Shown: in pieces, positions 1 to 64,000 of the stretch
Numbering within the stretch: the first letter of the stretch is position 1
How the letters are laid out: each line of letters starts with the position of its first letter
DNA from: an uncultured Candidatus Saccharibacteria bacterium
GTDB lineage: Bacteria > Patescibacteriota > Minisyncoccia > Phycocordibacterales > CAIRYW01
Length of the DNA stretch: 64,000 nucleotides
Reading direction: 5' to 3'
Assembly: GCA_964446625.1 (NCBI GenBank)
Contig: CAYUPH010000002.1
Span: 5,743 to 69,742, forward strand
Position numbers and translations under genes: made by a program
Notes under the pieces: model-generated
Database searches by the model: none
What the model was told of the DNA's origin: nothing
What the model saw: only the letters and a program-made list of their open reading frames with translations

Positions 1-765
1 CGTTTTGCGCTCGACCTGGCGATCAAGCACGGCTTTACTCCGGTGACAACACCGGAACTCGCTCGTGACGAGATCATCACAGCTTCTGGATTCTCTCCGC
101 GAGGACCGGAAAGCCAGATCTACTCCCTTACGGAGGGAGATCTGAGCCTTATCGGCACCGCCGAGATCACTATCGGCGGCTACCTGGCAAAAACAGTGAT
201 TCCGGAGGAAGATCTTCCGATCAAGATCTCCGGCGTCAGCCATTGCTTCAGGACAGAAGCCGGCAGCGGTGGTCGTGAAAGCAAGGGACTCTACCGAGTG
301 CATCAGTTCAGCAAGGTCGAACTCTACCAGTTCGTGCATCCCGACAAGAGCGCAACCGCTCATGAAGAGATGCTCGCAATCGAGGAGGAGTTCTACCAAG
401 CTCTGAAGCTCCCATACCGCGTCTTGCTCATGTGCAAGGGCGATCTGGGAACCCCGGCCTATCGAAAATACGACATCGAGGCTTGGATGCCTTTCGTCGG
501 TGAAGGTGGTGGATACGGTGAAGTGACGTCCGCGTCAAACTGCACCGATTTCCAAGCGCGGCGCTTGAACACCAAGTTCAAGAACAGCACTTCTGGAAAG
601 ACTGAGTTCGTCCACACCCTTAACGGCACGGCTGTGGCTGTCACTCGAACGATGCTCGCCATCCTCGAGAACAACCAGCAGGCTGACGGGTCGGTACTCA
701 TTCCCGAAGTGTTGCATCCCTACGTTGGGGTGCAGAGCATCAAGCCCAAAAGCAAGAAATTCTGA
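1..765 (+). CDS. serS: Seryl-tRNA synthetase, C-terminal catalytic part (5' end outside window)
   Basis: Frame 1 is open from position 1 (RFALDLAIKHGFTPVTTPEL...). Class II aaRS SerRS motifs are present (FRTEAGSGGRESKGLYRVHQF, GEGGGYGEVTSASNCTDFQARR). GC is about 52%, above the window average. Confidence 0.9.
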   Translation, partial: RFALDLAIKHGFTPVTTPELARDEIITASGFSPRGPESQIYSLTEGDLSLIGTAEITIGGYLAKTVIPEEDLPIKISGVSHCFRTEAGSGGRESKGLYRVHQFSKVELYQFVHPDKSATAHEEMLAIEEEFYQALKLPYRVLLMCKGDLGTPAYRKYDIEAWMPFVGEGGGYGEVTSASNCTDFQARRLNTKFKNSTSGKTEFVHTLNGTAVAVTRTMLAILENNQQADGSVLIPEVLHPYVGVQSIKPKSKKF

Positions 766-770
766 TGGGC

Positions 771-812
771 AAGACTCTTACGTGACCAGGGTTATGTAAG
801 AGTCTTTTTTAT
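771..812. terminator. Hairpin (9-bp stem aagactcttac/gtaagagtctt) plus T-run between convergent serS and NUDIX
   Basis: Inverted repeat followed by tttttt, read directly from the sequence. Confidence 0.5.
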
Positions 813-847
813 TTATAATTCGCCATTTCAGCCCTATTTAACATAAT

Positions 848-1345
848 TCATCTCCAAATCCATTTGCTTTTTAGTTCGAGTGAACGTTGCATGATGTGAT
901 CACCGATCTCACCCCAGTCAAAATATTTCTTATAATCAGCGGGGTCAATAAGTTCAATCTTTGTAATATCTCCATCTGGATCATTTGTGAATGGACCAAA
1001 TGGTTCGACAATACACAATGATCTTGTCTGCGACACAACACCTTGTGGCTCTGTTATGTCCTGGCAACCAATAAAGCGTTGTCTGATGACGTTCATATTT
1101 GTCTCTTCCTTTACTTCTCGTCTTACTGCATCGGGTGCGCTTTCACCAAGCTCAACTCCGCCACCTGGTGGTGTCCAATATCCTTTCTTTTCGCTGTATA
1201 CAAGGACTAGTTTACCTTCGCAAAAACAATATGCGTGTACGCCTTGAATCTTCTTATCACCGAGATCAAGCTCACTATTGATATCGTTGTAAACAACATC
1301 TAACACTTGCCCCAATCGATTTTTTAGAGTTGACCTTATTTCCAT
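848..1345 (-). CDS. NUDIX hydrolase
   Basis: Nudix box GGGVELGESAPDAVRREVKEETNM (GX5EX7REVxEExG pattern). Confidence 0.85.
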   Translation of the reverse strand: MEIRSTLKNRLGQVLDVVYNDINSELDLGDKKIQGVHAYCFCEGKLVLVYSEKKGYWTPPGGGVELGESAPDAVRREVKEETNMNVIRQRFIGCQDITEPQGVVSQTRSLCIVEPFGPFTNDPDGDITKIELIDPADYKKYFDWGEIGDHIMQRSLELKSKWIWR

Positions 1346-1492
1346 AAATCTATTTTAGCATTTTACTTATATTTCCTCATCTCTTCAGCCGTAGGACGCA
1401 CTATTCCAAAGAAACCCTGCTTGATATTCGGCAACCAAATGTGGGCTTTATTCTCTTTCCAAAAGGTTCCTATTTCTCGTGCAATGTCGAGC

Positions 1493-1548
1493 AGAAACCT
1501 CCAACAAAAAACCGTCCACCTTGAGACGGTTTTTTGTTGGAGGTTTCT
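1493..1548. terminator. Perfect 24-bp-arm palindrome with 8-nt loop; inner part is a classic bidirectional terminator (aaaaaaccgtc..gacggtttttt)
   Basis: agaaacctccaacaaaaaaccgtc / caccttga / gacggttttttgttggaggtttct. The arms are exact reverse complements. Confidence 0.5.
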
Positions 1549-1561
1549 TCACCGCAAAAGA

Positions 1562-1768
1562 CTATTGTCTTGCGAGTTTTGTAGAAATAGCAGCGAGGTA
1601 CACTGCAGAAAGTCCAACGAGCGCGTATACAATCCTTGAAAGCGTAGACATGTCGCCAAAGATAGTAGTCACTAGGTTAAAGTCAAAAATACCAACCAGT
1701 CCCCAATTGAGACCACCAACAATGACGAGAACTAGAGCTACCCAATCAAAAGCATTAAGTTTATTCAT
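1562..1768 (-). CDS. DUF378-family small membrane protein
   Basis: 68 aa with two TM helices and a GGLNWGLVG motif typical of DUF378. Confidence 0.7.
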   Translation of the reverse strand: MNKLNAFDWVALVLVIVGGLNWGLVGIFDFNLVTTIFGDMSTLSRIVYALVGLSAVYLAAISTKLARQ

Positions 1769-1887
1769 TATGTTTTATGTATAAATTAATTTATTCAGTC
1801 TGCGTCTCGACCCTAGCGCAATCAGAATAATTATATCATGAACCATGCTGAAATAATGTATTGCAATAAAGTTACTAACGACTTTTT

Positions 1888-1896
1888 TGATATAAT
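1888..1896 (+). promoter_or_regulatory. Extended -10 (TGaTATAAT) 6 nt upstream of the ATG at 1903, leaderless configuration
   Basis: Sequence tgatataat gtacac ATG; no SD sequence present. Confidence 0.4.
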
Positions 1897-1902
1897 GTAC
1901 AC

Positions 1903-2424
1903 ATGTCACATATCAATATAGAAATAAAAGCGCGTTGTTTTAATCAAGATAGAATTAGAGAAATTCTTAAAAATGAGAACGCGGATTTTAAGGGAGTCGA
2001 TCACCAAATTGATACTTACTTTAAATCCCCTAACGGACGTCTCAAATTGCGCCAGGGCAACATAGAAAATTTTCTTATTTTTTATAATCGAGAAGATAAA
2101 GAAGGACCGAAGCAATCCGACGTCACATTACTAAAGATAGACCCTGGTAACTCGCCCAAAAATATTCTTGAACAAGCAATAGGGATACTAGTAGAAGTTG
2201 ATAAACAAAGAGAAATTTACTTTATTGGAAATATAAAATTTCACTTAGATAACGTGAAAGACCTTGGTACATTTGTTGAAGTTGAAGCAATAGACAAAGA
2301 TGGCTCAATTGGGAAAGAGAAACTACTTGAACAATGTAATGAGTATTTAAAAAAGTTCGATATAAAGGACAAAGACCTGATTTCTGTTTCTTATAGTGAT
2401 TTGTTGCTTAAAAATAATTCATAA
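1903..2424 (+). CDS. CYTH-domain protein (class IV adenylate cyclase / triphosphate tunnel metalloenzyme family)
   Basis: N-terminal EIEIKARC-type motif (INIEIKARC) and the overall 173-aa CYTH pattern. Lies in an AT-rich region (about 32% GC). Confidence 0.7.
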   Translation: MSHINIEIKARCFNQDRIREILKNENADFKGVDHQIDTYFKSPNGRLKLRQGNIENFLIFYNREDKEGPKQSDVTLLKIDPGNSPKNILEQAIGILVEVDKQREIYFIGNIKFHLDNVKDLGTFVEVEAIDKDGSIGKEKLLEQCNEYLKKFDIKDKDLISVSYSDLLLKNNS

Positions 2425-2455
2425 AATCACCTAATTTCTTTGCTATAATATACAC

Positions 2456-2758
2456 ATGATCAAAGAATACCTCGCGTACTTAAAAGACAACCCAAAGGGC
2501 TACTGGTTTAAAGCAAAGCTTTATGGCTGGGGCTGGGTGCCAGTGAAATGGCAAGGATGGGCAGTTATCCTAGTCTATATTGTGCTCGTGACTTCCTTAC
2601 TCGCAAACGTAGAAAAAGAAATTCCGGGAAATCCTGATTCGGGAACTAATTTTCTTGTTTTAGGATTGCCGATTATCCTTCTTTCTGTTCTTCTTATTAT
2701 TGTCTGTTACAAAAAAGGAGAAAAGCCTCGTTGGCAGTGGGGACCACCAAAAAAGTAA
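2456..2758 (+). CDS. Small membrane protein, hypothetical
   Basis: 100 aa, Trp-rich N-terminus and 2 predicted TM segments. TGcTATAAT box ends 6 nt before the ATG. Confidence 0.55.
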   Translation: MIKEYLAYLKDNPKGYWFKAKLYGWGWVPVKWQGWAVILVYIVLVTSLLANVEKEIPGNPDSGTNFLVLGLPIILLSVLLIIVCYKKGEKPRWQWGPPKK

Positions 2759-2770
2759 TAGTCTTCCCTA

Positions 2771-3307
2771 TTACTTACAATTTTTCTCTAGATAATCAAA
2801 CAGTAACTCAAACTCTTCAGGGTGATCAACAAAGTTTTCATCTTTGTTTTCTATCATTCTTTTAAATTCAGAAATAGGTACTAATTTGACTTCTGAAACT
2901 TCTTCCTTCTGCCTTTTTATATCCTCTAGTTTAATTTCTGTCTTTAGTATATAAACAGGATTTATCTCATTGTTTATTAGAGCTCCTATTACCTGCATTT
3001 GTTTTACAACACCAATTAAAGTAAAAAAAGTTTCTGGGAAAACTAACCCAAGCTCTTCCTCTGTTTCTCGCACCGCTGAAGTAATATCACTTTCTCCTGC
3101 TGAAACATGCCCCGCCGAAGATATGTCCCACATACCAGGATTGCTTTCTTTTTGTGGAGATCTTTTTTGAATTAAAACCTGCTTATCTGGAGTAATGATC
3201 CATACATGGACAGATCTGTGCCAAAAACCTTTTTCATGGGCTTCTTTTTTAGAACTTATTGTTCCAGTTGGATTTCCTTCACTATCATATATATCTAAGT
3301 ATTCCAT
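2771..3307 (-). CDS. NUDIX hydrolase
   Basis: Nudix box GHVSAGESDITSAVRETEEELGL. Confidence 0.85.
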   Translation of the reverse strand: MEYLDIYDSEGNPTGTISSKKEAHEKGFWHRSVHVWIITPDKQVLIQKRSPQKESNPGMWDISSAGHVSAGESDITSAVRETEEELGLVFPETFFTLIGVVKQMQVIGALINNEINPVYILKTEIKLEDIKRQKEEVSEVKLVPISEFKRMIENKDENFVDHPEEFELLFDYLEKNCK

Positions 3308-3372
3308 ATAAAGAGTATACTTTATTTGTTCTGTTTACAAAACACATGCAGAAATGTATAGTTCTGAGTAGT

Positions 3373-3636
3373 ATGATAAATCTACAATTCAGGCGGGACT
3401 TACCCAACTTCACTCTAGCTTTTAGTGACCTGGAAGCATTCAAATTGGGAGAAGTGCTCCAACACACACTTTCAGGCGAGGATCCTCCTGATGAAGAGCT
3501 AGGTGATCCGGCAGAAACAATGCCGGAGGTAGGCGATGCGATACCTTGGGAATGTGGAGTCGAGGAGGGCTGGGCGGAAGTATTGTCTACCGACCCAAAT
3601 GGTCCTACCCCATCGTTTATATGGAAAATAATATGA
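3373..3636 (+). CDS. Hypothetical small acidic protein; coding status ambiguous (could be ncRNA)
   Basis: A GC-rich (about 48%) patch sits inside an AT-rich block. Overlapping ORFs are open on both strands; the minus-strand one is an S/P low-complexity translation that looks spurious. Confidence 0.2.
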   Translation: MINLQFRRDLPNFTLAFSDLEAFKLGEVLQHTLSGEDPPDEELGDPAETMPEVGDAIPWECGVEEGWAEVLSTDPNGPTPSFIWKII

Positions 3637-3676
3637 GCAATAGCCCAACGTACCATAAGTTGTATGATTGGGTTTT

Positions 3677-4189
3677 TTAAATTCTTCTTATAAGCTTCCC
3701 TATCTTTTCTTCAAACACCTTTGCGTGGTAGTGCATTGGAAATGGAATAACAACTCCCTTATTTACAACATTAAAACCATCTTCTAAAAGTGGTTTTTCA
3801 AGAAGTCTGTAAATATTTGCTTTTATTAAAATTATTGGAGTTTTGGATTTTTCTTTCCCAAGAAGATTCTCTAAATCTTTTTTGAAATTATTATAATTTT
3901 GAAGTATCTTTTTATCCGCTACTTTGTCTGGAAGTTTGTTCACTGGTTCGTAGATTGGATCAACTACTATATACCCCGCCTCAGCAAACTGTCGTAGTCC
4001 CACTACTTTTGTCTCTGGGCTAAAATTTAAAAAGGTTTTCATAAAGGTTTTAAACAAAAGTTCTGAAACCCTTCCCTCCTCCTGATAAAAGTACCCCACT
4101 CCTCGCTCTGGTGGTGACTCTAGCACAAAAACTGCTTTGATTCTCCTTGGAATGTATTTGTTTCTCTCTTCTATGTAAATATTTTTCAC
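3677..4189 (-). CDS. Hypothetical protein; weak resemblance to the uracil-DNA glycosylase superfamily (family 4/5-like)
   Basis: Motif order VFVLESPPERG ... ELLFKTF ... GYIVVDPIYEP resembles UDG motif A (GEAPG), the helix, and the VYITNAVKCRPP region. This comes from pattern memory only. Confidence 0.55.
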   Translation of the reverse strand: MKNIYIEERNKYIPRRIKAVFVLESPPERGVGYFYQEEGRVSELLFKTFMKTFLNFSPETKVVGLRQFAEAGYIVVDPIYEPVNKLPDKVADKKILQNYNNFKKDLENLLGKEKSKTPIILIKANIYRLLEKPLLEDGFNVVNKGVVIPFPMHYHAKVFEEKIGKLIRRI

Positions 4190-4211
4190 TGAGTGATTAT
4201 AGCACTACAAA

Positions 4212-4231
4212 AGTTTTACTTTAGTAAAACT
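4212..4231. promoter_or_regulatory. Perfect 9-bp inverted repeat AGTTTTACT-TT-AGTAAAACT in a divergent intergenic region
   Basis: Exact palindrome between the minus-strand gene ending at 4189 and the plus-strand gene starting at 4261. Candidate operator. Confidence 0.3.
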
Positions 4232-4260
4232 GTGCTATCTTTGAAGTAGACACTTTGCTT

Positions 4261-4479
4261 ATGAAAAAAAAGGCATTGCTCAGACACATTCAAGGTATAG
4301 AAAAGATTTTACACCTGCTCAGTCACCCAAATACCCACATACATGTATGCCCAAAGTGCGGAAGTGCCTGGTCTCATTCGAGCGACGAAAAAGGAGACCC
4401 AGAAAAAAAGCACACCTGTCCCACTTGTGGAACAATTGAGTATAGAGTGAGTAGGCATCTTAACCCCAGACTCTCTTAA
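4261..4479 (+). CDS. Small zinc-ribbon protein (CPKCG...CPTCG)
   Basis: Two CxxC pairs. The ORF-track start at 4255 is a TTG; the first in-frame ATG is at 4261. Confidence 0.55.
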   Translation: MKKKALLRHIQGIEKILHLLSHPNTHIHVCPKCGSAWSHSSDEKGDPEKKHTCPTCGTIEYRVSRHLNPRLS

Positions 4480-4546
4480 AAGTAAGGTGCTGGGCTTTTT
4501 TATTTTCTTAATGAAAACAAAATTTTTGTTTTGTTATAATTGTGGC

Positions 4547-5482
4547 ATGAAAAACACATTAAAATTTATTTTCTCAATTATCATCTGTCAGCTCGCGGGT
4601 GCTATTGGCGCCATTTTTACCACACCTTCAATCGATTCATGGTACGACACTTTAGTAAAACCTAGTTTTGTGCCACCCAACTCCGTTTTCGGACCGGTTT
4701 GGACCATCCTTTTTGTCCTCATGGGTATTTCACTATTTCTCATTTGGAAAAAAGGTTTAGAGAAAAGAGAAATTAAAATTGCTGTTTCCCTCTTTGCGCT
4801 TCAACTTATTTTAAACGTCCTTTGGTCATTTATCTTTTTTGGTGCACACTCACTTGTTGGCGGATTTATTGAAATTATTTTTCTCTGGCTCTCTATTCTT
4901 GTGTGTATTTTATATTTTTGGAGAATATCAAAAGGCGCATCACTCCTCCTCGTGCCTTATATTCTCTGGGTGAGTTTCGCTGGTTTTCTCAACTTCTCTC
5001 TCATCTCGCTCAACAGCGAGACGCCTCAAAACCCCTCTCCTACTACCCTTCCAGACGAAACAGACTCATGGAAAACCCTAGCGGACGAATCTTCGGGTGC
5101 GACTTTCAAATACCCAGAAAGTATTGATTTAAAATATGTAAGTCTCTTTGACTGGCCACCAAAAGTGCAAATTCTAAACAATAAATTTACGTGCACCGAA
5201 GCAGGAACATCGACTCTGCGCGGAGGACAAACAACAGAGGAGGAAATAAATGGCACAAAATTTTGTGTGACAAAAATCATGGAAGGTGCCGCTGGAAGCA
5301 CTTATACGGAGTACGCTTATGCTTTTGGAGTAGAGGACAAAACTGCAATTTTCACTTTTACTCTTCGTTCACCAAATTGCGGAAATTATGACGAGCCTCA
5401 AATGAGCGAATGTAAAGCAGAGCAAGACTCTTTTGACTTTGGACCGACTGTTTCCAAAATCGCAAAGTCTCTAAAATTCTAA
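4547..5482 (+). CDS. tspO: TspO/MBR (tryptophan-rich sensory protein) with a C-terminal extension of about 150 aa, soluble and Cys-containing
   Basis: WYDTLVKPSFVPPNSVFGPVWTILFVLMGISLFLIW plus 5 TM segments give the TspO signature. TGtTATAAT box at 4532-4540 lies 6 nt before the ATG at 4547. Confidence 0.85.
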   Translation: MKNTLKFIFSIIICQLAGAIGAIFTTPSIDSWYDTLVKPSFVPPNSVFGPVWTILFVLMGISLFLIWKKGLEKREIKIAVSLFALQLILNVLWSFIFFGAHSLVGGFIEIIFLWLSILVCILYFWRISKGASLLLVPYILWVSFAGFLNFSLISLNSETPQNPSPTTLPDETDSWKTLADESSGATFKYPESIDLKYVSLFDWPPKVQILNNKFTCTEAGTSTLRGGQTTEEEINGTKFCVTKIMEGAAGSTYTEYAYAFGVEDKTAIFTFTLRSPNCGNYDEPQMSECKAEQDSFDFGPTVSKIAKSLKF

Positions 5483-5513
5483 TCTCCCTTCCCTCGTCCA
5501 CACAAAAACCTTT

Positions 5514-5552
5514 CCTCTCTTCAAGGTTCGGCCTTGAAGAGAGGGTTTTATA
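5514..5552 (+). terminator. Rho-independent terminator after tspO
   Basis: cctctcttcaagg ttcgg ccttgaagagagg followed by gtttta. Confidence 0.6.
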
Positions 5553-5566
5553 TTTAGAAATATATG

Positions 5567-5596
5567 TTTGACAATATGAATTAAAGAAAGGTATAA
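5567..5596 (+). promoter_or_regulatory. Sigma70-like promoter TTGACA-18 nt-TATAAA
   Basis: ttgaca atatgaattaaagaaagg tataaa. Confidence 0.45.
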
Positions 5597-5602
5597 ATAT
5601 CA

Positions 5603-5908
5603 GCGGTTCGAGAAAAAACCAACTCGGTTTCATGAAAACACCTAAAATCATAGTGCGGTGGAGAAGTGGAGGAGCAGTCATTATCACCAACAAAAGGCGG
5701 CTCCGAATTGGACCCGATGATCAAATTCGAAAAGTATTTGGGGTGAAAATCATTCTCTTCAACATTTCGCGTCCTAAAAAGATTACTTACATGGGCATCC
5801 GAAAAACCAGGCGAGCAAAAATGATAAAGTTTCAGGTTAAACCTGGCCGAGATAAATTTCTTTATTTTTAGGCATTTTTATCACGCACCTTTAGGTAGCG
5901 TGGTTTTT
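5603..5908 (+). ncRNA. Candidate ~300-nt transcript bounded by a promoter and a terminator. Either an ncRNA or an mRNA for a 79-aa very basic peptide (5632..5871)
   Basis: Promoter at 5567-5596 and a terminator hairpin plus T7 at about 5882-5908. The ORF lacks an SD and uses CGG/AGG/CGA Arg codons that are rare elsewhere in the window. Confidence 0.3.
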
Positions 5909-5921
5909 TTATTTCAATCTT

Positions 5922-5982
5922 CGAAGACCTCCCTTTTTGAAAACGAGCCTTATGCCAGGCCGTGGCAAAGGGCGGACCTTCG
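5922..5982 (+). repeat. Structured repeat copy 1: hairpin with a conserved 28-nt core, gaaaacgagccttatgccaggccgtggc
   Basis: Core identical to 7237-7264. Flanking arms cgaag...cttcg are imperfectly complementary. Confidence 0.6.
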
Positions 5983-6012
5983 GAAGGATTTAATCTTTGA
6001 TATACTATTTTT

Positions 6013-6543
6013 ATGAAAAAAGCACTCATGATAATCGATATGCAAAAAGGTTTTCGTTTTCCTGAAACCGAATCAATAATTCCCTCAACCCAATCTCTTC
6101 GCCATCAATTTAAAGGGAGTACTATTTTTACTAAGTTTATTGATTCACCAAATTCAAACTTTGAAAAACAGCTAAACTGGACTACTTTTCAAAATAAAGA
6201 AAAACAAGAAATTTTAACAGAATTCTCTTTAAAAGACAGCGACAAAGTTTTTACACATTCGACTTATAATCCCGTTACTAATGAGCTTCTCTCTTATTTA
6301 AGTCAGAATCAAATCAAACAAGTTTTTCTTTCGGGAATATACACAGATGTCTCTGTAGCGTATGCTGCAATGACTTTTTTTGATGCAGGAATTGAAACTT
6401 TTGTCATTTCTGACTGTACAAACTCAGTACATAAAAACCAAAAAAATAAAATCCATGAATCTGCACTTGAGAGTCTTTCTCATATTCTTGGAAAAGACCA
6501 TATATTATCTTCAAAAATGGTTCTAGAAATGTATCTACCTTAG
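6013..6543 (+). CDS. Isochorismatase-family cysteine hydrolase (nicotinamidase/PncA-like)
   Basis: N-terminal ALMIIDMQKGF motif and VISDCT catalytic Cys region. TGaTATACT box lies 6 nt before the ATG. Confidence 0.75.
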   Translation: MKKALMIIDMQKGFRFPETESIIPSTQSLRHQFKGSTIFTKFIDSPNSNFEKQLNWTTFQNKEKQEILTEFSLKDSDKVFTHSTYNPVTNELLSYLSQNQIKQVFLSGIYTDVSVAYAAMTFFDAGIETFVISDCTNSVHKNQKNKIHESALESLSHILGKDHILSSKMVLEMYLP

Positions 6544-6623
6544 TGTTTGTTTTTGTAAAACCTATCCAAAAGCTACTTTGAAACTTCTTTTTGGTATGTT
6601 ATTTTAGCTTCAACGTACCTTTT

Positions 6624-7178
6624 ATGATACCTAGCCCACCTACCCCACAGCCTCTTGGCGACGAAGATTTGGCACGTCTTGAAGGATGGAAGGCTTTTTT
6701 TTACCAAACATCTAGAAGATGCAAAATCGTAACTCCAACTGATGAAGGTTTCGGAGCTCTTGTTGGAAAGATTGCATCTAGAACAAGAGAACACCTGAGA
6801 ATGCAACCTCCTGACTTTTTTGAAAATTGGCCTTCATTGAAGAATATTGCTTTTCTTGTCTTATTGGACTCATCTAGGCCAAATACTCCGCCAGAGTTCC
6901 GAATTGAAGACATATTCATATTCTGTTGGGATAACATTGCATTTGCTCCCGCTTGGTATTCGTGGACCGGCGATGGTGAACTTGCACCTGATAAACTCGA
7001 ATGGTCGCTCGACGGAAGCCCGGATAAGTCGTGGAGGTCAGTTACTGCACATATCACCAAAACACTTCTGCAATACCACGCCCAGGTGCCTCCTCCGCCC
7101 TTAACAGCATATGACCTTGAAAAGCAGCGGGAGGGCATAGATTTTTTTGGGGATATGCTCACTGAAAAGCCGAACTAG
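6624..7178 (+). CDS. Hypothetical protein
   Basis: 184 aa from the first in-frame ATG (the track start at 6591 is TTG). GC is about 44%. A plus-strand terminator immediately downstream supports the plus-strand reading over the antisense ORF. Confidence 0.45.
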   Translation: MIPSPPTPQPLGDEDLARLEGWKAFFYQTSRRCKIVTPTDEGFGALVGKIASRTREHLRMQPPDFFENWPSLKNIAFLVLLDSSRPNTPPEFRIEDIFIFCWDNIAFAPAWYSWTGDGELAPDKLEWSLDGSPDKSWRSVTAHITKTLLQYHAQVPPPPLTAYDLEKQREGIDFFGDMLTEKPN

Positions 7179-7183
7179 ACTCA

Positions 7184-7210
7184 ACCACCCTAACCGGTGG
7201 TTTTTTTTAT
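7184..7210 (+). terminator. Hairpin aaccacc ctaacc ggtggtt plus T8
   Basis: Read from the sequence. Confidence 0.5.
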
Positions 7211-7219
7211 TCCCCTCTT

Positions 7220-7279
7220 CAAGGACCGCCCTTGTCGAAAACGAGCCTTATGCCAGGCCGTGGCGAAGGGCGGTCCTTG
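7220..7279 (+). repeat. Structured repeat copy 2: perfect 14-bp stem (caaggaccgccctt/aagggcggtccttg) enclosing a 32-nt loop that contains the conserved core
   Basis: Core 7237-7264 is identical to 5939-5966. Stem positions show compensatory changes relative to copy 1. Confidence 0.6.
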
Positions 7280-7337
7280 AAAAAAAGATTTGGAAAGGAG
7301 ATAAAAATATGCGCAAAGGTTTTGGTATACTTTAAAT

Positions 7338-7817
7338 ATGAAAAAGGTTTTGACACTGTGTCTTCCAATTCGCGATGGCAAGGTACTCCTTGGAATGAAG
7401 AAGCGCGGATTTGGTGCGTGTTCTTGGAACGGATTTGGTGGAAAAGTTGAAGAAGGTGAAAGTATAGAAGAAGCTGCGCATCGAGAATTAGAAGAAGAAT
7501 CAGGAATCACCGAAGCAACTCTTCTCCCTGCTGGAACTTTGGAATTTGTTTTTAAAGATAGCGACGCACACCTTGAGGTACATGTGTTTAAGACGGAAGA
7601 ATTTTTGGGAAACGGAATTGAAACTGAAGAGATGTCACCAAAGTGGTTTCCTTTTTCTGAAATTCCATTTGAACAAATGTGGTCCGACGACAAATATTGG
7701 TTTCCTCTGCTTCTCGAGGGAAAGAAATTTAAAAGTAGTTTTGTTTTTGATGAACCAAGTTCAACTACCAAGAAAGGTGAAATTGTTTCTTATGTTTTAA
7801 ATGAAATAAATGATTAA
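7338..7817 (+). CDS. NUDIX hydrolase (MutT/MTH1-like)
   Basis: GFGGKVEEGESIEEAAHRELEEESG. TGgTATACT lies 6 nt before the ATG. A possible 8-codon uORF (7309..7335) with an AGGAG SD is immediately upstream. Confidence 0.85.
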   Translation: MKKVLTLCLPIRDGKVLLGMKKRGFGACSWNGFGGKVEEGESIEEAAHRELEEESGITEATLLPAGTLEFVFKDSDAHLEVHVFKTEEFLGNGIETEEMSPKWFPFSEIPFEQMWSDDKYWFPLLLEGKKFKSSFVFDEPSSTTKKGEIVSYVLNEIND

Positions 7818-8433
7818 AATAGGAAAAGATAAAAAATTAATTTTAAAAAAACTTCTGAAATACAACACACCAAGCAAAGTGCAGGATTTTCTGAATACTA
7901 TACCGTTTAATTTTGAAAAAGAGGGAGAAACATACTACTCGGTTTGTAGAGCACTCAAAGAAAAAAAAGCTCATTGTTTTGAAGGAGCACTCATTGCATA
8001 CTTTATTTTGGCTGAGAACGGTTATTCCCCTGCCCTGCTTGATTTAAAAGTAAAGACTAAAAGAGACTCGGACCATGTTGTTACTCTCTACAAAGTAAAT
8101 GGTCTTTGGGGTGCTGTGAGCAAAACAAACCATGCGTGTCTGCGTTTTAGAGACCCGATTTACAAAACAGTTCGCGAACTCGCACTCTCGTACTTCCATG
8201 AATATTTTTTAAACGAAAGCGGTGAAAAAACTCTTCAAAGTTTTAGTAGGGCTTTTTATATAAACGAGAAAAAATTTGACTATATTTTTGGAGAGGAAGA
8301 CCTCGACGACCTGGCGCTCGCTCTCGATAGGTCACCTCACACTCCTTTCTATGATCAAAAGCAAAAAAAGTACATACGAAAAGCTGATAAAATCGAAAGA
8401 AAGGCAGGAGAAATTACAGACTGGAGCGCATAG
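7810..8433 (+). CDS. Hypothetical protein with transglutaminase-like cysteine protease features
   Basis: AHCFEGALIAYFIL...GYSPALL (Cys motif), DHVV (His) and a later Asp. Overlaps the previous gene by 8 nt. Confidence 0.45.
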   Translation: MIKIGKDKKLILKKLLKYNTPSKVQDFLNTIPFNFEKEGETYYSVCRALKEKKAHCFEGALIAYFILAENGYSPALLDLKVKTKRDSDHVVTLYKVNGLWGAVSKTNHACLRFRDPIYKTVRELALSYFHEYFLNESGEKTLQSFSRAFYINEKKFDYIFGEEDLDDLALALDRSPHTPFYDQKQKKYIRKADKIERKAGEITDWSA

Positions 8434-8466
8434 AAAAGGGGTAAAAAAAGTGCTAAAATAGAGCCT

Positions 8467-9345
8467 ATGATTAAAAAAACCGCAGAATTTAGTGAGAAAA
8501 ACGCTCTTTTCCTTGCTATAGCTCTAATCTTCTCTGGAGGAGCTTTTAGTTATATGCTTCACACTATAAAAAGCTACGATGAAACTCTTCAAAGCACACT
8601 AAACCTTCTTACAGAAGTATCCGAAGACCACCAGAAAACAACTTCCGAGAAAAGCACTCTTCAAAACCAGCTTGCAAGCGAAACAGAAAAAAATGTTCAT
8701 TTGGAATCAGAATACCAAAACGCAAAAGAGACTGCTGACGAATTAAAAAAGATTTCAAAAACTGATCCAGAGCTTTTACAAAAATATTCCAAGGTTTACT
8801 TCCTCAACGAAAACTATATTCCCAAAAAGCTTTCAAACATTAGTACTGACTACTTAATCCGAACAAACAAGCCTGAACAGTTTCTTTCATCGGTAAAAGG
8901 TCAGCTCGAAGAAATGATCGATGATGCTGAGGATGACGAGGTAACGATAAAAGTTCTCTCTGCATATAGGTCTTTCGAACAACAAAAGAATCTCAAATCT
9001 TCTTACAATGTTGTCTATGGAGCAAATACCGCAAACAAATTTTCTGCCGAGCAAGGCTTTTCAGAACACCAGCTAGGCACGACTGTCGACTTTACAACCC
9101 CAGAGATTGGAACCACATCTGTAACCTTTGAGAAAAGTGAGGCTTTTAAATGGCTTACAGAAAATGCACATAAATACGGCTTTGTACTCTCCTACCCCAG
9201 AGGAAACACCTACTACACTTACGAGCCGTGGCACTGGCGATACGTTGGCGTCGACCTGGCAACTGACCTGTACGAAGATGAGGAATATTTTTACAACCTC
9301 GACCAGAGAGACCTTGACCGGTATATAGGAAAATTCTTTGACTAA
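8467..9345 (+). CDS. VanY / M15B D-alanyl-D-alanine carboxypeptidase-family peptidase with N-terminal TM and coiled coil
   Basis: SAYRSFEQQ, SEHQLGTTVD and EPWHWRYVG motifs. Confidence 0.8.
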   Translation: MIKKTAEFSEKNALFLAIALIFSGGAFSYMLHTIKSYDETLQSTLNLLTEVSEDHQKTTSEKSTLQNQLASETEKNVHLESEYQNAKETADELKKISKTDPELLQKYSKVYFLNENYIPKKLSNISTDYLIRTNKPEQFLSSVKGQLEEMIDDAEDDEVTIKVLSAYRSFEQQKNLKSSYNVVYGANTANKFSAEQGFSEHQLGTTVDFTTPEIGTTSVTFEKSEAFKWLTENAHKYGFVLSYPRGNTYYTYEPWHWRYVGVDLATDLYEDEEYFYNLDQRDLDRYIGKFFD

Positions 9346-9799
9346 ACAAATGGATATTACTGATCCAATACCACAGAAAGTTGCAAAAAAACATATTGAT
9401 ACGAGGCTCCTTTGGAGGCTACGGATTTTTCGAGTTGTGAGTGGACTTCTTCTTGCTTTTGCGATTTACGATATTTATATAAAAAAGATTTCAATTCTTT
9501 ACTCGCTCATTGGGCTTTCTCTAGGAATTCTTTTTGGAATCGTTGCAGGACGAAGCTTTAATATTTTTTGGCACCCCGAAACAAAAAAAGTTGTTGCTGA
9601 ACTAGACCTCTTTGGAATGATAGTCTTTGTTCTCTACATTTTTATTGAAATTAAACGAAAGTGGATTTTTGGACACTGGGTAGAAGGAGTGGTACTCACT
9701 GCCTTTTGCCTTATCTTTGCAACTGGCGCCTTCCTTGGTAGATACCTCTCTATTAAAAACAAAATCTGCCTTGTACTAGAGGAAAACAACAAAATCTAG
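9338..9799 (+). CDS. Membrane protein, hypothetical (4 TM)
   Basis: Hydrophobic segments; overlaps the upstream gene by 8 nt. Confidence 0.5.
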   Translation: MTKQMDITDPIPQKVAKKHIDTRLLWRLRIFRVVSGLLLAFAIYDIYIKKISILYSLIGLSLGILFGIVAGRSFNIFWHPETKKVVAELDLFGMIVFVLYIFIEIKRKWIFGHWVEGVVLTAFCLIFATGAFLGRYLSIKNKICLVLEENNKI

Positions 9800-9918
9800 C
9801 CTCCCCTTTCCATCTAAAGGGTTTTGTGATACAATTTTGGTGTTCGTAGTTTTTCTTCTCTAGGCTATAAGCGTAAGGGAAAAGTACGGAGGTCGCTTAT
9901 TAGGCTTAGAATTTGCAC

Positions 9919-10242
9919 ATGCCAAATAAACTTTATGTAGGCTCAATTGCCTACCAGACAACTGACGATGGCCTTAGACAGGCTTTTTCGGCTTTTGGAA
10001 ACGTTACATCTGCGTCTGTAATTATGGACAAGATGACTGGACGATCTAAAGGATTCGGATTCGTTGAGATGTCTACTGCTGAAGAAGCACAGGCAGCAAT
10101 CCAAGGTCTTGATGGAAAGGAACTTGACGGACGAACAATCCGAGTCAACGTTGCTCAGCCAAAAGAAGACCGACCACGAGGAGGTGACCGAGGAGGTTTC
10201 CGACCACGAGGAGGATTCGGAGGAGGAAGAGGAAACTACTAA
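9919..10242 (+). CDS. RRM-type glycine-rich RNA-binding protein
   Basis: RNP-2 (LYVGSI) and RNP-1 (KGFGFVEM) motifs with an RGG/GGF tail. TAGAAT lies 6 nt before the ATG; the track start at 9913 is TTG. Confidence 0.85.
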   Translation: MPNKLYVGSIAYQTTDDGLRQAFSAFGNVTSASVIMDKMTGRSKGFGFVEMSTAEEAQAAIQGLDGKELDGRTIRVNVAQPKEDRPRGGDRGGFRPRGGFGGGRGNY

Positions 10243-10254
10243 TTCTCCAAAAAG

Positions 10255-10286
10255 AAAACCGGCGCCCTTTGGGCGCCGGTTTTTTG
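10255..10286. terminator. Bidirectional terminator aaaaccggcgccc tttg ggcgccggtttttt
   Basis: Perfect GC-rich stem flanked by A- and T-runs between convergent genes. Confidence 0.7.
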
Positions 10287-10302
10287 TATTCTCTACTCCT
10301 TT

Positions 10303-10833
10303 CTAATTAGCTCCAGGACAAGCAGCAAACTCACAATTTGGTCCAGTTCTACCTACATAAGATCCATCAGGACAAGCTTTTGCTTCCATAGTACACGCTA
10401 CTCCCCCATGACCTTCGTGCATCATTCCGGTTCCGCTTTCTCCAAACCATGCTTTTTGCCAAGTTTTCATCATTTCGATTTCCCTTGTCTGGGCTGTGAC
10501 GATATCTTTTGCGAGTTTGGTTAGTTCTGCTCTTTTGCTAGTAGCAAGAACCATATTTGCCATCTCAACTGCGCCCTCATGATGCATAATCATCTCCGAA
10601 AGGAATGCTTTATCAAAAGCGTCTCCTGTTTTTCCGGAAAGACCCATAGTCATACCTTTCATCATGTCCCCCATCGAAGAAGCACCCTTGTGCTGCATCA
10701 TATTTTTATTAAACTCCCCTCTGTGAAAATACTCTCCTCTTCCCTTTCCATCGAAATTATTGCCAAAAATAAAGCCAATAAAGAAGGCGACAACAAGAGT
10801 AAGAACCAGATTAACCTTTGGACTAAGTGTCAT
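10303..10833 (-). CDS. DUF305-family protein with a Cys-rich C-terminal tail
   Basis: FLSEMIMHHEGAVEMA (HH motif of DUF305). N-terminal TM. Tail GHGGVACTMEAKACPDGSYVGRTGPNCEFAACPG. Confidence 0.7.
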   Translation of the reverse strand: MTLSPKVNLVLTLVVAFFIGFIFGNNFDGKGRGEYFHRGEFNKNMMQHKGASSMGDMMKGMTMGLSGKTGDAFDKAFLSEMIMHHEGAVEMANMVLATSKRAELTKLAKDIVTAQTREIEMMKTWQKAWFGESGTGMMHEGHGGVACTMEAKACPDGSYVGRTGPNCEFAACPGAN

Positions 10834-10886
10834 ATAAATAGTTGTATTATGTTCTCTTAAAGCGACTCCTATATTATACTATATGT

Positions 10887-11234
10887 ATGCAAAAACTTTT
10901 ACAGAGCTTCAGGTATGCCAAAAGCGGTCTTCTCACAGTACTCCGCGAAGAAGACAATTTTCAAGTTGAAATAATTATGAGCGTCGCTGTATGCATTCTT
11001 GGATTTTTGGTTCACCTAGGTAGAGGCGAATGGCTTTTTATTTGCGTTGCAATCACTCTTGTTCTTTCTTCTGAAATCATAAACACTGTAGTTGAAGACC
11101 TATGTAACAAAATCGAACCCACCCACAACAATGTCATTGGAAAAATAAAAGACATGTCCGCAGCGTTTACTTTGGTAATGTGCATTGGAAGCGCTATTAT
11201 CGGACTTATTATTTTCTTACCGCATTTTTTCTAG
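10887..11234 (+). CDS. dgkA: Diacylglycerol/undecaprenol kinase DgkA family
   Basis: SFRYAKSGL, EDNFQVE, 3 TM and a C-terminal IEP/NN motif. TATACT lies 6 nt before the ATG at 10887. Confidence 0.7.
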   Translation: MQKLLQSFRYAKSGLLTVLREEDNFQVEIIMSVAVCILGFLVHLGRGEWLFICVAITLVLSSEIINTVVEDLCNKIEPTHNNVIGKIKDMSAAFTLVMCIGSAIIGLIIFLPHFF

Positions 11235-11236
11235 CC

Positions 11237-12526
11237 ATGAGTATTGAAGCAACAATCGTAAAATTTTTCTTGAGTCACGGAAGCCTTTTTGAAGTAATCG
11301 GTTACTACGCGGTTTTTTTGGGAAGTTTTCTTGAGTCAGTACCTTTCTTTGGTTTCCTCATTCCTGGGCAAACAATTGTTGTCCTCGGAGGTTTCTATGC
11401 AAGATTAAACGACGCATCGATGATTTGTATCGCTCTTTTTGCCGGCGCAGGAGCATTTATTGGAGATATGATTGGGTTTATTCTTGGAAGAAAGTACGGA
11501 AGCCATTTTACAGAAAAACTTGCCCACAAACTTTTTATAAAAAAAGAGTACATTGAGGAAACAAAAACTTTAGTCGAAAACCACCCGTTCAAAACAATAT
11601 TCCTCGGAAAATTTCACCCCGTTGGTCGAGCACTTGCTCCGTTTGCATCGGGCGCTTCAAAGCTTTACGCTAGCAAATTTATTCCAATCACTTTTCTAAG
11701 TTCGTTTGTGTGGGCGTTTTTCTTTTCTCTAATTGGGTATATTTTTGGAGAAAGCTTCCTTTCAGTTGGAGGAAGTGTTGGAAAGTTTGTATTTGCTGCA
11801 TCTATCTTTACTTTTGCGATTATCTCCGCCTATGTCTATGCTCGTTCAAAAAAGATGAATGTTACCCTAAAGGACGCAGCGCTCCTCATTCTTTCCCTCA
11901 TTTCCCTCTATGTGTTTACAACCCTCTCAGAAAACACTGTTCGCCACGCATCTCTTACAAATATAGATTTTTTTGTAAATGGTAAACTCAAAGAAATTAT
12001 TTCTCTTCCCCTAACTGCACTCATGCAAGGGGCAACATCACTCGGTGGTGGAAGCTTTATTGCAGGACTTACTCTTCTAATTGGAGTTCTCCTTTTTCTC
12101 AAAAAGAAATTTCGAGAGGGAGCAATACTGTGGGTTAGTGTCGGTCTTGTTACTTTTTCTACATATATATTTAAAATTTATTTTAAAGTACCAAGACCAC
12201 GAGGTGGAGTTGGATCTGCAGGTGGGTACAGTTTCCCAAGCGGACACGCAAGCGAAAGCACCGTCTTCTTTCTCTCTCTCCTTCTCATCTTCTTCCCACT
12301 CATAAAAAGTCGCTTCCTTAAAACACTTCTCGCTTTCTTTTGTATATTTACACCTCTTGCAGTTTCTTTTTCAAGATTGTATCTTGGAGTCCATTGGTTT
12401 ACTGATGTTTTAGGAGGAATATCACTGTCATGCTTTATTGTCTCGATAGTCTACCTTCTAGGAGACTTTGTTCCATGGTTATATAGAAAAATCAGAAACA
12501 GAGAAGTTGCTCCGCCAAATTTATAA
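11237..12526 (+). CDS. DedA (SNARE-associated/VTT) domain fused to a PAP2 phosphatase domain (undecaprenyl-pyrophosphate phosphatase-like)
   Basis: N-terminal DedA pattern (FLESVPFFGFLIPGQTIVVLGGF). C-terminal PAP2 motifs KVPRPRG, PSGH and SRLYLGVHWFTDVLGG. The ATG is 2 nt after the dgkA stop. Confidence 0.8.
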   Translation: MSIEATIVKFFLSHGSLFEVIGYYAVFLGSFLESVPFFGFLIPGQTIVVLGGFYARLNDASMICIALFAGAGAFIGDMIGFILGRKYGSHFTEKLAHKLFIKKEYIEETKTLVENHPFKTIFLGKFHPVGRALAPFASGASKLYASKFIPITFLSSFVWAFFFSLIGYIFGESFLSVGGSVGKFVFAASIFTFAIISAYVYARSKKMNVTLKDAALLILSLISLYVFTTLSENTVRHASLTNIDFFVNGKLKEIISLPLTALMQGATSLGGGSFIAGLTLLIGVLLFLKKKFREGAILWVSVGLVTFSTYIFKIYFKVPRPRGGVGSAGGYSFPSGHASESTVFFLSLLLIFFPLIKSRFLKTLLAFFCIFTPLAVSFSRLYLGVHWFTDVLGGISLSCFIVSIVYLLGDFVPWLYRKIRNREVAPPNL

Positions 12527-12544
12527 AATAAATACAAACATACT

Positions 12545-13789
12545 ATGTCAGAAGATTACACACCATCAAAAAAGATTTTAGAAAACTACGCAAAAGTTCT
12601 CGTTAACTTTGCGCTCGGTGGAGGAAAAGGAGTAAAAAAAGGAGAGACTGTTTACCTTACAGTAAACGAGTATGCAAAACCTCTGTATGTTGAGCTCTAC
12701 AAAGCAATTATAAAAGCTGGTGGAAATGTAATTCAAAACTATATTCCTGATGACAAAGAAACATACGACAAAGCAAACAGTAATGTATCACGTATTTTCT
12801 ACGAACTAGCAAGTAAAGAACAGCTTTCTTACTTCCCTTCTAAATACCTAAAAGGACTTATCGATGAAATCGACCACTCTGTTTATATAATCTCTGACAC
12901 AAACAAACATATTCTAAAAGGCATCGACCCAAAGAAAATCATGGCGCGTGGTAAAGCATTTAAGCCGTACATGGACTGGCGAAATCACAAAGAAAACCAA
13001 GGAAAGTTTACATGGACTCTTGCTCTCTATGGAACTCCTGCTATGGCAAAGGAAGCTCGTATGAGTCTTAAAGAATATTGGGAACAGATTATTAAGGCAT
13101 GTTTTCTCGACAAAAAAGACCCGATTGCTGAGTGGAAAAAAGTTTTCAAAATGGTAGAAAAAGCACAGAACAAACTAAACTCTATGCCGATTGAAAAGCT
13201 ACATGTGACAGGACCAGACGCAGATCTTTGGGTAAAGCTCGGTGAAAAGAAAAAGTGGATGGGTGGAAGTGGAAGAAATATTCCTTCATTTGAAATCTTT
13301 ACTTCTCCAGACTGGAGAGGAACAAACGGTTGGATTAGATTTTCTGAGCCGCTCTACCGCTACGGAAACCTGATCACAGGAATTGAACTTTGGTTTAAAG
13401 ATGGAAAAGTTGTGAAATCAAAAGCAACCCAAAATGAAAAAGTTTTGAAGGAAATGATTGCAACAGAAAACGCAGATAAAATTGGTGAATACTCTCTGAC
13501 AGACAAACGATTTTCTCGAATCACTAAGTTCATGGCCGAAACTCTCTTTGACGAAAATGTTGGTGGCAAGTATGGAAACACACACTTAGCACTCGGAAAC
13601 GCTTACCATGACTGCTACGCAGGTGACCCTGCACAAATGACAGAAGAAGATTGGGAAGAACTTGGATTTAACTCTTCATCTGTTCACACCGACATTGTCT
13701 CTACAACACCTCGAACAGTGACAGCACACATGAAGGATGGAACGAGCAAAGTGATTTACAAAGACGGTTTGTTTACGTTTTTGAAGTAG
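12545..13789 (+). CDS. Aminopeptidase, M29 family (AmpS/PepS-like)
   Basis: N-terminal LENYAKVLVNFALGGGKGVKKGETVYL and overall M29 pattern. Confidence 0.75.
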   Translation: MSEDYTPSKKILENYAKVLVNFALGGGKGVKKGETVYLTVNEYAKPLYVELYKAIIKAGGNVIQNYIPDDKETYDKANSNVSRIFYELASKEQLSYFPSKYLKGLIDEIDHSVYIISDTNKHILKGIDPKKIMARGKAFKPYMDWRNHKENQGKFTWTLALYGTPAMAKEARMSLKEYWEQIIKACFLDKKDPIAEWKKVFKMVEKAQNKLNSMPIEKLHVTGPDADLWVKLGEKKKWMGGSGRNIPSFEIFTSPDWRGTNGWIRFSEPLYRYGNLITGIELWFKDGKVVKSKATQNEKVLKEMIATENADKIGEYSLTDKRFSRITKFMAETLFDENVGGKYGNTHLALGNAYHDCYAGDPAQMTEEDWEELGFNSSSVHTDIVSTTPRTVTAHMKDGTSKVIYKDGLFTFLK

Positions 13790-13802
13790 TTATACATCTT
13801 CT

Positions 13803-14624
13803 ATGTATAAGGAACCTTGTGCAGAATCTTCTGAACCCGATTCAATATATGATGAGGTACGAAAAAGTCTCACAGTTGCAGATATAGGAGCACAAACAGA
13901 AGAACAAGAGGCTGCCCGCTACAAATTCTATGATTCTCCGCTTCACAGTTTTGATTCATCGTTTGCGGGTACTTTTCCTGAAAAAATGCATACAATAAGT
14001 GAGTATTTAGAACAGTTTTATAAAGAAAAAGACGGTACTCTTGTGGGTATGGAGCTTGGTGGACAAGGATGTAATTTATTTGGACCAAAAGGCTTAGAAA
14101 AATATTTTGGCAAAACTGTAGCATTTTCGCTAACAAAAGATTCCGAAAAAAACACATTATCTATCCCTAAAAATCATGAACTTATACGAGCAGATGTCTT
14201 TCATAAACGAAAAAAAGAAGACTACAGTGGCACAGAACAACCTTCATATAGGACAGTTGAAAGATGGGTGGAACAAAATGGGAAAGTGGATATTATTTTT
14301 GAAAGAATGGGACTAGGAAAAGCAGGCCTAACAGAAAAACATTTTCTTCAAATTCTTAAACGCTGGTACGAACTTCTTAGTCCGGAAGGTACTATGTTTA
14401 TTGAGCTTCCAAGTTATCTTTACTACCCACTTAATCCTACAGCAATAAGCAAACAGAGTTTTGATTCACTTAGAGAATTTTTAGAAAAAAATAAAAGATT
14501 TTTTGATTATTCAATTGATCCTGCGCAAAGAGAGGGGGAAAACGATTACATAAGACTTCGCAAACTCCCTGGCGCACCTGATTCCCTAGACGGTCTAATA
14601 AAACAAGATGAAAGGCTGGACTAG
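13803..14624 (+). CDS. Hypothetical protein, possibly SAM-dependent methyltransferase-like
   Basis: GMELGGQGCNLFG resembles MTase motif I and VDIIFERMG resembles the post-II motif. Weak evidence. Confidence 0.45.
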   Translation: MYKEPCAESSEPDSIYDEVRKSLTVADIGAQTEEQEAARYKFYDSPLHSFDSSFAGTFPEKMHTISEYLEQFYKEKDGTLVGMELGGQGCNLFGPKGLEKYFGKTVAFSLTKDSEKNTLSIPKNHELIRADVFHKRKKEDYSGTEQPSYRTVERWVEQNGKVDIIFERMGLGKAGLTEKHFLQILKRWYELLSPEGTMFIELPSYLYYPLNPTAISKQSFDSLREFLEKNKRFFDYSIDPAQREGENDYIRLRKLPGAPDSLDGLIKQDERLD

Positions 14625-15390
14625 GGAACAAATAAAAAACCACACCGAAGCAGGAAAAAAGCTTGCTGTTATAAAAGAAGAAGTAAAAAACTTCTTAAGT
14701 AAAACTGTTGCTGTTTCTGAACTTGAGACTATTTCTTTTATCAAGAAAAGATATAAGCACCACGGTCTAGTAAACGATAAACCAAAAGAAAGTTGCATCG
14801 CTGCTTTTGGAAAACACACGAACGAAGTCCACTATTTTCCAAACAAAAATTCTAATGCTGTCCTTGCTGTTGGTGACATCATTCTTATAGATATGTGGGC
14901 AAGATTGCCAGAGAAAAATGCTCCGTATGCCGACGCAACATTTATGTTCTACTTTGGAAAAAAGATACCAAAAGATATTCAAAAAACATGGAAAATTTTG
15001 ACCGAGGCAAGAGACAAAGCAATAAAATATATCGAACAGTGTACTAGTATACAGAGGAAAAATGATACTAAAAATAAAACTACTTCTCCTTTACCTCGCG
15101 GATTAGATATAGATAGAGTAGCTCATGATATTATCGGAAATACTGGTCTTGGTAGAGGAATCAAACACACTATTGGTCACTCACTTGGACTAAATTCTCC
15201 ACATGGAGAATTGTCTGGTATTAATTGGCGCGAATACTCCCCTATTCTTAAAAATGTAGCTTATACAATCGAACCTGGAATTTATCTCGAACAATTTGGT
15301 ATGCGAACTGAAATAGACTTTTATGTTACAAAAGAAGGAAAAGTAGTTGTAACCACTCCCCTACAAGATGAAATCGAACTTTTGCATTAA
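14608..15390 (+). CDS. M24-family peptidase (Xaa-Pro aminopeptidase / methionine-aminopeptidase fold)
   Basis: Metal ligand region DMWARL...DATFMFY, GHSLGL and EPGIY. Confidence 0.75.
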   Translation: MKGWTREQIKNHTEAGKKLAVIKEEVKNFLSKTVAVSELETISFIKKRYKHHGLVNDKPKESCIAAFGKHTNEVHYFPNKNSNAVLAVGDIILIDMWARLPEKNAPYADATFMFYFGKKIPKDIQKTWKILTEARDKAIKYIEQCTSIQRKNDTKNKTTSPLPRGLDIDRVAHDIIGNTGLGRGIKHTIGHSLGLNSPHGELSGINWREYSPILKNVAYTIEPGIYLEQFGMRTEIDFYVTKEGKVVVTTPLQDEIELLH

Positions 15391-15443
15391 TCCTAAAAAA
15401 GTCTAAAATTAGAGCATATTAGTTTTAGATTAAATTTAAATTT

Positions 15444-16028
15444 ATGAAAAAGTATGTAGCAGAATCCTTTGGTACTCTAGTACTGTCGCTTGCAGTCCTT
15501 GCTTCTCTTATTAAATCTACAGGTTTTCCTACCGCCTTAGTTGCTGGAATCACTCTCACTTTGCTTGTTTTTATGATTGGAGCAGTCTCAGGTGCACATG
15601 TTAATCCAGCTGTGACACTTGGCGCATACTTTATGAAAAAAATTTCAAGGAAAGAAGCGCTTATGTATATTCTCTTCCAATTCATTGGGGCGCTCGGTGC
15701 AATCATTATTGTCACTTTCCTAGGATTTAAAATCCCTCTCCTTACATCTGTTTTTTCTTTTAAAGCACTTGTTGCAGAACTCCTTGGAACAGCGATTTTT
15801 GTACTTGGAATCGCATCAGCCCTTCACTCTTCAAAAGAAAATATTTTTGTTCCTTTTGTAATCGGAGGATCTCTCTCACTTGGCGCAATCATTGCTGGAA
15901 TTGGTTCAAATGGAGTATTAAACCCTGCAGTTGGGTTCGCTATCGGATCATTTAACCTTGCTTACATTGTAGGACCACTTCTCGGGGCTTATGTAGGAGT
16001 ATGGCTTTATAAAAAAATTTGCGCTTAA
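15444..16028 (+). CDS. Aquaporin/MIP-family channel
   Basis: Two NPA motifs (GAHVNPAVTLG and VLNPAVGFAIG) and 6 TM segments. Confidence 0.85.
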   Translation: MKKYVAESFGTLVLSLAVLASLIKSTGFPTALVAGITLTLLVFMIGAVSGAHVNPAVTLGAYFMKKISRKEALMYILFQFIGALGAIIIVTFLGFKIPLLTSVFSFKALVAELLGTAIFVLGIASALHSSKENIFVPFVIGGSLSLGAIIAGIGSNGVLNPAVGFAIGSFNLAYIVGPLLGAYVGVWLYKKICA

Positions 16029-16450
16029 AGACTGTGAATAAACACAAAGGAAAAAGAGTGCTCGTCTTTGGTACTTTTGATAAAATCCACGACGGGCATA
16101 TCTTTTTTCTTCGTGAAGCACAAAAGCTCGGTGACGAGCTTTTTGTTTCTATTGCAAGAGATAAAAACATAAAGCTTTTTAAAAACAAAGATCCTCTTCT
16201 TCCAGAAAAAGAGAGGCTTGTAGAGGTAGAAGCTCTCTCCCTTGCAAAAGAAGTATTTCTTGGAGATGAAGTAATAGGCACATGGACTCACATACGAAGA
16301 TTAGAGCCTCATATAATTGCTGTTGGATACGACCAAAGAGAGCTTGGTATTGCCCTTGAAAACATAAAAAAAGACTTCACTTTTGAGATAGTTCGTATAA
16401 GGAGTCACCTCCCTGAAACATTCCATTCAAGCATTCTTAATAATCTCTAA
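16019..16450 (+). CDS. Cytidylyltransferase-like nucleotidyltransferase (HxGH family; FAD synthetase/RibL- or CTP-transferase-like)
   Basis: GTFDKIHDGH motif. Confidence 0.65.
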   Translation: MRLKTVNKHKGKRVLVFGTFDKIHDGHIFFLREAQKLGDELFVSIARDKNIKLFKNKDPLLPEKERLVEVEALSLAKEVFLGDEVIGTWTHIRRLEPHIIAVGYDQRELGIALENIKKDFTFEIVRIRSHLPETFHSSILNNL

Positions 16451-16471
16451 AGGAAAAATAGCTATACTAGT

Positions 16472-17077
16472 ATGCACATGCTTTCATATATTGATCCAAA
16501 ATTTATAATTGAAACCCTTGGAACAGCCGGAGTAGTGGCTGTTATATTTGCTGAGTCTGGACTTTTTTTTGGCTTTTTCCTCCCAGGTGATTCTCTTCTC
16601 TTTACTGCAGGACTCTTGGCTTCACAGGATATTTTAAATATTTACTCTCTGCTTATTTTTTGTTTCTTAGGAGCAACCCTTGGTGACACTGTCGGATACT
16701 GGTTTGGCAAAAAGGTAGGTCCAAAACTTTTTAAAAAAGAACACTCTTTCTTTTGGAATAAAAATCATATTGAAAAATCACGAAACTTTTTTGAGAAACA
16801 CGGAAAGAAAGCAATTATTCTTGCTCGCTTTATACCTATCGTTCGAACATTCACCCCTATTCTTGCGGGTGTAGGAAGTATGGAATACAAAACGTTTCTT
16901 TCTTACAATATTATAGGCGGTCTTTTTTGGATAGGACTTATGCTTCTTGGTGGATTTATGTTTGGAAACCTAATTCCAAACCCTGACAAATATCTTCTAC
17001 CAGTCGTTTTACTCATTATTTTTACCTCACTTATTCCTCCGGCTCTGGAATTTTTTAAGAAGAAAAAAACAGAGTAG
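16472..17077 (+). CDS. DedA-family membrane protein
   Basis: FFLPGDSLLFTAGLLAS and ARFIPIVRTF motifs. Confidence 0.8.
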   Translation: MHMLSYIDPKFIIETLGTAGVVAVIFAESGLFFGFFLPGDSLLFTAGLLASQDILNIYSLLIFCFLGATLGDTVGYWFGKKVGPKLFKKEHSFFWNKNHIEKSRNFFEKHGKKAIILARFIPIVRTFTPILAGVGSMEYKTFLSYNIIGGLFWIGLMLLGGFMFGNLIPNPDKYLLPVVLLIIFTSLIPPALEFFKKKKTE

Positions 17078-17123
17078 GAATCGTAGCGTATTGATTTTAT
17101 ATTAAAATACTATTAGGATAGTT

Positions 17124-17507
17124 ATGTCGATTAGAAATAGTCTTAAAAAAGAGGAACTTTTGGAGAAAACAAAAAGAGTTCCTACAAAAATGAAAAACCT
17201 TATAGAAGAATTTAAAGCTTTTGCGGTAAAAGGAAACGCAATTGAGCTAGCAGTAGGTATCGTTGTTGGTACTGCTTTTAACAATATTGTCACCTCTCTC
17301 GTTAACGATGTTATCATGCAAGCAATTGCTATGATTGCAGGTCAACCGGACTTTAGTGCAATTACATTTCATGCAATTCGAATAGGAAACTTTATAAACT
17401 CGATTGTAAACTTCCTCATCGTTGCGATTTCAGTTTTCTTTGCAGTAAAAGCGGTGAACAAGCTTTTCCACAAAAAGCCTGCTGAGGCGCCCACACAAAA
17501 CGCGTAA
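17124..17507 (+). CDS. mscL: Large-conductance mechanosensitive channel
   Basis: EFKAFAVKGNAIELAVGIVVGTAFNNIVTSLVNDVIMQ. Confidence 0.9.
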   Translation: MSIRNSLKKEELLEKTKRVPTKMKNLIEEFKAFAVKGNAIELAVGIVVGTAFNNIVTSLVNDVIMQAIAMIAGQPDFSAITFHAIRIGNFINSIVNFLIVAISVFFAVKAVNKLFHKKPAEAPTQNA

Positions 17508-17514
17508 GACTCCA

Positions 17515-17548
17515 TACAAAAAATCCTCGGTTATCCGAGGATTTTTTG
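17515..17548. terminator. Bidirectional terminator aaaaaatcctcgg ttat ccgaggatttttt
   Basis: Perfect stem with flanking A- and T-runs between mscL and the convergent NUDIX gene. Confidence 0.7.
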
Positions 17549-17950
17549 TGCTTTATATAGAGTGTCTCTTGTTTCTTCGAAAGTAAAAAGCGAGAGAGCT
17601 TCTTCACTTGTCACCCAACGCATTTCATCTATGTCATCAAAAGGTTCCCCCACCTTTTCTTCGGTCTCTATTTTACCAATAAAGAATTTGTTTATTTTTT
17701 GCGCTTTTTCTCCTTCTCGAGTAGTAAAGACATACGTCTCCTCAACTAAAGGTCCCTCAATCTTTTCTGGCGATCTGATTCCCGTTTCTTCCTCAAATTC
17801 TCTTCGCGCTGTCTGCTCTTCACTTTCCCCTTCTTCTGGTGTTCCTTTTGGAAATCCCCAATGATTGCCTGACTTATTTTTTACGATCAAAAAAGTTCTT
17901 CCGCTTTCATCTTCTTTATATACAATGATCCCAAATGATGTGTGTACCAT
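17531..17950 (-). CDS. NUDIX hydrolase (Ap4A-hydrolase-like)
   Basis: GFPKGTPEEGESEEQTARREFEEETG. Confidence 0.85.
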   Translation of the reverse strand: MVHTSFGIIVYKEDESGRTFLIVKNKSGNHWGFPKGTPEEGESEEQTARREFEEETGIRSPEKIEGPLVEETYVFTTREGEKAQKINKFFIGKIETEEKVGEPFDDIDEMRWVTSEEALSLFTFEETRDTLYKAQKILG

Positions 17951-17959
17951 ATTTTTAAA

Positions 17960-18622
17960 TTAAGAAATAATTTTTCCGTCATCGAGTCGAACTACCCGAT
18001 CAGCAATTTTTCCATACTCCTCCTCGTGTGTGACCATTACTATCGTTTGACCTTCCTTATGAAGCTCTTTGAAGATACTTATTACAGTCTCAGAAGACGT
18101 ACGATCAAGGTTTGCTGTCGGTTCGTCTGCAAAAAGGATTTTTGGTGAATGTGCAATCGCTCTTGAGATTGATACTCGTTGTTGCTCTCCTCCTGAAAGC
18201 TGACTAGGTAAGTTGTCTAGCCTATGCCCAAGGTTAACTCGCTCAAGCGAACGCTTTGCCTCTGCATACGCATGCTCTTTATCCTTTCCTTGCATGAGGA
18301 GCGGAAGCGCCACGTTTTCAAGCGCTGTGAGGTCTGGCAAGAGTGCGTAGTCCTGAAACACATAACCTAGAGTATTTAACCTAAAAGATGTTTTTTGATC
18401 AGCGCTCATTGTGTGAGTATTTTTTCCGTCTATAACGATTTCACCCGAGGTTGGTTCGTCGAGAAGAGACACTTGATACATAAAAGTAGATTTTCCTGCT
18501 CCACTTCTTCCCATAATAGCAATAAACTCGCCTTCCTTTGCAGTAAAATCCACACCTTTTAGTACGCGTGTTTCTTTGTCTCCATCAACAAATGTTTTTA
18601 CTAAGTTTTTTACTTCAATCAT
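17960..18622 (-). CDS. ABC transporter ATP-binding protein (MacB/LolD/FtsE-like)
   Basis: Walker A GRSGAGKST, signature LSGGEQQRVSISRA and Walker B ILFADEPT. Confidence 0.9.
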   Translation of the reverse strand: MIEVKNLVKTFVDGDKETRVLKGVDFTAKEGEFIAIMGRSGAGKSTFMYQVSLLDEPTSGEIVIDGKNTHTMSADQKTSFRLNTLGYVFQDYALLPDLTALENVALPLLMQGKDKEHAYAEAKRSLERVNLGHRLDNLPSQLSGGEQQRVSISRAIAHSPKILFADEPTANLDRTSSETVISIFKELHKEGQTIVMVTHEEEYGKIADRVVRLDDGKIIS

Positions 18623-18631
18623 ATTTTTATA

Positions 18632-19876
18632 TTATCTTCCAAGAATTGCGTCGAGAGTGTTTCTTCGCACAATCATACGCGCCGGTATGTACCCTGCAAG
18701 AAGTGTCGCGAGCATGAGAAGCCCAACTCGAATCATTGTTCCACCAAGTGGGGCTACTAGAATTCCATCAGAAAACGGAAAGTTTAGGGGGTGTGCATCA
18801 AAGAAAGGAACAAGAAGTCCGTAAACAATTATTATTCCAATCCCTGAACCGCAAAGAGCATAGAAAATCGACTGAAAGATATATGACACCTCAATCACTT
18901 TTCCATTGATTCCGATTCCTTTCATAATACCAATATATTTTCGTCTGGTGATTGCGTTAATAAAGATCACAATAAAAATTGTAATCGACGCCACTGCAAG
19001 CCCGATGGAACCGATAGCATTTCCAAGAATTGCAAAAGTCGCTTTAATGTCTTTTAGGAATTTAGGCTGAGCATCTTCAAATGTTTGAAGTCTTGCATAC
19101 CTACTGAGGCCAGTTCTTTGGAGAGCTTCTTTAAATGCGGTTGGGTCGGTTCCTGGTTTTAGTCTAATCGCAATATCATCAACATTTTGATCATCACGGC
19201 CAATAAGTGCACGCATTTGCTTGTCGACAATAAACATTTTCGCAGATACTTCATCAACTTTGCTTTTCAAAATTCCCTTTACTGTAAATTCTCGTGTTAT
19301 ATCTCCTACGGTAATCCGAATTTTTGAGCCAATAGGCACTCCTGTGAGCGCAGTAAATCCTGGCGCCTCGATTGGTGTATATCGCTTAAGGAAAAAAGAT
19401 CCTACAAGAATCTTGTCATAATCCTCCGGCGCAAGGTATTCACCTTCGATAATAAAGTCTGAAATATCTGTAAGGTTATCCTCGGCAACTGGGTCGATTC
19501 CTGCAAGAGTGACACCTGTTGATTCCTCGTCAGTATCTTTGAGTTTTGTTTTGTAATTTGCTTCTGCGCTCGCCCCTGCAATGTACCGCGCTGCATATGC
19601 GTCTACCTCTGGCATATTTTTGAGAGTCTCTATGATCTCATTACTTTTTTCAATATATTCTTTTTTATCCAGTTTAGAGATAATAAAGTCTCCTGTATAG
19701 TAGTGTTTCTGCGCTTCTACCGACCCTTCGATAAGTCCAACCAAAATTCCAGCAACTACAACGAGGTTAAGGAAAGTCAAAACCATGACCCCAATAATAA
19801 GGAAAGTTGTCCATTTACTTGCTCTCCTTATTTGTCTGAAAGCAAGAAACCACCCTATTTTTATAGTCTGGAGCAT
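18632..19876 (-). CDS. ABC transporter permease, FtsX/MacB-like with a large extracytoplasmic domain
   Basis: N-terminal TM, a domain of about 250 aa, then a C-terminal 3-TM FtsX-type module. Confidence 0.8.
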   Translation of the reverse strand: MLQTIKIGWFLAFRQIRRASKWTTFLIIGVMVLTFLNLVVVAGILVGLIEGSVEAQKHYYTGDFIISKLDKKEYIEKSNEIIETLKNMPEVDAYAARYIAGASAEANYKTKLKDTDEESTGVTLAGIDPVAEDNLTDISDFIIEGEYLAPEDYDKILVGSFFLKRYTPIEAPGFTALTGVPIGSKIRITVGDITREFTVKGILKSKVDEVSAKMFIVDKQMRALIGRDDQNVDDIAIRLKPGTDPTAFKEALQRTGLSRYARLQTFEDAQPKFLKDIKATFAILGNAIGSIGLAVASITIFIVIFINAITRRKYIGIMKGIGINGKVIEVSYIFQSIFYALCGSGIGIIIVYGLLVPFFDAHPLNFPFSDGILVAPLGGTMIRVGLLMLATLLAGYIPARMIVRRNTLDAILGR

Positions 19877-21346
19877 TTATTTAGAAACGGGAGTAATTAG
19901 AATTTTTGATCCCGTAGAAAGTCCTTCTGTTACTTCTACATTTCCTTTTCCATCAGTTCGTCCTGTTTTAATCTGAGTCTTTACAATTTCTTTACCTTTT
20001 TTTACAGATACATAAGATACACCTCCTTCTTTTAGAACACTTCTCTCGGGAATAACAATTAGTCCTGGGACAGATTCGGTCAGGATAGCAACACTTGAAG
20101 TCATACCAGAACGAACCCTTGGATCAAGAGTATCAAATGTCAAAACTACCTTGTAATTTGATACTCCGTCCTTTTCTGTTTCGGCAGGATCGATATAAGT
20201 AATCTTTGCACTTAGTTCTTCGTCCGGATACGCGTCGAGAGTTACTTTTGCTGTGTTTCCCACGGCAATTCCTGGAAGACTTACTTCTGGAATATACACT
20301 TCTACTTCAAACCCTTCACTTATCATTGCAGACACTTTGTCATGTGCAGAAATGCTTGCTCCCACTTTTGCGTCCTGAATAGACACAACACCTGAAAAAG
20401 GAGCAACGATAACAGTCTTTGCGATTTCTGCATTCAATTTTTTCACTTTTGCTTCTGCAGCTTTCACTTTTGCTTCTTGAACTGGAATATCTGAAAAAGA
20501 TGCCCGAAGTGAATCTTGTGCAGTGGTTATATTTGACAACGACTCAGCGATATTGTTCCGCGCAGTGTACAGATCAGACTTATATTTATCTATTGTCTCT
20601 TGTGACAAAATTGCTGATTCTTCAAATGTATTTACCGCAAATGAAAGATTGTAGAGGAAAGTTTTTATTGTATTTAAAGAAGCGCGAGAAAGCTCTAGTT
20701 CACTTGCCGAAAAGTTATCGGTACTCAATTTTGTTACCTTCGCTTCCCATGTATCAAGGGCTTTTTCAACTTTTTTTCGTTCATCATTGATTGGGCCTTT
20801 CCGATCGAAATAGTCATCAAAAGTATATTTGATTTGTGGCGCATCTTCTGGATTATCGAAGTATTGGTCAACTTTGTTACGAACTGCGTCATCTGCTTTT
20901 GTGAAGGCTTCTGAAATTGCATCGACTGCTTTTCGTTTATTGATTTCTGTCTCTGTATCATTTGAACCCTGAGCAGTAAGTTTTGCGAGCTCTGCGCGTG
21001 CAGCAAGCAGGTCAGCACTTGCACTGTCTCTTTCTGCCTGAAGATCAGAAGAGTTTAGTACCGCAATCACTTCACCACTTCGAACCTTGTCTCCCGCTTT
21101 TTTGTAAACTCCCGCAACAGTTCCTGAAGACTCAAACGAGAGGTCAACAGTCTGTGTCGACACAACCTTTCCAGAAACTGATACAACCTTTTCAAAAGTT
21201 GTACTTTTAACCTCAAATTCATCACTTCCTGACCCCTTCCCTTTTCCAAGGGCAAAGAACAGTACTAGTAGAATAACCAAAAGAGCGACAATGCTCTTCC
21301 ACTTGTTCGCCTTAATTTTCGTCCAAAATGCTCTTAATTTATTCAT
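19877..21346 (-). CDS. HlyD-family periplasmic adaptor/membrane fusion protein (MacA-like)
   Basis: N-terminal TM, long coiled coil, and beta-barrel/lipoyl-like segments. Adjacent to the ABC pair. Confidence 0.75.
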   Translation of the reverse strand: MNKLRAFWTKIKANKWKSIVALLVILLVLFFALGKGKGSGSDEFEVKSTTFEKVVSVSGKVVSTQTVDLSFESSGTVAGVYKKAGDKVRSGEVIAVLNSSDLQAERDSASADLLAARAELAKLTAQGSNDTETEINKRKAVDAISEAFTKADDAVRNKVDQYFDNPEDAPQIKYTFDDYFDRKGPINDERKKVEKALDTWEAKVTKLSTDNFSASELELSRASLNTIKTFLYNLSFAVNTFEESAILSQETIDKYKSDLYTARNNIAESLSNITTAQDSLRASFSDIPVQEAKVKAAEAKVKKLNAEIAKTVIVAPFSGVVSIQDAKVGASISAHDKVSAMISEGFEVEVYIPEVSLPGIAVGNTAKVTLDAYPDEELSAKITYIDPAETEKDGVSNYKVVLTFDTLDPRVRSGMTSSVAILTESVPGLIVIPERSVLKEGGVSYVSVKKGKEIVKTQIKTGRTDGKGNVEVTEGLSTGSKILITPVSK

Positions 21347-21507
21347 ATTTTTTGTTTTTATTATCTAAAAATTATACACTAAAATGGCCTCTAAGTCACT
21401 TAGACACCTTTTTTTTTGACTACTGTCTTTTTTTGTATCTCTGTGCTACAATGCCTTTGATTCGGCAATACGCCGTTTTTTGTTTATATACTCAAAAATA
21501 CAAGATT

Positions 21508-23292
21508 ATGGAAATTAGAAATATTGCAATTATCGCCCACGTAGACCACGGAAAGACTACTCTTACCGATGCTCTTATGAAACAAAACGGCATGGTGACA
21601 GAAGGTGTGTCTATGGACTCTAATAAACTCGAGCAAGAGCGAGGAATTACCATCTATGCCAAGAACGCTTCCCTAAACTATAAAGGGACAAAGATTAACA
21701 TTGTGGACACACCAGGGCACGCGGACTTTGGTAGTGAAGTAGAGCGAGTACTTCGATCAATCGACTGTGTACTCCTTGTCGTTGACGCACAAGAGGGTCC
21801 AATGCCTCAGACACGATTTGTACTTAAGAAGTCTCTCGAGCTTGGACTTCGACCAATTGTTATCATCAACAAAATCGACAAGCCCGCAGCAGATCCAAAA
21901 AGAGTTCACGACGAAGTCTTTGAGCTTTTCTTTGAGCTTGGCGCAAATGACGAACAACTAAACTTTCCAACAGTCTACGCAGTAGGACGAAATGGAACTT
22001 CAAAACTAGATCTCGCCGACGATGATAAGAACCTTGATCCAATTCTCGATACAATTCTAAGTCACGTAACACCTGCCTCAGGACATGACGATGAAGAACT
22101 AGCAGCTCAGCCTTTTAACCTAGCATACGACAACTTCTTAGGGCGTCTCGCTGTTGCGCGAATCTATAAAGGAACAATTAACGACGGCCAAGAAGTCTTT
22201 CTAAAAAAACAAGACGGAACTTCAAAGAAATACCGACTTACAAAACTTTACACTTTTGAAGGAATTCAGAAGAAAGAAGCTAAAACTGCTACGAGCGGAG
22301 ACATTGTCATGATTGCTGGTATTCCAGACGTGTTTATTGGAGACACAATCTGTAAAGACGAAGGAACACCCCTTCTTCCCGCAATTACAATTGATGAGCC
22401 AACAATCTCGCTCGACTTCCTTGTAAACGACTCTCCGTTTGCCGGAAAGGTTGGAAAATTTGTTACTTCAAGACAGATTCGAGACAGACTAGAAAAAGAG
22501 CTCGAAGTAAACGTAGGACTCAAAGTTGATTTTGGACAAAATGAAAAGTTCAAAGTGTACGGACGAGGTGAACTCCATGTTGCGGTTCTCCTTGAAACAA
22601 TGCGCCGAGAAGGTTTTGAAGTTCAAGTATCAAAACCAGAAGTAATTTTCCGAGAAGAAAATGGAGCAAAACTCGAGCCTTACGAAGAGGCAACAATCGA
22701 CACACCTCAAGACTTTTCTGGAGTTATTATTGAAAAACTTGGAAAGAGACGAGGAATCATGACAAACATGAAGCAAGAGCAAAACCAAGTTCGTCTCACA
22801 TTTGAAATTCCAACACGAGGACTCTTGGGTTACCGAAACGAATTTACAATCGATACAAAGGGCGAAGGAATTCTCTCTTCACGATTTATAGGATTTAGAC
22901 CACACGCAGGAACAATCGAGAGACGAGAAACAGGTTCTATGATCTCTATGGAAGCAGGAAAAACTCTTGCGTTTGCACTCGACAACCTACAGCAACGCGG
23001 AACTCTCTATATTGGTGCTGGAACCGAGGTGTACATTGGACAAGTAATTGGAAATACTTCTAAAGGTGAAGATATGGAGGTAAACCCAACAAAAGGAAAA
23101 CAACTCACAAACATGCGTGCATCCGGCTCTGACGGAACAACTTACCTTACACCTCCCTTTGAAATCGATATTGAAAAAGGACTCGAAATGATTCAGGATG
23201 ATGAGTACCTCGAAATCACACCAACAGATACACGAATTCGAAAAAAATTCCTCACAAAAACAGAACGAGATAAGAATCGAAAAAAAGAGTAG
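21508..23292 (+). CDS. typA: Translational GTPase TypA/BipA
   Basis: [32 protein letters not shown] and NKIDK. Confidence 0.9.
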
Positions 23293-23311
23293 GCAAACCT
23301 ACTCTTTTTTT
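23287..23311 (+). terminator. Terminator gagtagg caaa cctactc plus T7
   Basis: Read from the sequence. Confidence 0.6.
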
Positions 23312-23328
23312 ATGCACGTGACTTTTGG

Positions 23329-23712
23329 GTGGAAAGGTGTAGTCTAATGTTTAGGAGACAAATGAAACCACACATTATTTTAGACATCACCATCTTTTGG
23401 GGAAGCAAAAAATGTGCTCGGCAGACATTTTGTTGCAGAACACAATTCCCAACCAGGAGACAACAAATTGAAGAAATACTAGGAAACGGGTCTCCCGATC
23501 TTATACTAAATGGTTGTCCCTATGTTTTGCGATGGCAAAAGACAGAACCCTTTTTTGCATTCGCCGGACAAACCATAATTCCCTGGGCACTTGAAATGAC
23601 TTACCACTTCTCTTTTAGCAAAAGAATGAGTGGTGCACAGGTAAAGGAAAATGTTGATCATCTCTTTGGTGAAGCCCGTCTTATTCGCAGCATCCACTCT
23701 GAAACAGAGTGA
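23329..23712 (+). CDS. Hypothetical Cys-containing small protein (or untranslated transcript)
   Basis: The ORF is bracketed by the typA terminator upstream and a strong plus-strand terminator at 23690-23722 (12-bp stem plus T6). Coding is uncertain. Confidence 0.3.
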   Translation: MERCSLMFRRQMKPHIILDITIFWGSKKCARQTFCCRTQFPTRRQQIEEILGNGSPDLILNGCPYVLRWQKTEPFFAFAGQTIIPWALEMTYHFSFSKRMSGAQVKENVDHLFGEARLIRSIHSETE

Positions 23713-23719
23713 TGCTTTT

Positions 23720-23905
23720 TTATTTCACTTTTTGTATAAGAGAAAGGAGTGTTTTTTCTAGTCCTGACACAAGCGCTTTTGATTCCGTTTTTGCTTTCTT
23801 TACTTTTTCTTTGAGAGCAACAATATCAGCTTCAGTTTCCTCCAAAAGTTTTTGAATTTTTAGAATCTCTTCGTCCTCTTCTTTATGTACTTTTTTGACT
23901 CTCAT
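23720..23905 (-). CDS. Small coiled-coil protein (61 aa)
   Basis: Heptad-rich K/E sequence. Starts 4 nt after the stop of the upstream coiled-coil gene. Confidence 0.45.
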   Translation of the reverse strand: MRVKKVHKEEDEEILKIQKLLEETEADIVALKEKVKKAKTESKALVSGLEKTLLSLIQKVK

Positions 23906-23908
23906 TTT

Positions 23909-25141
23909 TTAGTTAAACCAATTACCAAATAAACTGCTAAAGAAACCTTTTTTCTTTTTTCTTTTTAAAGCTTCTTTAACTGCCCCGTTTCCTCCTCCGT
24001 ACCCACCTCCACCATATTTGTGAACCTGTCTCGTCACGCCCCCGCCTTGATATTTACCCTCTGCCTGCGCTACAGTAGAAGAAGTGCTTTGAGAAGAACC
24101 CTCTGTAACTTCCTCAACTTGTGTAATCAATGTCTCACCAAGTCCCATTTTTTCTGTTACAGACTCTATCACCCTCATTCTCTCAGCAATTTTATGACTA
24201 TAATCTCTTGCAGTATCAAGATTCTTCTGATTAGCTTTAATATCTTTTTCAATAGCCACAAGACCTTCTCTTAGCTCCCTACTTTTTTCCTCTAACCTCA
24301 ATATTAGTGCATTTGCAGTGCCGTCTTTTCTTTCAGACTTAGTTCTTTCAATTAGAGACTGGATGCTATTAATCTTATTAGAAATTCCAACATATTCTGC
24401 CCTTAGTCTCTCCAGCTCCCCTTCCAATCCCTTTAGTTTTGCCTCATTTTCCTCTAAATTTGCCTCATTAGCAATTTTTTCCATAAATTCAACTCCAATT
24501 CTTTCTAAAATCACACCTCTCACATTCTCTCCTCCATTTTGCATTTCCTCTAAAATCTGCTTTTCTATCTCAATATTCCTTTGTAACTGAGACAATTCAC
24601 CCTGCGCCTTTTCTAATTGATCTATTTTCTGGTTATAGATCTCTGCATCGCTTCCATATTGGGCCTCAAGTAGACTGACCACATCAACATTATTAGGATT
24701 CTGTATATCATTCTCTAGTATCTCTAGTCTACGACGCATTATATTTAATTCATTTTGAAGCTCCGCCACTTCAACTGTTTTTTTTGCTCTATCTACTTCC
24801 AAAAGTCGTACTTCCTCTTTTTTACTAAAAATACTTTCTTTCGATTTATTAAACGCTTTTACTTGTACATCTTCTCTTAGCTGACTTTCCACATCTCTTC
24901 CCTCAAAAAAAGCTTTAGCTTTTTTGCCACCAAAAAACTCAACAATCCTCCTTGCAGGACTTACTCTTTTTTCTTTCTTAGGATCACCTGATTTTTCTTG
25001 AGACTCTACAAACTCTTCATTAGGAGCAGTGTTTCCCTCTATATCTTCGTGGTTTCCACCATCCAATAACTCATCAGGCTCAGTTTCACCTCCACTTGCC
25101 TCAGCGCCTCCTCCTAAAACTATTCTATTTTCATCAAGCAT
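23909..25141 (-). CDS. Coiled-coil protein with acidic N-terminus, Gly-rich region and a C-terminal amphipathic tail (KKKKGFFSSLFGNWFN)
   Basis: Long heptad region. The start is chosen at 25141 because a TGgTATAAT box lies 6 nt upstream; the alternative ATG at 25183 overlaps truB. Confidence 0.7.
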   Translation of the reverse strand: MLDENRIVLGGGAEASGGETEPDELLDGGNHEDIEGNTAPNEEFVESQEKSGDPKKEKRVSPARRIVEFFGGKKAKAFFEGRDVESQLREDVQVKAFNKSKESIFSKKEEVRLLEVDRAKKTVEVAELQNELNIMRRRLEILENDIQNPNNVDVVSLLEAQYGSDAEIYNQKIDQLEKAQGELSQLQRNIEIEKQILEEMQNGGENVRGVILERIGVEFMEKIANEANLEENEAKLKGLEGELERLRAEYVGISNKINSIQSLIERTKSERKDGTANALILRLEEKSRELREGLVAIEKDIKANQKNLDTARDYSHKIAERMRVIESVTEKMGLGETLITQVEEVTEGSSQSTSSTVAQAEGKYQGGGVTRQVHKYGGGGYGGGNGAVKEALKRKKKKGFFSSLFGNWFN

Positions 25142-25163
25142 GTACGAATTATACCACAGTGAC

Positions 25164-25928
25164 CTAAAGCGAGATTTCCCCAACCCTTGTTCTCTTTATA
25201 GACAAAGCAAGTGCAGGCAAACTAAGCTCTTTTCCCACTCTCTCAGCAAGACTACGCATATAAACTCCACTACTTGCAGACACTTTTATTTTCAAAACAG
25301 GAAGACTTTTCTCTAAAAGACTACTCTCTTTTAAACTCCTCCAACTCTGGAGGGCTTCGCTTTGTCTAAAGTCACCTTTCACTTTTTGGATTTTCTCTTC
25401 TATATTTTCTAAAAGACTACGCAGGGTAACTTCATTTCTTTCTAAAATCTCAATAGAATAAATTTCTACTTCTTTGGTAGGCATTTCTTCTGGTTCTTCC
25501 CCACTTCTTGCATAAGAAAAGAGAGGTTTACCACCAACGGTTTTTGAAGAATACATGGGGTATGTTTGAGTAAATTTGCCCGAGCATTTTTTTAACACTT
25601 CTTTTATAATTTCCTCGTTTTCTCCAATATTTTTTTTCTCTAAATTTACTTCATTTATGATTCCAAGAATATCTCCTGTGTCCGTAGAAACACCAAAAAG
25701 AATTTGAACCTCATACTCTTTGCTCAGCGCAAAGTACTTTTCTCTGTTTTTACATTCTTCACCTACGAGCAGGAGAAGGAGCCCCTCAGCCATCGGATCA
25801 AGGCGCCCAGCGTAGGTCATGGCTACCTCCGGGGCAATATTATGTAAAATCCGCGCTTTCCTCAGCGCCTCAAGAGGGGTTTCGCCTACGTTTTTGTATA
25901 TCGTTATATAGCTTGGTAAATCAGTCAT
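25164..25928 (-). CDS. truB: tRNA pseudouridine-55 synthase
   Basis: GRLDPMAEGLLLLLVGE catalytic Asp motif. Confidence 0.85.
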   Translation of the reverse strand: MTDLPSYITIYKNVGETPLEALRKARILHNIAPEVAMTYAGRLDPMAEGLLLLLVGEECKNREKYFALSKEYEVQILFGVSTDTGDILGIINEVNLEKKNIGENEEIIKEVLKKCSGKFTQTYPMYSSKTVGGKPLFSYARSGEEPEEMPTKEVEIYSIEILERNEVTLRSLLENIEEKIQKVKGDFRQSEALQSWRSLKESSLLEKSLPVLKIKVSASSGVYMRSLAERVGKELSLPALALSIKRTRVGEISL

Positions 25929-25950
25929 TTGTTGTTAAAATACACTGAAC

Positions 25951-26883
25951 ATGACAGAAAAGCAAAAAAACCTAAGCACAGAGCCTTATAAAGGAGTTCG
26001 AGACTTCTATCCTGAAGACATGGCGGTTCTTAACTATATTTTTGATACTTGGAGAAAAGTCTCAAAAGAGGCAGGATTTGTTGAGTACAGCGCTTCTATC
26101 CTTGAACCAGCAGAGCTTTACAAAGCCAAAGGTGAGAGAAACGAGGAAATTGTGAACGAACAGATGTACACTTTTATCGACAAAGGTGAACGCGAAGTGG
26201 CTCTCCGTCCTGAAATGACACCGACTCTTGCACGAATGGTTGCAGCGAGGAGAAAAGGACTAAAGCTCCCCCTTCGGTGGTTTTCAATTCCAAATTGTTT
26301 TAGATATGAAAGACCTCAAAGAGGAAGAAAACGCGAACACTGGCAACTTAACTGCGACATTGTTGGAGGAGCTGGAATAGAAGCAGAAGTGGAGATTATT
26401 TCTGTTGCATACAAAATAATGAAAGAGTTCGGAGCAAAGGATGAGGATTTTGAAATCAGAATCAATTCAAGAAAAATCATAGAAAATGCATACGGAAAAG
26501 AAATGATTGGTCTTCTTGATAAAAAAGAGAAAATGGAAAAAGAAGAATTCGAGTCAGAGTGGCTAAAGGTAAGCGGAAAACCTTTTTCTCTTCCAAGTCC
26601 AGACGAAGATGTTAAAACTCTTTTATCTAAACTTGAAGAGAAAGGTATAAAGGGAGTATTTTCTCCTACTACAGCTCGTGGCTTTGATTACTACACCGGA
26701 ATGGTTTTTGAAGTCTTTGATACCAACCCAGAGAACAAACGCTCGATTTTTGGAGGAGGTCGCTATGACAACTTACTTGAAATGTTTGGTGTTGAACCAC
26801 TTCCGACTGTTGGCTTTGGTATGGGAGATGTGACAATACGAGACTTTCTTGAAACTCACAAACTGCCACCATTCAATAACTAA
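25951..26883 (+). CDS. Histidyl-tRNA synthetase-like class II catalytic core lacking the anticodon-binding domain (HisRS/HisZ-like)
   Basis: Motif 1/2 region RPEMTPTLARMVA, FRYERPQRGRKREHWQLNCDIVG and motif 3 GGGRYDNL. The protein ends about 30 aa after motif 3. Confidence 0.8.
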   Translation: MTEKQKNLSTEPYKGVRDFYPEDMAVLNYIFDTWRKVSKEAGFVEYSASILEPAELYKAKGERNEEIVNEQMYTFIDKGEREVALRPEMTPTLARMVAARRKGLKLPLRWFSIPNCFRYERPQRGRKREHWQLNCDIVGGAGIEAEVEIISVAYKIMKEFGAKDEDFEIRINSRKIIENAYGKEMIGLLDKKEKMEKEEFESEWLKVSGKPFSLPSPDEDVKTLLSKLEEKGIKGVFSPTTARGFDYYTGMVFEVFDTNPENKRSIFGGGRYDNLLEMFGVEPLPTVGFGMGDVTIRDFLETHKLPPFNN

Positions 26884-26936
26884 GGTAAGTCTGTTTTATT
26901 TAAAAATCTTAATTCTTAATTCTATAATCTTCCCCT

Positions 26937-27512
26937 ATGCGTAAACTTGTATTCGATATTGAAACCCGAAATATATTTGATGATGTAGGAAAAGCCGACC
27001 CTACTCTACTCGATATTTCTCTTGTTGGTGTATATGACTACGAGACAAACGAATATACAAGTTACCTAGTCGAAGAATTGCCAAAACTTTGGCCAATTAT
27101 CGAGCGAACTGACCTGCTTATTACCTTTAATGGAGATTATTTTGATATTCCTCTTTTAAACAAATACTACGCAGGTGACCTTACAAAAATAAAAAGCCTC
27201 GACCTTCTCGCCGAAGTACGAAAAAGCCTAGGAAGACGAGTGGGGCTCGGAAACATTGCAGAAGCGACGCTTGGCGTTGGAAAAAGTGGAAACGGACTTG
27301 AAGCGGTAGAGTGGTGGAAAAAAGGAGACATTGAAAGCATCCGAAAATACTGTCTTCAAGATGTAAAAGTCACAAAAGATGTGTACGAGTTTGCGCTCAC
27401 AAACGGAAAACTAAAATACAAAGAAGGAGAATCAAAAAAAGAGTTTAAAGTAGACACGGCAAAATGGCACGAAACCGAAGCAGCTCCTCTCACCTTCTCT
27501 CTACCTTTCTAA
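26937..27512 (+). CDS. DEDDy-type 3'-5' exonuclease (RNase H-like; PolB-exo/YprB-like)
   Basis: Exo I LVFDIET, Exo II FNGDYFDIPLL and Exo III YCLQDVKVTKDVY. Confidence 0.7.
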   Translation: MRKLVFDIETRNIFDDVGKADPTLLDISLVGVYDYETNEYTSYLVEELPKLWPIIERTDLLITFNGDYFDIPLLNKYYAGDLTKIKSLDLLAEVRKSLGRRVGLGNIAEATLGVGKSGNGLEAVEWWKKGDIESIRKYCLQDVKVTKDVYEFALTNGKLKYKEGESKKEFKVDTAKWHETEAAPLTFSLPF

Positions 27513-30409
27513 TTAAGGCTTTCCTTAAACACATCTCCAAGAGAACAATACTCACAGTTCTTGTCGTCACATTTTCTATTCCAAAATTCGAGACTCCAGA
27601 TTTCTTTTAAAGTCTGCTCTACCTCTTTTTTTATTTGTTCCTTATCTTCATTACTCAGAGCAAAGACTTCTTTTTGTGTTAGTCCCCTTTCAGGGCTAAG
27701 AAAGTGAAGTGTTGCGGCTCCTACTCTTCCTTCTTTTCCTGATTCTTCCCAAAGGAATTTATAAAATTTTATTTGTCGCCCCAAGTTTCCATCACTCGTC
27801 TTTGTATTTCCTAAAATTTCATTACGGGTTTTACGCTTACTGCTTTTGAAATCTATAACCTCCGCTTCACCGTTTCTCTCTGTCGACAAATCGAGCTTAC
27901 CTGTGACCGGCACTTCTAATTTAGTTTCTTCTGCTACAAAAGGAAACATGAACGAAAGACTCTCTTCGACAAACACTTTGGTTCCCGTTTCCCAAGGTAC
28001 AAAAGTTTTTAAATATGCAAAAATGCTTTCCTCGCATTTCTCTTTTGCAAGAGGAAGTTCAGCTTCGGAAAAGGCTTCTTTTTCTGCTGACTCATTTATA
28101 ATCTTTCGAATCTCTTCTTCTCCTAGGAGCACCCCTTTCTTTGCTTCAATATGCAGGCGTCTTAACACTTCGTGATTTGTGTTTCCAAGCATACTACTAA
28201 AGTCTCCTGTATCTGGAATAAGAAGAAGATTTCTCCAAAAATATTTCCATGGACAATCAAGGTAGTTGTTAAAAGCAGTCACAGAAAAGTTTCGAAGGAG
28301 AAAAGCCTTTTTTATACCGCCGAGCACCTCCTCTTTTGTATTTTTTTCTTCAAGGATTTTCTCTGGAACTTTTATATCTTTGATTTGAGTTTTTGAAAGA
28401 AGTGATTCGTCTATCTCAAAAATAAGCGCAGACGGAGCGAGCTCTCCTCCTGTATAATCAGAAAGCGAATACGAAACGGTAACATGTTGCCGTGCTCTTG
28501 TTAGCGCGACATAAAACAACCTTCTTTCTTCCTCAAGATCCGTGTCAATCCCAATTCCAGGAATATGAAGAAGATCTGCTCTCCTTCCACTCTTTTCAAA
28601 CCGTTTATCTACAACATCAATAATATACACACTATCGTACTCTAACCCTTTTGAACGGTGTATTGAAGAAAGCACCACTTCCGCCTCGTGTGTCTCGTTT
28701 GGAACATTGAGCGGGAGTTCGTGACGCTTTAGAAAGTCTAAATGAAAGAGAAGGTCTCGGAGCGAAGCTTTTCTGTTTTCTCGCACCAAATCTTCTGCCT
28801 CAGAATATATGACATTTAAAACAGAAAAATACTCCGGGTTTCCAAAGGGTTTAAGCTCTGACCTAAGTATTCGTAGAAATTCTAGAAGAGGTTTTTCATA
28901 CGCATTTTTCGACAATTTTTTAAAAAGTAAAACAGGCTCTTTTGTACCTGCCCCCATTTGTCCCGACAAAAAACCTTCCGCAAAAGACTCCCTCCTCTTC
29001 TGACACTCGGCCGAAAATTGTAAAACATCTAAAAGTGGAACATCAAAAAAACCAAAATAAAGCGCCTCCAAAAGAGCACTTTTTTCGTATGGACTTGAAA
29101 GCGCTCTAAACAAACTTTCAATCCTAAGGTATTCATGGTTATCAAAAAGTGACTTTTCGCCCTTTAGAGAAAAAGGAATCTTGTGTAATTTTAAATACGA
29201 AGCAAATTCAAAAAGCGCACTATTGTACCGACTAAGAACTGCAATATTTTTGTTTCCTTTTTTGAGTTCATCTTTAATCTCTTCTGCAATATACGAAAAC
29301 TCCTCGTCCATCTTTGAAAATTCGTATATTTGGAGTGGCTTTGGCACAAAACTCGCATTGGCAGATAACTCTTCATGGTGGCGTCCATCCTTTGAAATAA
29401 GACTGTGCGCTGCACTAAGTACAATCGAGTGAGACCGATAGTTTTGATTGAGCTCAATCTTTTTTGCTTTTGGAAACTCATCTCCAAAATTATAAAAGTG
29501 AGCAAGGGAGGCACCTTGAAAACGAAAGATTGACTGCTTATCATCTCCTACCACAAAAATGTTCGCTTCTTCGTCTCCTTTGAAAAACTTTATGACTTCG
29601 TTCTGAGCGCCGTTTGCGTCCTGGTGCTCATCTGCAAGAATAAACTGAAAATTTTCTCGCATCTCAAAGAGCATTTCTTTGTCTTTCTTTAGCGCGTCTA
29701 TAAGACCCAAAATTGTATCATCAAAATCATAAAACTTTTGTTCCTCCATTTTCTTTTCGTAAAGACTGTATACTTTTTGAAATTCACGAAGCCTCTGAAT
29801 ATGTTTTCTTTTTCGAGAAAATTCGTCCTCTTTTGTTTTTGTCTTTTTCTCTTCTCCTGCTTCTTCTGCATTTATTTTCTCCTCTTCTTTATCTATAAGA
29901 CCCGTTAAATCATCTGGGGAAACCAATTCACGTTTTAGATCAGAAATCCGTCCTTTGATTTTTCCTATTGTTAGCCCAAACTGAGAACCTGTCCTTACTT
30001 CTTTAAATGTATTTTCTGCAAGGATTTCCTCGATGATTTTCAAAGTTTTTGTCTCACTCGCGGGAAGCCGCGCACCGATTTTGGCAAAACTTTCTGGATA
30101 CTCCGCTCGCATATAGTTTCCAAACCCATGGAAGGTAAAAATGTTTACTCTAAAAGCAGCTTCCCTAATCACCTCTCTAAGTTTTTCGCGCATCGCTTTG
30201 ACTCCTGACTCGGTAAATGTGACAGCCAAAATCTCTTCGGGCTTTGCCCCTGCTTTTAAAATAATGTTTGCAATTCGTAGCGTAAGAAGAGTCGTCTTCC
30301 CTGTCCCAGGGCCAGCCACGACCATTACAGGGCCGTAAACAGTATCTACCGCCTCCTTTTGCCGGGGGTTTAGTTTACTGTACTTCTCCTCAAAAAGCTT
30401 AGTATTCAT
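27509..30409 (-). CDS. UvrD/PcrA-family helicase fused to a C-terminal RecB-like PD-(D/E)XK nuclease with a 4-Cys Fe-S motif (AddAB/Cas4-like)
   Basis: Walker A GPGTGKTT and helicase motifs. C-terminal CPWKYF...EVIDFKS...QIKFYKF...CDDKNCEYC. Confidence 0.85.
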   Translation of the reverse strand: MNTKLFEEKYSKLNPRQKEAVDTVYGPVMVVAGPGTGKTTLLTLRIANIILKAGAKPEEILAVTFTESGVKAMREKLREVIREAAFRVNIFTFHGFGNYMRAEYPESFAKIGARLPASETKTLKIIEEILAENTFKEVRTGSQFGLTIGKIKGRISDLKRELVSPDDLTGLIDKEEEKINAEEAGEEKKTKTKEDEFSRKRKHIQRLREFQKVYSLYEKKMEEQKFYDFDDTILGLIDALKKDKEMLFEMRENFQFILADEHQDANGAQNEVIKFFKGDEEANIFVVGDDKQSIFRFQGASLAHFYNFGDEFPKAKKIELNQNYRSHSIVLSAAHSLISKDGRHHEELSANASFVPKPLQIYEFSKMDEEFSYIAEEIKDELKKGNKNIAVLSRYNSALFEFASYLKLHKIPFSLKGEKSLFDNHEYLRIESLFRALSSPYEKSALLEALYFGFFDVPLLDVLQFSAECQKRRESFAEGFLSGQMGAGTKEPVLLFKKLSKNAYEKPLLEFLRILRSELKPFGNPEYFSVLNVIYSEAEDLVRENRKASLRDLLFHLDFLKRHELPLNVPNETHEAEVVLSSIHRSKGLEYDSVYIIDVVDKRFEKSGRRADLLHIPGIGIDTDLEEERRLFYVALTRARQHVTVSYSLSDYTGGELAPSALIFEIDESLLSKTQIKDIKVPEKILEEKNTKEEVLGGIKKAFLLRNFSVTAFNNYLDCPWKYFWRNLLLIPDTGDFSSMLGNTNHEVLRRLHIEAKKGVLLGEEEIRKIINESAEKEAFSEAELPLAKEKCEESIFAYLKTFVPWETGTKVFVEESLSFMFPFVAEETKLEVPVTGKLDLSTERNGEAEVIDFKSSKRKTRNEILGNTKTSDGNLGRQIKFYKFLWEESGKEGRVGAATLHFLSPERGLTQKEVFALSNEDKEQIKKEVEQTLKEIWSLEFWNRKCDDKNCEYCSLGDVFKESLN

Positions 30410-30453
30410 GTGGTTGATTATAGCATCTCAAAAATGTATATTTAAATAAGAAA

Positions 30454-30744
30454 ATGAACTACCAAATAAAAACCGCCGAAATGCTAGCGGAAGAAATTGC
30501 AGGACCATTTCTGAAACCAAACATTTCAAACGCAGAAGCTGTGCTTCGCGATTGTTGCCAAACTTGTGGCTATCCAACAGCCAATCTTGGCGATCTTTGT
30601 CCAGGCTGCAAAGCGGAATCAAAAGCAGCCAAGAAAAAACGCCGATTTGTTTTTGGGACAGGCTGGTTCAACGCCCGGCACAAGTTTGGAGTAGGTAGAG
30701 TCAAGAAAAATGGTCGTCCTTGGGGGCCAAATGACTTTTTTTAG
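30454..30744 (+). CDS. Small zinc-ribbon protein with a basic tail
   Basis: CC...C...C..C cluster. Own terminator immediately downstream. Confidence 0.5.
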   Translation: MNYQIKTAEMLAEEIAGPFLKPNISNAEAVLRDCCQTCGYPTANLGDLCPGCKAESKAAKKKRRFVFGTGWFNARHKFGVGRVKKNGRPWGPNDFF

Positions 30745-30745
30745 T

Positions 30746-30772
30746 AAGCAGTCGAAAACTGCTTTTTTTATT
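30746..30772. terminator. Terminator aagcagt cgaaa actgctt plus T7
   Basis: Read from the sequence; lies between convergent genes. Confidence 0.6.
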
Positions 30773-30782
30773 TTCCTTCTAA

Positions 30783-31151
30783 CTAGAGAGACTTCCTTTT
30801 GTGAATCGTAAGTGCGTTTCCTTCGGTGTCGTAAACTACAGCCATAAAACATCCAGGAAACTCTTGTTTTTCTACTTTAAACTCAGCTCCTTTTTCTTTT
30901 AGTTTTGAAAGCACCCCGTCAAAGTCTTCTACTTCAAGCGCAGCGCACACACCTTCTCTAGAAGGCTTCCAGTCCTTGTGTCTTCCAAGTGCAAACGCGC
31001 TCTCTCCTACTTCGTACTCAACCCATTGTCCTTCGTCAGATTCTCCACCAAACTCAGTAAGTACTTTGAACCCGAAAACTTCTTCATAAAATTTTCGTGC
31101 TCGCGCCATGTCGTTTACTGGGTGACATACAAATGCAAATTCTTTTACCAT
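30783..31151 (-). CDS. Glyoxalase/bleomycin-resistance/VOC-family protein
   Basis: VOC fold pattern (FAFVCHPVND...FYEEVFGF...). Confidence 0.75.
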   Translation of the reverse strand: MVKEFAFVCHPVNDMARARKFYEEVFGFKVLTEFGGESDEGQWVEYEVGESAFALGRHKDWKPSREGVCAALEVEDFDGVLSKLKEKGAEFKVEKQEFPGCFMAVVYDTEGNALTIHKRKSL

Positions 31152-31165
31152 GTGTTTTATTTATT

Positions 31166-32419
31166 TTAATAATTTTTTAGTCGATTCGCTTTTTCGTGAG
31201 TTCGAATCTTTTCTAGTGCCTTTGCTTCAATCTGCCTAATTCGCTCTCTTGTTACACCGAACATTTTTCCTACTTCTTCAAGTGTGTGCTGAATTCCGTC
31301 TGCAAGACCATGTCGCATTTCAAGAATTCGTCTTTCCTTTTCTGAAAGGTCAGCAAGGATTTCTCGCACCTGGTCTGAGAGAATTCTGTGAGATGAATCC
31401 TGATCAGGAGAAGGAATCTTGTCGTCCGCAATAAAGTCTCCGTATGTTGTTTTTTCGTCCCCATCATCTCCTACCGGCGTGTCGAGTGACACTGTTGCTT
31501 GGTCTATCTTTTCGATTTGGTACACCTTGTCTACATCAAGCCCCATCTCTACCGCAATCTCGTCTGGCATAGGGTCTCGTCCAAGGTCTTGTGAAAGTCG
31601 ACGAACAACTTGCTTGTACTTCGCAATTGTCTCTACCATGTGTACAGGGACACGGATTGTTCGCGACTGGTCTGCAAGCGCACGAGTAATCGACTGCCTA
31701 ATCCACCATGTTGCGTAGGTAGAAAACTTGTATCCTTTTGTCCAATCAAACTTGTCTACTGCTTTAAAGAGACCAAGGTTTCCTTCTTGAATAAGGTCAA
31801 GAAGAGTAAGGTCTGGACTTCGTCCGACATACTTTTTAGCAATAGAAACCACGAGACGGAGGTTCGCTTTTGCAAGAAGACTTTTTGCATCTTCATCTCC
31901 GTTTTGAATTCGCTTTGCGAGATCTTTTTCTTCTCCTGCGTGAATAAGTGAGTACTGACCGATTTCTTTGAGGTACATTTGAATCGAGTCGTAGTTCTCG
32001 CTCTTGCCCGCATACTTCTTTAGAAAATCATCGTCATCTGTATGAACCTCAAGAAGTCCTCCTCCTTCAAGAATATCAACGCCTGCACCCTGGAGTCTTT
32101 CATAGAGTTCTTCCAAAAACACAACATCATCTTCAATTGTTGGAAAATCTTTTAGAATCTCGTCATATGTTACAAACCCTCTTCCTCTTCCTTTTGCAAT
32201 TAGAGCAACCGCCTTTGCCTCATAATCGTTTTTCTTTGGAGAACCTTTTTTTAGAGGAGCCTTCTCTGCTTTTTTAACTGGCTTAGAAACAGCTTTCTTT
32301 TTGAGAGGAGCTTTCTTTGAAACTTTTTTGAGAGGAGCCTTTTTGACAGGTTTTACCTTCGCCTTTGTCGCTTTCTTTTTTGGCGCTACTTTTTTTACTG
32401 TCTTTTTTTTCTTATTCAT
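31166..32419 (-). CDS. rpoD: RNA polymerase sigma-70 factor with a Lys/Ala/Pro-rich N-terminal extension
   Basis: Region 2 ([18 protein letters not shown]...YATWWIRQ), region 3 and region 4 ([19 protein letters not shown]). Confidence 0.9.
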
Positions 32420-32423
32420 ATTG

Positions 32424-34100
32424 TTATTTATTAAAATATTTATTTTTTAGCTCTCGCATTGACTTCGACAAGTCGCTGCATTCCTTTAAAATTGAATTGA
32501 TAAGTGGTCCATCTCTCGAACTCTCGGCTTTTTTGAGGCGGCTCATTGTCTCCACAAACTTCTCTTTTAGCGTTTCATCTTCGAGAATGTAGAGCGCTTC
32601 TTCTATAACTGACTCTATGTTTGGTGCTGCGCTGTAGTATGCTTCTGCTTCATAAATTATTTCATCACTTTCTTCTTCTGCAAAACTTTTTTCAGTAATT
32701 CTTTCTACCTCCTTCAAAACTTTTTCTAAATGCGGACTCTTCCCTGACCTAAGAAAAGCAAGGAGGAGTTTCATACTTCTCTCCGCACCACTTTCTTTTT
32801 TTGCTGGAGAGACATACTGTTTTATTTCCTCTTTTGACCCTACTTCTTCAAGCAAAACTTTCGAAACTTCTTCGCTAACAGAGCTTTCTGGAACACCGAG
32901 CGCGAAAGCTACCTTTGAAATATATTTAGCTTTTTGAATTGAACTTTCTACCGAAGCAATAAGAGGAAGAATTTTCTCTTTCAAAATCTTCTCTCGATTT
33001 TCTTCGCCTGCTTCTCCAAGAATTTGGAGGTAGTAGAGAATTATATTTTGTGCTTTTTGGAGAGCATCCTCCCAAATCTTTATATCTTTTTGAATTGCAT
33101 CTGCTGGGTCGAGACCTGCAGGCAAAAGAACAAGTTCTACCTCAAATCCAGATGCAAGAGCGTGTTGCCACGCTCGCATTGAAGCATTTTGTCCCGCTTT
33201 ATCACTGTCGTATGCTATAAGCAGTTTATCAGTGTGTCGCTTTAGGAGTTCTGCATGACCTGCTGTAAAAGCGGTTCCCGAAGATGCGACCGCTTCTGTA
33301 TATCCTGCTTGGTGACAGAGAAGCAGATCCATTTGACCTTCAACCAAAATCACCCTTCCCTTTTCTCTGAAACTTTTCTTTGCCACATGATAACCAAAAA
33401 GTACCTTTGATTTATCGAAAAGGGGTGTATCTGGACTGTTCAAATACTTTGCTTCTTCTGTATCTTTTTTTAAGGTTCTTCCTGAAAAAGCAATCACTCT
33501 TCCCGTTGTGTCGAAAATAGGAAACATAACTCGTGCACGAAACCTATCATAACTTCCCTTCTCTCCTTGTTTAATAAGTCCTGCATCAAGAAGAATCTTT
33601 TCTGACACTCTTTTTTGAAGCGCGTCCTTGAGGCTCCGCCACTCATCTTTTGCAAAACCGATTCTGTAATTTTTAACTGTCTCAATCGTAAGACCTCTGC
33701 CTTTAAGATAAAGCAAAGCATCTTTTTCATCTTTGAGATTATTTTGAAAGAAAATCGTCGCCTCTTCCATAACAGAAAAGAGTTCTTTTTTAGGATCCTC
33801 TTTCTGACCATTTTCAAAATCAGAAATATTTACCCCTGCCCTATCAGCAAGCATGTGAAGTGACGTTCTAAAATCCACTCCTTCAAATTCCTCTACAAAA
33901 GAAAAGATGTCGCCTTTAGCTCCACACCCAAAACAGTAGTAGGTTCCCCGCTCTGGAGACACGAAAAAAGAAGGCGTCTTTTCGCCGTGGAAGGGGCACC
34001 TCGCTTTGAGGTTGCCCCCCGCTTTCTCCAGAGTTATATAAGAACCAATCACCTCCGCAATCGAAAGCCTCTGCTTGATTTGCTCGGTCGCTCCACTCAT
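32424..34100 (-). CDS. dnaG: DNA primase
   Basis: Zinc-binding [11 protein letters not shown]...CFGCG, and a TOPRIM EGQMD motif. Confidence 0.9.
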
Positions 34101-34106
34101 GAATTA

Positions 34107-37100
34107 CTATTCGTAACTTTCAGATTGAGTAAATGAGTCTTGTAGTTTTTTAACCATTGCTGATTTCTTGCTTCCTGCAAATCCAGTTCCTGCCGGAATG
34201 AGTCGTCCAAGAATAACGTTTTCCATAAGTCCAGAAAGTTTGTCCTCTGAACCTTCCACTGCTGCTTGAATGAGAACTCTTGTTGTGTGCTGGAATGATG
34301 CTGCTGAAAGGAAACTCTTTCGTGAGAGAGACACTTCTGTGATTCCAAGTACAACTGGCTCACCTTTTGCTTCTGTTTTTCCTTCTTCTCGCATTTTCTG
34401 ATTCTGATCTCTTAGCTCTGCACCCTCTACAATGTCTCCTGCTGCAAACACTGTGTCTCCTGCATTTTTAATCTTCACTCGTGAGAACATTTGTCGCACG
34501 ATTACCTCGATATGCTTTCGAGATACAGGCTCTCCTTGAAGCTCGTACAGCTTCTTGATTTCTGAAATGATGTATTCTTCTGTTTTTTCTCGTCCTGCAT
34601 ACTTGAAGAGCTCATCAATGTCTACTGATCCATCGGTGAGAAGATCTCCTTTTTTGAATGAATCTCCTACTTTGTAGAGAGCCATTCGAAGTCGGTGGCA
34701 ACTGTATTCAACACCTTGTCCTTTCTTTGAAGTTTTTTCTCCGGCTTCTGGAAGAACTGTGATGATTTTTTCCTTTCCTGTATCTTTAATATCTGTAATC
34801 ACACCATCAACTGTTGCAACAACTGCTGGGTTTCGAGGTTTTCGTTTTTCAAACACCTCTTCAACTCGAGGAAGACCTTGTGTAACGTCTCCAGCGATAG
34901 ATGAAGCACCCTGCGCGTGTTTTGTGTTCATCGTTAGCTGAGTTCCTGGCTCTCCAATCGCTTGAGCAGCGACAGTTCCCACAGCTTCACCAATATCAAT
35001 GATTTCATTTTTACCAAGATCAAGTCCGTAACAGTGAGCACACATACCTTGAACTGTTTTACATGTAAGTGGACTTCGAGCTTTAACTGCTTGTACGCCA
35101 GCGTCCTCAATTTTCTTTGCATCCGCATCAGAAATGAGGTGCCCTTTTGTAAAGAGAACATTTCCGTTTGGATCAAGTACATCATCAGATAGAACTCGTC
35201 CTCGAATACTTTTTGCAAGAGCAATTTCGATTCCAGATGCTGTCTCTTTTTTAAGAAGAATTCCTTCTTTAGTTCCACAATCTTCTTCTGTCACTACAAC
35301 GTCTTGCGCAGCAACGAAGAGTCGTCTTGTAAGGTAACCCGCTTTCGCTGTGTTAAGAGCGGTGTCAGTCAAACCTTTTCGAGAACCGTGAGTGTTAATA
35401 AAGTATTCAATAGGGTTGAATCCTTCTTTTGTAGAAGAAAGAATTGGAAGCTCAATTGTTTCTCCGGCAGCGTTTTGAATAAGTCCTTTCATTCCCGCCA
35501 TTTGAGTAATCTGTGATGCAGAACCTCGGGCACCGGACCGCCACATGTAGTACACAGATCCAGTCTTGTCCAAGTTTTCAAGAACAAGTTTTTCGATTTG
35601 TGATTTTACTCCGTGCCAGATCTGAACATTCTTTCTTTCTCGTTCTTCTTCTGAAAGAAGTCCCTCCTCAAACTGAGTAACAACTTCTTCTGACTTTTTC
35701 TTTGCCTCTTCGATAACCTCATTCTTTCCTCCAGGAACTTTAATATCTTCAATACCCCAAGTAACACCTGAGTAAGTTGCATACTTGAATCCAAAGTTTT
35801 TCATCTTATCGAGAATTGGAGCAAGATTATTGATTCCGTAGAGTGCAATAAAGTCTGCCATAAGAGCTGACATTGTTTTCTTGTCTACCTCTTTGTTAAC
35901 AAATGGATAGTTTGCAGGAAGAAGCTCGTTAAAGAGAAGACGTCCAAGAGTTGTATCAAGAAGTTTTCCTCGCGCTTCGCCATATTTTTCTTCATCTGGA
36001 ACAATTACTTTGATTTTTGCTCGAAGTGAAAGATCTCCAAATGAGTGAGCTGCAAGAGCAGCTGCAGTATTTTCAAAATACTTTCCTTCTCCTTTTTCTC
36101 CATCCTTTGTTGAAGTCATCCAGAAACATCCAAGAAGCATGTCTAGTTTATCAACTGATGCAATAAGGTTTCCGCTACCTGGCTTTAGAACGTTTCGGTC
36201 AGACGCCATAACTTCTCTCGCCTCAAGCTGAGCCTCGTCTGAAAGTGGGACGTGTACAGCCATCTGGTCTCCGTCGAAGTCCGCGTTAAAGGCAGAACAT
36301 ACTAGTGGGTGAACTCGAACAGCGTTTCCTTCAATAAGAATTGGTTTGAAAGCTTGAATACCAAGTCGGTGAAGAGTAGGCGCTCGGTTAAGGAGTACAT
36401 ACTTGTTTTTGATGACATCTTCGAGGATAGCCCATACTTCTGGCACGCCTTCGTCAATAAGTCTTGAAGCTCCTCGAATGTTGTACGCAAGTTCTTGTTT
36501 TAGAATTTGAGAAACAACAAACGGTCGGAAAAGCTCGAGTGCCATGTGTTTTGGAAGTCCACATTCTGAAAGATTAAGCTCAGGACCTACCACAATTACA
36601 GATCGTCCAGAATAGTCTACTCGTTTTCCAAGAAGGTTTTGTCTAAAGAGTCCTCGCTTTCCTTTTAGGTTATCTGCAAGAGATTTTAGAGGTCTTCGTT
36701 GTGCTTGATTTACTCCCGCGAAAGCAGCATTTCCGTGTCGAATTGAGTTATCAATAAGCGCGTCAACAGCTTCTTGAAGAATTCGTTTTTCGTTTCGAAG
36801 AATTACATCAGGCGCATGGATTTCCATGAGCTTCTTTAGTCGATTGTTTCGGTTAATTACTCGTCTGTAAAGGTCGTTTACATCGCTTGTTGCATGTCGT
36901 CCTCCATCGAGAGCAACCATTGGCCGAAGTGCTGCTGGAATAACTGGAATCGCAGAAAGGAACATCCACTCTGGTCTAATACCATGCTCACTCATGTGAT
37001 TTATTACTCCCAGTCGCTTGTGGATTTTTTCTTTTTCAGCTGAAGCAGCTTCTTCAAGAGACGCCTCTAGGTCTTTCTTTAGTTTCTCAAGATCGAGATC

Positions 37101-37778
37101 TTTGAAGATTTTGTAAATTGCTTCTGCACCAATTGAAGCTTCAAAAACTGTTCCGTATTTTAGAGAATACTTGTGGTAGTGAACCTCATCAAGAACTCGT
37201 CCCACCCTTAGGTTTTCGATTTCATTTTTTGTTGTGACGAGAAGTTCGCGAATTGCTTCCTTTGTCTTTTCATCAACAACAGTTTTGATTTTTGATTTAA
37301 ACTCAGAATCAAGGTCAGCAAGAACTCGCTTCTTTTCTTCTTCGTTTATTTTTGTAATCAGGTATCCAGCAAAGTAAACTACTTTTTCTACATCTGCAGA
37401 TGGAATTCCAAGAATAAGGCTGATTCGAGAAGGCATAGATCTAAGGAACCAAATGTGCGCAACTGGTGTTGCAAGCTCAATGTGTCCCATTCGCTCTCTT
37501 CTTACAATTGATCGTGTTAGTTCAACTCCACATTTTTCACACACAATTCCTTTGTATCTGATTCCTCGGTATTTTCCACAGTAACACTCGTAGTCTTTGT
37601 CTGGACCAAAGATTTTTTCATCGAAAAGACCGTTCTTTTCGCTTCTCTGAGTTCGATAGTTCATCGTCTCAGGTTTTGTCACTTCTCCGTATGACCATTC
37701 TTTGATTCTCTCTGGGGATGCTACCTTAAGAGAGATGTGGTCGAATTGGTGAGATGTTCTTTTTCTATTCATTGCCAT
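34107..37778 (-). CDS. rpoC: DNA-directed RNA polymerase subunit beta'
   Basis: NADFDGDQM catalytic motif and Zn finger CxxC..CxxC; 1223 aa. Confidence 0.95.
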   Translation of the reverse strand: MAMNRKRTSHQFDHISLKVASPERIKEWSYGEVTKPETMNYRTQRSEKNGLFDEKIFGPDKDYECYCGKYRGIRYKGIVCEKCGVELTRSIVRRERMGHIELATPVAHIWFLRSMPSRISLILGIPSADVEKVVYFAGYLITKINEEEKKRVLADLDSEFKSKIKTVVDEKTKEAIRELLVTTKNEIENLRVGRVLDEVHYHKYSLKYGTVFEASIGAEAIYKIFKDLDLEKLKKDLEASLEEAASAEKEKIHKRLGVINHMSEHGIRPEWMFLSAIPVIPAALRPMVALDGGRHATSDVNDLYRRVINRNNRLKKLMEIHAPDVILRNEKRILQEAVDALIDNSIRHGNAAFAGVNQAQRRPLKSLADNLKGKRGLFRQNLLGKRVDYSGRSVIVVGPELNLSECGLPKHMALELFRPFVVSQILKQELAYNIRGASRLIDEGVPEVWAILEDVIKNKYVLLNRAPTLHRLGIQAFKPILIEGNAVRVHPLVCSAFNADFDGDQMAVHVPLSDEAQLEAREVMASDRNVLKPGSGNLIASVDKLDMLLGCFWMTSTKDGEKGEGKYFENTAAALAAHSFGDLSLRAKIKVIVPDEEKYGEARGKLLDTTLGRLLFNELLPANYPFVNKEVDKKTMSALMADFIALYGINNLAPILDKMKNFGFKYATYSGVTWGIEDIKVPGGKNEVIEEAKKKSEEVVTQFEEGLLSEEERERKNVQIWHGVKSQIEKLVLENLDKTGSVYYMWRSGARGSASQITQMAGMKGLIQNAAGETIELPILSSTKEGFNPIEYFINTHGSRKGLTDTALNTAKAGYLTRRLFVAAQDVVVTEEDCGTKEGILLKKETASGIEIALAKSIRGRVLSDDVLDPNGNVLFTKGHLISDADAKKIEDAGVQAVKARSPLTCKTVQGMCAHCYGLDLGKNEIIDIGEAVGTVAAQAIGEPGTQLTMNTKHAQGASSIAGDVTQGLPRVEEVFEKRKPRNPAVVATVDGVITDIKDTGKEKIITVLPEAGEKTSKKGQGVEYSCHRLRMALYKVGDSFKKGDLLTDGSVDIDELFKYAGREKTEEYIISEIKKLYELQGEPVSRKHIEVIVRQMFSRVKIKNAGDTVFAAGDIVEGAELRDQNQKMREEGKTEAKGEPVVLGITEVSLSRKSFLSAASFQHTTRVLIQAAVEGSEDKLSGLMENVILGRLIPAGTGFAGSKKSAMVKKLQDSFTQSESYE

Positions 37779-37811
37779 ATATTTTTTATATTTTTAGCGA
37801 GTAAAATTCGT

Positions 37812-40800
37812 TTATTTAGAATTTTCTGATTCCTCATCATTCGACCTGTTGAGCTCGATATCAAGAGCAAGACCTCTAATGTTTGAAAGAAGAACATTGA
37901 AAGAAGCTGGTGAATTTGGATTTTCAATTCTTTCTCCTCGAACGATTGAGTCAAAGGCAGCTGATCGTCCTGAAATATCGTCTGATTTTATCGTGAGCAT
38001 TTCTCGAAGCATATACGATGCTCCGTGTCCAAGAAGCGCCCACACCTCCATTTCTCCAAATCGCTGACCTCCACCTTGTGCTTTTCCTCCAAGAGGCTGC
38101 TGAGTAATAAGAGAGTACGGACCAATTGATCGCATGTGGATCTTGTCCTCCACCATGTGGTGAAGTTTTAGAATATACATATATCCAACTGAAATATCTT
38201 GATCGAAAGCGTCTCCTGTTCGTCCGTCATAAAGTTTCATTTTTCCAGTTTCTGAAAATCCTGCTTTCTTTAGTTCTTCTTTGATTTCCACATCTGTAGC
38301 TCCGGCAAACGGAGGAACGATTGCTTGGTATCCAAGAGCCTCAGCTGCAAGACCGAGGTGAAGTTCAAGAATCTGTCCAAGGTTCATACGGCTAGGTACT
38401 CCAAGTGGTGTAAGAACTACATCCACTGGTCTTCCGTCTGCCATGTATGGCATATCTTCTTCTGGAAGCACAACTGAGATAACTCCTTTGTTTCCGTGTC
38501 GTCCTGCAAGTTTGTCTCCAACAGAAACGTTTCGTAGTTGCGCTACTTCAATATGGATTCGTTTGATGATTCCGCTTTCGAGCTTGTCACCCTTTTCTCT
38601 TGAGAAAACTTTAACTCCAATGATTCGTCCTCGTTTTCCGTTCTCCATTCTCTTTGATGTATCTTTTACATCTCGAGATTTTTCTCCGAAGATAGATCGT
38701 AGAAGTCGTTCTTCTGGTGTGAGCTGTGTTTCTCCTTTTGGTGTAATTTTACCAACTAGAATGTCTCCCGGTCTTACTTCTGCTCCAATTCGGATTACTC
38801 CCTCTTCGTCGAGATTTCGTAGTTTTGACTCTCCTACGTTTGGAATGTCGTGAGTTGTAATTTCGGGACCAAGTTTTGTGTCTCGAACATTCACCACAAA
38901 TTCTTCAATATGAATTGATGTAAATTTACTGTCCTTAACAAGTCTTTCAGAAATAACGATGGCATCCTCGTAGTTTTGTCCGCTCCATGTCATGAAGGCA
39001 ACAAGACAGTTTTGTCCAAGCGCCATTTCTCCATCTACTGTTGTTGAACAGTCAACAAGTACATCTCCTTTCTTTACTTCATCACCAACTGACACAACTG
39101 GTCTCTGGTGGAAAGATGTAAATTGGTTTGTTCGTCTAAATTCTGTTAGCAGGTATTCTGCTTCTTTCTTTCCGTATTTTACTTTTACTTTTCGTGCGTC
39201 CGCCGCAGTCACAACTCCATCTTCTTCTGCAACAATTACTCGTCCTGTGTCAAAAGCAGCTTTCTTCTCAACTCCAGTTGCAACAAGAGGAGCTTCAGGA
39301 ATAACACAGGGTGTAGCTTGTTTCTGCATGTTTGAGGCCATGAGCGCTCGGTTTGCCTCGTCGTGGTTTAGGAAAGGAATCATAGAAGTTGCAACAGAAA
39401 ACGCTTGGTTTGTCGCAACGTCAATAAGGTTTACCTCGTTTCGGTTTACAAGGGCTGGTTTTCCTTTGATTCGTACTTCTACATCTTCGTCGATTATTTT
39501 TCCATCCTTGTCATACTTTGTTGCAGCGTGCGCAACAATGTACTCCTCTTCTTCAAGAGCGTTAAGATAAATAATTTCTTTTGAGATTTTTCCGTCCTTT
39601 ACTTTCGCATAAGGAGCTTCAATCATTCCAAAAGAGTTCACTCTTGCGTATGAAGAAAGGTGAAGCACAAGTCCAATGTTTGGTCCTTCTGGTGTGTGGA
39701 TTGGACAAATTCGTCCGTAGTGAGATGGGTGCACGTCTCGAACCTCAAAACCTGCTCGCTCTCGTGTGAGTCCTCCAGGACCAAGAGCAGAAACAGTTCG
39801 TAGGTGCTCAAGCTCTGTCAGCACGTTTTCTTGCTGCATAAACTGAGACAACTGGTTTGTTGTAAAGAATTCCTTGATTCGCGCTTGAAGAGGTCTAGGT
39901 GAAATAAGGTTAATTGGAAGAGTTGTATCTGTATCAATAGTCGACATTCGGTTTTGAATGTTTCTCTTGATTTGAGTCATACCAACTCGAATCTTTTGCT
40001 GAAGAAGCTCACCTACAAATCGCACTCGTCTTGAACCGAGGTGGTCAATATCGTCTGCGTTCGCGTTTGGATTTGAAACAAGTTCTCCTAGGTAAGAGAT
40101 AATTGTAACAAGATCATCAAAAGTAAGAGTCTTAACCGCAAGAGCTTTCTCGTCCATAGACTTAGAAAATCTCTTGTTAAATCGGTGTCGTCCTACTTTT
40201 GAAAGATCGTACCTCTCTTCATCAAAAAGACTAAGGACAAATTCTCTTGCATTGTCTACTGTTGCAAGGTCACCATCTCGAAGTTTTTTGTAAATTTCGA
40301 TAAATGACTCTTCAACTTTCTTTGTGTGGTCTTTTGCAAATGTTGATTCAACAAGCTTCTTTGCATCAGCGTTCCCTGCAAATTTTGAAACGATTTCTGC
40401 GTCGGTAAGTGAAGGATTGTCGCGGTAAGCAAGAGTTCGAAGAAGGCAAGATACTGGGAACTTTCGTTTTCGGTCAATTCGAACATAAAGGGTTCCATCT
40501 GTATCTGTCTCGATCTCTACCCATGCCCCTCGAGCTGGGATTACTTTTGCTCCGAACAGGCTTGCACCTTTGCTTGATTCTGTTGAAGTAAAGAAAACTC
40601 CAAAACTTCGAGCAAGCTGTGGCACAATTACTCGCTCAATACCGTTAATGATGAAAGTAGCATTTGAAGTCATGATAGGAAAATCAGCAATAAAGATTTC
40701 CTGCTCCTTTTCTGTCTGAAGAATCTTGTTCTTTAGCTTCACCATAATCTTAAGTGGGGCTTCGTAGTTCATCTTGTTCTCCATCGCATATCGCTCATCG

Positions 40801-41057
40801 TATTTTGCTTCTCCAAGCTCAAAACGCCCGAAAGAAAATTCAAATTTCTTTCCGGTAAAGTCGACGATTTTATTGAATTCATCGAAGACTTCTTTGAGGC
40901 CTTCAGAGAGAAGCCATTTGAACGAATTCGTCTGACCTTCAATTAGGTTTGGCAGATCCGTTAGTGGAGTCTTGTACTTACTAAAAAACTTTTTGTTTCG
41001 GGTATTTGCCGAAACACCGAGAGCATGCTTCTCGGCCTTTTCTATATTTTTTGGCAT
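37812..41057 (-). CDS. rpoB: DNA-directed RNA polymerase subunit beta
   Basis: Conserved Rpb2-type regions; 1081 aa. Confidence 0.95.
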   Translation of the reverse strand: MPKNIEKAEKHALGVSANTRNKKFFSKYKTPLTDLPNLIEGQTNSFKWLLSEGLKEVFDEFNKIVDFTGKKFEFSFGRFELGEAKYDERYAMENKMNYEAPLKIMVKLKNKILQTEKEQEIFIADFPIMTSNATFIINGIERVIVPQLARSFGVFFTSTESSKGASLFGAKVIPARGAWVEIETDTDGTLYVRIDRKRKFPVSCLLRTLAYRDNPSLTDAEIVSKFAGNADAKKLVESTFAKDHTKKVEESFIEIYKKLRDGDLATVDNAREFVLSLFDEERYDLSKVGRHRFNKRFSKSMDEKALAVKTLTFDDLVTIISYLGELVSNPNANADDIDHLGSRRVRFVGELLQQKIRVGMTQIKRNIQNRMSTIDTDTTLPINLISPRPLQARIKEFFTTNQLSQFMQQENVLTELEHLRTVSALGPGGLTRERAGFEVRDVHPSHYGRICPIHTPEGPNIGLVLHLSSYARVNSFGMIEAPYAKVKDGKISKEIIYLNALEEEEYIVAHAATKYDKDGKIIDEDVEVRIKGKPALVNRNEVNLIDVATNQAFSVATSMIPFLNHDEANRALMASNMQKQATPCVIPEAPLVATGVEKKAAFDTGRVIVAEEDGVVTAADARKVKVKYGKKEAEYLLTEFRRTNQFTSFHQRPVVSVGDEVKKGDVLVDCSTTVDGEMALGQNCLVAFMTWSGQNYEDAIVISERLVKDSKFTSIHIEEFVVNVRDTKLGPEITTHDIPNVGESKLRNLDEEGVIRIGAEVRPGDILVGKITPKGETQLTPEERLLRSIFGEKSRDVKDTSKRMENGKRGRIIGVKVFSREKGDKLESGIIKRIHIEVAQLRNVSVGDKLAGRHGNKGVISVVLPEEDMPYMADGRPVDVVLTPLGVPSRMNLGQILELHLGLAAEALGYQAIVPPFAGATDVEIKEELKKAGFSETGKMKLYDGRTGDAFDQDISVGYMYILKLHHMVEDKIHMRSIGPYSLITQQPLGGKAQGGGQRFGEMEVWALLGHGASYMLREMLTIKSDDISGRSAAFDSIVRGERIENPNSPASFNVLLSNIRGLALDIELNRSNDEESENSK

Positions 41058-41295
41058 CTATATTTTACCAAATTAATTCTCCAAAACTCACAAAAAGAAA
41101 CAGCTATCCTTCACTTGGAGCTATTTCTGTTTGTGATGTCTCTTTTTTATTATTAAGGAGAAGAGTCTTATAATTTTCGCACGTGCCACTTCATACAAAA
41201 ACACAATCTTTATAGGCTTCGTGATTATACCTTAGGGCAAAAAATAATGCAAGGGAAAGCTCTATACAAAACCCTCTAAAATACGGCTCAAAAGG

Positions 41296-41988
41296 CTACT
41301 TTCTATCCCTTTTTCTCCAAAGTTCGATTTCTGCGTGGTTTCCTGAGAGGAGAACCTTTGGTACTTTGTACTTTTTACCCTTCCAGAGGAGGACTTCCGG
41401 CCGAGTATAGACGACGCTCGACGCTACCCTTTCCTCTTCTCTGGAGTCAAAGTTTCCAAGAACTCCCTCAATTTGTCTCGAAATCGAATCAATCAAAATC
41501 ATCGCTGGAATTTCACCTCCGGTAAGAACATAATCCCCAATCGATATATCTTCCATTTTAAAGACTTTCTTTACTCGCTCGTCAATTCCCTCATACCTCC
41601 CACACACAAGAATAATATCGGTATACTTCTTCGAGGCTGATTTCGCATAATTTGTATCAAACTTTTTGCCGGTAGGTGAAAAGAAAACAATTTTTACCTT
41701 ACTCTTTTTTTGCTTCTCCCCTTTTGTAATTTTCTTAAAAATTGCCTCTAAAGCTCTTAGAACAGGCAATGCTTCTATTACCATACCTGGTCCTCCCCCA
41801 TACGGTTTATCATCAACTCGTAGATACGGCTTCTCCTTTTGCTTTTGAGACTTACTCGCTTTTGCAAAATCCCTAGGGTTGTAAAAACTTACCTTTATTT
41901 TCTTCTCTTTTATAGCACGCGCCAAAATCGACTCGGAAAGATACGAGCCGACAAGGTCCGGAAAAAGGGTGACAACATGAAATTTCAT
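41296..41988 (-). CDS. trmD: tRNA (guanine37-N1)-methyltransferase
   Basis: MKFHVVTLFPDL N-terminus and SPOUT fold motifs. The start is taken at the internal ATG 41988 because the upstream part of the ORF is Ala/Leu junk. Confidence 0.85.
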   Translation of the reverse strand: MKFHVVTLFPDLVGSYLSESILARAIKEKKIKVSFYNPRDFAKASKSQKQKEKPYLRVDDKPYGGGPGMVIEALPVLRALEAIFKKITKGEKQKKSKVKIVFFSPTGKKFDTNYAKSASKKYTDIILVCGRYEGIDERVKKVFKMEDISIGDYVLTGGEIPAMILIDSISRQIEGVLGNFDSREEERVASSVVYTRPEVLLWKGKKYKVPKVLLSGNHAEIELWRKRDRK

Positions 41989-42023
41989 ACCGTGACTATA
42001 CAATAAAACAAGTAAAATGAGAA

Positions 42024-42047
42024 GGGGCGCAGCGGATGCTGCGCCCC
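42024..42047 (-). terminator. GC-rich hairpin (ggggcgcagc ggat gctgcgcccc) with a U-rich 3' flank on the minus strand, 36 nt upstream of trmD. Possible attenuator.
   Basis: Perfect 10-bp stem. Two further hairpins lie at 42074-42087 and 42105-42128. Confidence 0.35.
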
Positions 42048-42206
42048 TTTGGGCTTTTGTCTTTTTTCGGACTGGGCTAAACAGCCCGATAACAAACAAG
42101 AGCAGTGAGGGATGAAGCGCTTCCTCACTTTTTCCTCATACAACCTACTCTTTCTCTAAACAAAAAACAAGTCCCTCTCGGGACTTGTTTTTTGTTTTTG
42201 AGATAT

Positions 42207-42533
42207 TTAGATGTGGAGGTCTTCCATAGCTTCGTCTACTGATTTCATTGCAGGAGAAGCAGATGGTGCTGATTCGCTTCGAGTGTACCCTTCTGGTTCG
42301 TTGATCTTTAGGTTTACTCGAGCATTGTTTTTCATTCCAACAACTCGTAGAAGTGTTCGGATTGCTTTCGCTGTGTTTCCTTGTCTTCCAATCACTTTAC
42401 CCATATCGCTTGGGTCAACAGTGAGGATAAGGAGAACTCCCATTTCATCTACTGTTCTTGTAATCTTTACTGCGTCTTTGTTATCGACGAGCGCCTTTAC
42501 GACATAATCTAGAAATTGTGCGTCTGATTCCAT
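42207..42533 (-). CDS. KH-domain RNA-binding protein (KhpA/YlqC family)
   Basis: KH motif VIGRQGNTAKAIRTLL. Confidence 0.85.
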   Translation of the reverse strand: MESDAQFLDYVVKALVDNKDAVKITRTVDEMGVLLILTVDPSDMGKVIGRQGNTAKAIRTLLRVVGMKNNARVNLKINEPEGYTRSESAPSASPAMKSVDEAMEDLHI

Positions 42534-42633
42534 GTTTTTCTTTTACTCACTAAACAGCTTATAAACGGGAATGGCCGAATACCTTTTCCCACCCCAAAAG
42601 TATATCACAAATGGGGTATGTACTCAAGAAAGA

Positions 42634-42936
42634 TTAAGCCTTAGCTTCTTCTTTTTTCTGAGGAGATTTTCGAGGAAGAACGTTTACTTTCTTACCTTCG
42701 ACAATGTTTTTTGATACGAGAAGATTGTGGACAGTGTGTGATACCTGAGCACCTTTTGAAATCCAGTACTTTACTTTATCAGCGTCAATCTGAGTATTCT
42801 TTTCAAATCGGAAATCATGGTTTCCAAGAACCTCTAGAAAACGACCACTTTTTGCGGCGTTCTTTGAGTCAGTCAAAACAAGCTTAAATGCTGGTTCGTG
42901 CTTTCGTCCTACTCTTTGTAATCTTATTTTTAGCAT
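42634..42936 (-). CDS. rpsP: 30S ribosomal protein S16
   Basis: MLKIRLQRVGRKHEPAFKLVLTDS. Internal Met used as start. Confidence 0.9.
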   Translation of the reverse strand: MLKIRLQRVGRKHEPAFKLVLTDSKNAAKSGRFLEVLGNHDFRFEKNTQIDADKVKYWISKGAQVSHTVHNLLVSKNIVEGKKVNVLPRKSPQKKEEAKA

Positions 42937-42977
42937 AGACGAAATACTATCAGAAAGGTGCGTTTTGGTCAAATACC

Positions 42978-45206
42978 CTACTTTGCCATAGCCTCTGCAG
43001 CTGCAAACTCAATCGAGAGCACCTTTGACACAGCATCCCTTCCCATAGTGACTCCATAGAGAACCCCAGCTCTGCTCATTGTTTCTCTATTGTGAGTAAT
43101 CACAATAAGCTCTGAGTGTTTTGCAAGAGACTCTACCATGTCCCCATATTTTCGAGAGTTTGATTCGTCGAGTGCCGCGTCTGTTTCATCGAGAATAACA
43201 AAAGGTGGCGGATTTACCTGCGAGATAGCAAAAAGGAGCGCAATCGAAGTAAGCGCTCTTTCACCTCCTGAAAGCATCATAAGTCCTTTTATTTTCTTGT
43301 GTGGAAGAGACACTTCAACTTCAAGTCCTTCCTCTACTTTTTCTTCAGGGTTTTCTACTTCCCCTTCTGGCAAGACAGATTTACGTCGACTGTTCGCTCT
43401 TACAACACTAAGCGATGCTTTTCCACCTCCAAACATTGCTGTAAAGAAAGTATGAAATTCACTATTGATTTTTTGCACCCCTTCTTTAAATTCTTTGTCG
43501 AGTCTCTCTGTTAGTTCTGCAATCATTCGCACAAGATCATTTTTTGCTTCTTCAAGGTCAACCAGTTCACGCGCAAGAAAGAGGTCTCTTTCTTCTGTTT
43601 CTTTAAATTCCTTTTCAATATCAGCACCTCCTGCAACCCCTGCTTCTTCTAGCCTAATTCGCAGTCTCTCAATATGCTTTCTTTTCTCTGCTTGCTCTGC
43701 TCGGTTTTTGCCATCATTTGTCACAAACTCTTCTTCAAATCGCAAAACCTCGACTCCACAAAGAGTTGATATGTCTCCAATGTCATTCTTTAAATTCACT
43801 TCATCCGTTTGAAGGAGTCTCTCTTCGCTCTCTAGTCTTTGCAGTGCATTTCTCGCTTCATTTTGTTTTGCGATAATTTCAAAAATTTTCTTTTCTGCTT
43901 CTCTGCTTTCATCTTTTGCTTTTTCTATCTCCTCTTTCTTTTGATTGTATGCCCGCAGAAGCGCCTCTTCTTCTTTTCGAACATCTTCAAGACTTACTTC
44001 AATTTGTGTTTTCTTTTCCTTTAATGCCGAGATTTCAACCTTTAGCGCCTGAAGAGAGCTTGATGGAGTACTATGTTTGTTTCTCTCAATAAAGTGTCGA
44101 ATAATTTTTTGAATATCAGCAATACAATTCTGAAGACTCTCTGCGTCGCGCTCTGCTCCACTTAATCTCTCGGCAACTTCTCTTTCAAGCTGTTCTACTT
44201 CTTTTAGTGACACAGTCTTTGACTCGTCCTCATGCAAAGCTTTTTCTTCTCTTTCCAAAGCTTTTCCCGAAAAAGAAATCTCTCCCTCAAGACGCCCAAG
44301 GTCCCGCACCAAAGAGTCCTTCCGTGTTCGCGCTTCTGAAAGCGAAGCTTCGAGTGAAAGGATTTCAGGTGTGCTTTCTCGGTCCTTTACTCCTGCTTCT
44401 ACCGCTTTTCGGGCAGCAAGGAGCTCGGTCTCAAGCACACGCAGTTCAAGCTCCGGTGCTTTCTTTTTGTTTTGTAAATTTTCTTTTGCCTCGCCAATGT
44501 AGAGCGACTCGATTTTAAAATATATCCTCGAAGCAGAAATAAGTTCCTCGCGCATTTGTCTCGATTTTTCTACTTTCTCTACCTGCTTTTTAAGAAAACG
44601 CAGGTGCGGAGCAATCTCACGCCTAAGGCTTTCTACTTGGCGAATATTTTCATCTGTCTTTTGAAGCTTTCGCTCGCTTTCTTCTTTTTTGTATTCGTAA
44701 ATTTTGATTCCAAGAGCGTCCTCTATCATTTCTCTTTTTTCTCTTGGACTTGCATGTAGAATTCGGTCGGCTTCACCTTGAGAAATAATATGGTGTCCTG
44801 AAGCTCCAATATTTGCCTGCGCTAGGAGCTCAGAAATGTCTTTTAGTCGAACTTTGCTTCCGTTTATTGCATACTCATTTGAACCATCTGAAAGCACCAC
44901 TCGCTCAATAGATACCTCGTCAAAATCCACCGCAAAAAGTTTTTGACTGTTATCGAACACAAGTTTGACGCCCGCCCTCGAAGAGCGGGGTGCTTCGCTT
45001 GACCCACTAAAAATAAGGTCCTCCCCTTTTTTTCCTCGCATACTTTTCATAGACTGTTCTCCCAGTACGAAACGAAAAGCTTCTGCGACGTTACTTTTTC
45101 CAGAACCATTTGGTCCAACAATAGCTGTAATTGGTGCAGTAAAATTTAAGACTGTTTTTCGTCCAAAAGATTTAAACCCTGTTATCTCGAGACTTTTGAG
45201 TGTCAT
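42978..45206 (-). CDS. smc: SMC-like ABC ATPase (742 aa) with a short coiled coil and no recognisable hinge domain
   Basis: N-terminal ITGFKSF...GPNGSGKSN. C-terminal LSGGERALTSIALLFA...ILDETDAALD. Sits in conserved rnc-smc synteny. Confidence 0.8.
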   Translation of the reverse strand: MTLKSLEITGFKSFGRKTVLNFTAPITAIVGPNGSGKSNVAEAFRFVLGEQSMKSMRGKKGEDLIFSGSSEAPRSSRAGVKLVFDNSQKLFAVDFDEVSIERVVLSDGSNEYAINGSKVRLKDISELLAQANIGASGHHIISQGEADRILHASPREKREMIEDALGIKIYEYKKEESERKLQKTDENIRQVESLRREIAPHLRFLKKQVEKVEKSRQMREELISASRIYFKIESLYIGEAKENLQNKKKAPELELRVLETELLAARKAVEAGVKDRESTPEILSLEASLSEARTRKDSLVRDLGRLEGEISFSGKALEREEKALHEDESKTVSLKEVEQLEREVAERLSGAERDAESLQNCIADIQKIIRHFIERNKHSTPSSSLQALKVEISALKEKKTQIEVSLEDVRKEEEALLRAYNQKKEEIEKAKDESREAEKKIFEIIAKQNEARNALQRLESEERLLQTDEVNLKNDIGDISTLCGVEVLRFEEEFVTNDGKNRAEQAEKRKHIERLRIRLEEAGVAGGADIEKEFKETEERDLFLARELVDLEEAKNDLVRMIAELTERLDKEFKEGVQKINSEFHTFFTAMFGGGKASLSVVRANSRRKSVLPEGEVENPEEKVEEGLEVEVSLPHKKIKGLMMLSGGERALTSIALLFAISQVNPPPFVILDETDAALDESNSRKYGDMVESLAKHSELIVITHNRETMSRAGVLYGVTMGRDAVSKVLSIEFAAAEAMAK

Positions 45207-45284
45207 GGTTATAAGTATAAAGGATTAAAGGGAAAGTAGAAATACACAGTTGCAAAATAGAGAAAAAGGAATAAAATCGGGTTT

Positions 45285-45497
45285 ATGAATAAACTCGCTC
45301 TTTTTAGAAAAACTGTCTGGGCAACCATCTCTCCGATCTGTAAAGATCCCGGCGCATGGCTTCTTACTTTCTCACTCGTTCTTGTAACGATTGATAAGTC
45401 GAGCTTACCAAGTCTTTTTGCACTCTCAACCTCCGTATTAGCACTCATCACTGAGATGATTGTTTTGGTAAGGCAAGAAGATGGAGCCAGTTCCTGA
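45285..45497 (+). CDS. Hypothetical small membrane protein (70 aa, 2 TM)
   Basis: Hydrophobic ORF followed by two plus-strand terminators. Weak SD. Confidence 0.3.
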   Translation: MNKLALFRKTVWATISPICKDPGAWLLTFSLVLVTIDKSSLPSLFALSTSVLALITEMIVLVRQEDGASS

Positions 45498-45516
45498 TTC
45501 TCCAGAACCACCTTCT

Positions 45517-45541
45517 GCCTCCTGATCGGGAGGTTTTTTTA
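45517..45541 (+). terminator. Terminator cctcc tgatcg ggagg plus T7
   Basis: Read from the sequence. Confidence 0.5.
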
Positions 45542-45548
45542 TGTAAAA

Positions 45549-45590
45549 AGCCGGGGCACTTCGCGCCCCGGCTGTTGTTTCTTTTTACTT
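45549..45590. terminator. Bidirectional terminator agccggggc acttcgc gccccggct
   Basis: 9-bp GC stem. T-rich on the plus side and ttttt on the minus side; serves rnc on the minus strand. Confidence 0.6.
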
Positions 45591-45603
45591 TCTACTTTTT
45601 TCT

Positions 45604-46290
45604 CTACCACCCCTTCGCTCCGAGTCCCTTTCTTGCCGCGTCTTGTTCTGCTTCTTGTTTGCTTTTTCCACTTCCTTCTGCAACACACTCCTCGCCTACG
45701 AAAACCGCAACTGTAAATTGTTTGTCGTGGTCTGGTCCATTTTCTCGAACAGTTTTGTATACAGGAGTTAGTCCCACTTCTTCTTGAGCTTTCTCTTGAA
45801 AGAAACTTTTTGCATCAATCCAAAGTCTCTTCTCTTCAATTTCTTCAAGCCGTGGAAGCAAAACTTTGTTTATAAATTTTTCTGCCTCCTCGTAACCTTG
45901 GTCGAGATAAATCGCACCAACAACAGATTCAAACGTATTTGCTAGTATGTATTGTCTCGCTCTCCCTTTGTCTTTTGCTTCACCTTTTGAAAGAAGTAGA
46001 AATTCATTAAATCCCAGCTCCAGAGAAATATCTGAAAGGATGTTTGAGTTTACAAGCGCAGATCGTAGTGCTGTCATTTCTCCTTCTGGTTTCTTTGGAT
46101 ATTTTTTGTACAAAAAGTCTGTGACAACAAGCTCTAAAACTGCGTCACCCAAAAACTCTAGTCTCTCGTTGTGCTCAAGACCAAGTCCTCTGTTTTCATT
46201 TAAATACGAACGGTGAGTAAAAGCTTTTTTTAGAAGCTCTTTGTTCTTAAATACTGTTGCTATTGTTTTTTCTATTACTTCAAAATCCAT
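45604..46290 (-). CDS. rnc: Ribonuclease III
   Basis: ERLEFLGDAVLELVV signature and a C-terminal dsRBD. Confidence 0.9.
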   Translation of the reverse strand: MDFEVIEKTIATVFKNKELLKKAFTHRSYLNENRGLGLEHNERLEFLGDAVLELVVTDFLYKKYPKKPEGEMTALRSALVNSNILSDISLELGFNEFLLLSKGEAKDKGRARQYILANTFESVVGAIYLDQGYEEAEKFINKVLLPRLEEIEEKRLWIDAKSFFQEKAQEEVGLTPVYKTVRENGPDHDKQFTVAVFVGEECVAEGSGKSKQEAEQDAARKGLGAKGW

Positions 46291-46295
46291 TTTCT

Positions 46296-47195
46296 CTATG
46301 CAGTTTTTGACGCCAAAAGACTAATTGCTTTTGTGACAATGGGGAGAATATCATCATAAAAATTTAGGTCAAGGATTTCATTTACTTTAAACCATTTTGC
46401 ATCGTCGAGGCCTCCTGACTCTCCAAGTGAAAGTTCAGTCATGTCTGCGCGAGCCAAAAAGTAGTTTACTTGCTTTCGGACTTTGCCTTTTTCTGGAAAA
46501 GTTGCGACATATTCATTTGAGCCAAGTTTATCTTCCGGAGTCACTTCTACTCCCATTTCTTCTTTTACTTTTCGAACAACTGCAAGCTCATCAGATTCGT
46601 CTGGTTCGTTGTGCCCCTTCGAAAGAGTCCAGTGTCCAAATACATCATGGACAAGTGCTAAGAAAATATCGTCTCCTTCACGAGCGTACACCACCGCCCC
46701 TACCAGCCTTTCAATTGGAAGAGACTCAAACGGAACCTCCTCCGCTTTTCGCTTTGAAGCCTGATCTTTTCCAGGCTCACCAAGCTCTTTGTATACCGCT
46801 CCCAAAACTCCGTTTACGAACTTTCCAGAAGTGTCTCCTCCGAAACTTTTTGCAAGCTCAATCGCTTCGTTAATCGCTACCTTTGGAGGAACTTGTGTTC
46901 TGTCAGCAAAGAGAAGCTCAAAAAGACCGATGCGGAGTACATTTCGGTCAACATTTGCAATCTTTTGAAGTGGCCAATCTGGGGCTGCTTTTTCAATAAT
47001 TCTATCGAGGTCAGGCTGTTTTTTTACAACACCCTCCGCAAGAGTTTTCATATATTCCGCGTCAGTTGAACCAGCAGCGAACTCAGAAATGTTCCGCTCT
47101 AGTGTCGGCAAAACCATATCAGATTTCTTTCCATTGAAATCCCACTCAAATATTGTTTGCAAAACGACAGACCTTGAAAGATGCCTATTGGCCAT
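46296..47195 (-). CDS. nusB: NusB antitermination factor fused to a C-terminal NUDIX hydrolase domain
   Basis: VPPKVAINEAIELAKSFGGDTSGKFVNGVL is near-identical to E. coli NusB. Then comes the Nudix box GHWTLSKGHNEPDESDELAVVRKVKEEMGV. Confidence 0.85.
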   Translation of the reverse strand: MANRHLSRSVVLQTIFEWDFNGKKSDMVLPTLERNISEFAAGSTDAEYMKTLAEGVVKKQPDLDRIIEKAAPDWPLQKIANVDRNVLRIGLFELLFADRTQVPPKVAINEAIELAKSFGGDTSGKFVNGVLGAVYKELGEPGKDQASKRKAEEVPFESLPIERLVGAVVYAREGDDIFLALVHDVFGHWTLSKGHNEPDESDELAVVRKVKEEMGVEVTPEDKLGSNEYVATFPEKGKVRKQVNYFLARADMTELSLGESGGLDDAKWFKVNEILDLNFYDDILPIVTKAISLLASKTA

Positions 47196-47222
47196 AAAAG
47201 AACTTAAAGTAAATAAATTTAA

Positions 47223-47444
47223 CTATTTTGCGTTCTTGTCTTTGTTTTTATTAGTTTTTTTCTCTACCTTCGCGACAACATTCACAGCCTCCTTTCCTTT
47301 GTATTGTCCACAACTCATGCACGCAACATGCTTTGCTTTTGGACTTCCACATTTCTCACAGAGAATAACACCTGTCGCTTTTAGAGCGTGGTGACTTCGT
47401 CTGTTGGCTGTATGCGCCCGGGTATGTCTCATTCGTACTACCAT
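47223..47444 (-). CDS. rpmF: 50S ribosomal protein L32
   Basis: Basic N-terminus RRSHHAL and a zinc ribbon CEKCG...CMSCG. Confidence 0.85.
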
Positions 47445-47488
47445 AATATAAGCAATATATACCAGAAAGGTAAAAAACGCAAGAAATA

Positions 47489-47520
47489 AAAAAGCGGCGA
47501 AGCAAAGCTTCGCCGCGAAG
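47489..47520 (-). terminator. Terminator gcggcgaagc aaa gcttcgccgc with a U-run on the minus strand
   Basis: Downstream of the purC stop. Confidence 0.6.
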
Positions 47521-47531
47521 GGTGATTGGTC

Positions 47532-48467
47532 CTAGGTGGAACCGACCTGACCCTCAAGGAAGTCGGTAACCGTATTATACCGGTGGAACACCTCGGCAGA
47601 AAATTCTGGCGACAAGGCAGTCATTCCCCTGTTTGTTTTGAGGAAAAGACGGATTATCTCCTTGTCGAAATAGTTTCTGGATATACCCCACCCATAGATG
47701 CGCATTTCGTCGCCCGTTATTCGGTCAATAAGAATAAGGTCTCCCTGCTCATTAAATCCGAATTCGAGCTTGAAATCGACAAGTTCATGAAGACCCCGGG
47801 CGAACAACTCCTTGAGCAGATTCCCTACCTGGAGCGCCATATTCTTCATTTCCCTGAATCGGGATCGAATATCCCCATTGGTTCCGCCTACTAAGCTGAG
47901 ATCTAATTGAGAAGCATAGCCTGCATGCTGGCTTGTCCCAGCTTTTAGCACATGTATCCAATCATCCAGGACTTTAATCTGTGTGTCAGGTAGAAAAAAG
48001 CCCGGCTTAAGAAATAGCAGAGGATCGTCAAGTCGGTCATTCTTATAGAAAAACTCAACAACTGGAGTCTCAAGTGGCGTGCCGACTGGAAATCTTTGAC
48101 TTTTCGCATACGAACCATCCGCGACAAATCGAACCACCACTTCAAGTGGTAGCGCGGTTGCTCGCGTTATAGGGATTTTTGTTCCCTCCCGAGGGCCGCC
48201 TGTAAAACAGGTGTGAATCCCCTTTTCCTGAAGGTAACGCCATATTACATGCGCTTGGCGCATTCGCACCTCACCCATGCCTGGAATAGTGATGCGACTC
48301 TTGCCGTTTCCGGCGGTCACATCATTCGTGCAATCCAGAAAACATTGCTCTCCATATTCAATAACCCGGGCAACCTTGCCCGCATGAATTATTTTCATGG
48401 CTTTTTCGTAGATACGTACCTCAACAAAAGTCCGGCCACGGACCAATTTCAAGGTACTAGTTTTCAA
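47532..48467 (-). CDS. purC: SAICAR synthetase (phosphoribosylaminoimidazole-succinocarboxamide synthase)
   Basis: LVDFKLEFGFNEQGDLILIDRITGDEMRIY matches the VDFKLEFG...DE..PD motif. N-terminal AGKVARVIEY...TAGNGKSRI. GC is about 48%. The track start at 48467 is TTG; the first ATG is at 48398. Confidence 0.8.
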   Translation of the reverse strand: MKTSTLKLVRGRTFVEVRIYEKAMKIIHAGKVARVIEYGEQCFLDCTNDVTAGNGKSRITIPGMGEVRMRQAHVIWRYLQEKGIHTCFTGGPREGTKIPITRATALPLEVVVRFVADGSYAKSQRFPVGTPLETPVVEFFYKNDRLDDPLLFLKPGFFLPDTQIKVLDDWIHVLKAGTSQHAGYASQLDLSLVGGTNGDIRSRFREMKNMALQVGNLLKELFARGLHELVDFKLEFGFNEQGDLILIDRITGDEMRIYGWGISRNYFDKEIIRLFLKTNRGMTALSPEFSAEVFHRYNTVTDFLEGQVGST

Positions 48468-48504
48468 ACAACTTTAAAATATCTGTTTATTAAAAATAAG
48501 TCAA

Positions 48505-49083
48505 TTAAAAACCCCTGCAAAAACTTTTGCGGTGGATTTCGGAGAGACCCTTTTTCTTTACCACCTCTATATGCTTTGCGGTGCCGTACCCTTTGTGAAC
48601 TTCAAAACCATAGTCTGGATACTTAGAGGCAATCTGGGTCATGTACTCGTCGCGAACCACCTTTGCAACAATTGAAGCAGCAGAGATAAAAGGAATCTTT
48701 GCGTCACCTTTTATGACGGTTTCTTGGAGTGGAAATTCCTTTGGCGCCCTGATTCCTCCGTCGAGAAAAATTTTATGTTTCTCTGTCGCTTCTAGTTTTT
48801 TGAGTACCGAGTCAATACCTTTTTGAATTGCTCTAACGATTCCTCTTGCGTCGATGTCTTTTGCTGAAATGAGAGCGTACGCAAACCGCGCCTCTCCTTT
48901 TTTTTCTAAATCAATAATTATTTTAAAAATTTCTCGTCGTCTTTTTTCTGTTACTTTTTTTGAGTCCCCTAGAAAAGGCAAAACTGAAAAATCAAAATCT
49001 TCGCTCGCAAGAAAAGCGCCTACTGAAACAGGTCCTGCAAGAGGCCCCCTACCCGCTTCGTCGATGCCGATAATCATTTGCAT
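48505..49083 (-). CDS. rnhB: Ribonuclease HII
   Basis: IIGIDEAGRGPLAGPV and DSKKV motifs. Confidence 0.9.
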   Translation of the reverse strand: MQMIIGIDEAGRGPLAGPVSVGAFLASEDFDFSVLPFLGDSKKVTEKRRREIFKIIIDLEKKGEARFAYALISAKDIDARGIVRAIQKGIDSVLKKLEATEKHKIFLDGGIRAPKEFPLQETVIKGDAKIPFISAASIVAKVVRDEYMTQIASKYPDYGFEVHKGYGTAKHIEVVKKKGLSEIHRKSFCRGF

Positions 49084-49125
49084 GTGTACATCATATCAAA
49101 AGGAAAATAAAAAAGACGCCTGAGG

Positions 49126-49437
49126 TTAATCCAGGCGTCCACCTTTATCACTGTATATTATCAGCTCGTCTCCTTCTTTGTAAAAGAGGTCAAATTGGTT
49201 GAGCAAGGTGATATCTGAGTCGGCCATCCCTCCGATATATTGAATCAGAACCCCAGTGACCTGACCATCTGTCTCATTGGGTATACACCCAACAACGAAA
49301 CAAGGACCCTGTGACCTTTTCGTTTTTCTGTATCGAAGGGCCCGGGCCTCAAACCGAGTGTCAAGATGATGCTCAACTTGGTTGGCGAACTCGGCAACCG
49401 TTAGCGGTTGCCTGAACGTAAAAAGAGCGTTTCTCAT
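49126..49437 (-). CDS. Hypothetical protein (103 aa), GC-rich
   Basis: ORF with its own hairpin terminator (gacgcctg...caggcgtc plus T-run on the minus strand). No recognisable motif. Confidence 0.45.
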   Translation of the reverse strand: MRNALFTFRQPLTVAEFANQVEHHLDTRFEARALRYRKTKRSQGPCFVVGCIPNETDGQVTGVLIQYIGGMADSDITLLNQFDLFYKEGDELIIYSDKGGRLD

Positions 49438-49478
49438 AACCTCTCGATACTACTCCCGCACTGTGTTAAAATCAAGCA

Positions 49479-52400
49479 ATGTCGAAATTCATACATCTTC
49501 ACACACACAGTCATTACAGTTTGCTTCAGGCTCTTCCGAAGCTTCCAGACCTTGTCAAAAAAGCAAAAGAAGAAGGTATGGAAGCTATCGCGCTCACCGA
49601 CTCTGGAAACCTCTATGGAGCAATCGAGTTTTACAAAGAATGTCAAAAACAAGGTGTAAAACCAATTCTTGGCGTTGATTTTTATGTTGCAGCAAGGACT
49701 CGCCACGACAAGGAGCCCCGAATCGACAACAAGCGAACTCGCCTCGTTCTCATTGCAAAAGACCTCGTTGGTTACCAAAACCTTATTCACCTTGTTACCG
49801 ATTCACATATTGAAGGGTTTTATTATCGCCCTCGAATCGACAAAGAGCTACTAGAAAAATACAAAGAAGGGCTCATCTGTATCTCCCCATCGTTTTCCGG
49901 AGACATATCTCTTGCGCTCAAAAACGGAAACGAAGAAGCCGCAAAAACTTTTGCAGACTTTTACAAAAAAAATTTTGGCGATGATTTTTATCTTGAAATC
50001 ACAAACCATCCCGAGATAGATGATTTTAATGCGCGAATGGATAGGCTTGTTAGTTTTGCTAATGCAGAAGGAATTAATCTGGTTGCTGCACACGATGTCT
50101 ACTATCTTGAACTTTCTGATCAGAAAGCGCGAACTACACTCCTCTCTGTTCAAAAAAGTTTTAGTGGCGGTGGATCTGATGACGAAGGAGATTTTTCTTT
50201 TCTTTCAGAAAAAGAAGCGCTTCGACGGTTTAAAAAACTTGAGGATGCGCTTCAAAACACTCTGAAAATCGCAGAAAAATGCACCCTTGAAGTTCCTCTT
50301 GGAAAATGGATGTTCCCCGAAATTCCAATCGAGAGCGGACTTTCTCCCGATGACGAACTCCGCCGTCTTGTGTTCCTTGGTTTTGACTCGCGAGGAGTTT
50401 CAAAAGATGAAAAAACTCTAGAGAGAGCTGAGTACGAGCTTTCAGTTATTAAACAAAAAGGTTACGCCCCTTACTTCCTTGTAGTAGCGGACCTCCTCCG
50501 CTACGCAAAAGAAAATGGAATCCTCTCTAACATTAGAGGTTCGGTTTCCGGCTCTCTTGTGACTTTCCTTTCTGGAATCACAAACATAAACCCGCTGGAG
50601 TACGATATTCCCTTTGAACGATTTCTAAACCCTGACCGACCAAGTGCACCGGACATTGATATGGACTACGCCGATAACAGACGAGATGAAATGGTAGAGT
50701 ATGCCCGCAAAAAATATGGCGCAGAAAAAGTAGCACAGATCGGAACATTCGGTACAATGGCGGCGCGAGGTAGCGTTCGTGATGTTGCGCGCGCTCTTGG
50801 CTACCCAGTAGCTCTTGGGGATAGAATTGCAAAACTTGTTCCAATGGGAAGCCAAGGATTTCCAATGACAATAGAGCGCGCACTTGAAGAGTCTGACGAA
50901 CTTAAATCTGCGTACAAAAAAGAAGAGGATGTCAAAAAGATTATTGACATGGCAAAAAAGATTGAAGGTTCTGCGCGACACATCGGAGTCCATGCCGCCG
51001 GTGTTGTGATTGCACCAATCCCTCTTACTGAAGTGACACCGCTTCAGTACGACCCAAAAGGTGAAGGAAAAATCATTACTCAGTACGACATGTACTCAAT
51101 TGACGAGAACAACGCCGGACTCCTCAAGTTCGACTTCCTTGGACTCAAAAACCTTTCAATTATTGCTGACACAATAAAGCTCGCAGAAAAACTAAAAGGA
51201 GTCACAATCGACTACGACAATATTCCACTAGACGACAAAAAAACTTTCGAAATGCTCGCGCGTGGCGAGACCGAAGACACCTTCCAATTAAACGGAGACG
51301 GTATGACGCGCTTTTTAGTTGAACTAAAACCCTCAAACATTCACGACATCAACGCGATGGTGGCCCTCTACCGTCCAGGACCACTTCAGTTTATTCCTGA
51401 TTATATTGCTCGAAAACATGATGCGAGCAAAATCCCTGCAATGGACCCCGCGATTTACGAAATTCTAAAAAAGACTTACGGAGTTCTTGTGTACCAAGAC
51501 GACCTTCTTATGATGGCTCACAAACTTGCGGGCTACAGTTGGGGTGAAGTCGATAAATTCCGAAAAGCGGTTGGAAAGAAAATTCCAGAAGAAATGGCAA
51601 AACAACGAAAGCAGTTTATCGAAGGTTGTGTAAAACATTCTGGTTGGACAGAAAAGCGTGGAGAAGAAATCTGGAGCTGGATCGAGCCTTTTGCTGCGTA
51701 CGGATTTAACAAAGCACACTCTGTTTCGTATGGACGAGTTGCGTATATTACAGCCTACCTCAAAGCAAACTTCCCTGCTGAGTACATGAGCTCTGTCCTT
51801 ACACACGAATCAGGAGACGTCGACAAGGTAGCAATCTCTGTAGCGGAGTGTAAACGCATGGGTCTCGAAGTTCTTCCGCCGGACGTGAACGAAAGTTTCG
51901 CGGGCTTTACGGTTGTACTTGGAGAAGATGGAAAAGAAAAAATTCGTTTTGGACTCACAACAATCAAAAACTTTGGTGAAGGAATTGCGGAGTTTATTAT
52001 CGAAGAAAGAAAACGCGGTGGACGATTTACAAGCATTGAAAATTTCCTAGAGCGGATCCAAGACCGAAACCTCAACAAAAAGTCTCTTGAATCACTAATC
52101 AAATGCGGTGCGCTCGATACCCTCTTTGACCGAGTAACACTTTTCCAAAACTTAGACCTGCTCCTAGAATACAACAAAGAACACGCAAAGAACTCAGGAC
52201 AAGACTCACTCTTTAGTGCACTTTCTGGAGGGACTCACAAAATTGATATGCGCGCACCCGTGGGCGATATGGCAGACGATAAACTTAGGTGGGAAAAAGA
52301 ACTTCTCGGACTTTTCCTTTCAGGGCACCCACTCGAAAAATACAAACAAAAGATTGACGCTAAAGGTGTTTCGATAAAAAAGCTCGAAGGATCAAAGGAA

Positions 52401-52646
52401 GGACAGAGTGTTATGGTTGTAGGACTCCTTTCAGAAATAAAAGAAATCCGCACAAAAAAAGGCGACCCAATGGCGTTTGTAAAAATAACTGATTTTGATA
52501 ACTCGGTTGAAACTGTTTTCTTTCCAAAAGTATACGAAGAAGCAAAGAAAAACATAAAAGTGGATGCTGTAGTTGCAGTCGAAGGAACTTATTCGAACCG
52601 AAATGGTGAAGTGAGTATCCTTGCAAATAAAGTGAAGGTGCTGTAG
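49479..52646 (+). CDS. dnaE: DNA polymerase III alpha subunit
   Basis: PHP domain HLHTHSHYSLL and polymerase core motifs; 1055 aa. TGtTAAAAT lies 6 nt before the ATG. Confidence 0.95.
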   Translation: MSKFIHLHTHSHYSLLQALPKLPDLVKKAKEEGMEAIALTDSGNLYGAIEFYKECQKQGVKPILGVDFYVAARTRHDKEPRIDNKRTRLVLIAKDLVGYQNLIHLVTDSHIEGFYYRPRIDKELLEKYKEGLICISPSFSGDISLALKNGNEEAAKTFADFYKKNFGDDFYLEITNHPEIDDFNARMDRLVSFANAEGINLVAAHDVYYLELSDQKARTTLLSVQKSFSGGGSDDEGDFSFLSEKEALRRFKKLEDALQNTLKIAEKCTLEVPLGKWMFPEIPIESGLSPDDELRRLVFLGFDSRGVSKDEKTLERAEYELSVIKQKGYAPYFLVVADLLRYAKENGILSNIRGSVSGSLVTFLSGITNINPLEYDIPFERFLNPDRPSAPDIDMDYADNRRDEMVEYARKKYGAEKVAQIGTFGTMAARGSVRDVARALGYPVALGDRIAKLVPMGSQGFPMTIERALEESDELKSAYKKEEDVKKIIDMAKKIEGSARHIGVHAAGVVIAPIPLTEVTPLQYDPKGEGKIITQYDMYSIDENNAGLLKFDFLGLKNLSIIADTIKLAEKLKGVTIDYDNIPLDDKKTFEMLARGETEDTFQLNGDGMTRFLVELKPSNIHDINAMVALYRPGPLQFIPDYIARKHDASKIPAMDPAIYEILKKTYGVLVYQDDLLMMAHKLAGYSWGEVDKFRKAVGKKIPEEMAKQRKQFIEGCVKHSGWTEKRGEEIWSWIEPFAAYGFNKAHSVSYGRVAYITAYLKANFPAEYMSSVLTHESGDVDKVAISVAECKRMGLEVLPPDVNESFAGFTVVLGEDGKEKIRFGLTTIKNFGEGIAEFIIEERKRGGRFTSIENFLERIQDRNLNKKSLESLIKCGALDTLFDRVTLFQNLDLLLEYNKEHAKNSGQDSLFSALSGGTHKIDMRAPVGDMADDKLRWEKELLGLFLSGHPLEKYKQKIDAKGVSIKKLEGSKEGQSVMVVGLLSEIKEIRTKKGDPMAFVKITDFDNSVETVFFPKVYEEAKKNIKVDAVVAVEGTYSNRNGEVSILANKVKVL

Positions 52647-52649
52647 TTT

Positions 52650-52952
52650 TTATTTTGTATGTGCTCTTCAAGTACGGCAATTTCTGCCTTCTTATTTATT
52701 CATGAGGGGCCGATCGGAGTCTTACTAACTTTTTTGGAGGTGCGCACAGTAAGAAGCTTGCGCGCCAAAGGGTTAATTTTGTTAGAACACCCTCAAGCAA
52801 CTTCAATAGGAAGCTTGTATCGTGTTCTAATGAAGCACCGGCACGGATTTGAAGTCTCGCTAGTGTGGCTCCAAGACTGTCCCTTTGACGCCGTGAAAGT
52901 GGTTGCTTCCTTCAAAAAACCGCTATCGCTGTAAGGCCGATAGCTTTTTTAT
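52650..52952 (+). ncRNA. Candidate structured RNA or long structured 3'UTR between dnaE and thrS, ending in the terminator at 52922-52952
   Basis: Locally GC-rich (about 50%) noncoding stretch. Nested helices are possible (gaggg..ctaac / gttag..ccctc; ggtgcgc / gcgcgcc). The 91-aa ORF here has no support. Confidence 0.25.
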
Positions 52953-52981
52953 TTATAGAGAAAATATGCTACTCTTTTGCT

Positions 52982-54721
52982 ATGGAAACAAATCAAAACA
53001 TAGAACATAAAAGGCACACTCTTGCACACCTGCTTGCGTCTGCTGTTTTAAAGAAATACCCCGAGGCAAAACTAACCCTCGGCCCTGCTGTTGAAAACGG
53101 CTTTTACTATGATATTGATTTTGGTGAGACGAAAATTTCAGATGAGGTTCTTCCTGAGCTTCAAAGACAAATGGAAAAAGATCTCTCGAATTGGACAGAG
53201 TTTTCTCACCGCACAGTCTCAAAAGAAGAAGCCTTGAAACACTTTGAAGGAAACGTATACAAAGAAGAACTCATAAAAGAAATTGCGGAGCGAGGTGAAG
53301 AAATCACACTCTACACATGCGGAGATTTTACAGACCTTTGTCGAGGTGGACACTCTGAAAACCCAGCAAAAGAAATTCTCCCTGGTTCGTTCACACTATC
53401 TCGAGTTGCAGGGGCATACTGGAGAGGAGATGAGAAAAACAAAATGCTTACTCGTATTTACGGGCTTGCATTTGATACAAAAGAAGAACTTGAGTCATAC
53501 CTAAACCAAATTGAAGAAGCAAAAAAGAGGGACCACAAGAAAATTGGAAAAGAACTAGGTCTCTTTGTTTTCTCTGATCTTGTAGGTCCTGGGCTTCCTC
53601 TGTGGACACCGAAAGGAACAATCCTCAGAGAAGTGCTAAATGACTTCGTATGGGAACTTAGACAAAAACATGGCTATAAAAAAGTAGCGATCCCACACAT
53701 TACAAAAAAAGACCTTTACGAAAAATCTGGCCACTGGGACAAGTACAAAGACGACTTGTTTAAAATTGAAACAAGAGAAAAACACCTCTATGCAATGAAG
53801 CCTATGAACTGTCCGCACCATACTCAGATTTTTGACGCAGAAATGCGTAGCTACCGTGATATGCCTCAGAGATACTGCGAGACAACTATGGTATACCGTG
53901 ACGAACAATCAGGTGAACTTGCTGGACTTTCTCGAGTGCTCTCAATCACTCAAGACGATGCACATGTTTTCTGCCGAATAAACCAAATTGAAGAGGAGGC
54001 AAGCGCAGTGTGGGACATCATCACAACCTTTTACAAAACTTTTAACTTTACTTTGACTCCTCGTCTTTCAAGAAGAGGAGAAGATGCATCAAAGTATCTT
54101 GGTGAAGAAAAGAATTGGGACTTAGCAGAAGAGATGTTAAGGAAAGTAATAGTAAGTCACGGAGGTGAGTATATTGATGGCCCAGGCGAAGCGGCGTTTT
54201 ATGGTCCAAAAATCGACTTCATGGCAAGCGATGCAATCGGACGAAAACACCAAGTAGCAACAATTCAGCTCGACTTTGTTCAACCTGAGCGTTTTGGTCT
54301 TTACTGTATAAATGAAAAGGGTGAAAAAGAAAACATTGCAATGTTCCACGTAGCAATCATGGGTTCAATCGAAAGATTTCTCTCTGTCATTATTGAACAC
54401 TACGCTGGAGTTTTCCCTCTCTGGCTCTCCCCTGTCCAAGTTAAAGTTGTTCCAATTGGAGACAACGAAGTAGAGTACGCAAAAGAGTTTGCGAGGAATC
54501 TTGAGGCAGAAAATATTCGAGTGGAGCTTGATCTAAGTAGCGACTCGTTTGGTAAAAAAATCAGGAACGCAAAAACAGAAAAAATTCCTTATATTGCCGT
54601 TATTGGTAAAAATGAAGTTGCGGAAGGTAAAGTAACTCTTGAAGGACGCACAGAAAAATTCGTCCTTTCAAAAGAAGAAGCTGTTTCTAAACTAAAAACA
54701 GAAATCGCAGAAAGAAGTTAA
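52982..54721 (+). CDS. thrS: Threonyl-tRNA synthetase (no N-terminal TGS domain)
   Basis: N2 editing-domain start HTLAHLL...GFYYDIDF. Class II motifs KPMNCPHH, FSRVLSITQDDAHVFC and GSIERFL. Anticodon-binding C-terminus present. Confidence 0.9.
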   Translation: METNQNIEHKRHTLAHLLASAVLKKYPEAKLTLGPAVENGFYYDIDFGETKISDEVLPELQRQMEKDLSNWTEFSHRTVSKEEALKHFEGNVYKEELIKEIAERGEEITLYTCGDFTDLCRGGHSENPAKEILPGSFTLSRVAGAYWRGDEKNKMLTRIYGLAFDTKEELESYLNQIEEAKKRDHKKIGKELGLFVFSDLVGPGLPLWTPKGTILREVLNDFVWELRQKHGYKKVAIPHITKKDLYEKSGHWDKYKDDLFKIETREKHLYAMKPMNCPHHTQIFDAEMRSYRDMPQRYCETTMVYRDEQSGELAGLSRVLSITQDDAHVFCRINQIEEEASAVWDIITTFYKTFNFTLTPRLSRRGEDASKYLGEEKNWDLAEEMLRKVIVSHGGEYIDGPGEAAFYGPKIDFMASDAIGRKHQVATIQLDFVQPERFGLYCINEKGEKENIAMFHVAIMGSIERFLSVIIEHYAGVFPLWLSPVQVKVVPIGDNEVEYAKEFARNLEAENIRVELDLSSDSFGKKIRNAKTEKIPYIAVIGKNEVAEGKVTLEGRTEKFVLSKEEAVSKLKTEIAERS

Positions 54722-54722
54722 T

Positions 54723-57689
54723 CTACTGCAAAACTTTTCCATTTGAAAGGCGGACTTCTAGGAAGCAGCCAAGAGCATCATTGGCTGCTTTTGTTGTTGA
54801 CTCAAACCAGCGGCCCGTCGGAGTCTTTGCCCCCCAAGGCGAAAGAATCTTCTCACTGTATTTTGCTTGGAACCTTTTTACTGCATCCATAACTGCATTG
54901 TCGTACACATTCTCAGATTTCACTTCAGCAAAACTAAGCTTTTCTCCGGCAACAAAGTTCAAAAATTGTTTTATCTTAAATACACCTTCCCCTTTCGCTC
55001 CGAGATTTGCATAATCATTAGAAGTAAAAAATGGGCAGGCAAAGCTGTTTTTTGCAGTACATACGATTGTGTTAATTCTGTTTACTGTTGAGACATACAC
55101 TCGTCCAGTTGGTTTTGACAGTCCCCAAAAAGAAAGGACTGATGCTTCTTTACTTTGGAACCGTTTTACAGCCTCAAATGTTTGAGTGTCGTAAACTCCG
55201 GTCACAGAAAGTTTTTCTCCTTCGTATGTATTAAGAAAATTTTGCAGTTTTTCTACTTCAGTTTTTGAGTTTGTTTTTCCGTACTCAATATACTCGGTTA
55301 AATATGGCTCACAAGAGACTGGTGCGTAGTTTGGATTATTTGGATTGTCGGGATTGTTTGGAGCAGAAACCGGAAGTGCAGGAGTAGTAGGAGTATCTTT
55401 TTGCTTAGGTTTTGTACTGGTAGTTATTCCTCCGCCCCCGCCTCCCCCACCAGAAGATACTGTGTGCACGACAATGTTTGCACTGTCTCCTAGGTTATTC
55501 GGTGCAGAAGGAACAGAATATGAAGTACTTGTGTTATATAGACTATCCGCAACAGAAGCTGAAATAATAGACGAAACAGTGAGATCACTTGCAGAATCAG
55601 AAGAAGAAACTGTATAAGTTCCTGAAATCACATTTCCTGAAACAGACGAAAGTGTGACACTTCCTCCTGAGTTTAGAAGAAGTGTTAGTGTTGAGGTCGA
55701 TGTCACATTTTCATCAAAAGTTGCACGCACTGTGATTGTTTGACCTGAACTATATGTTCCGTCCGGTGAGGCTGTAGTAAACGAAACTAGAGCAGGAGCT
55801 GAAGAGTCTAGAACTCCGGTTGTAAAAGTATAATCAGTAGTTGTTGCAAGATTGTTTAGTAAATCAAAAGCGTACACACTAAAATGGTACAGTGTACTTC
55901 CAGAAAGTCCTGTGAGGTTTACAGTGTGCGTTGTTATACCTGAAGATGTAGAAACAGTGCCGTAAGAAGTTGTGGTTCCAAAATGCACTGAAGAAGATGC
56001 CGCTTCATCAGTAGTCCAAGAGATGGTTGCTGTTGTTGCAGTCGTTGAACTTGAGACGCTAGAAATAACTGGCGGGGTGGTATTTATAACAATATCATTT
56101 TCTGCACTAAGTGAATCATTGTCTACCGGATTAGGTAGAGCAGCAAGCGAACCTGTGCTAAAAGCGTTAAAGTTTATAGTAAATCCCGTCGTATCAAGTG
56201 CGGAAGAATCCTCATAATCAAGGTCGCTTGAAGAGTCCCCTGCCTGAACGGTGTAATTGAACACCCATGTACTTGTTGCCGTATCACAGTTAGAGCATGG
56301 CACTTCTGTTGTTCCGCTTCCTGTGTCGAGCGTAAGAGTCGGCACTTCTCCTGAGTTTGTATAGACAAGAAAGTCTGGATTTTCGTTAAAGTTTACATAA
56401 ATCGGAATCGTACTCCCTGTACCAAAAGTTCCATTTAAAGGTGAAGAGACACAAGGGTGCATTACTGCACCGCTCCAACCATTCCCTTCATTAATATTTG
56501 TGTGGCACCCCAAATCTTTTGTGGTAACGCCAACCATTGTTACTGCGGAAATCCCTTCATCAAGAGAAGAATTTTCTTCCATACTAAGTGAGTCTCCAAT
56601 GAGAACAGCTGAAGACACTGAACTACTATCATTAAATGTTATTGACCCCCCGACCACACTGATCGTGTGGTCTGTAAAACTAGAGGAGTCGTTAAAAATC
56701 GCATAGCTAGCAAGATTCAAACCCAAATCAACATTTGAACTATCAAATGCTTCGAGACTATTTACTGTTTTAGCGCCCGAACCGCTATAAACACTGTCGT
56801 AAATATATACGTGGTCATTTGAAGTTGGAAGACGGACAACTTGATCACTAAAAGATCGATCAACTCCTTTTGTGAGCCACCAGCTTGTAAGTGTATCCCA
56901 ATCACTACTAGTATTCCCTGCATAAAAATAAACATCACAATTGTCATACGAAATTGTTCCATCTACTGTTCCATTGTTTTGTGCTGTACATCCAAAAAAA
57001 GCGTTACCTGATGCATGTCCAGTATGCTCGCTGTAATCATAAAACGATACGCCACCTGAAAAATTTCCAGAGCTATTGCTTGCATTTGTAGAATGATCAC
57101 GAAAATCTGCTTGGGACACCCATGCAGATGCCAAGTTTGCAGAATTATCAAAAAAGTACGCGTTACCCCAATCTACTGTTCCTCCATTTTGGCTGTTATT
57201 CCTAAAGTATGTAGTAGACAGAACACTAGCGCCAACATTGTTTACTGATGAGTCGAGAAATTCCGCCACAAGGTTTATGGTAGTGTTGTTACTCGAAGTA
57301 TCGTAAAAGTGGATGTTTGGTGCAAAGTAGTCTTTATTGTTTATTGAACTACCCCGAAAATTAATACCAGTTGTAACAGTAAATGAAGCAGTTCCTGTAA
57401 TAGTTCCACTCATAACATTAAGTCCATGAACTGAGACAGAAGAAACCCTTGATGTGTCTACATCTGCATAAATATAGGCATCATCTGAGGCTCCAGGAGT
57501 ACCTCCCGCAGGAATAGTAAAACCTACATCAGAAAACCAGTTATTTGTGTTTCCCCAGTCACTGTCTACTGCGTCAGTAAAGTAATAATCTGCCGCGTTC
57601 GCAAAAGAAGGTGCAAAAAAGAGTGTGAAAATTATAAGTAATACGGTTTTTTTTGTGATATTTGAAACAACAAGATTCATCATTCTCAT
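54723..57689 (-). CDS. Large secreted surface protein: signal/TM, S/T/N-rich beta-rich repeats, FN3-like segment, Gly8 linker, and two C-terminal putative peptidoglycan-binding (PGBD-like) domains
   Basis: N-terminal hydrophobic segment. Duplicated ...FLN...GVYD..T..AVKRFQ.K... motif at the C-terminus. Confidence 0.7.
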   Translation of the reverse strand: MRMMNLVVSNITKKTVLLIIFTLFFAPSFANAADYYFTDAVDSDWGNTNNWFSDVGFTIPAGGTPGASDDAYIYADVDTSRVSSVSVHGLNVMSGTITGTASFTVTTGINFRGSSINNKDYFAPNIHFYDTSSNNTTINLVAEFLDSSVNNVGASVLSTTYFRNNSQNGGTVDWGNAYFFDNSANLASAWVSQADFRDHSTNASNSSGNFSGGVSFYDYSEHTGHASGNAFFGCTAQNNGTVDGTISYDNCDVYFYAGNTSSDWDTLTSWWLTKGVDRSFSDQVVRLPTSNDHVYIYDSVYSGSGAKTVNSLEAFDSSNVDLGLNLASYAIFNDSSSFTDHTISVVGGSITFNDSSSVSSAVLIGDSLSMEENSSLDEGISAVTMVGVTTKDLGCHTNINEGNGWSGAVMHPCVSSPLNGTFGTGSTIPIYVNFNENPDFLVYTNSGEVPTLTLDTGSGTTEVPCSNCDTATSTWVFNYTVQAGDSSSDLDYEDSSALDTTGFTINFNAFSTGSLAALPNPVDNDSLSAENDIVINTTPPVISSVSSSTTATTATISWTTDEAASSSVHFGTTTSYGTVSTSSGITTHTVNLTGLSGSTLYHFSVYAFDLLNNLATTTDYTFTTGVLDSSAPALVSFTTASPDGTYSSGQTITVRATFDENVTSTSTLTLLLNSGGSVTLSSVSGNVISGTYTVSSSDSASDLTVSSIISASVADSLYNTSTSYSVPSAPNNLGDSANIVVHTVSSGGGGGGGGITTSTKPKQKDTPTTPALPVSAPNNPDNPNNPNYAPVSCEPYLTEYIEYGKTNSKTEVEKLQNFLNTYEGEKLSVTGVYDTQTFEAVKRFQSKEASVLSFWGLSKPTGRVYVSTVNRINTIVCTAKNSFACPFFTSNDYANLGAKGEGVFKIKQFLNFVAGEKLSFAEVKSENVYDNAVMDAVKRFQAKYSEKILSPWGAKTPTGRWFESTTKAANDALGCFLEVRLSNGKVLQ

Positions 57690-57708
57690 GTCTCAATTAT
57701 ATCAGTTT

Positions 57709-58362
57709 CTATTTATTCTGAAAAGCGAGTTTCTCTTTAAAAACAGCTTCTGATACATACCTGTCTTGCTTCTTTCCAAAGGTATTGCAAGTTGAAAGTG
57801 TCACCATGTTTACACCCTCTTTAAACTCAATAAGTTCCTTTGTAGCGTCCACTAGACGCGTATTTTGTACTACATACACATAGCGATAGTTTTCAGAGTC
57901 AACATAAACTTCGTCTCCTTCTTGGAGTTTTTTTACACCATTAAAAGCTTTATATACTTTGTTTGGGTAGTCATCTCCGGCGCTGTGACCAAAAAGAAGC
58001 ATGTTTCCTTCAGGAAGTTTGCCGGAAGTTGGATACCTTACAACACCCTCCTTGAGGTACGCATCAAGAACTGCTACGTCGGTCTTCTCAGGGTTTAATA
58101 CTTTATAGTCGATACCCGCGCTCGGTGCTGAAATATGAATTGGAAGCTCTGGTTTTTCCTTTGGAGTTTCAAAGGGAGTTGTAATAGTTTCAGGTGCTAA
58201 AGTTTTCCTTTCAAGGAACTCGAAAAAATTCTCTCCTTCCCGAAGTGAACTCGGAACAATCCCTGTAATATAAAGGAGACTAAAGCTTAGAGTAAAGATT
58301 GCGAAAAAGAGCCCAGTGAAGCGCAGAATTCGAAAAATCTCTTGTTTTTCCTTATTTTTCAT
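57709..58362 (-). CDS. Sortase-family transpeptidase
   Basis: N-terminal TM; His LLFGHS, Cys TLSTC and Arg DRYV. Confidence 0.75.
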   Translation of the reverse strand: MKNKEKQEIFRILRFTGLFFAIFTLSFSLLYITGIVPSSLREGENFFEFLERKTLAPETITTPFETPKEKPELPIHISAPSAGIDYKVLNPEKTDVAVLDAYLKEGVVRYPTSGKLPEGNMLLFGHSAGDDYPNKVYKAFNGVKKLQEGDEVYVDSENYRYVYVVQNTRLVDATKELIEFKEGVNMVTLSTCNTFGKKQDRYVSEAVFKEKLAFQNK

Positions 58363-58409
58363 TGAGTTTTAATTATACAACGGTATAAAATATTAAGTCA
58401 ATAAATATA

Positions 58410-58438
58410 TTGACATAAGGCTAAAAAAGGTATATAAT
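58410..58438 (+). promoter_or_regulatory. Canonical sigma70 promoter TTGACA-17 nt-TATAAT
   Basis: ttgaca taaggctaaaaaaggta tataat, 21 nt upstream of the ATG at 58460. Confidence 0.5.
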
Positions 58439-58459
58439 GTGTAAATAACTAATAAACAT

Positions 58460-60016
58460 ATGCATACAGAAGAACATCGAACAGAAGAGCACCATATTGA
58501 AATCGTAGAAGGAGGAGTTCATGGCACTCACGATGTGAGCGACTCGCACGGGGCGGACGAATCTGAAAACGAGGGTTTCTCTTCAAAAATAATCAAATGG
58601 ATTGTAATAGCAGGTATTTTAATCGTGCTTCTTATTGCGAGTATTGCGATTGTAAAACTTGTTCCAAAGGCAATTTCTAAAATTTCTGGTGCAGCAGTCT
58701 TTCTTGGACAAGGAGGAAGCAACCTCGCTGTTGGAACAAACAAATCTTCAGTTCGAAGTGAAGATTCTTTTTCTGTTACTTGGAAAGGAAAAGAATACGA
58801 AAACGAAGTTTATCGAAGCGTTAGCTTTAAATGTGTCTCTGGTATAACAGTTGAATACAAATCAACAAACGGCATGAAGCCTGTTATTTGTGATACTGTC
58901 TTCCCTCTTCCAAACACTCCAGAAGGGTCTTTTCCTTTTGTGGTTACTTCTCTTCTTTCAGAAAAAGAAGAACTTCCTTTCGTAATCTCTGTTACAGACA
59001 AACTTGAAAACAAAGTTATTGTAAGTAATGCGAGTTCAGTAGATGTATTTCCAAAAGGTAGCGGTAATGACTCTGCACCTGGTGACTACACACCCGATTA
59101 CTCTAACCCAAATCCAAGCACAGGAACCGCAACATCAACAAACTCAGGCGCTGGTTCAAAAGATACAACCAAAACTCCACCTAAAACTACAACTGGTGGA
59201 ACAGGATGGGGTGGAAACACTTCTTCTTCTGGAGGATATGGAACATCATACACTGGCGCTGAAACAGGAAACCCTGATCTAAGGCTTGTCCTTACAAATG
59301 TATATGTCACTGACAGACAGACAGGAAACAATAAATCTACTTCTAATATTTACAGTGGAGATAGAATAACAGCACGGTTCCAAGTAACAAACATTGGAAC
59401 GCGCTCTTCTGGACTTTGGGTACTTAACGCACAAATTCCTTCTTCAAACGCAGCCGACAGATCTTACACTTCTGGGTACCAGCCATCACTTACACCAGGA
59501 AGTGTTTACGAAATGGTAATTGGTTTCGATTCATACGACGGAAACGGTGACCTTGTACTCACCGCATCAAACAATAATGATGCAAATCCTTCTAACAATC
59601 AGCTTGTGGTACCACTCGACGGAAATGGTAGCTCTTCTGGAAACAATGGACGAGCTGACCTTACTGTCCGAATTACGGGAGTTGGAATTTCCAATGGAAA
59701 CGGGAGCATATACTACACAAACAATTTTGACGAAAGCGATGAAATCGCAGTTCGTTTTGAAATCGAAAACATTGGTGGAACTCAAAGCGGACGATTTTCT
59801 TTTGAGGCTGAGCTTCCTTCACGAGATGATGATACCTATTCATCTCCAAACTATTCATCGCTCGCTCCTGGAGAAAAACGAGAATTTGTTCTCGTGGTAG
59901 AAAATCCAGACTCTGGTTCTAGTCGAATTCGAATAAAGGTAGATCCTGATGGTGATATTCGAGAATCAAACGAAAACAACAACACAGACTCAGAAACAAT
60001 CGATATTGATAACTAA
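58460..60016 (+). CDS. Membrane-anchored surface protein with a His-rich cytoplasmic N-terminus, signal-anchor TM and two CARDB-like domains
   Basis: PDLRLVLTNVYVTD...ARFQVTNIGT and ADLTVRITG...VRFEIENIGGTQSG ... DPDGDIRESNENNN. Confidence 0.7.
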   Translation: MHTEEHRTEEHHIEIVEGGVHGTHDVSDSHGADESENEGFSSKIIKWIVIAGILIVLLIASIAIVKLVPKAISKISGAAVFLGQGGSNLAVGTNKSSVRSEDSFSVTWKGKEYENEVYRSVSFKCVSGITVEYKSTNGMKPVICDTVFPLPNTPEGSFPFVVTSLLSEKEELPFVISVTDKLENKVIVSNASSVDVFPKGSGNDSAPGDYTPDYSNPNPSTGTATSTNSGAGSKDTTKTPPKTTTGGTGWGGNTSSSGGYGTSYTGAETGNPDLRLVLTNVYVTDRQTGNNKSTSNIYSGDRITARFQVTNIGTRSSGLWVLNAQIPSSNAADRSYTSGYQPSLTPGSVYEMVIGFDSYDGNGDLVLTASNNNDANPSNNQLVVPLDGNGSSSGNNGRADLTVRITGVGISNGNGSIYYTNNFDESDEIAVRFEIENIGGTQSGRFSFEAELPSRDDDTYSSPNYSSLAPGEKREFVLVVENPDSGSSRIRIKVDPDGDIRESNENNNTDSETIDIDN

Positions 60017-60019
60017 AAC

Positions 60020-60055
60020 AAAAAGCCCCGCGCGAAGCGCGGGGCTTTTTGTTTT
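60020..60055. terminator. Bidirectional terminator aaaagccccgcgc gaa gcgcggggctttt
   Basis: Perfect 9-bp GC stem with flanking A- and T-runs between convergent genes. Confidence 0.75.
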
Positions 60056-60058
60056 AGT

Positions 60059-62140
60059 TTAGATATCAAGGTTTGCAAGCTTTGCGTTCGATTGAATAAA
60101 ACTCTTTCGAGACGGCACATCGTTACCCATAAGAATATCAATGACTTTGTCCGCTGCTGCAGCATCTTCTACACTTACCTGCTTTAGGACTCTGTTTTTT
60201 CGTTCCATAGTAGTTTCTGCAAGCTCCTCTGCGTTCATTTCTCCAAGACCTTTGTATCGCTGAATTGTTACTTTTTTCTTTTTCTCTGGTGTGTCTTTTT
60301 CTTCTCCCTCTTCTTCACCTGCTTCAGTTTCACTCTCTTCTCCACCATCAGCAACAGAAAGTTTTCTCTCTTTTAGAAATATTTCCTTTTCTTCTTCAGA
60401 ATAGAAATAGTGAATTTCTTTTCCTAGTTTTAGTTTATATAGAGGAGGCTGAGCAACATAGATAAATCCACTTTCTATAAGGCTTCTAAAATGTCTGTAG
60501 AAAAGAGTAAGAAGAAGTGTTCGAATGTGCGCTCCGTCAACATCCGCATCAGTTGCAATAATAATTTTGTGGTAGCGTAGCTTTTCAATATTAAATATGT
60601 CTCCAATTCCAGTACCAAGCGCAATCACAAGGTTTGTGATTTGCTCTGATGAAAGCATTTTATCGAGACGAGCTCTTTCGATGTTTAGGATTTTACCTCG
60701 AAGTGGCAAGATGGCTTGTGTTCTTCGGTCTCGCCCTGTCTTTGCTGTACCTCCCGCTGAGTCTCCCTCCACAATAAAGAGTTCTGATTCGCTCGCATCT
60801 TTGCTCTGACAGTCTGCAAGTTTTCCTGGAAGCGTCATTCCTTCAAGTGCTCCTTTTCGAAGGATAGAATCTTTTGCAGCTTTTGCAGCTTTTCGAGCCT
60901 TCATTGCAAGCACAACTTTTCCAATTATTGCTTTCGCATCATCTGGATTTTCCTCAAGAAATTCTGAAAATGCTTCACCAAAAACTGACGCAACTGCTCC
61001 TTGCGCCTCCATACTTCCGAGCTTTGCTTTTGTTTGTCCTTCAAACTGAATCTCTCTGAGCTTTACAGATACAACGCAAGTAAGTCCTTCGAGAACATCG
61101 TCCCCCGTAAACGAATCCCCCTCGTCTTTTGCAGAACCATTCTTTTTTGCATAGGTGTTTAAAGTACGAGTAAGTGCAGTTTTAAAACCTGTAATATGCG
61201 TTCCTCCTTCTGGGTTGTAAATATTGTTTGCGAAACCTGTAATTCGCGCAGAGATGTCATCAACATACTGAAGAGCAATCTCTACATCTTCAACACCTTC
61301 TACCTTTTTCTGGACATAAAAAATATTTTTGTGTATTGGCTTTTGAAACTGGTTATTGAACCGAATAAGTGAAGCAAGTCCTCCTTCAAAATAAAAAGAA
61401 TACGAAGGCGCCTCTACTCCAAGCTCTTTAAAGTAGTGTACATCCTCCTGATTTTTAATAGGTGGAACTTCTCTCGCATCTATAACGCTAATTCGAAGAT
61501 CTTTTACAAGGTATGCCTGTTGTCGCATGTGCGACACAATTCGTTTAAAATCGTAATCTTGTTTTCCGAAAATAATTTCATCGGGTTCAAAAGTAACAAC
61601 AGTACCTGTCTGTTTTGCGCTTCCAAGTTTTTTTACTGCAGCTTTTCTTTTTCCTGTCGCATACTCCTGCATATAGTGACCTCCATCTCGAAAAACATCT
61701 ACTCGGCAGAGTGTAGAGAGTGCGTTTACCACAGAAGCTCCCACCCCGTGAAGACCTCCTGATACTTTGTATCCTTCACCCCCGAATTTTCCTCCGGCAT
61801 GAAGTGTTGTCATGATTGTCTCAAGAGCAGACACTTTTGTTTTTGAGTGAACATCAACAGGAATTCCTCGTCCGTTGTCTGCTACTCGAACCCTGTTGTT
61901 TGGAAGGAGAACTACTTCAATAGAATCAGCAAAGCCACCCATCGCTTCATCACGAGAGTTATCAAAAATTTCCCAGACGAGGTGGTGAAATCCGTCGGGA
62001 CCAGTTGTACCAATGTACATTCCTGGTCGCTTTCGAACTGGTTCAAGACCCTCGAGGACTGTAATCTGATCCGCTCCGTAATTACTGTTTTCTTTGCTTT
62101 TTGCCATAGGTTTTATTCTATCATTTTTTAGGTCTTTCAA
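60059..62140 (-). CDS. gyrB: DNA gyrase subunit B
   Basis: GHKL ATPase motifs (GLHGVGASVVNALS), TOPRIM EGDSAGG and a C-terminal tail. An acidic insertion precedes the tail. Confidence 0.9.
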   Translation of the reverse strand: MKDLKNDRIKPMAKSKENSNYGADQITVLEGLEPVRKRPGMYIGTTGPDGFHHLVWEIFDNSRDEAMGGFADSIEVVLLPNNRVRVADNGRGIPVDVHSKTKVSALETIMTTLHAGGKFGGEGYKVSGGLHGVGASVVNALSTLCRVDVFRDGGHYMQEYATGKRKAAVKKLGSAKQTGTVVTFEPDEIIFGKQDYDFKRIVSHMRQQAYLVKDLRISVIDAREVPPIKNQEDVHYFKELGVEAPSYSFYFEGGLASLIRFNNQFQKPIHKNIFYVQKKVEGVEDVEIALQYVDDISARITGFANNIYNPEGGTHITGFKTALTRTLNTYAKKNGSAKDEGDSFTGDDVLEGLTCVVSVKLREIQFEGQTKAKLGSMEAQGAVASVFGEAFSEFLEENPDDAKAIIGKVVLAMKARKAAKAAKDSILRKGALEGMTLPGKLADCQSKDASESELFIVEGDSAGGTAKTGRDRRTQAILPLRGKILNIERARLDKMLSSEQITNLVIALGTGIGDIFNIEKLRYHKIIIATDADVDGAHIRTLLLTLFYRHFRSLIESGFIYVAQPPLYKLKLGKEIHYFYSEEEKEIFLKERKLSVADGGEESETEAGEEEGEEKDTPEKKKKVTIQRYKGLGEMNAEELAETTMERKNRVLKQVSVEDAAAADKVIDILMGNDVPSRKSFIQSNAKLANLDI

Positions 62141-62205
62141 ACATTGACAAGAGGTTCTTTTGCTTATATTTTCATTAAAAACTTACCTCCTCAATAGGTA
62201 GTAAT

Positions 62206-64000
62206 TTATCTCACTTCGAGACCTTCTGCCTTTAGTGCATCGTACACCTCCTGCATTATTGGCTCAATTTCTGCCTCGGTAAGAGTCCTTTCAAACGATT
62301 GAAATACGAGCCTGTAGCCAAAAGACACTTTCTCTAATTCTCCTGTTTCTTTATTCTTCTTTTCAAATCTATCAAAAAGATCAAGTCTTTGAAGTAAGAT
62401 TCCTGCTTTCTGTCTCAAAATTTCTTCAGGGTTTAGTAGACTACCCGCAGGAACAAAGAAAGCAACATCTCTTGATATAAATGGGTAAACTGAAATCGGG
62501 CTCATTTTGACATTCTTTTTTTCATACGAGAGGAGTTCAACTTCATTTTCTAACTGCTCTGTAAAGGCATCGAAATCAATTTCAAATATTCCATCTTCAT
62601 TGTTTATTGTTCCGATTTGTTTATTTGAAAGCATAATAAGCCCCCCAGTGTCGTCTATCGTGCAAAGTGTTTGCGCTTTTGAACCAAAGAAAAGAACGAA
62701 CTCATCACGAATTGTTTTAATTTCTTCGTTAGGTGAATTTTGTTTTCCTGTTTTTTTTACTCCAATACCAGCAGCGAGTGTATTAAATTCCCTTCCATCA
62801 CGAAAGACTTTACCGATTTCAAAGATTTTTATTTTTGACAAACCAAGGAGGTCCGCGTTCAAAAGGTTCTCTGCAATTTTTGTTTTTATCGCAGATGTGA
62901 GGTTGGTGCGAAGAAAAGCTTTGTCTGATGCGAGAGGATTTTTAAGAGCAAACTCGCCCGCTTCACCGAGCGCATGTGTGAGCACTTCTGAAAAACCTCT
63001 TTCCATAAAAAAGTTTCGCGCTTTTGCCCCCAGGTTAAAAATTTTGTCGGACTCTACCTTAAAAGTAACCTCTGGAAGTTTCGCTTCTAGAGAATCGTAC
63101 CCGAGGAGGCGGCCGATTTCGTCTGTAAAATCTTCTGGAATACAAAGATCCTTTCTCTCTACTGGAACTGTTACCGTAAAAGTAGAATTTTCTTCTTTGA
63201 ACTGAAGACTCATTTTTTGTAGAATTGTTTTCACACTCTCTCCAGTTACATCTCTTCCTAATTTGTTTTGAAGAAAATCTAACGTAAACGAAACAGTACT
63301 TTGCTTTGATTCACCACCACCCACTTCTTTAAAGAAAGAAATTTCAGTAGTGGGGAGGACCTCCTTAAGAAGCTCAAAAAACCGAAGAGCTCCGCGCATA
63401 GCATATGCAACATCTATTTTATTTTCAAACCGCTTTGACGCATCGGTCTTAATTTGAACAAGGGTTGAAGTCTTGCGAACTGAAGAAGCGTCAAAATGTG
63501 CTGCTTCAAGCACTATTTCTCTGCATCCTGTCTTTACCTCTGCTTTCTTTCCCCCTTTTATTCCTGCAATTGCAAGAGGGGCAGTTTCATCTGCTATAAC
63601 AAGCTCACTTCCCTGGAAGGTAACTTCCCTTCCGTCGAGTGTTGTTATTTTTTCTCCCTCATTTGCAGTGCGGATAACTAATCCGCCTTCAATTTTTTCT
63701 TTATCAAAAACATGGAGAGGTTGCCCCATTTCAAGCATGACAAAGTTTGCTATGTCCACTAGAAAGTTAATACTCCTCTGCCCCAGCGCATCCAAAACTT
63801 TTTTTATTTTCTCTGGAGTCTCTACATCCTCGGGAATATTTTTAATACCGAGTGCTATATATTTGTCACAAAGAGAGCTCTGGAGTTTTACTGAGAAATC
63901 TCCTGTTTCAGAAAGTGTATTACTTGATACCACCCTGCGGAGTGAATTATCCTGAAGGAGAAGTGAAAGCTCGTAAGCAATTCCCATGTGAGAGAGCGCG
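62206..64000 (-). CDS. pheT: Phenylalanyl-tRNA synthetase beta subunit (N-terminal part outside window)
   Basis: B3/B4 and B5 domains, and a C-terminal FDX-ACB domain (ISVYPFISRDVAFFV). The ORF remains open to the window edge. Confidence 0.9.
   Translation of the reverse strand, partial: ALSHMGIAYELSLLLQDNSLRRVVSSNTLSETGDFSVKLQSSLCDKYIALGIKNIPEDVETPEKIKKVLDALGQRSINFLVDIANFVMLEMGQPLHVFDKEKIEGGLVIRTANEGEKITTLDGREVTFQGSELVIADETAPLAIAGIKGGKKAEVKTGCREIVLEAAHFDASSVRKTSTLVQIKTDASKRFENKIDVAYAMRGALRFFELLKEVLPTTEISFFKEVGGGESKQSTVSFTLDFLQNKLGRDVTGESVKTILQKMSLQFKEENSTFTVTVPVERKDLCIPEDFTDEIGRLLGYDSLEAKLPEVTFKVESDKIFNLGAKARNFFMERGFSEVLTHALGEAGEFALKNPLASDKAFLRTNLTSAIKTKIAENLLNADLLGLSKIKIFEIGKVFRDGREFNTLAAGIGVKKTGKQNSPNEEIKTIRDEFVLFFGSKAQTLCTIDDTGGLIMLSNKQIGTINNEDGIFEIDFDAFTEQLENEVELLSYEKKNVKMSPISVYPFISRDVAFFVPAGSLLNPEEILRQKAGILLQRLDLFDRFEKKNKETGELEKVSFGYRLVFQSFERTLTEAEIEPIMQEVYDALKAEGLEVR

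Follow-up and report, generated by a model that had tools for sequence, protein, structure and literature searches.

In the genome of an uncultured, ultra-small CPR bacterium of the Parcubacteria/Paceibacteria type (Patescibacteria/Parcubacteria), a -10 promoter box recurs immediately upstream of the start codons, and this pattern is genuine and far above chance. The boxes are probably extended -10 (TRTGnTATAAT) promoters of the sigma-70 type, set so that RNA polymerase would start at the A of ATG, which is base 7 or 8 counted from the end of the hexamer. A leaderless reading of these genes is well supported in silico; the transcription start site (TSS) and the pathway taken by the ribosome are what we infer from it. 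The analysed stretch of DNA (the window) is 64 kb long and was scanned on both strands, with 58 curated starts as the gene set for the counts. A box at a spacer of 6-7 nt was present at 21 of the 58 starts, and the upstream TG, which the initial annotation had attributed to most boxes, was found in 15 of the 21. Approximately one third of all window genes are boxed in this way, as are about half of those that come first in a transcription unit.

The spacing was monitored by a motif-first scan, which involves no start-codon choice. TGnTATAAT occurred at 8 sites in the 64 kb (both strands), with an ATG at exactly +6 in five cases and at +7 in one. All six of these ATGs opened ORFs of at least 80 codons, compared to an expectation of 0.04 from 200 dinucleotide-preserving shuffles of the window. 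The looser TGnTAnnnT was found at 111 sites in the window; in 11 of them an ATG stood at +6 and began a long ORF each time, and most other spacings had 0-2. A count of hexamers against distance with a shuffled control had been proposed earlier; run on the window, it revealed enrichment at 6 nt, with 11 observed versus 1.5 ± 1.2 (maximum 5) in the shuffles.

The same scan was carried out on 1.3 Mb of loci from 80 related species. Counted where the ATG behind TGnTAnnnT began an ORF of 80 codons or more, the motif stood at spacer 6 in 83 cases and at spacer 7 in 75, compared to approximately 5-20 at other spacings. GTG and TTG showed no peak in these loci, with 6 + 4 and 2 + 6 cases, respectively, at spacers 6 and 7. 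ATG was likewise preferred at the boxed starts of the window, where the sole GTG case is at 4189. In a gene-first count on 905 ORFs of the related loci, with the first ATG taken as the start, TAnnnT was present at spacer 6 in 16.9% (background approximately 3.5%) and TGnTAnnnT in 8.7% (background approximately 0.4%). This count is slightly biased, since a spacer-6 hexamer that opens with TAA or TAG places a stop in frame with the ATG, and a first ATG that follows a stop is thereby favoured; the bias cannot account for how large the peak is, given that T is the dominant base at -10. In the window and the 80 related loci, the Pribnow box was concentrated 6-7 nt ahead of the start codon, far more often than at other distances. 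The recurrence 6 nt before ATG that the initial annotation described was borne out as a sharp peak at 6-7 nt, motif-first and gene-first.

To describe the promoter, a logo was conditioned on T-12, A-11, and T-7 only, with all other positions left free. With the A of ATG as +1, the logo recovered the whole sigma-70 promoter: TT at -35/-34, TRTG at -17 to -14, TATAAT, and a pyrimidine at -1. The frequencies were 52% for T-10, 72% for A-9, and 63% for A-8 in the hexamer, 63% each for G-14, T-15, and T-17 in the extended element (the TG positions being unconditioned), and 50% for T-35 and 54% for T-34, this TT being the only enrichment in the -35 region. In the spacer-7 class, the entire promoter pattern was moved by one base. 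A pyrimidine occupied -1 in 83% versus 65% (p = 1e-5). A YRY triplet 7-8 bp past the -10 element dictates the TSS (PMC12641261), and the pyrimidine at -1 together with the AT of ATG gives Y-A-T, a YRY start element. The -35 element adds little, reaching TTG at most; most -35 hexamers of the window depart from the consensus, and a generic two-hexamer promoter scan was not enriched there (35 versus 40.4 expected).

The window also carries the gene for the primary sigma factor, rpoD (31166..32419, minus strand; Pfam and sequence), with regions 1.1, 1.2, 2, 3, and 4. RpoD retains the region 2.4 motif, VPVHMVE in region 3.0, and the region 4.2 motif. Judged from its sequence, RpoD keeps the regions and motifs needed to recognise -10, TG, and -35; we take VPVHMVE to match IPVHMIE of E. 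coli, whose region 3.0 residues H455/E458 contact the TG.

The ten sites listed in the initial annotation were exact in every sequence and coordinate. On the plus strand, they are the starts of the genes for CYTH (TGaTATAAT-gtacac-ATG, ATG 1903, 1888..1905; Pfam CYTH from residue 4, gene caller likewise 173 aa), a hypothetical membrane protein (TGcTATAAT-atacac-ATG, ATG 2456, 2441..2458; gene caller 100 aa), TspO (TGtTATAAT-tgtggc-ATG, ATG 4547, 4532..4549; domain from residue 11), an isochorismatase-family hydrolase (TGaTATACT-attttt-ATG, ATG 6013, 5998..6015; Pfam, gene caller), NUDIX (TGgTATACT-ttaaat-ATG, ATG 7338, 7323..7340; Pfam), an RRM protein (TAGAAT-ttgcac-ATG, ATG 9919, 9904..9921; RRM_1 from residue 5), diacylglycerol kinase, DagK (TATACT-atatgt-ATG, ATG 10887, 10872..10889; Pfam), an RNase H-like exonuclease (TATAAT-N8-ATG, ATG 26937, 26920..26939; Pfam; predicted leader 1-2 nt), and DnaE (TGtTAAAAT-caagca-ATG, ATG 49479, 49464..49481; Pfam). 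On the minus strand lies a coiled-coil/hypothetical gene (TGgTATAAT-tcgtac-ATG, ATG 25141, 25139..25156). The promoter of the membrane protein gene is squeezed into a 31-nt gap behind the CYTH gene. A terminator-like hairpin is located at 7183-7202, upstream of the NUDIX start at 7338.

This list was incomplete, and the pattern, which had been confined to 1888-49481, continues to 62107. Twelve further sites were found. Those on the minus strand belong to NUDIX (TGcTAAAAT-agattt-ATG, ATG 1345, 1343..1360; Pfam NUDIX), another NUDIX without TG (TATACT-ctttat-ATG, ATG 3307, 3305..3322; gene caller 178 aa), a hypothetical 170-aa gene (TGcTATAAT-cactca-GTG, GTG 4189, 4187..4204; gene caller 170 aa), a UvrD/PD-(D/E)XK helicase-nuclease (TGcTATAAT-caaccac-ATG, ATG 30409, 30407..30425, spacer 7; Pfam), TrmD (TATAGT-cacggt-ATG, ATG 41988, 41986..42003; Pfam), ribosomal protein S16 with a good -35 (TTGACC-17-TGaTAGTAT-ttcgtct-ATG, ATG 42936, 42934..42952, spacer 7; Pfam), SMC (TATACT-tataacc-ATG, ATG 45206, 45204..45222, spacer 7; Pfam), RNase HII (TGaTATGAT-gtacac-ATG, ATG 49083, 49081..49098; Pfam, gene caller), a large PG-binding protein (TGaTATAAT-tgagac-ATG, ATG 57689, 57687..57704; Pfam), and GyrB (TGaTAGAAT-aaaacct-ATG, ATG 62107, 62105..62123, spacer 7; Pfam). 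On the plus strand are a VanY-type carboxypeptidase (TGcTAAAAT-agagcct-ATG, ATG 8467, 8451..8469, spacer 7; Pfam) and a MIP channel with a weak box (TAAATT-taaattt-ATG, ATG 15444, 15428..15446, spacer 7; box match). The promoter of the PG-binding protein gene spans a 19-nt gap and the end of the upstream gene.

The boxed starts were consistent with the Pfam domain boundaries. Furthermore, wherever a longer ORF existed, they were identical to the gene calls of the source assembly (TspO 311 aa, RRM 107, DagK 115, coiled-coil 410, TrmD 230, S16 100, and GyrB 682). For TspO, the 311 aa correspond to the boxed ATG at 4547 and not to a GTG further upstream.

The position of the dnaE box was kept in the orthologues of relatives. 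The best TAnnnT was at spacer 6 in 36 of 74 orthologues and at spacer 7 in 7 (43/74 together), and a pseudo-start control showed no box in 58/74. The flanks of these orthologues are unalignable, yet the box position is shared. In 66 of 75 orthologues found, the start Met precedes the conserved HLHxHS motif by 2-4 codons. One relative, L009 (65% DnaE identity), likewise carries a spacer-6 box at its dnaE gene.

Shine-Dalgarno (SD) sites, which the initial annotation had reported missing at boxed starts, were then counted. SD-like 4-mers were found at 0 of the 21 boxed starts and at 3 of the 58 curated starts of the window, and an SD motif preceded 1 of 53 automatically called window ORFs. In the related loci they were at background level (71/905 starts versus 59/905 in a control window). 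AGGAG precedes only approximately 6% of unboxed genes in the related loci, with one clear case in the window. No rRNA gene is present in the window. The 16S rRNA of L009, the only related one read, ends GGAAUAUUUCAAGG, the E. coli equivalent being GGAUCACCUCCUUA; its tail is A/U-rich and lacks the CCUCC anti-SD. A test of 5'-end folding was non-specific.

Taken together, the primary sigma factor would read the box and transcription would start inside the Y(-1)A(+1)T(+2) triplet, so that transcripts may begin 5'-pppAUG, with leader and SD both absent, and ribosomes carrying the initiator tRNA may bind the 5'-terminal AUG directly. That transcripts start at or near the A of ATG, as proposed at the outset, is supported by the spacing peak, the promoter register, the pyrimidine at -1, the ATG-only peak, the SD absence, and the match of boxed starts to Pfam boundaries, to independent gene calls, and to a conserved N-terminus.

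Three other explanations were considered. With a GC content of 40% and TAnnnT being common (2051 window sites), one might suspect that the matches arose by chance from AT-richness together with a biased start choice, and the initial annotation had conceded some such matches. However, the shuffles, giving 0.04 where 6 were observed, exclude this source; the peak is confined to one or two spacings, the motif-first scan leaves no room for start choice, and the starts were independently confirmed. We rejected chance on the shuffles, the motif-first scan, and the spacing peak in the related loci, and regard its probability as negligible. It is unlikely, to a lesser degree, that the boxes are promoters from which transcription starts a few bases further upstream, leaving leaders of 1-5 nt instead of none. 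Boxes do occur at spacers 8-9, namely at the exonuclease, a HisRS-like gene (TGtTAAAAT-N9-ATG, ATG 25951, 25933..25953, plus; box match; near-leaderless, predicted leader 2-3 nt), a near-leaderless sortase gene (TATAAT-N9-ATG, ATG 58362, 58360..58380, minus; box match), rpsB in the relative L081, and, at spacer 9, dnaE in 9 of 74 orthologues; a start at the 7th base in the spacer-7 class would also give a 1-nt leader. Nevertheless, spacer 6 is the mode, and with it the A falls on base 7, the canonical position; Y-A-T is the favoured start element 7 bp as well as 8 bp away. Functionally, leaders of ≤ 5 nt count as leaderless in the Mycobacterium and archaea literature.

The box might instead act in the RNA, as a UAUAAU-like non-SD signal pairing with an altered 16S tail or binding S1, with a longer leader from a promoter upstream (the logic of group B, below). 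The changed, A/U-rich 16S tail of L009 and the occurrence of the element before some tight same-strand genes (15% at spacer 6 in the related loci) fit this idea, which we nonetheless consider highly improbable. The invariant positions and the enriched ones are those that sigma reads on DNA (T-12, A-11, T-7, TG at -15/-14, T-17, and TT exactly 17 bp further upstream), and an RNA-pairing motif would have no use for an aligned -35. For box and L009 16S tail, the predicted duplex reaches only -1 to -5 kcal/mol, compared to -20 for the E. coli SD:anti-SD reference. Unboxed genes show A-richness only. Moreover, in the window the box appeared depleted at operon-internal genes: 2 of 16 tightly packed same-strand genes had it, versus 19 of 42 others (p = 0.03), and the same upstream motif was not found before all window genes, first and internal. 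In the related loci, TAnnnT at spacer 6 was present in 21.9% of divergent versus 15.0% of tight same-strand genes, a modest contrast blurred by imperfect gene calls that miss small genes; many of the boxes are accordingly situated within an upstream gene or a little beyond its end.

The promoter-at-ATG arrangement resembles GeneMarkS-2 group C (Mycobacterium tuberculosis, Streptomyces, Deinococcus deserti), for which the main text of PMC6028130 describes a Pribnow box 6-8 nt before first-gene starts, no SD there, and a predicted 25-50% of leaderless-type operons; that text does not mention Patescibacteria. The box placement is the same here, at approximately half of first genes. Group C, however, comprises high-GC Actinobacteria/Deinococcus-Thermus in which other genes have SD sites, whereas SD is absent everywhere here and such a dual model did not hold; the -10 here is also of the extended TRTGn type, which is typical of low-GC Gram-positives. 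Among SD-scarce bacteria, a Parcubacteria subgroup, Ca. Campbellbacteria and Ca. Wolfebacteria, is described as having lost the anti-SD and as making little use of SD sites (PMC9297842, PMC10783764). The broad lineage and the SD lack are shared, as is a 16S without CCUCC in L009; the accessible portions of those papers report no gene-start marker, and a -10 box abutting ATG is added here. In archaeal leaderless genes (group D, e.g. Halobacterium, Haloferax), the spacing between a promoter element and the start codon is likewise fixed and AUG is 5'-terminal, in the account of PMC6028130; there, a TATA box approximately 22-26 nt upstream is read by TBP/TFB, whereas the box here would be read by sigma. 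No leaderless starts in the Parcubacteria/Patescibacteria lineage were found in the searchable literature, and the only CPR TSS set cited there reportedly comes from Nanosynbacter lyticus, of another class than the host. The leaderless start style is known from Actinobacteria and Deinococcus and, going by sequence, would also be used here in a Patescibacteria lineage. If true, approximately one third of the window genes would give leaderless mRNAs without a ribosome-binding site.

The unboxed genes have A-rich, G-poor upstream sequence without SD and lie mostly 0-35 nt behind an upstream gene; presumably, they would be translated by re-initiation or by SD-independent entry on unstructured RNA. 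This composition is shared with Bacteroidetes/Flavobacteria (group B, Kozak-like), an A-rich SD-independent context being described for Flavobacterium in the accessible text of PMC6847099. The host differs from that group in that a -10 box of the sigma-70 type precedes the ATG by the distance that separates such a box from a TSS. Bacteroidetes mRNAs are leadered, and their promoters have a -7/-33 consensus. For rpoB, TGgTAAAAT lies only 4 nt before the ATG, a distance at odds with a start at the A, and the leaders of some genes (HlyD, BipA, and CARDB) are clearly 10-20 nt long.

All ten box-ATG sites quoted in the initial annotation were present in the window exactly as given, but its list fell short: about a dozen more sites, mostly on the minus strand, existed, and the pattern did not stop where it had been said to end but ran on to 62107. 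The proposed spacing held up when hexamers were counted against distance to the start, with the enrichment at spacers (nucleotides between the 3' end of the -10 hexamer and the start codon) of 6 and 7 lying far above that in shuffled controls. A motif-first scan of both strands, which involves no choice of start codon, detected eight TGnTATAAT sites in the 64 kb, with an ATG at +6 in five and at +7 in one; each of these six ATGs begins an ORF of 80 codons or more. For the looser motif TGnTAnnnT there were 111 sites, 11 of which had an ATG at +6, all with long ORFs, and most other spacings yielded 0-2. In 200 dinucleotide-preserving shuffles, the expectation for TGnTAnnnT-6-ATG was 1.5 ± 1.2 (maximum 5) and that for TGnTATAAT with an ATG at 6-7 was 0.04. 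Based on curated starts, a box at spacer 6-7 was carried by 21 of the 58 window genes (15 of the 21 with the upstream TG), and three further genes had one at spacer 8-9. A generic two-hexamer (-35/-10) scan of positions 1-20000 gave 35 hits compared to 40.4 expected, that is, no enrichment; since the -35 elements of these promoters are weak, such a scan detects them poorly.

Three independent lines of evidence showed that the boxed start codons are correct. The Pfam domains begin a few residues from the boxed Met (CYTH 4, isochorismatase 4, RRM 5, DagK 9, TspO 11, and the PHP domain of DnaE 6), and the protein lengths in the gene calls of the source assembly equal those from the boxed starts. 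These calls agree also for seven boxed genes for which a longer ORF is possible, namely TspO (311 aa), RRM (107 aa), DagK (115 aa), the coiled-coil gene (410 aa), TrmD (230 aa), S16 (100 aa), and GyrB (682 aa), so the longest-ORF start is wrong in at least seven boxed window genes. In the source gene calls, BipA is 594 aa and not 654 aa, and the NUDIX gene at 7338 is overlapped by a longer antisense ORF. Among the 75 DnaE orthologues with a locatable start, the HLHxHS motif lies 2-4 codons past the Met in 66.

The window lies within a 168-kb ENA metagenome contig. The best relatives of the window DnaE showed 57-74% identity and were from metagenome-assembled genomes, labelled Patescibacteria, Parcubacteria, Paceibacterota, Candidatus Taylorbacteria, Zambryskibacteria, or Campbellbacteria; the gene content, as judged by Pfam, fits a reduced CPR genome. 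A clade sample of 80 loci around dnaE was fetched (1.3 Mb, GC 29-58%, with crude ORF calls). In these loci, the counts of TGnTAnnnT followed by an ATG that begins an ORF of 80 codons or more were 83 at spacer 6, 75 at spacer 7, and approximately 5-20 elsewhere, and GTG and TTG starts gave no spacing peak in the same scan. In a gene-first test of the 905 ORFs with 100 aa or more in the 80 loci, the first ATG being taken as the start, TAnnnT stood at spacer 6 in 16.9% (background approximately 3.5%) and TGnTAnnnT in 8.7% (background approximately 0.4%); at spacer 6, a hexamer that begins with TAA or TAG supplies an in-frame stop and slightly favours the first ATG after a stop, but this bias cannot produce the peak, because the third hexamer position is mostly T rather than A or G. 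For dnaE itself, the best TAnnnT lay at spacer 6 in 36 of the 74 orthologues whose upstream sequence could be used (TGcTAATAT-ttaaat-ATG in locus L009, for example), at spacer 7 in seven, and was absent in seven, and a control pseudo-start 25 nt upstream had no TAnnnT in 58/74. Since the dnaE flanks are otherwise unalignable among the orthologues, the position of the box is under selection.

A logo was built from 153 clade genes aligned on T-12, A-11, and T-7, with the A of ATG as +1 and no other conditioning. The remaining hexamer positions were T-10 (52%), A-9 (72%), and A-8 (63%), which gives TATAAT, and T-15 and G-14 (63% each) formed an extended -10 element. A T at -17 (63%) and a purine at -16 complete the TRTG form, which is known in low-GC Gram-positives. 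A weak -35 element (T-35 50%, T-34 54%) was located exactly 17 bp upstream, and in the spacer-7 class the entire pattern was displaced by one base. A pyrimidine at -1 was found in 83% of boxed and 65% of unboxed clade genes (p = 1e-5), and the Y-A-T at boxed starts is a Y(-1)R(+1)Y(+2) 'start element'. When centred 7 or 8 bp past the -10, such an element fixes the transcription start site in 93% and 79%, respectively, in an E. coli library (PMC12641261); given where the Y-A-T lies, initiation at the ATG's A is predicted for both spacing classes. The window itself carries the gene for RpoD, the primary sigma factor (31166-32419, minus strand), in which Pfam places regions 1.1 to 4. Its protein sequence retains the motifs that recognise the -10, TG, and -35, respectively, in E. 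coli sigma-70.

The initial annotation had reported no Shine-Dalgarno (SD) sequence at the boxed genes, and a motif count bore this out, with SD-like 4-mers at only 3/58 curated window starts overall. In the clade ORFs, SD-like 4-mers at -16..-4 (71/905) were not commoner than in a control window (59/905). AGGAG was enriched before approximately 6% of the unboxed clade genes, a minority signal that seems to come from a few relatives that keep some SD; in loci L052, L062, L029, and L037, SD-like motifs were more frequent and boxed starts scarcer. The per-locus frequencies of box and SD were inversely correlated (rho = -0.43), a correlation on which we do not rely because GC content is a possible confounder. 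SD loss may be non-uniform across the clade. The only strong 'GGAGG' in our first ORF list, before the minus-strand ORF 45209-45511, belongs to a hairpin, CCTCCcgatcaGGAGG, adjoining an A-run at approximately 45512-45603. The source assembly has a 70-aa plus-strand gene there; the hairpin is probably its terminator, and the minus-strand ORF is probably not real.

No rRNA was matched by Rfam in the whole window, hence no anti-SD could be read for the window organism, whose own sequence was examined over the 64 kb and a 10-kb flank. The only one of the 80 loci with a 16S rRNA was L009, from a related Parcubacteria MAG (DnaE 65% identity), where the gene is complete (783-2324, minus strand, 1306 bits). 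Its 3' tail reads GGAAUAUUUCAAGG, the E. coli equivalent being GGAUCACCUCCUUA; as read from this gene, the L009 16S rRNA lacks the CCUCC anti-SD. This agrees with published anti-SD loss in Parcubacteria: CCUCCU is missing in about half of Parcubacteria (PMC9297842), and Ca. Campbellbacteria and Ca. Wolfebacteria are described as 'SD-scarce' and without CCUCC (PMC10783764).

With regard to transcription units, a box was found at 2/16 window genes lying no more than 20 nt behind a same-strand neighbour versus 19/42 others (p = 0.03), and the same contrast was weaker clade-wide (15.0% versus 21.9%). Several window boxes come after strong terminator-like hairpins. At 2456, 8467, 25141, 45206, 57689, 42936, and 49083, the boxes are squeezed into gaps of 2-42 nt, so small that the upstream part of the promoter must lie inside the preceding gene. 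The unboxed genes start mostly 0-35 nt past the previous stop, with A-rich, G-poor upstream sequence, and a k-mer search for a replacement ribosome-binding site before them returned only A-rich words besides the minority AGGAG. Boxed genes were less structured at the 5' end than unboxed ones; however, internal windows differed likewise, so the folding test is non-specific (a GC effect). Terminator-like sites were enriched in window 1-20000 (27 versus 16.3 expected). Two perfect hairpins with T-runs are likely intrinsic terminators, at 1498-1543 (minus strand, 20-bp stem) and 10253-10285 (both strands, 15-bp stem), and the 530-nt stretch without a called gene at 5483-6012 has a bidirectional terminator-like hairpin (5513-5545) and no Rfam match.

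We propose that RNA polymerase with RpoD would bind the extended -10 promoter, melt the DNA from A-11, and initiate at the A(+1) of ATG, steps to which the sequence register points strongly. A ribosome with initiator tRNA would then take the 5'-pppAUG transcript directly, and downstream cistrons would be reached via re-initiation or SD-independent entry; these two steps are modelled on leaderless translation in other bacteria. A chance origin of the box-ATG spacing, which the initial annotation had allowed for some matches in view of the AT-richness, is excluded, as the dinucleotide-preserving shuffles gave expectations far below the observed counts. At the spacer 8-9 sites, very short leaders instead of none are likely, which is a matter of degree. 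The box might also act in the RNA, with UAUAAU as a ribosome-binding element; this is disfavoured, because the enriched positions are those that sigma reads on DNA, including a -35 in register, and the predicted pairing with the L009 16S tail is weak, at -1 to -5 kcal/mol. Leaderless initiation from the -10 promoter could be carried further, to a Paceibacteria lineage in which SD and anti-SD are wholly lost, leaderless starts from compact extended -10 promoters are the default, promoters sit in 2-40 nt gaps or in the 3' ends of upstream genes, and many same-strand genes have their own 5'-AUG transcript. We put this general form forward tentatively and lean somewhat against it; if true, it would mean an arrangement of one leaderless mRNA per gene with operons partly dissolved, and would reveal what replaced SD in CPR bacteria lacking the anti-SD.

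Leaderless starts are established in other phyla, and the present results extend a known pattern and overturn nothing. In 'group C' of GeneMarkS-2, common in Actinobacteria and Deinococcus-Thermus, a Pribnow box lies 6-8 nt from where the first genes of operons start (PMC6028130). Unlike in group C, the other genes here do not use SD, and the -10 is extended and of the TRTG type. A full-text literature search of incomplete coverage found no paper describing leaderless starts in Patescibacteria, CPR, Saccharibacteria, or Parcubacteria; an earlier assignment of CPR genomes to group C is possible. The results complement the reported anti-SD loss in Parcubacteria, since the parts of both reports cited here do not address how start codons are chosen after that loss in the Parcubacteria subgroup (PMC9297842, PMC10783764). 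For first cistrons, the window and the 80 loci offer a concrete, testable answer, that the promoter itself sets the start codon, and metatranscriptome read starts would allow a direct test. A leaderless model is advisable for CPR gene calling, and the consensus TRTGnTATAAT-N6-ATG provides a ready expression signal for Patescibacteria genetics.

Several other features of the window were recorded. A single same-strand array (30783-41057, minus strand) holds rpoB, rpoC, dnaG, rpoD, and a glyoxalase-family gene, with gaps of 33, 6, 4, and 14 nt; upstream of it are TrmD, KhpA, and S16 in place of the usual rplKAJL. rpoB has TGgTAAAAT just 4 nt before its ATG, at odds with the leaderless register. 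The first approximately 60 codons of rpoD encode a Lys/Pro/Ala-rich, histone-H1-like N-terminal tail preceding region 1.1, and this basic tail could add non-specific DNA affinity at weak -35 promoters. A 91-nt tRNA-Lys(UUU) called by ARAGORN (48142-48232, plus strand) inside an opposite-strand SAICAR-synthase-like ORF is probably a false positive, because Rfam matches no tRNA there. The 311-aa TspO protein (4547-5482, plus strand) has its TspO/MBR domain at residues 11-152, and its C-terminal approximately 160 aa have no Pfam match. A 310-aa HisRS-like class II core without an anticodon-binding domain (25951-26883, plus strand) may be HisZ-like or a truncated paralogue. Five NUDIX-domain genes were identified by Pfam in the 64 kb (848-1345, 2771-3307, 7338-7817, 17531-17950, and 46296-47195), one of which is fused to NusB (299 aa; NusB at residues 7-136, NUDIX at 165-279).

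What the first reader, a model, noticed from the sequence alone, without database searches (positions are those of the whole stretch)
5922..7279. Two copies of a conserved hairpin element with an identical 28-nt core and compensatory stem changes, each upstream of a gene (isochorismatase-family hydrolase; NUDIX)
Copy 2 (7220-7279) is a perfect 14-bp stem caaggaccgccctt/aagggcggtccttg around the loop gucgAAAACGAGCCUUAUGCCAGGCCGUGGCg.

Copy 1 (5922-5982) keeps the identical core gaaaacgagccttatgccaggccgtggc and the inner ccctt/aaggg pairing. Its outer stem is cgaag/cttcg instead of caagg/ccttg.

That outer-stem difference is two compensatory base-pair substitutions (G-C to A-U at one position, A-U to G-C at another). 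This pattern is expected for a selected secondary structure rather than a decaying repeat. The core also contains a small internal hairpin GCCA-GGCCG-UGGC.

Both copies are in the same orientation, 1.3 kb apart, each 25-50 nt upstream of the -10 box of a downstream gene. Neither is followed by a U-run, so they are not terminators. They could be a cis-regulatory RNA or operator. They could also be direct repeats bounding a 1.3-kb two-gene cassette (6013-7178).

Both downstream genes belong to families with members in nicotinamide-nucleotide metabolism (PncA-type nicotinamidase; NUDIX pyrophosphatases). That link is inference only.
Basis: partly seen in the sequence, partly recalled or inferred. 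Interest (0 to 1): 0.7.

Follow-up and report, generated by a model that had tools for sequence, protein, structure and literature searches.

The report
Duplicated palindromic spacer, not a riboswitch
The two look-alike hairpins are real, but they are most likely two copies of a genus-specific palindromic stretch of intergenic DNA, left by a local 1.3-kb duplication or rearrangement in a variable gene islet, and not a conserved regulatory RNA.

Summary
The repeat is real. An 82-nt direct repeat (5900-5980 and 7197-7278, period 1298 nt) contains an identical 28-nt core. Copy W2 (7218-7281) has a perfect 16-bp stem.

The claimed compensatory changes are not real. The outer stem of W1 (5922-5982) pairs in a register shifted by +1. 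In register, none of 26 pairs changes on both sides. W1 and the copy in the sister species carry uncompensated, mostly GC-to-AT, pair-breaking changes and fold no better than shuffled sequence.

Each copy starts in the T-run of an upstream terminator. Each lies upstream of a leaderless-type promoter (TGnTATACT, 6 nt, ATG), so it is probably not in a 5' leader.

No further copy turned up in any search: Rfam, a custom covariance model over about 79 kb of this genome, relatives' loci, GTDB genomes, JGI metagenomes, viral contigs, phages or plasmids.

The sister species has one copy and none upstream of NUDIX. Its flanks match W2 on the left and W1 on the right, which points to segmental duplication or rearrangement.

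The NAD link is unsupported.

A residual hint of constraint remains: the core is conserved, and W2 differs from the sister-species copy at only 6.6% of positions.

Low interest.

The parts
5880..5911 (+). Intrinsic terminator tA of the upstream small ORF or transcript: stem CACGC...GCGTG followed by T7.
   Evidence: Fold; sequence. The tail GTGGTTTTTTTATTTCAATCTT is identical to two 22-nt copies in sister locus L009.
5904..5921 (+). Shared left flank 'm' (TTTTTTTATTTCAATCTT), part of the direct repeat.
   Evidence: Direct-repeat family D1; four-module alignment A2.
5922..5982 (+). Hairpin copy W1. The palindrome is degenerate: the inner CCCTT/AAGGG pairs, and the outer CGAAG/CTTCG pairs in a +1 shifted register.
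   Evidence: RNA fold z -1.9.
5939..5966 (+). 28-nt core, copy 1.
5998..6015 (+). Leaderless-type promoter: TGATATACT, 6 nt, then the ATG of the isochorismatase-like gene.
   Evidence: 9 matches against 0.64 expected; PMC6028130.
6013..6543 (+). Isochorismatase-family gene. It is patchily distributed and is a frameshifted pseudogene in the sister species.
6624..7178 (+). 184-aa ORFan gene. Its 3' end plus terminator is homologous to the 3' end of the 138-aa ORFan that lies upstream of the single hairpin in L009.
   Evidence: only a self hit.
7183..7210 (+). Intrinsic terminator tB: stem AACCACC...GGTGGTT followed by T8.
7202..7219 (+). Left flank m' (TTTTTTTATTCCCCTCTT), part of the direct repeat.
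7218..7281 (+). Hairpin copy W2, with a perfect 16-bp stem and a 32-nt loop.
   Evidence: RNA fold z -6.6, DNA fold z -6.8.
7237..7264 (+). 28-nt core, copy 2.
7300..7336 (+). Possible relic of the 5' coding region of an isochorismatase copy. ATATGCGCAAAGGTTTTGGT resembles 6038-6057 (ATATGCAAAAAGGTTTTCGT). Tentative.
   Evidence: (family D4), and (10 of 2000 shuffles score as high).
7323..7340 (+). Leaderless-type promoter: TGGTATACT, 6 nt, then the ATG of the NUDIX gene.
7338..7817 (+). NUDIX hydrolase of the MutT/8-oxo-dGTPase-like type, widely conserved in Parcubacteria.

Best explanation
The two hairpins are paralogous copies of one genus-restricted intergenic module, about 80 bp long. The module consists of a terminator tail (GTGG-T7-ATTTCAATCTT) followed by a 61-64-bp palindrome.

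The module was duplicated together with about 1.3 kb of adjacent DNA: promoter, isochorismatase-like gene, ORFan gene and terminator. This happened by tandem or segmental duplication or recombination inside a small variable islet between the conserved TspO and NUDIX genes.

SHOWN
- The repeat unit extends beyond the hairpin.
- The period is 1298 nt.
- The sister species has a single hairpin. Its left flank matches the left flank of W2 and its right flank matches the right flank of W1.
- The stems of W1 and of the sister copy have decayed without compensation.

INFERRED
- The ancestor carried a perfect palindrome and probably two units, and each lineage then lost a different unit.
- The element lies outside the downstream transcripts, between a terminator and a leaderless promoter.
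- The hairpin has no ligand-sensing or gene-specific regulatory role.
- At most the palindrome is a DNA-level feature that favours or marks recombination or slippage breakpoints.
For: REPEAT ANATOMY
- The direct repeat is 77-82 nt long, starts in the terminator T-run and has a period of 1298 nt.
- The downstream promoter modules are also similar (family D7; alignment A2).
- There is a possible relic of isochorismatase 5' coding sequence after W2.

SISTER SPECIES L009 (NUDIX 87% identical, TspO region 92% at the DNA level)
- It has one hairpin, at 3359-3419.
- Window 5900-6566 matches L009 3339-4004. Window 7137-7278 matches L009 3270-3419.
- Upstream of NUDIX it has only the terminator plus TTTTTTTATTTCAATCTT, and no hairpin.
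- A perfect 22-nt direct repeat in L009 brackets the segment hairpin, isochorismatase pseudogene, ORFan, terminator.

NO STRUCTURAL SELECTION
- 0 of 26 pairs change on both sides and 9 cells are unpaired.
- Fold z-scores are -1.9 for W1 and -1.6 for L009, against -6.6 for W2.
- The derived changes are mostly GC to AT (alignment).
- W1 and the L009 copy differ at 16.4% of positions, not distinguishable from the 20.3% at 4-fold sites.

RESTRICTED DISTRIBUTION
- No Rfam match.
- Only these copies in about 79 kb of contiguous genome.
- None at loci of isochorismatase or NUDIX homologues.
- None in GTDB genomes beyond 2 chance hits in coding regions.
- None in JGI metagenomes (some searches gave 5 chance hits in high-GC contigs).
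- None in viral contigs, phages or plasmids.

MOBILITY AND PROMOTERS
- No transposase, integrase or reverse transcriptase in the window.
- Both downstream genes have leaderless-type promoters.
Against: - W2 and the L009 copy differ at only 4 of 61 positions (6.6%). That is less than the 20.3% at 4-fold sites (p 0.011). W2 has no derived change at all.
- The 28-nt core has only 2 changes on the whole three-copy tree. The 22-nt tail 'm' is identical between the species.
- Some constraint, or a more recent common origin, therefore cannot be excluded. The divergence is, however, similar to that of the neighbouring TspO-ORFan intergenic region (9.5%).
- With only two genomes of the genus, the order of events cannot be polarised. 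The ORFan segments that the model equates (X against Y/Z) show no detectable similarity.
- Only about 79 kb of the genome could be searched, so dispersed copies elsewhere are not excluded.
- There are no transcript data.
Confidence: 0.55

Rival explanations
1. The element is functional and sequence-specific. The conserved 28-nt core, which contains the palindrome GCCA-N5-TGGC, would be the site. It would act as a protein-binding site upstream of the two promoters, or as a short RNA or micro-ORF signal expressed from read-through transcripts. The flanking inverted repeat would be dispensable.
For: - The core is identical in W1 and W2 and has only 2 changes in L009, while the stems carry about 9 changes.
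- W2 and the L009 copy differ at 6.6% of positions, against 20.3% at 4-fold sites.
- GCCANNNNNTGGC occurs only at these two places in 64 kb.
- The 13-codon ORF starting at ATG 5952 is MPGRGKGRTFGRI* in W1 and MPGRGEERSFGRI* in L009. It differs by 5 silent changes (counting stop to stop) and 3 replacement changes. This is my reading.
Against: - The distance from the core to the -10 box differs by 26 nt between the copies.
- No other site exists in the window or in any relative.
- L009 lacks the element upstream of NUDIX.
- Core against stem is not significantly different (2/28 against 9/36, p about 0.09, my estimate).
- Divergence equals that of ordinary neighbouring intergenic DNA.
- The micro-ORF is not preserved in W2, where it runs on for about 66 codons. 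Its signal does not survive correction for six reading frames.
- The element lies after a terminator, with no promoter of its own.
Confidence: 0.2
2. The element is mobile or recombinogenic. Either it is a very small MITE-like or PATE-like palindromic element, or it is the recombination site of a small gene-cassette system that moves the isochorismatase/ORFan segment through a circular intermediate.
For: - W2 has perfect 16-bp terminal inverted repeats.
- The homology between copies ends sharply at the 3' end of the palindrome.
- A paralogous module in L009 has the same flanks without the hairpin.
- The hairpin-bounded segment in the window is a circular permutation of the gene order in L009.
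- The cargo genes are accessory. The isochorismatase-like gene has only 16 homologues, found in unrelated contexts. The other gene is an ORFan.
Against: - There is no target-site duplication. The left boundary of the repeat extends 18-22 nt beyond the inverted repeat into the terminator tail.
- All three known copies lie in one locus. None occurs elsewhere in 79 kb or in any public collection searched.
- The window contains no transposase, integrase or Y1 HUH enzyme.
- The attC core sites RYYYAAC and GTTRRRY are absent (sequence).
- All 12 contigs of the window species read in the TspO look-up have the same gene arrangement, so no presence/absence polymorphism is seen.
Confidence: 0.17
3. One reading: a structured cis-regulatory RNA, riboswitch-like, in the 5' leaders of the isochorismatase-like and NUDIX genes, responding to an NAD-related ligand.
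For: Two same-strand copies lie upstream of two hydrolase genes. W2 forms a very stable hairpin.
Against: - No Rfam match, even at E-values up to 10.
- No covariation.
- The promoters are leaderless-type and lie downstream of the hairpins. A terminator lies immediately upstream.
- The element is absent upstream of NUDIX in the sister species and upstream of all more distant homologues.
- Neither gene is assignable to NAD metabolism.
Confidence: 0.03

Closest known systems
Low-copy segmental or tandem duplication junction repeats (paralogous intergenic modules)
   Same: - The copies are in direct orientation with a fixed period of 1298 nt.
- The repeat unit extends beyond the hairpin into the terminator tail and the promoter module.
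- The flanks of the single copy in the sister genome are split between the two copies here.
   Different: The duplicated junction happens to contain a long palindrome that was perfect in the ancestor. The order of events cannot be resolved with two genomes.
Bacterial MITEs and palindromic intergenic repeats (Correia, RPE, ERIC, REP/BIME; reviewed in PMC10969869 and PMC3184786, which I listed but did not read in full)
   Same: It is a short intergenic element with terminal inverted repeats that can form a hairpin. It sits between a terminator and a promoter. One paralogous module lacks it.
   Different: - There is no target-site duplication.
- Only 2 copies occur in about 79 kb, both in one locus.
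- There is no cognate transposase or RAYT.
- No family members occur in any other genome searched.
- The repeat boundary does not coincide with the left inverted repeat.
Integron attC sites and gene cassettes
   Same: Imperfect or perfect palindromes in the same orientation bracket small accessory genes. The gene order in the two species is circularly permuted.
   Different: - No IntI or other tyrosine recombinase is present.
- The R''/R' core sites are absent.
- Each gene has its own promoter and terminator.
- There are only two sites.
Riboswitch or leader-hairpin cis-regulators
   Same: It is a stable hairpin upstream of a gene on the coding strand.
   Different: It lies upstream of the promoter and directly after a terminator. 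It shows no covariation, matches no Rfam family and is not conserved with the genes.

Membership tests
Described cis-regulatory RNA / riboswitch (Rfam) | Match to a curated covariance model. | tested here: not met
   No match at gathering score over the whole window. At E-values up to 10 on 5850-7350 there were only chance-level hits (MIR2119, CRISPR-DR47 and others, all far below their gathering scores).
Described cis-regulatory RNA / riboswitch (Rfam) | Base pairs supported by compensatory changes. | tested here: not met
   Three copies were compared. 0 of 26 pairs change on both sides, 9 cells are unpaired, and the shuffle control shows no difference. W1's outer stem uses a +1 shifted register.
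Described cis-regulatory RNA / riboswitch (Rfam) | Located in the transcribed 5' leader of the regulated gene. | tested here: not met
   TGnTATACT lies 6 nt before each ATG. This arrangement occurs 9 times against 0.64 expected and is typical of leaderless transcription (PMC6028130). A terminator lies 11-15 nt upstream of each hairpin. This is sequence inference only; there are no transcript data.
Described cis-regulatory RNA / riboswitch (Rfam) | Conserved upstream of orthologous or homologous genes in other genomes. | tested here: not met
   The element is absent upstream of NUDIX in sister locus L009. Model R1 finds nothing at loci of NUDIX or isochorismatase homologues (L010-L015).
Intrinsic (Rho-independent) terminator | A GC-rich hairpin directly followed by a U-run. 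| tested here: not met
   W1 is followed by GAAGGATTTAATC and W2 by AAAAAAAG. The scan calls the upstream hairpin at 7183-7202 and the one at 5513-5545, but not the elements themselves.
MITE | Terminal inverted repeats. | tested here: met
   W2 has 16-nt arms that are 100% complementary. The arms are degenerate in W1 and L009.
MITE | Target-site duplication flanking the element. | tested here: not met
   The flanks are CTCTT | AAAAA for W2 and ATCTT | CGGAA for W1 and L009. No direct duplication is present.
MITE | Multiple dispersed copies in the genome. | tested here: inconclusive
   Only the two adjacent copies occur in about 79 kb of contiguous genome. The rest of the genome could not be fetched.
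MITE | A related autonomous IS or transposase. | tested here: not met
   No transposase or integrase domain was found in the window or its extensions. There is no similarity to phage or plasmid records.
REP/BIME with RAYT | High-copy palindromes of 20-40 nt with a conserved GTAG-type head, and a RAYT (Y1 transposase) gene. | tested here: not met
   The element is 61-64 nt long with a 32-nt loop and occurs in two copies. No Y1 transposase was found. The defining features are recalled from my own knowledge.
Integron attC / gene cassette | R'' (RYYYAAC) and R' (GTTRRRY) core sites at the ends of the palindrome. | tested here: not met
   Neither strand of 7210-7290 carries these motifs at the stem ends (sequence). 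The consensus motifs are recalled from my own knowledge.
Integron attC / gene cassette | An IntI tyrosine recombinase and an attI site nearby. | tested here: not met
   No integrase was found in the 64 kb or in about 15 kb of extensions.
Diversity-generating retroelement TR/VR pair | Mismatches confined to adenines of one copy, a reverse transcriptase nearby, and the VR inside a target gene. | tested here: not met
   The differences include T/C, T/G, G/A and A/T changes in both directions. Both copies are intergenic. No reverse transcriptase is present.
Segmental/tandem duplication junction | Direct repeats whose homology extends beyond the conspicuous motif into flanking functional sequence. 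| tested here: met
   The 82-nt repeat includes the terminator tail. The promoter modules are 80% similar (family D7). There is a possible relic of isochorismatase 5' coding sequence after W2.
Segmental/tandem duplication junction | The single copy in a related genome shares its left flank with one paralogue and its right flank with the other. | tested here: met
   Window 7137-7278 matches L009 3270-3419. Window 5900-6566 matches L009 3339-4004.

The most novel reading that the evidence does not exclude
The hairpin together with its terminator tail would be the recombination site of a previously undescribed, integrase-distal micro-cassette system in Parcubacteria (CPR). The system would excise and reinsert small accessory genes with their own promoters (here an atypical isochorismatase-like hydrolase and ORFans) as circles. 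That would explain the circularly permuted gene order between the two sister species, and also why the 80-nt unit is better conserved than synonymous sites.
Probability: 0.06. Interest if true: 0.6.

Novelty: new member of a known kind. Interest (0 to 1): 0.15.

Why it matters
As it stands, little. The finding removes a false lead for a new riboswitch-like RNA. It documents an ordinary, genus-restricted palindromic repeat at the breakpoints of a small rearrangement.

It has minor value as an example of how accessory genes and ORFans are reshuffled between conserved genes in streamlined CPR genomes. It is also a caution: two paralogous copies with 'compensatory-looking' stems can be a register shift plus mutational decay.

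If the residual conservation of the core or the cassette-like permutation proved functional, it would point to a new recombination or regulatory site in an uncultivated lineage.

Tried and rejected
DATABASE AND COLLECTION SEARCHES
- Rfam at gathering score and at permissive thresholds gave nothing.
- tRNA/tmRNA origin: ARAGORN finds nothing at the locus.
- Exact 20-22-mer core scans:
  - Viral contigs: 0 hits.
  - GTDB genomes: 2 hits, both inside coding regions of high-GC Sphingomonas and Nitrospira, so chance.
  - JGI metagenomes: 0 hits.
- A degenerate core pattern gave 5 hits in JGI metagenomes, all in contigs of 62-69% GC and without flanking palindromes. It gave 0 hits in viral contigs.
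- A pattern built on the inverted-repeat arms gave 0 hits in viral contigs.
- blastn against phages and plasmids gave no match.

SEARCHES WITH MY OWN MODEL
- Covariance model R1, built from three copies, was run over the window, relatives and genome extensions. It found only the known copies. A 17-bit hit at 16659-16734 lies inside a gene and has no palindrome.
- There was also a weak hit to the TspO terminator at 5512-5545.

HYPOTHESES CONSIDERED AND DROPPED
- A sigma-54 promoter on the minus strand of the core (TGGCAT...): rejected by eye because the -12 GC is missing.
- A hammerhead or other ribozyme: rejected because the conserved cores are absent and Rfam gives no hit.
- A DGR TR/VR pair: rejected because the mismatches are not adenine-specific and no reverse transcriptase is present.
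- An attC site or a Xer/dif site: rejected because the motifs and a recombinase are absent.

LOOK-UPS THAT DID NOT HELP
- Strain-level presence/absence polymorphism: the 12 contigs read in the TspO look-up show the same gene arrangement, and in every same-species locus compared by DNA both copies are present and identical.
- An attempt to extend the genome from the last ORF failed because the protein is not on record.
- Homology between the ORFan pieces, needed to resolve the rearrangement history, was not detectable beyond two short stretches.
Full report
1. OBSERVATION

The window is a low-GC (about 40%) genome segment. Its NUDIX protein finds its closest named relatives in Parcubacteria/Paceibacterota MAGs.

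The 28-nt core GAAAACGAGCCTTATGCCAGGCCGTGGC occurs exactly twice, at 5939-5966 and 7237-7264. Both are on the + strand. No further match exists at up to 3 mismatches, and none is expected by chance.

It is a 77-82-nt direct repeat (5900/5904-5980 and 7197/7202-7278, 87% identical) with a period of 1298 nt.

Copy W2 has perfect 16-nt arms (7218-7233 and 7266-7281) around a 32-nt loop. It folds at -41.3 kcal/mol as RNA, z -6.6, and z -6.8 as DNA. Copy W1 folds no better than shuffled sequence (z -1.9).

2. THE COMPENSATORY CHANGES ARE NOT REAL

The 5' arms are in register (5922+1298 = 7220). The 3' arm of W1, CTTCG (5978-5982), corresponds to CTTGA (7276-7280) in W2, not to CCTTG (7275-7279). 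W1 therefore pairs in a +1 shifted register.

I added the one copy found in a sister species, L009 (section 5). On that three-copy alignment, 0 of 26 pairs change on both sides. Nine cells are unpaired, 5 in W1 and 4 in L009. The shuffle control shows no difference.

The 'CG' at the 3' flank of W1 is shared with L009, so it was already there before the changes in W1's 5' arm. The L009 copy also folds no better than chance (z -1.6 as RNA, -1.85 as DNA). The derived substitutions in W1 and L009 are mostly GC to AT and they break pairs.

3. GENOMIC CONTEXT

Each copy begins in the T-run of an intrinsic terminator of the upstream gene:
- CACGC...GCGTG plus T7 at 5880-5911.
- AACCACC...GGTGGTT plus T8 at 7183-7210.

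Each downstream gene starts 6 nt after an extended -10 box:
- TGATATACT, then ATTTTT, then the ATG at 6013.
- TGGTATACT, then TTAAAT, then the ATG at 7338.

The pattern TGNTATAMT-N6-ATG occurs 9 times in the window against 0.64 expected. A Pribnow box 6-8 nt from the start codon is the signature of leaderless transcription (PMC6028130).

The hairpins therefore lie between a terminator and a promoter, not in a 5' leader. This is inference from sequence; there are no transcript data. The gap between the hairpin and the -10 box is 18 nt for W1 and 44 nt for W2, which argues against a fixed operator geometry.

4. THE GENES

- 6013-6543 has an Isochorismatase domain. It is far below the cut-off of every NCBIfam equivalog, including nicotinamidase.
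- In its small clade the motif reads TDVS where the Falkowbacteria homologues have TDVC, and a His is invariant in FxH. From my reading of the family's usual motifs, these are the positions of the nucleophile Cys and the catalytic Lys.
- It has only 16 detectable homologues among 5.8 billion proteins. The nearest are 56-58% identical and lie in unrelated contexts.
- 6624-7178 is an ORFan that hits only itself.
- 7338-7817 is a NUDIX protein of a type widespread in Parcubacteria. Several sources name it 8-oxo-dGTP diphosphatase.
- The NAD link is unsupported.

5. COMPARATIVE EVIDENCE

The contigs of the same species fetched for DNA comparison carry both copies with identical sequence. All 12 contigs read in the TspO look-up show the same gene arrangement.

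The only close relative available is L009 (Logan SRR32414319). Its NUDIX is 87% identical in protein, its TspO region is 92% identical in DNA, and 4-fold sites differ by 20.3%.

L009 has one hairpin, at 3359-3419, upstream of a frameshifted isochorismatase pseudogene. Upstream of NUDIX it has a terminator plus TTTTTTTATTTCAATCTT and then the promoter, with no hairpin.

The junction homologies are informative:
- Window 5900-6566 (W1 plus isochorismatase) matches L009 3339-4004.
- Window 7137-7278 (the 3' end of the 184-aa ORFan, terminator tB and W2) matches L009 3270-3419. That stretch is the 3' end of a 138-aa ORFan, its terminator and the hairpin. The shared C-terminal motif IDFFGxM is shown.
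- Window 5899-5924 (terminator tA tail) matches L009 4246-4271, which lies upstream of NUDIX.

In L009 a perfect 22-nt direct repeat, GTGGTTTTTTTATTTCAATCTT (3339-3360 and 4247-4268), brackets the segment hairpin, isochorismatase, ORFan, terminator.

The single L009 hairpin therefore shares its left flank with W2 and its right flank with W1. The gene orders between TspO and NUDIX in the two species are circular permutations of each other.

A coherent, though unproven, model is an ancestral tandem duplication of a unit of about 1.3 kb: tail, hairpin, promoter, isochorismatase, ORFan, terminator. Each lineage would then have lost a different part. Two observations fit this model:
- There is a possible relic of isochorismatase 5' coding sequence directly after W2 (7306-7325 against 6038-6057; 10 of 2000 shuffles score as high).
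- W2 is closer to the L009 copy (4/61 differences) than W1 is (10/61).

6. DISTRIBUTION

No other copy was found anywhere:
- Rfam.
- About 79 kb of contiguous own genome, searched with covariance model R1.
- Loci of NUDIX and isochorismatase homologues.
- GTDB species genomes, which gave 2 chance hits in coding DNA.
- JGI metagenomes.
- IMG/VR viral contigs.
- Phages and plasmids.

The window is core genome (rpoB/C, sigA, dnaG, dnaE, gyrB, aminoacyl-tRNA synthetases). It contains no transposase, integrase or reverse transcriptase.

7. WHAT SPEAKS FOR SOME CONSTRAINT

- W2 and the L009 copy differ at 6.6% of positions, below the 4-fold-site divergence (p 0.011).
- W2 has no derived change.
- The core carries only 2 changes on the three-copy tree.
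- The 22-nt tail is identical across the species.

Against this:
- The neighbouring TspO-ORFan intergenic region is equally conserved (9.5% divergence).
- W1 and the L009 copy differ at 16.4%, which is indistinguishable from neutral.
- The contrast between core and stem is not significant (p about 0.09, my estimate).

A 13-codon ORF starts at the ATG in the loop: MPGRGKGRTFGRI* in W1 and MPGRGEERSFGRI* in L009. It shows 5 silent and 3 replacement differences. It is not preserved in W2, and the signal is too weak to survive correction for six reading frames.

8. VERDICT

- Best explanation (0.55): paralogous copies of a genus-restricted palindromic intergenic module, duplicated with about 1.3 kb of DNA in a variable islet. 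The palindrome was perfect in the ancestor, is decaying in two of three copies, and has no demonstrated function.
- Rival (0.2): a sequence-specific functional core.
- Rival (0.17): a mobile or recombination-site element.
- Rival (0.03): the riboswitch-like RNA.

The feature is real but ordinary. It is a new member of the known kind 'lineage-specific palindromic intergenic repeat at a duplication junction'.

Noticed in passing
window 1888-1905, 2441-2458, 4532-4549, 5998-6015, 7323-7340, 10872-10889, 25139-25156(-), 42590-42607(-), 57687-57704(-): An extended -10 box (TGnTATAAT or TGnTATACT) lies exactly 6 nt before a start codon 9 times, against 0.64 expected. Many genes of this CPR genome therefore appear to be transcribed without a leader.
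   Followed up: partly
window 5545-7330; L009 2845-4298: The interval between the conserved TspO and NUDIX genes is a small variable islet.
- The ORFan genes differ between the sister species: 79 and 184 aa here, 138 and 60 aa in L009.
- Their 3' ends and terminators are swapped in position.
- The isochorismatase-like gene is intact here but frameshifted in L009.
   Followed up: partly
window 5569-5911: A TTGACA-17-TATAAA promoter is followed by about 300 nt and a terminator. The 79-aa ORF inside it (5632-5871) is not called as a gene in any public assembly. Only its first 35 codons or so are homologous to the 138-aa ORF of L009. It may be a decaying gene or a small RNA.
   Followed up: no
window 5512-5545 and 7210-7234; L009 2811-2843: The TspO terminator (CCTCTCTTCAAGG-TTCGG-CCTTGAAGAGAGG) is 84% identical over 25 nt to the left flank and 5' arm of W2 (family D6). 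Model R1 hits it weakly (14.5 bits). Each arm of the palindrome is itself a mini-hairpin (CAAGG-ACCGC-CCTTG). The palindrome may have arisen from a terminator-like hairpin.
   Followed up: no
window 7292-7336: A strong Shine-Dalgarno-like GGAAAGGAG lies 8 nt before an 8-codon ORF (ATG 7310, MRKGFGIL*). The ORF ends 1 nt before the NUDIX ATG. Its sequence resembles codons 9-15 of the isochorismatase-like gene, so it is possibly a gene relic.
   Followed up: partly
window 5952-5993; L009 3391-3432: A 13-codon ORF starts at the ATG in the hairpin loop: MPGRGKGRTFGRI* here and MPGRGEERSFGRI* in L009. It differs by 5 silent and 3 replacement changes. It is not preserved in W2. The statistics are weak.
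   Followed up: partly
window 6013-6543: The isochorismatase-like protein and its three closest homologues read TDVS where the Falkowbacteria homologues have TDVC, and a His is invariant in FxH. From my reading of the family's usual motifs these are the nucleophile Cys and catalytic Lys positions. The Falkowbacteria homologues keep the Cys but have Gly in place of the Asp. This is an atypical subfamily with only 16 members detected.
   Followed up: partly
window 848-1345(-), 2771-3307(-), 7338-7817, 17531-17950(-), 46296-47195(-): There are five NUDIX-domain genes in 64 kb. One of them is a NusB-NUDIX fusion.
   Followed up: no
window 48142-48232: ARAGORN calls a 91-nt tRNA-Lys(ttt) on the + strand, inside the minus-strand SAICAR-synthetase ORF 47532-48467. 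The length and the overlap are unusual. It may be a false positive or a mis-extended ORF.
   Followed up: no
window 1493-1548, 60011-60059, 42158-42197: There are very long perfect palindromes (18-24-nt arms, A/T-rich with a GC clamp and loops of 3-8 nt) between genes. They look like bidirectional terminators.
   Followed up: no

What the first reader, a model, noticed from the sequence alone, without database searches (positions are those of the whole stretch)
42978..45206. Compact SMC-like protein (742 aa) in the conserved rnc-smc position but without a hinge domain
The head domains are canonical (FKSF, Walker A, signature LSGGERALTSIALLFA, D-loop). Synteny (rnc upstream; rpsP-KH-trmD downstream) marks it as the SMC orthologue.

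The coiled-coil arms total only about 400 aa. The midpoint (around ...IRHFIERNKHSTPSSSLQALK...) has no Gly-rich globular hinge of about 150 aa.

A hingeless, short-armed SMC would resemble RecN/SbcC-type architecture. That raises the question of how, or whether, it dimerises and entraps DNA.
Basis: partly seen in the sequence, partly recalled or inferred. Interest (0 to 1): 0.55.

Follow-up and report, generated by a model that had tools for sequence, protein, structure and literature searches.

The report
Hinge-less, half-length SMC of Paceibacteria
This gene is the chromosome-organising SMC protein of a tiny uncultured bacterium, and like its relatives across a whole bacterial class it has lost the central "hinge" that normally joins two SMC molecules, ending instead in a plain helical hairpin (or a zinc-hook-like tip in one sister group).

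Summary
ORF 42978-45206 (-) encodes a 742-aa protein with a complete SMC ATPase head: 45% identity-class matches to B. subtilis Smc heads and TIGR02168 at 545 bits. It lies in the ancestral nusB-rnc-smc-rpsP-KH-trmD cluster.

There is no hinge. PF06470 is absent, while a Bacillus control scores 1e-31. AlphaFold2 makes residues 168-592 entirely helical, and the distal arm alone folds as a confident two-helix hairpin (pLDDT 94).

This is not a one-off or an artefact. The exact protein recurs on 12 independent contigs. The 150 best 50%-identity cluster representatives are all 643-782 aa, and the 80 best species loci encode products of about 615-813 aa. All named sources are Parcubacteria/Paceibacteria.

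One correction: the structural tip is at residues 350-354, not at "HSTPSS" (378-383). Each arm is about 180 aa, roughly 27 nm, or about half the Bacillus arm.

A sister clade (Vogelbacteria-like, 45 proteins) carries an invariant CxxCGQ at exactly that tip. It resembles a natural version of the engineered, functional Smc(zinc-hook) chimera.

How the hook-less majority closes its distal end is unresolved, as is whether ScpAB exists. I found no published description. Verdict: new variant of a known kind.

The parts
42978..45206 (-). Complete ORF of 742 aa plus stop: hinge-less SMC orthologue
   Evidence: ORF listing. Pfam SMC_N 6e-65 spanning residues 3-727. TIGR02168 545.5 bits. Identical protein on 12 contigs.
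44706..45206 (-). N-terminal half of the ATPase head (residues 1-167). Contains FKSF (45165-45176), Walker A (45093-45116), the MRGKK arginine-finger region (45027-45041) and the Q-loop (44766-44786).
   Evidence: Motif positions. Residues 1-209 align to B. subtilis Smc 1-209. The columns are near-invariant in the family.
44160..44705 (-). N-terminal strand of the coiled-coil arm (residues 168-349). The neck, 168-215, is almost invariant. There is a helix break at 276-280 (44367-44381).
   Evidence: AlphaFold2 secondary structure. Conservation.
44208..44228 (-). N-strand kink loop (residues 327-333), an indel hotspot that faces the loop at residues 378-383
   Evidence: Helix break in both models. 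Its length covaries with the 372-413 segment, r=0.64.
44145..44159 (-). Hairpin tip loop of the arm (residues 350-354, G-A-E-R-D). It sits where a hinge would be. It has no Cys pair and no conserved motif.
   Evidence: The helix breaks are mirror-symmetric about residue ~354. Zinc-hook orthologue geometry predicts a tip at ~349. The mirror correlation of the profiles peaks at n+c = 702-705. The 281-429 segment folds alone with pLDDT 93.8 and pTM 0.68, with a loop at 351-354.
44058..44075 (-). C-strand kink loop HSTPSS (residues 378-383). The invariant F372 lies just before it, opposite L334.
43431..44144 (-). C-terminal strand of the arm (residues 355-592). It includes the conserved joint-like block 484-526 (43629-43757), with loops at 493-501 and 523-526, and the conserved neck 540-590.
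   Evidence: AlphaFold2. The best Foldseek hit is 5xei, 'Smc head with coiled coil and joint', E 1.7e-21. Conserved G484, R502, Q505, E513, R518, E520 and G523.
42981..43430 (-). C-terminal half of the ATPase head (residues 593-742). Contains the signature LSGGE... (43227-43274), Walker B/D-loop (43167-43202) and H-loop (43089-43103). The last residues, A741 and K742, are invariant.
45549..45573 (-). Terminator-like hairpin directly after rnc. It is followed by a non-conserved spacer of about 340 nt before the smc start.
   Evidence: Terminator scan: 11 pairs, 9 of them G-C, then a T run. The spacer has no Rfam match at E below 0.47 and no blastn match in 84 related loci.
45604..47195 (-). Upstream conserved neighbours: RNase III (45604-46290) and the NusB-NUDIX fusion (46296-47195)
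   Evidence: Pfam. Present next to the short smc in 70 and 71 of 83 loci.
41296..42972 (-). Downstream conserved neighbours: rpsP/S16 (42634-42972), KH protein (42207-42533) and trmD (41296-42099)
   Evidence: Pfam. Recurrent in related loci.

Best explanation
This is the Smc (prokaryotic condensin) orthologue of a Parcubacteria/Paceibacteria (CPR) bacterium. The hinge domain and roughly the distal half of each arm have been lost.

What remains:
- a complete, apparently catalytically competent SMC ABC-ATPase head;
- a strongly conserved neck and joint;
- an antiparallel coiled coil of about 180 residues per strand (about 27 nm), which simply turns back on itself in a short variable loop at residues 350-354.

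Proposed mechanism, in steps:
1. Inferred from homology of the heads: two protomers sandwich ATP between Walker A/B of one head and the signature motif of the other, and bind DNA on the engaged heads, as in other Smc proteins.
2. Inferred, not shown: a kleisin-type partner bridges the neck of one protomer and the cap of the other. The near-invariant neck (residues 168-215 and 540-590) and the invariant C-terminus fit such a partner.
3. Inferred: the two short arms zip into a rod.
4. Distal closure is not made by a hinge. In a sister clade an invariant CxxCGQ at the tip would supply half of a Rad50-like inter-chain Zn(Cys)4 site, that is, a constitutive dimerisation hook. In the window protein and most of the family there is no such site. 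There the distal ends are held, if at all, by weak coiled-coil contacts, and the dimer depends mainly on heads, partner proteins and arm-arm packing.
For: SMC identity:
- PDB sequence hits to Smc heads at E 6.5e-89.
- TIGR02168 at 545.5 bits.
- All ATPase motifs present.
- The best structural match is Smc head plus coiled coil plus joint, 5xei.

Orthology:
- The rnc-smc linkage is as in Bacillus and Mycoplasma.
- The nusB-rnc-smc-rpsP-KH-trmD cluster is present in 70 or more of 83 loci.

No hinge. The distal arm best matches the two-helix hairpin of p85 iSH2 and an Smc5/6 arm.

Clade-wide and under selection:
-. Among the 80 best GTDB-species loci, the ORF extracted at the match is 736-797 aa in most and 615-813 aa overall (one 897-aa outlier looks like a mis-picked neighbouring gene).
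- The identical sequence is on 12 contigs.

Tip position.

Hook clade:
- 45 of the 379 family proteins held have CxxC at the tip.
- C331, C334 and Q336 are invariant in a clade that is only about 50% identical overall.
- Those genes share the same synteny.

Precedent: B. subtilis Smc with the hinge replaced by the P. furiosus Rad50 zinc hook supports normal growth (Burmann 2017, PMC5344682).
Against: - No kleisin or kite gene (ScpA/ScpB) was found in the window, in about 20 kb of flanking contig, or next to smc in 83 loci. Their existence in these genomes is unverified.
- The tip and its flanks show only an ordinary a/d hydrophobic pattern and poor sequence conservation, so nothing positively indicates tip-to-tip contact in the hook-less majority.
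- TIGR02168 is just below its curated cut-off.
- The zinc-hook reading of CxxCGQ rests on the motif, its position and its invariance. The Pfam Rad50_zn_hook hit is sub-threshold, E 0.034, and was seen in P0174 only.
- The full-length AlphaFold2 model gave unexpectedly low confidence for the head, pLDDT 28-48 over residues 1-76.
- A second, canonical smc elsewhere in the genome was not excluded.
Confidence: 0.7

Rival explanations
1. Open-ended SMC. The hook-less protein never joins at its distal end. It works as a head-dimerising ATP-gated DNA clamp or bridge, RecN-like in logic, with or without a kleisin. It therefore has no closed SMC lumen. This is a sub-hypothesis that competes with step 4 of the best explanation.
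For: The tip loop varies in length and sequence. There is no extra hydrophobic seam and no Cys or His site. The distal arm is predicted as a plain two-helix hairpin.
Against: A sister clade conserves a dimerisation-type CxxCGQ at exactly this point, which suggests that distal joining matters in this family. From my own knowledge (Hirano and Hirano 2002), single-armed B. subtilis Smc hinge mutants are defective in DNA interaction.
Confidence: 0.3
2. Specialised paralogue. The genome also has a canonical full-length Smc with a hinge elsewhere, and this short protein has a different, for example repair-related, role.
For: Only about 84 kb of the genome could be inspected. NCBI names the family merely 'AAA family ATPase'.
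Against: The short gene occupies the ancestral smc slot next to rnc. Its heads score far higher against Smc than against any other SMC-superfamily model. No hinge-bearing protein appears among the 120 best hits or the 150 best representatives. From general knowledge, CPR genomes are small (0.5-1 Mb) and rarely keep paralogues.
Confidence: 0.08
3. It is really a RecN-, SbcC- or Rad50-type DNA-repair ATPase that was mistaken for Smc.
For: The architecture (head, hairpin coiled coil, head, no hinge) and the size resemble RecN and SbcC. Relatives carry a Rad50-like CxxC.
Against: RecN TIGR00634 scores 37.4 bits against a cut-off of 407.85. Rad50 models score 54 bits or less against cut-offs of 700-1087 (TIGR00606: 25.5 against 453.75). 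The archaeal SMC-related model scores 45 bits against 300. There is no Mre11/SbcD neighbour. In the aligned head regions the protein is close to B. subtilis Smc, and the conserved Smc joint is present.
Confidence: 0.04
4. Artefact: a truncated, mis-assembled or decaying smc gene.
For: None beyond the unusual length.
Against: The reading frame is intact and all catalytic motifs are present. The identical sequence occurs in independent assemblies. Hundreds of diverged orthologues have the same length and the same conserved neck and joint.
Confidence: 0.01

Closest known systems
Canonical bacterial Smc of Smc-ScpAB (B. subtilis type, TIGR02168)
   Same: The ATPase head, neck and joint are shared, as is the genomic position after rnc. 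Sequence similarity in the heads is strong (E 1e-88 to the PDB heads).
   Different: There is no hinge (PF06470). The arm is about 180 aa per strand instead of about 340. The protein has 742 aa instead of about 1186. It falls just below the curated family cut-off. Partner proteins are unverified.
Engineered B. subtilis Smc(Zh) and Mini-Smc (Burmann et al. 2017, PMC5344682)
   Same: Both combine an Smc head and arm with a hinge that has been replaced or an arm that has been shortened. The Vogelbacteria-like sister clade looks like a natural Smc(zinc hook).
   Different: Those are laboratory constructs with arms of about 230 aa or more. The window protein has neither hinge nor hook. The natural arms (163-182 aa in the N strand) are shorter than any hook construct named in the strain list of that paper.
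Archaeal SMC-related proteins (ASRP: ClsN/coalescin, Sph1/2; Yoshinaga et al. 2022, PMC9389158)
   Same: These are shorter SMC-superfamily proteins in which a zinc hook stands in place of the hinge. From my own knowledge, ClsN organises chromosomes in a lineage that lacks canonical Smc.
   Different: They are archaeal, with a different head lineage: NF045487 scores only 45 bits against a cut-off of 300. The window protein has no hook.
RecN
   Same: RecN is a hinge-less SMC-superfamily ATPase whose coiled coil is a simple hairpin. From my own knowledge (Pellegrino et al. 2012), it dimerises through the coiled-coil tips.
   Different: The head family differs (TIGR00634 scores 37 bits against 407.85). 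RecN is a DNA-repair protein, has no rnc linkage and has shorter arms.
Rad50/SbcC
   Same: A coiled-coil hairpin whose tip carries CxxC is shared with the hook-bearing orthologues.
   Different: The window protein lacks the CxxC. Its heads are Smc-type, and there is no Mre11/SbcD partner gene nearby.

Membership tests
Bacterial Smc (TIGR02168 SMC_prok_B) | Split ABC-ATPase head with Walker A, Q-loop, signature motif, Walker B/D-loop and H-loop | tested here: met
   Motifs located. SMC_N scores 6e-65. B. subtilis Smc head structures match at E 6.5e-89.
Bacterial Smc (TIGR02168 SMC_prok_B) | Whole-protein score at or above the curated cut-off | tested here: not met
   545.5 bits against a cut-off of 567.35. 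The shortfall fits the missing hinge and distal arm.
Bacterial Smc (TIGR02168 SMC_prok_B) | Central globular alpha/beta hinge dimerisation domain (PF06470) | tested here: not met
   No hit at E<=10. The Bacillus positive control scores 1.4e-31, and nine family members give no hit. Residues 168-592 are all helical. The distal arm is a two-helix hairpin.
Bacterial Smc (TIGR02168 SMC_prok_B) | Long intramolecular antiparallel coiled coil of about 340 aa per strand | tested here: not met
   The coiled coil is antiparallel and intramolecular, but the N strand is only 168-349, or 182 aa.
Bacterial Smc (TIGR02168 SMC_prok_B) | Conserved head-proximal neck and joint | tested here: met
   The best Foldseek hit is 5xei, head plus coiled coil plus joint, E 1.7e-21. 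The neck is near-invariant and the 484-526 block is conserved.
Bacterial Smc (TIGR02168 SMC_prok_B) | Conserved gene position downstream of rnc | tested here: met
   Window. Bacillus and Mesomycoplasma. 70 of 83 related loci.
Smc-ScpAB complex | Kleisin ScpA and kite ScpB encoded in the genome | tested here: inconclusive
   None was found in the 64-kb window, in about 20 kb of extra flank, or near smc in 83 loci. Whole genomes could not be scanned.
Rad50/SbcC | CxxC zinc hook at the coiled-coil tip | tested here: not met
   The window protein has only two Cys, C361 and C483, and no CxxC. The motif is present and invariant in 45 orthologues of a sister clade.
Rad50/SbcC | Family HMM score and a neighbouring Mre11/SbcD nuclease gene | tested here: not met
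   Rad50 models score 54 bits or less against cut-offs of 700-1087 (TIGR00606: 25.5 against 453.75). There is no nuclease neighbour.
RecN | TIGR00634 score at or above the cut-off | tested here: not met
   37.4 bits against 407.85.
Archaea-specific SMC-related proteins (ASRP) | NF045487 score at or above the cut-off | tested here: not met
   45.4 bits against 300.

The most novel reading that the evidence does not exclude
A whole bacterial class (Parcubacteria/Paceibacteria, hundreds of species or more) runs chromosome organisation with an Smc that has no dedicated distal dimerisation domain. That would mean SMC function without a hinge-closed lumen. A sister lineage solved the same problem by evolving a zinc hook on an Smc arm. 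If so, nature has already done the hinge-deletion and hinge-swap experiments. The hinge would then be dispensable for core SMC activity in vivo.
Probability: 0.3. Interest if true: 0.8.

Novelty: new variant of a known kind. Interest (0 to 1): 0.66.

Why it matters
The hinge is treated as a defining part of every SMC protein. It has been proposed to act as dimerisation site, DNA-binding site and DNA gate, and what it is really needed for is still debated.

Engineered B. subtilis Smc tolerates a zinc hook in place of the hinge (PMC5344682). Even so, no natural Smc orthologue without a hinge turned up in nine full-text literature searches.

This family offers both natural cases. Most members have a bare hairpin tip, and one sub-clade has an invariant CxxCGQ tip. 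The arms are about half the usual length, and the heads, neck and joint are otherwise conserved.

That makes three questions directly testable by biochemistry or by complementation in B. subtilis:
- Is distal closure required?
- How do arm length and tip type co-vary?
- Is a kleisin still used?

There is also a practical point. These proteins fall just under the curated Smc threshold and are annotated as 'AAA family ATPase'. Surveys that seed on the hinge, as in Burmann 2017, miss them by design.

Tried and rejected
1. Mapping the deletion against Bacillus Smc with a family HMM. The coiled-coil parts align non-specifically (HMM positions 1-492 to Bv 1-487 and 233-739 to Bv 678-1184), so the breakpoints cannot be read from sequence. 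Only the hinge region, Bv 500-666, stays unmatched.
2. Looking for an extra hydrophobic seam (a four-helix bundle) at the tip. The density of hydrophobic columns is the ordinary 5 in 21.
3. Testing whether hook-bearing proteins form one clade with a rough NJ tree of the heads. The tree does not resolve this: their common ancestor spans 41 of about 150 tips. However, the 37 nearest relatives of P0174 all carry the motif.
4. HMM support for the hook. Rad50_zn_hook is only sub-threshold, and Zn_ribbon_3 is weak in 8 of 45.
5. Searching for ScpA/ScpB or a conserved unknown partner next to smc. None was found. The slot between rnc and smc holds unrelated singleton ORFs in 27 loci.
6. Checking the 400-nt rnc-smc spacer for a structured RNA. 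There is no credible Rfam hit and no conservation.
7. Extending the window through its edge genes. The gyrB look-up failed because the called start differs. The two look-ups that worked added about 20 kb with nothing relevant.
8. Finding hinge-bearing Smc in other CPR classes, or ScpAB in Paceibacteria. The database tools return only the best-scoring hits, and these were always short-form proteins.
9. A homodimer structure prediction was not possible with the single-chain tool.
Full report
THE GENE AND ITS SETTING

The ORF at 42978-45206 on the minus strand is intact, starts with ATG and encodes 742 aa.
- NusB-NUDIX fusion, 46296-47195
- RNase III, 45604-46290
- the SMC gene
- ribosomal protein S16, 42634-42972
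- a KhpA-type KH protein, 42207-42533
- TrmD, 41296-42099
- rpoB and rpoC beyond that

In Bacillus velezensis the order is rncS-smc-ftsY, and in Mesomycoplasma hyorhinis it is rnc-smc. The gene therefore sits in the ancestral smc slot. A strong terminator-like hairpin (45573-45549) follows rnc. A non-conserved spacer of about 340 nt precedes smc.

THE HEADS ARE SMC

- Pfam SMC_N spans residues 3-727 at 6e-65.
- NCBIfam TIGR02168 (SMC_prok_B) gives 545.5 bits, just under its 567.35 cut-off. RecN, Rad50 and the archaeal SMC-related family score 37, at most 54, and 45 bits, far below their cut-offs.
- The best solved-structure sequence matches are B. subtilis and Geobacillus Smc head constructs, E 6.5e-89 to 1.6e-70.
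- Walker A, Q-loop, signature motif, Walker B/D-loop and H-loop are all present.
- The full-length AlphaFold2 model matches best to the Pyrococcus 'Smc head with coiled coil and joint' structure 5xei, Foldseek E 1.7e-21.
- One oddity remains unexplained. That model gave low confidence for parts of the head, pLDDT 28-48 over residues 1-76. The head assignment therefore rests on sequence, not on the model.

THERE IS NO HINGE

- PF06470 gives nothing, even at E<=10.
- As a positive control, Bacillus velezensis Smc gives PF06470 at 1.4e-31, residues 519-637. Nine further members of the short family give nothing at E<=1.
- AlphaFold2 predicts residues 168-592 as helices only, interrupted by short breaks, with pLDDT mostly 80-92.
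- The distal arm (residues 281-429) was folded on its own with 37 homologous segments. It gives mean pLDDT 93.8 and pTM 0.68.
- Its best structural matches are long two-helix antiparallel hairpins: the p85 iSH2 domain and an Smc5/6 arm.

WHERE THE ARM TURNS

Five observations place the real tip at residues 350-354 (G-A-E-R-D).
1. The helix breaks at 276-280, 327-333, 350-354, 379-381 and 430-432 are mirror-symmetric about residue ~354.
2. Across 147 representatives, the length of segment 308-334 covaries with that of 372-413 (r = 0.64). The loops at 327-333 and 378-383 therefore face each other.
3. In 45 orthologues with a CxxC tip, the anchor distances are 22 residues from G308 to the first Cys and 64 from the second Cys to D432. 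These predict a tip at residue ~349 in the window protein.
4. Mirroring the hydrophobicity and conservation profiles of the N strand onto the C strand peaks at n+c = 702-705, with r = 0.52-0.58. This register pairs conserved L334 with invariant F372, R293 with E413, and E286 with Y420.
5. Segment 281-429 folds confidently alone, with both ends at pLDDT 96-99. That requires helix 282-326 to pair with helix 383-428.

The arm is thus about 182 residues in the N strand, roughly 27 nm. Burmann et al. report 344 residues for B. subtilis. The C strand is longer because it carries the joint loops and a head-packing helix, as it does in Bacillus.

IT IS A CLADE-WIDE TRAIT

- The exact protein occurs on 12 contigs, among them contigs from at least three different sequencing runs.
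- The 120 best hits in a 5.8-billion-protein collection are 685-793 aa. None has a precomputed hinge domain.
- In a library clustered at 50% identity, the best 150 representatives (41-55% identical) are all 643-782 aa and align end to end.
- Among GTDB species genomes, 546 of 600 pattern-matched stretches encode a relative. The ORFs extracted at the match in the best 80 loci are 736-797 aa in most and 615-813 aa overall; one 897-aa outlier looks like a mis-picked neighbouring gene.
- Named sources are Taylor-, Kaiser-, Lloyd-, Zambryski-, Adler- and Vogelbacteria, Parcubacteria, Paceibacterota and Minisyncoccia.
- Heads, neck (168-215 and 540-590) and a joint-like block (484-526) are highly conserved. 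The stretch around the tip is the least conserved part.
- NCBI labels most of these proteins 'AAA family ATPase', which fits the sub-threshold TIGR02168 score.

A ZINC-HOOK-LIKE SISTER CLADE

- Six of the 150 representatives carry C-x-x-C-[GAK]-Q at the arm tip.
- A search seeded with one of them, P0174 from a Vogelbacteria MAG, found the motif in each of its 37 closest relatives listed. In all, 45 of the 379 family proteins held have it. The commonest form is CPYCGQ.
- In an alignment of these 45, which are about 50% identical overall, C331, C334 and Q336 are invariant. They are the only invariant residues in the distal arm.
- P0174 lies in the same nusB-rnc ... smc ... rpsP-KH-trmD-rpoBC context, so it is an orthologue.
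- One CxxC per chain can only complete a four-cysteine zinc site between two chains, as in Rad50. This step is inference. HMM support is weak: Rad50_zn_hook scores E 0.034 in P0174.
- The window protein has no such motif. Its only cysteines are C361 and C483.

MECHANISM

Shown or strongly supported: this is an Smc-type ATPase with a short hairpin arm and no hinge.

Inferred:
- ATP-dependent head engagement and DNA binding, as in other Smc proteins.
- A partner binding the near-invariant neck and the invariant C-terminus, probably a kleisin.
- Arm-arm alignment into a rod.

Open: how, or whether, the distal ends are joined in the hook-less majority. The tip shows only the ordinary a/d hydrophobic pattern and a loop of variable length. 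Yet a sister clade conserves a hook at that very point, which argues that distal joining is functionally relevant in the family.

No ScpA or ScpB gene was found in the window, in about 20 kb of flanking contig, or near smc in 83 loci. This covers only a small part of each genome.

COMPARISON WITH WHAT IS KNOWN

- Burmann et al. 2017 showed that B. subtilis Smc whose hinge is replaced by the P. furiosus Rad50 zinc hook supports normal growth. They also showed that arm length is constrained periodically. Their survey of natural arm lengths was seeded on hinge alignments and so could not see hinge-less proteins.
- Tatebe et al. 2020 showed the reverse swap works in Rad50.
- Archaeal ClsN/Sph proteins (ASRP) are SMC-related proteins with a zinc hook. 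They are a different head lineage.
- RecN is the bacterial hinge-less analogue, but it too is a different family.
- Nine full-text searches combining SMC, hinge, zinc hook, ScpA/B and CPR, Patescibacteria or Parcubacteria found no description of this family. The library covers open-access papers and bioRxiv only.

VERDICT

It is a new variant of a known kind: an Smc orthologue that has shed its hinge across a large bacterial class, with a natural zinc-hook version next door. The main gaps are the partner proteins, the possibility of a second smc elsewhere, and the oligomeric state.

Noticed in passing
L081:987-3095 and L082:6429-8537 (protein P0174); also P0135, P0152, P0172, P0191, P0207, P0271-P0305, P0311, P0316, P0331, P0374: Orthologous short Smc proteins of a Vogelbacteria-like clade carry an invariant C-x-x-C-G-Q (commonest form CPYCGQ) exactly at the arm tip. 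This looks like a natural Smc with a Rad50-type zinc hook in place of the hinge.
   Followed up: yes
window 45207-45603: There is an unusually long spacer of about 400 nt between rnc and smc. It starts with a strong terminator-like hairpin (45573-45549). The 100-codon ORF in it looks non-coding. In 27 related loci the same slot holds unrelated singleton ORFs, so this is a hypervariable insertion site.
   Followed up: partly
window 48142-48232 (+): ARAGORN calls a 91-nt tRNA-Lys(TTT) inside, and antisense to, the SAICAR-synthetase-like ORF at 47532-48467. Rfam found no tRNA anywhere in the window at gathering threshold. This is probably a false positive or an atypical tRNA.
   Followed up: no
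window 46296-47195 (-): NusB is fused to a NUDIX hydrolase domain in one 299-aa protein. The fusion is conserved upstream of rnc-smc in 71 of 83 related loci.
   Followed up: partly
window 23909-25183 (-): A 424-aa protein with a long coiled-coil middle and a Gly-rich, basic C-terminal tail has no significant Pfam match. It overlaps the start of the truB-like gene.
   Followed up: no
window 54723-60016: A cluster of surface-protein genes: a 988-aa Ser/Thr-rich protein with peptidoglycan-binding repeats and a poly-Gly run, a sortase (57709-58362), and a 518-aa CARDB-domain protein.
   Followed up: no
window ~49400-49500: Gene orientation flips here. Genes on the minus strand run up to about 49.4 kb, and dnaE starts on the plus strand at 49479. 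Cumulative GC skew reaches its minimum near 50 kb. This may only reflect strand bias of genes. No dnaA is nearby.
   Followed up: no
window 42978-45206 (model mbb204673559b): The full-length AlphaFold2 model gave very low confidence for the highly conserved N-terminal head (pLDDT 28-48 over residues 1-76) but high confidence for the arm. The cause is unexplained. A shallow, low-diversity alignment is one possibility.
   Followed up: no
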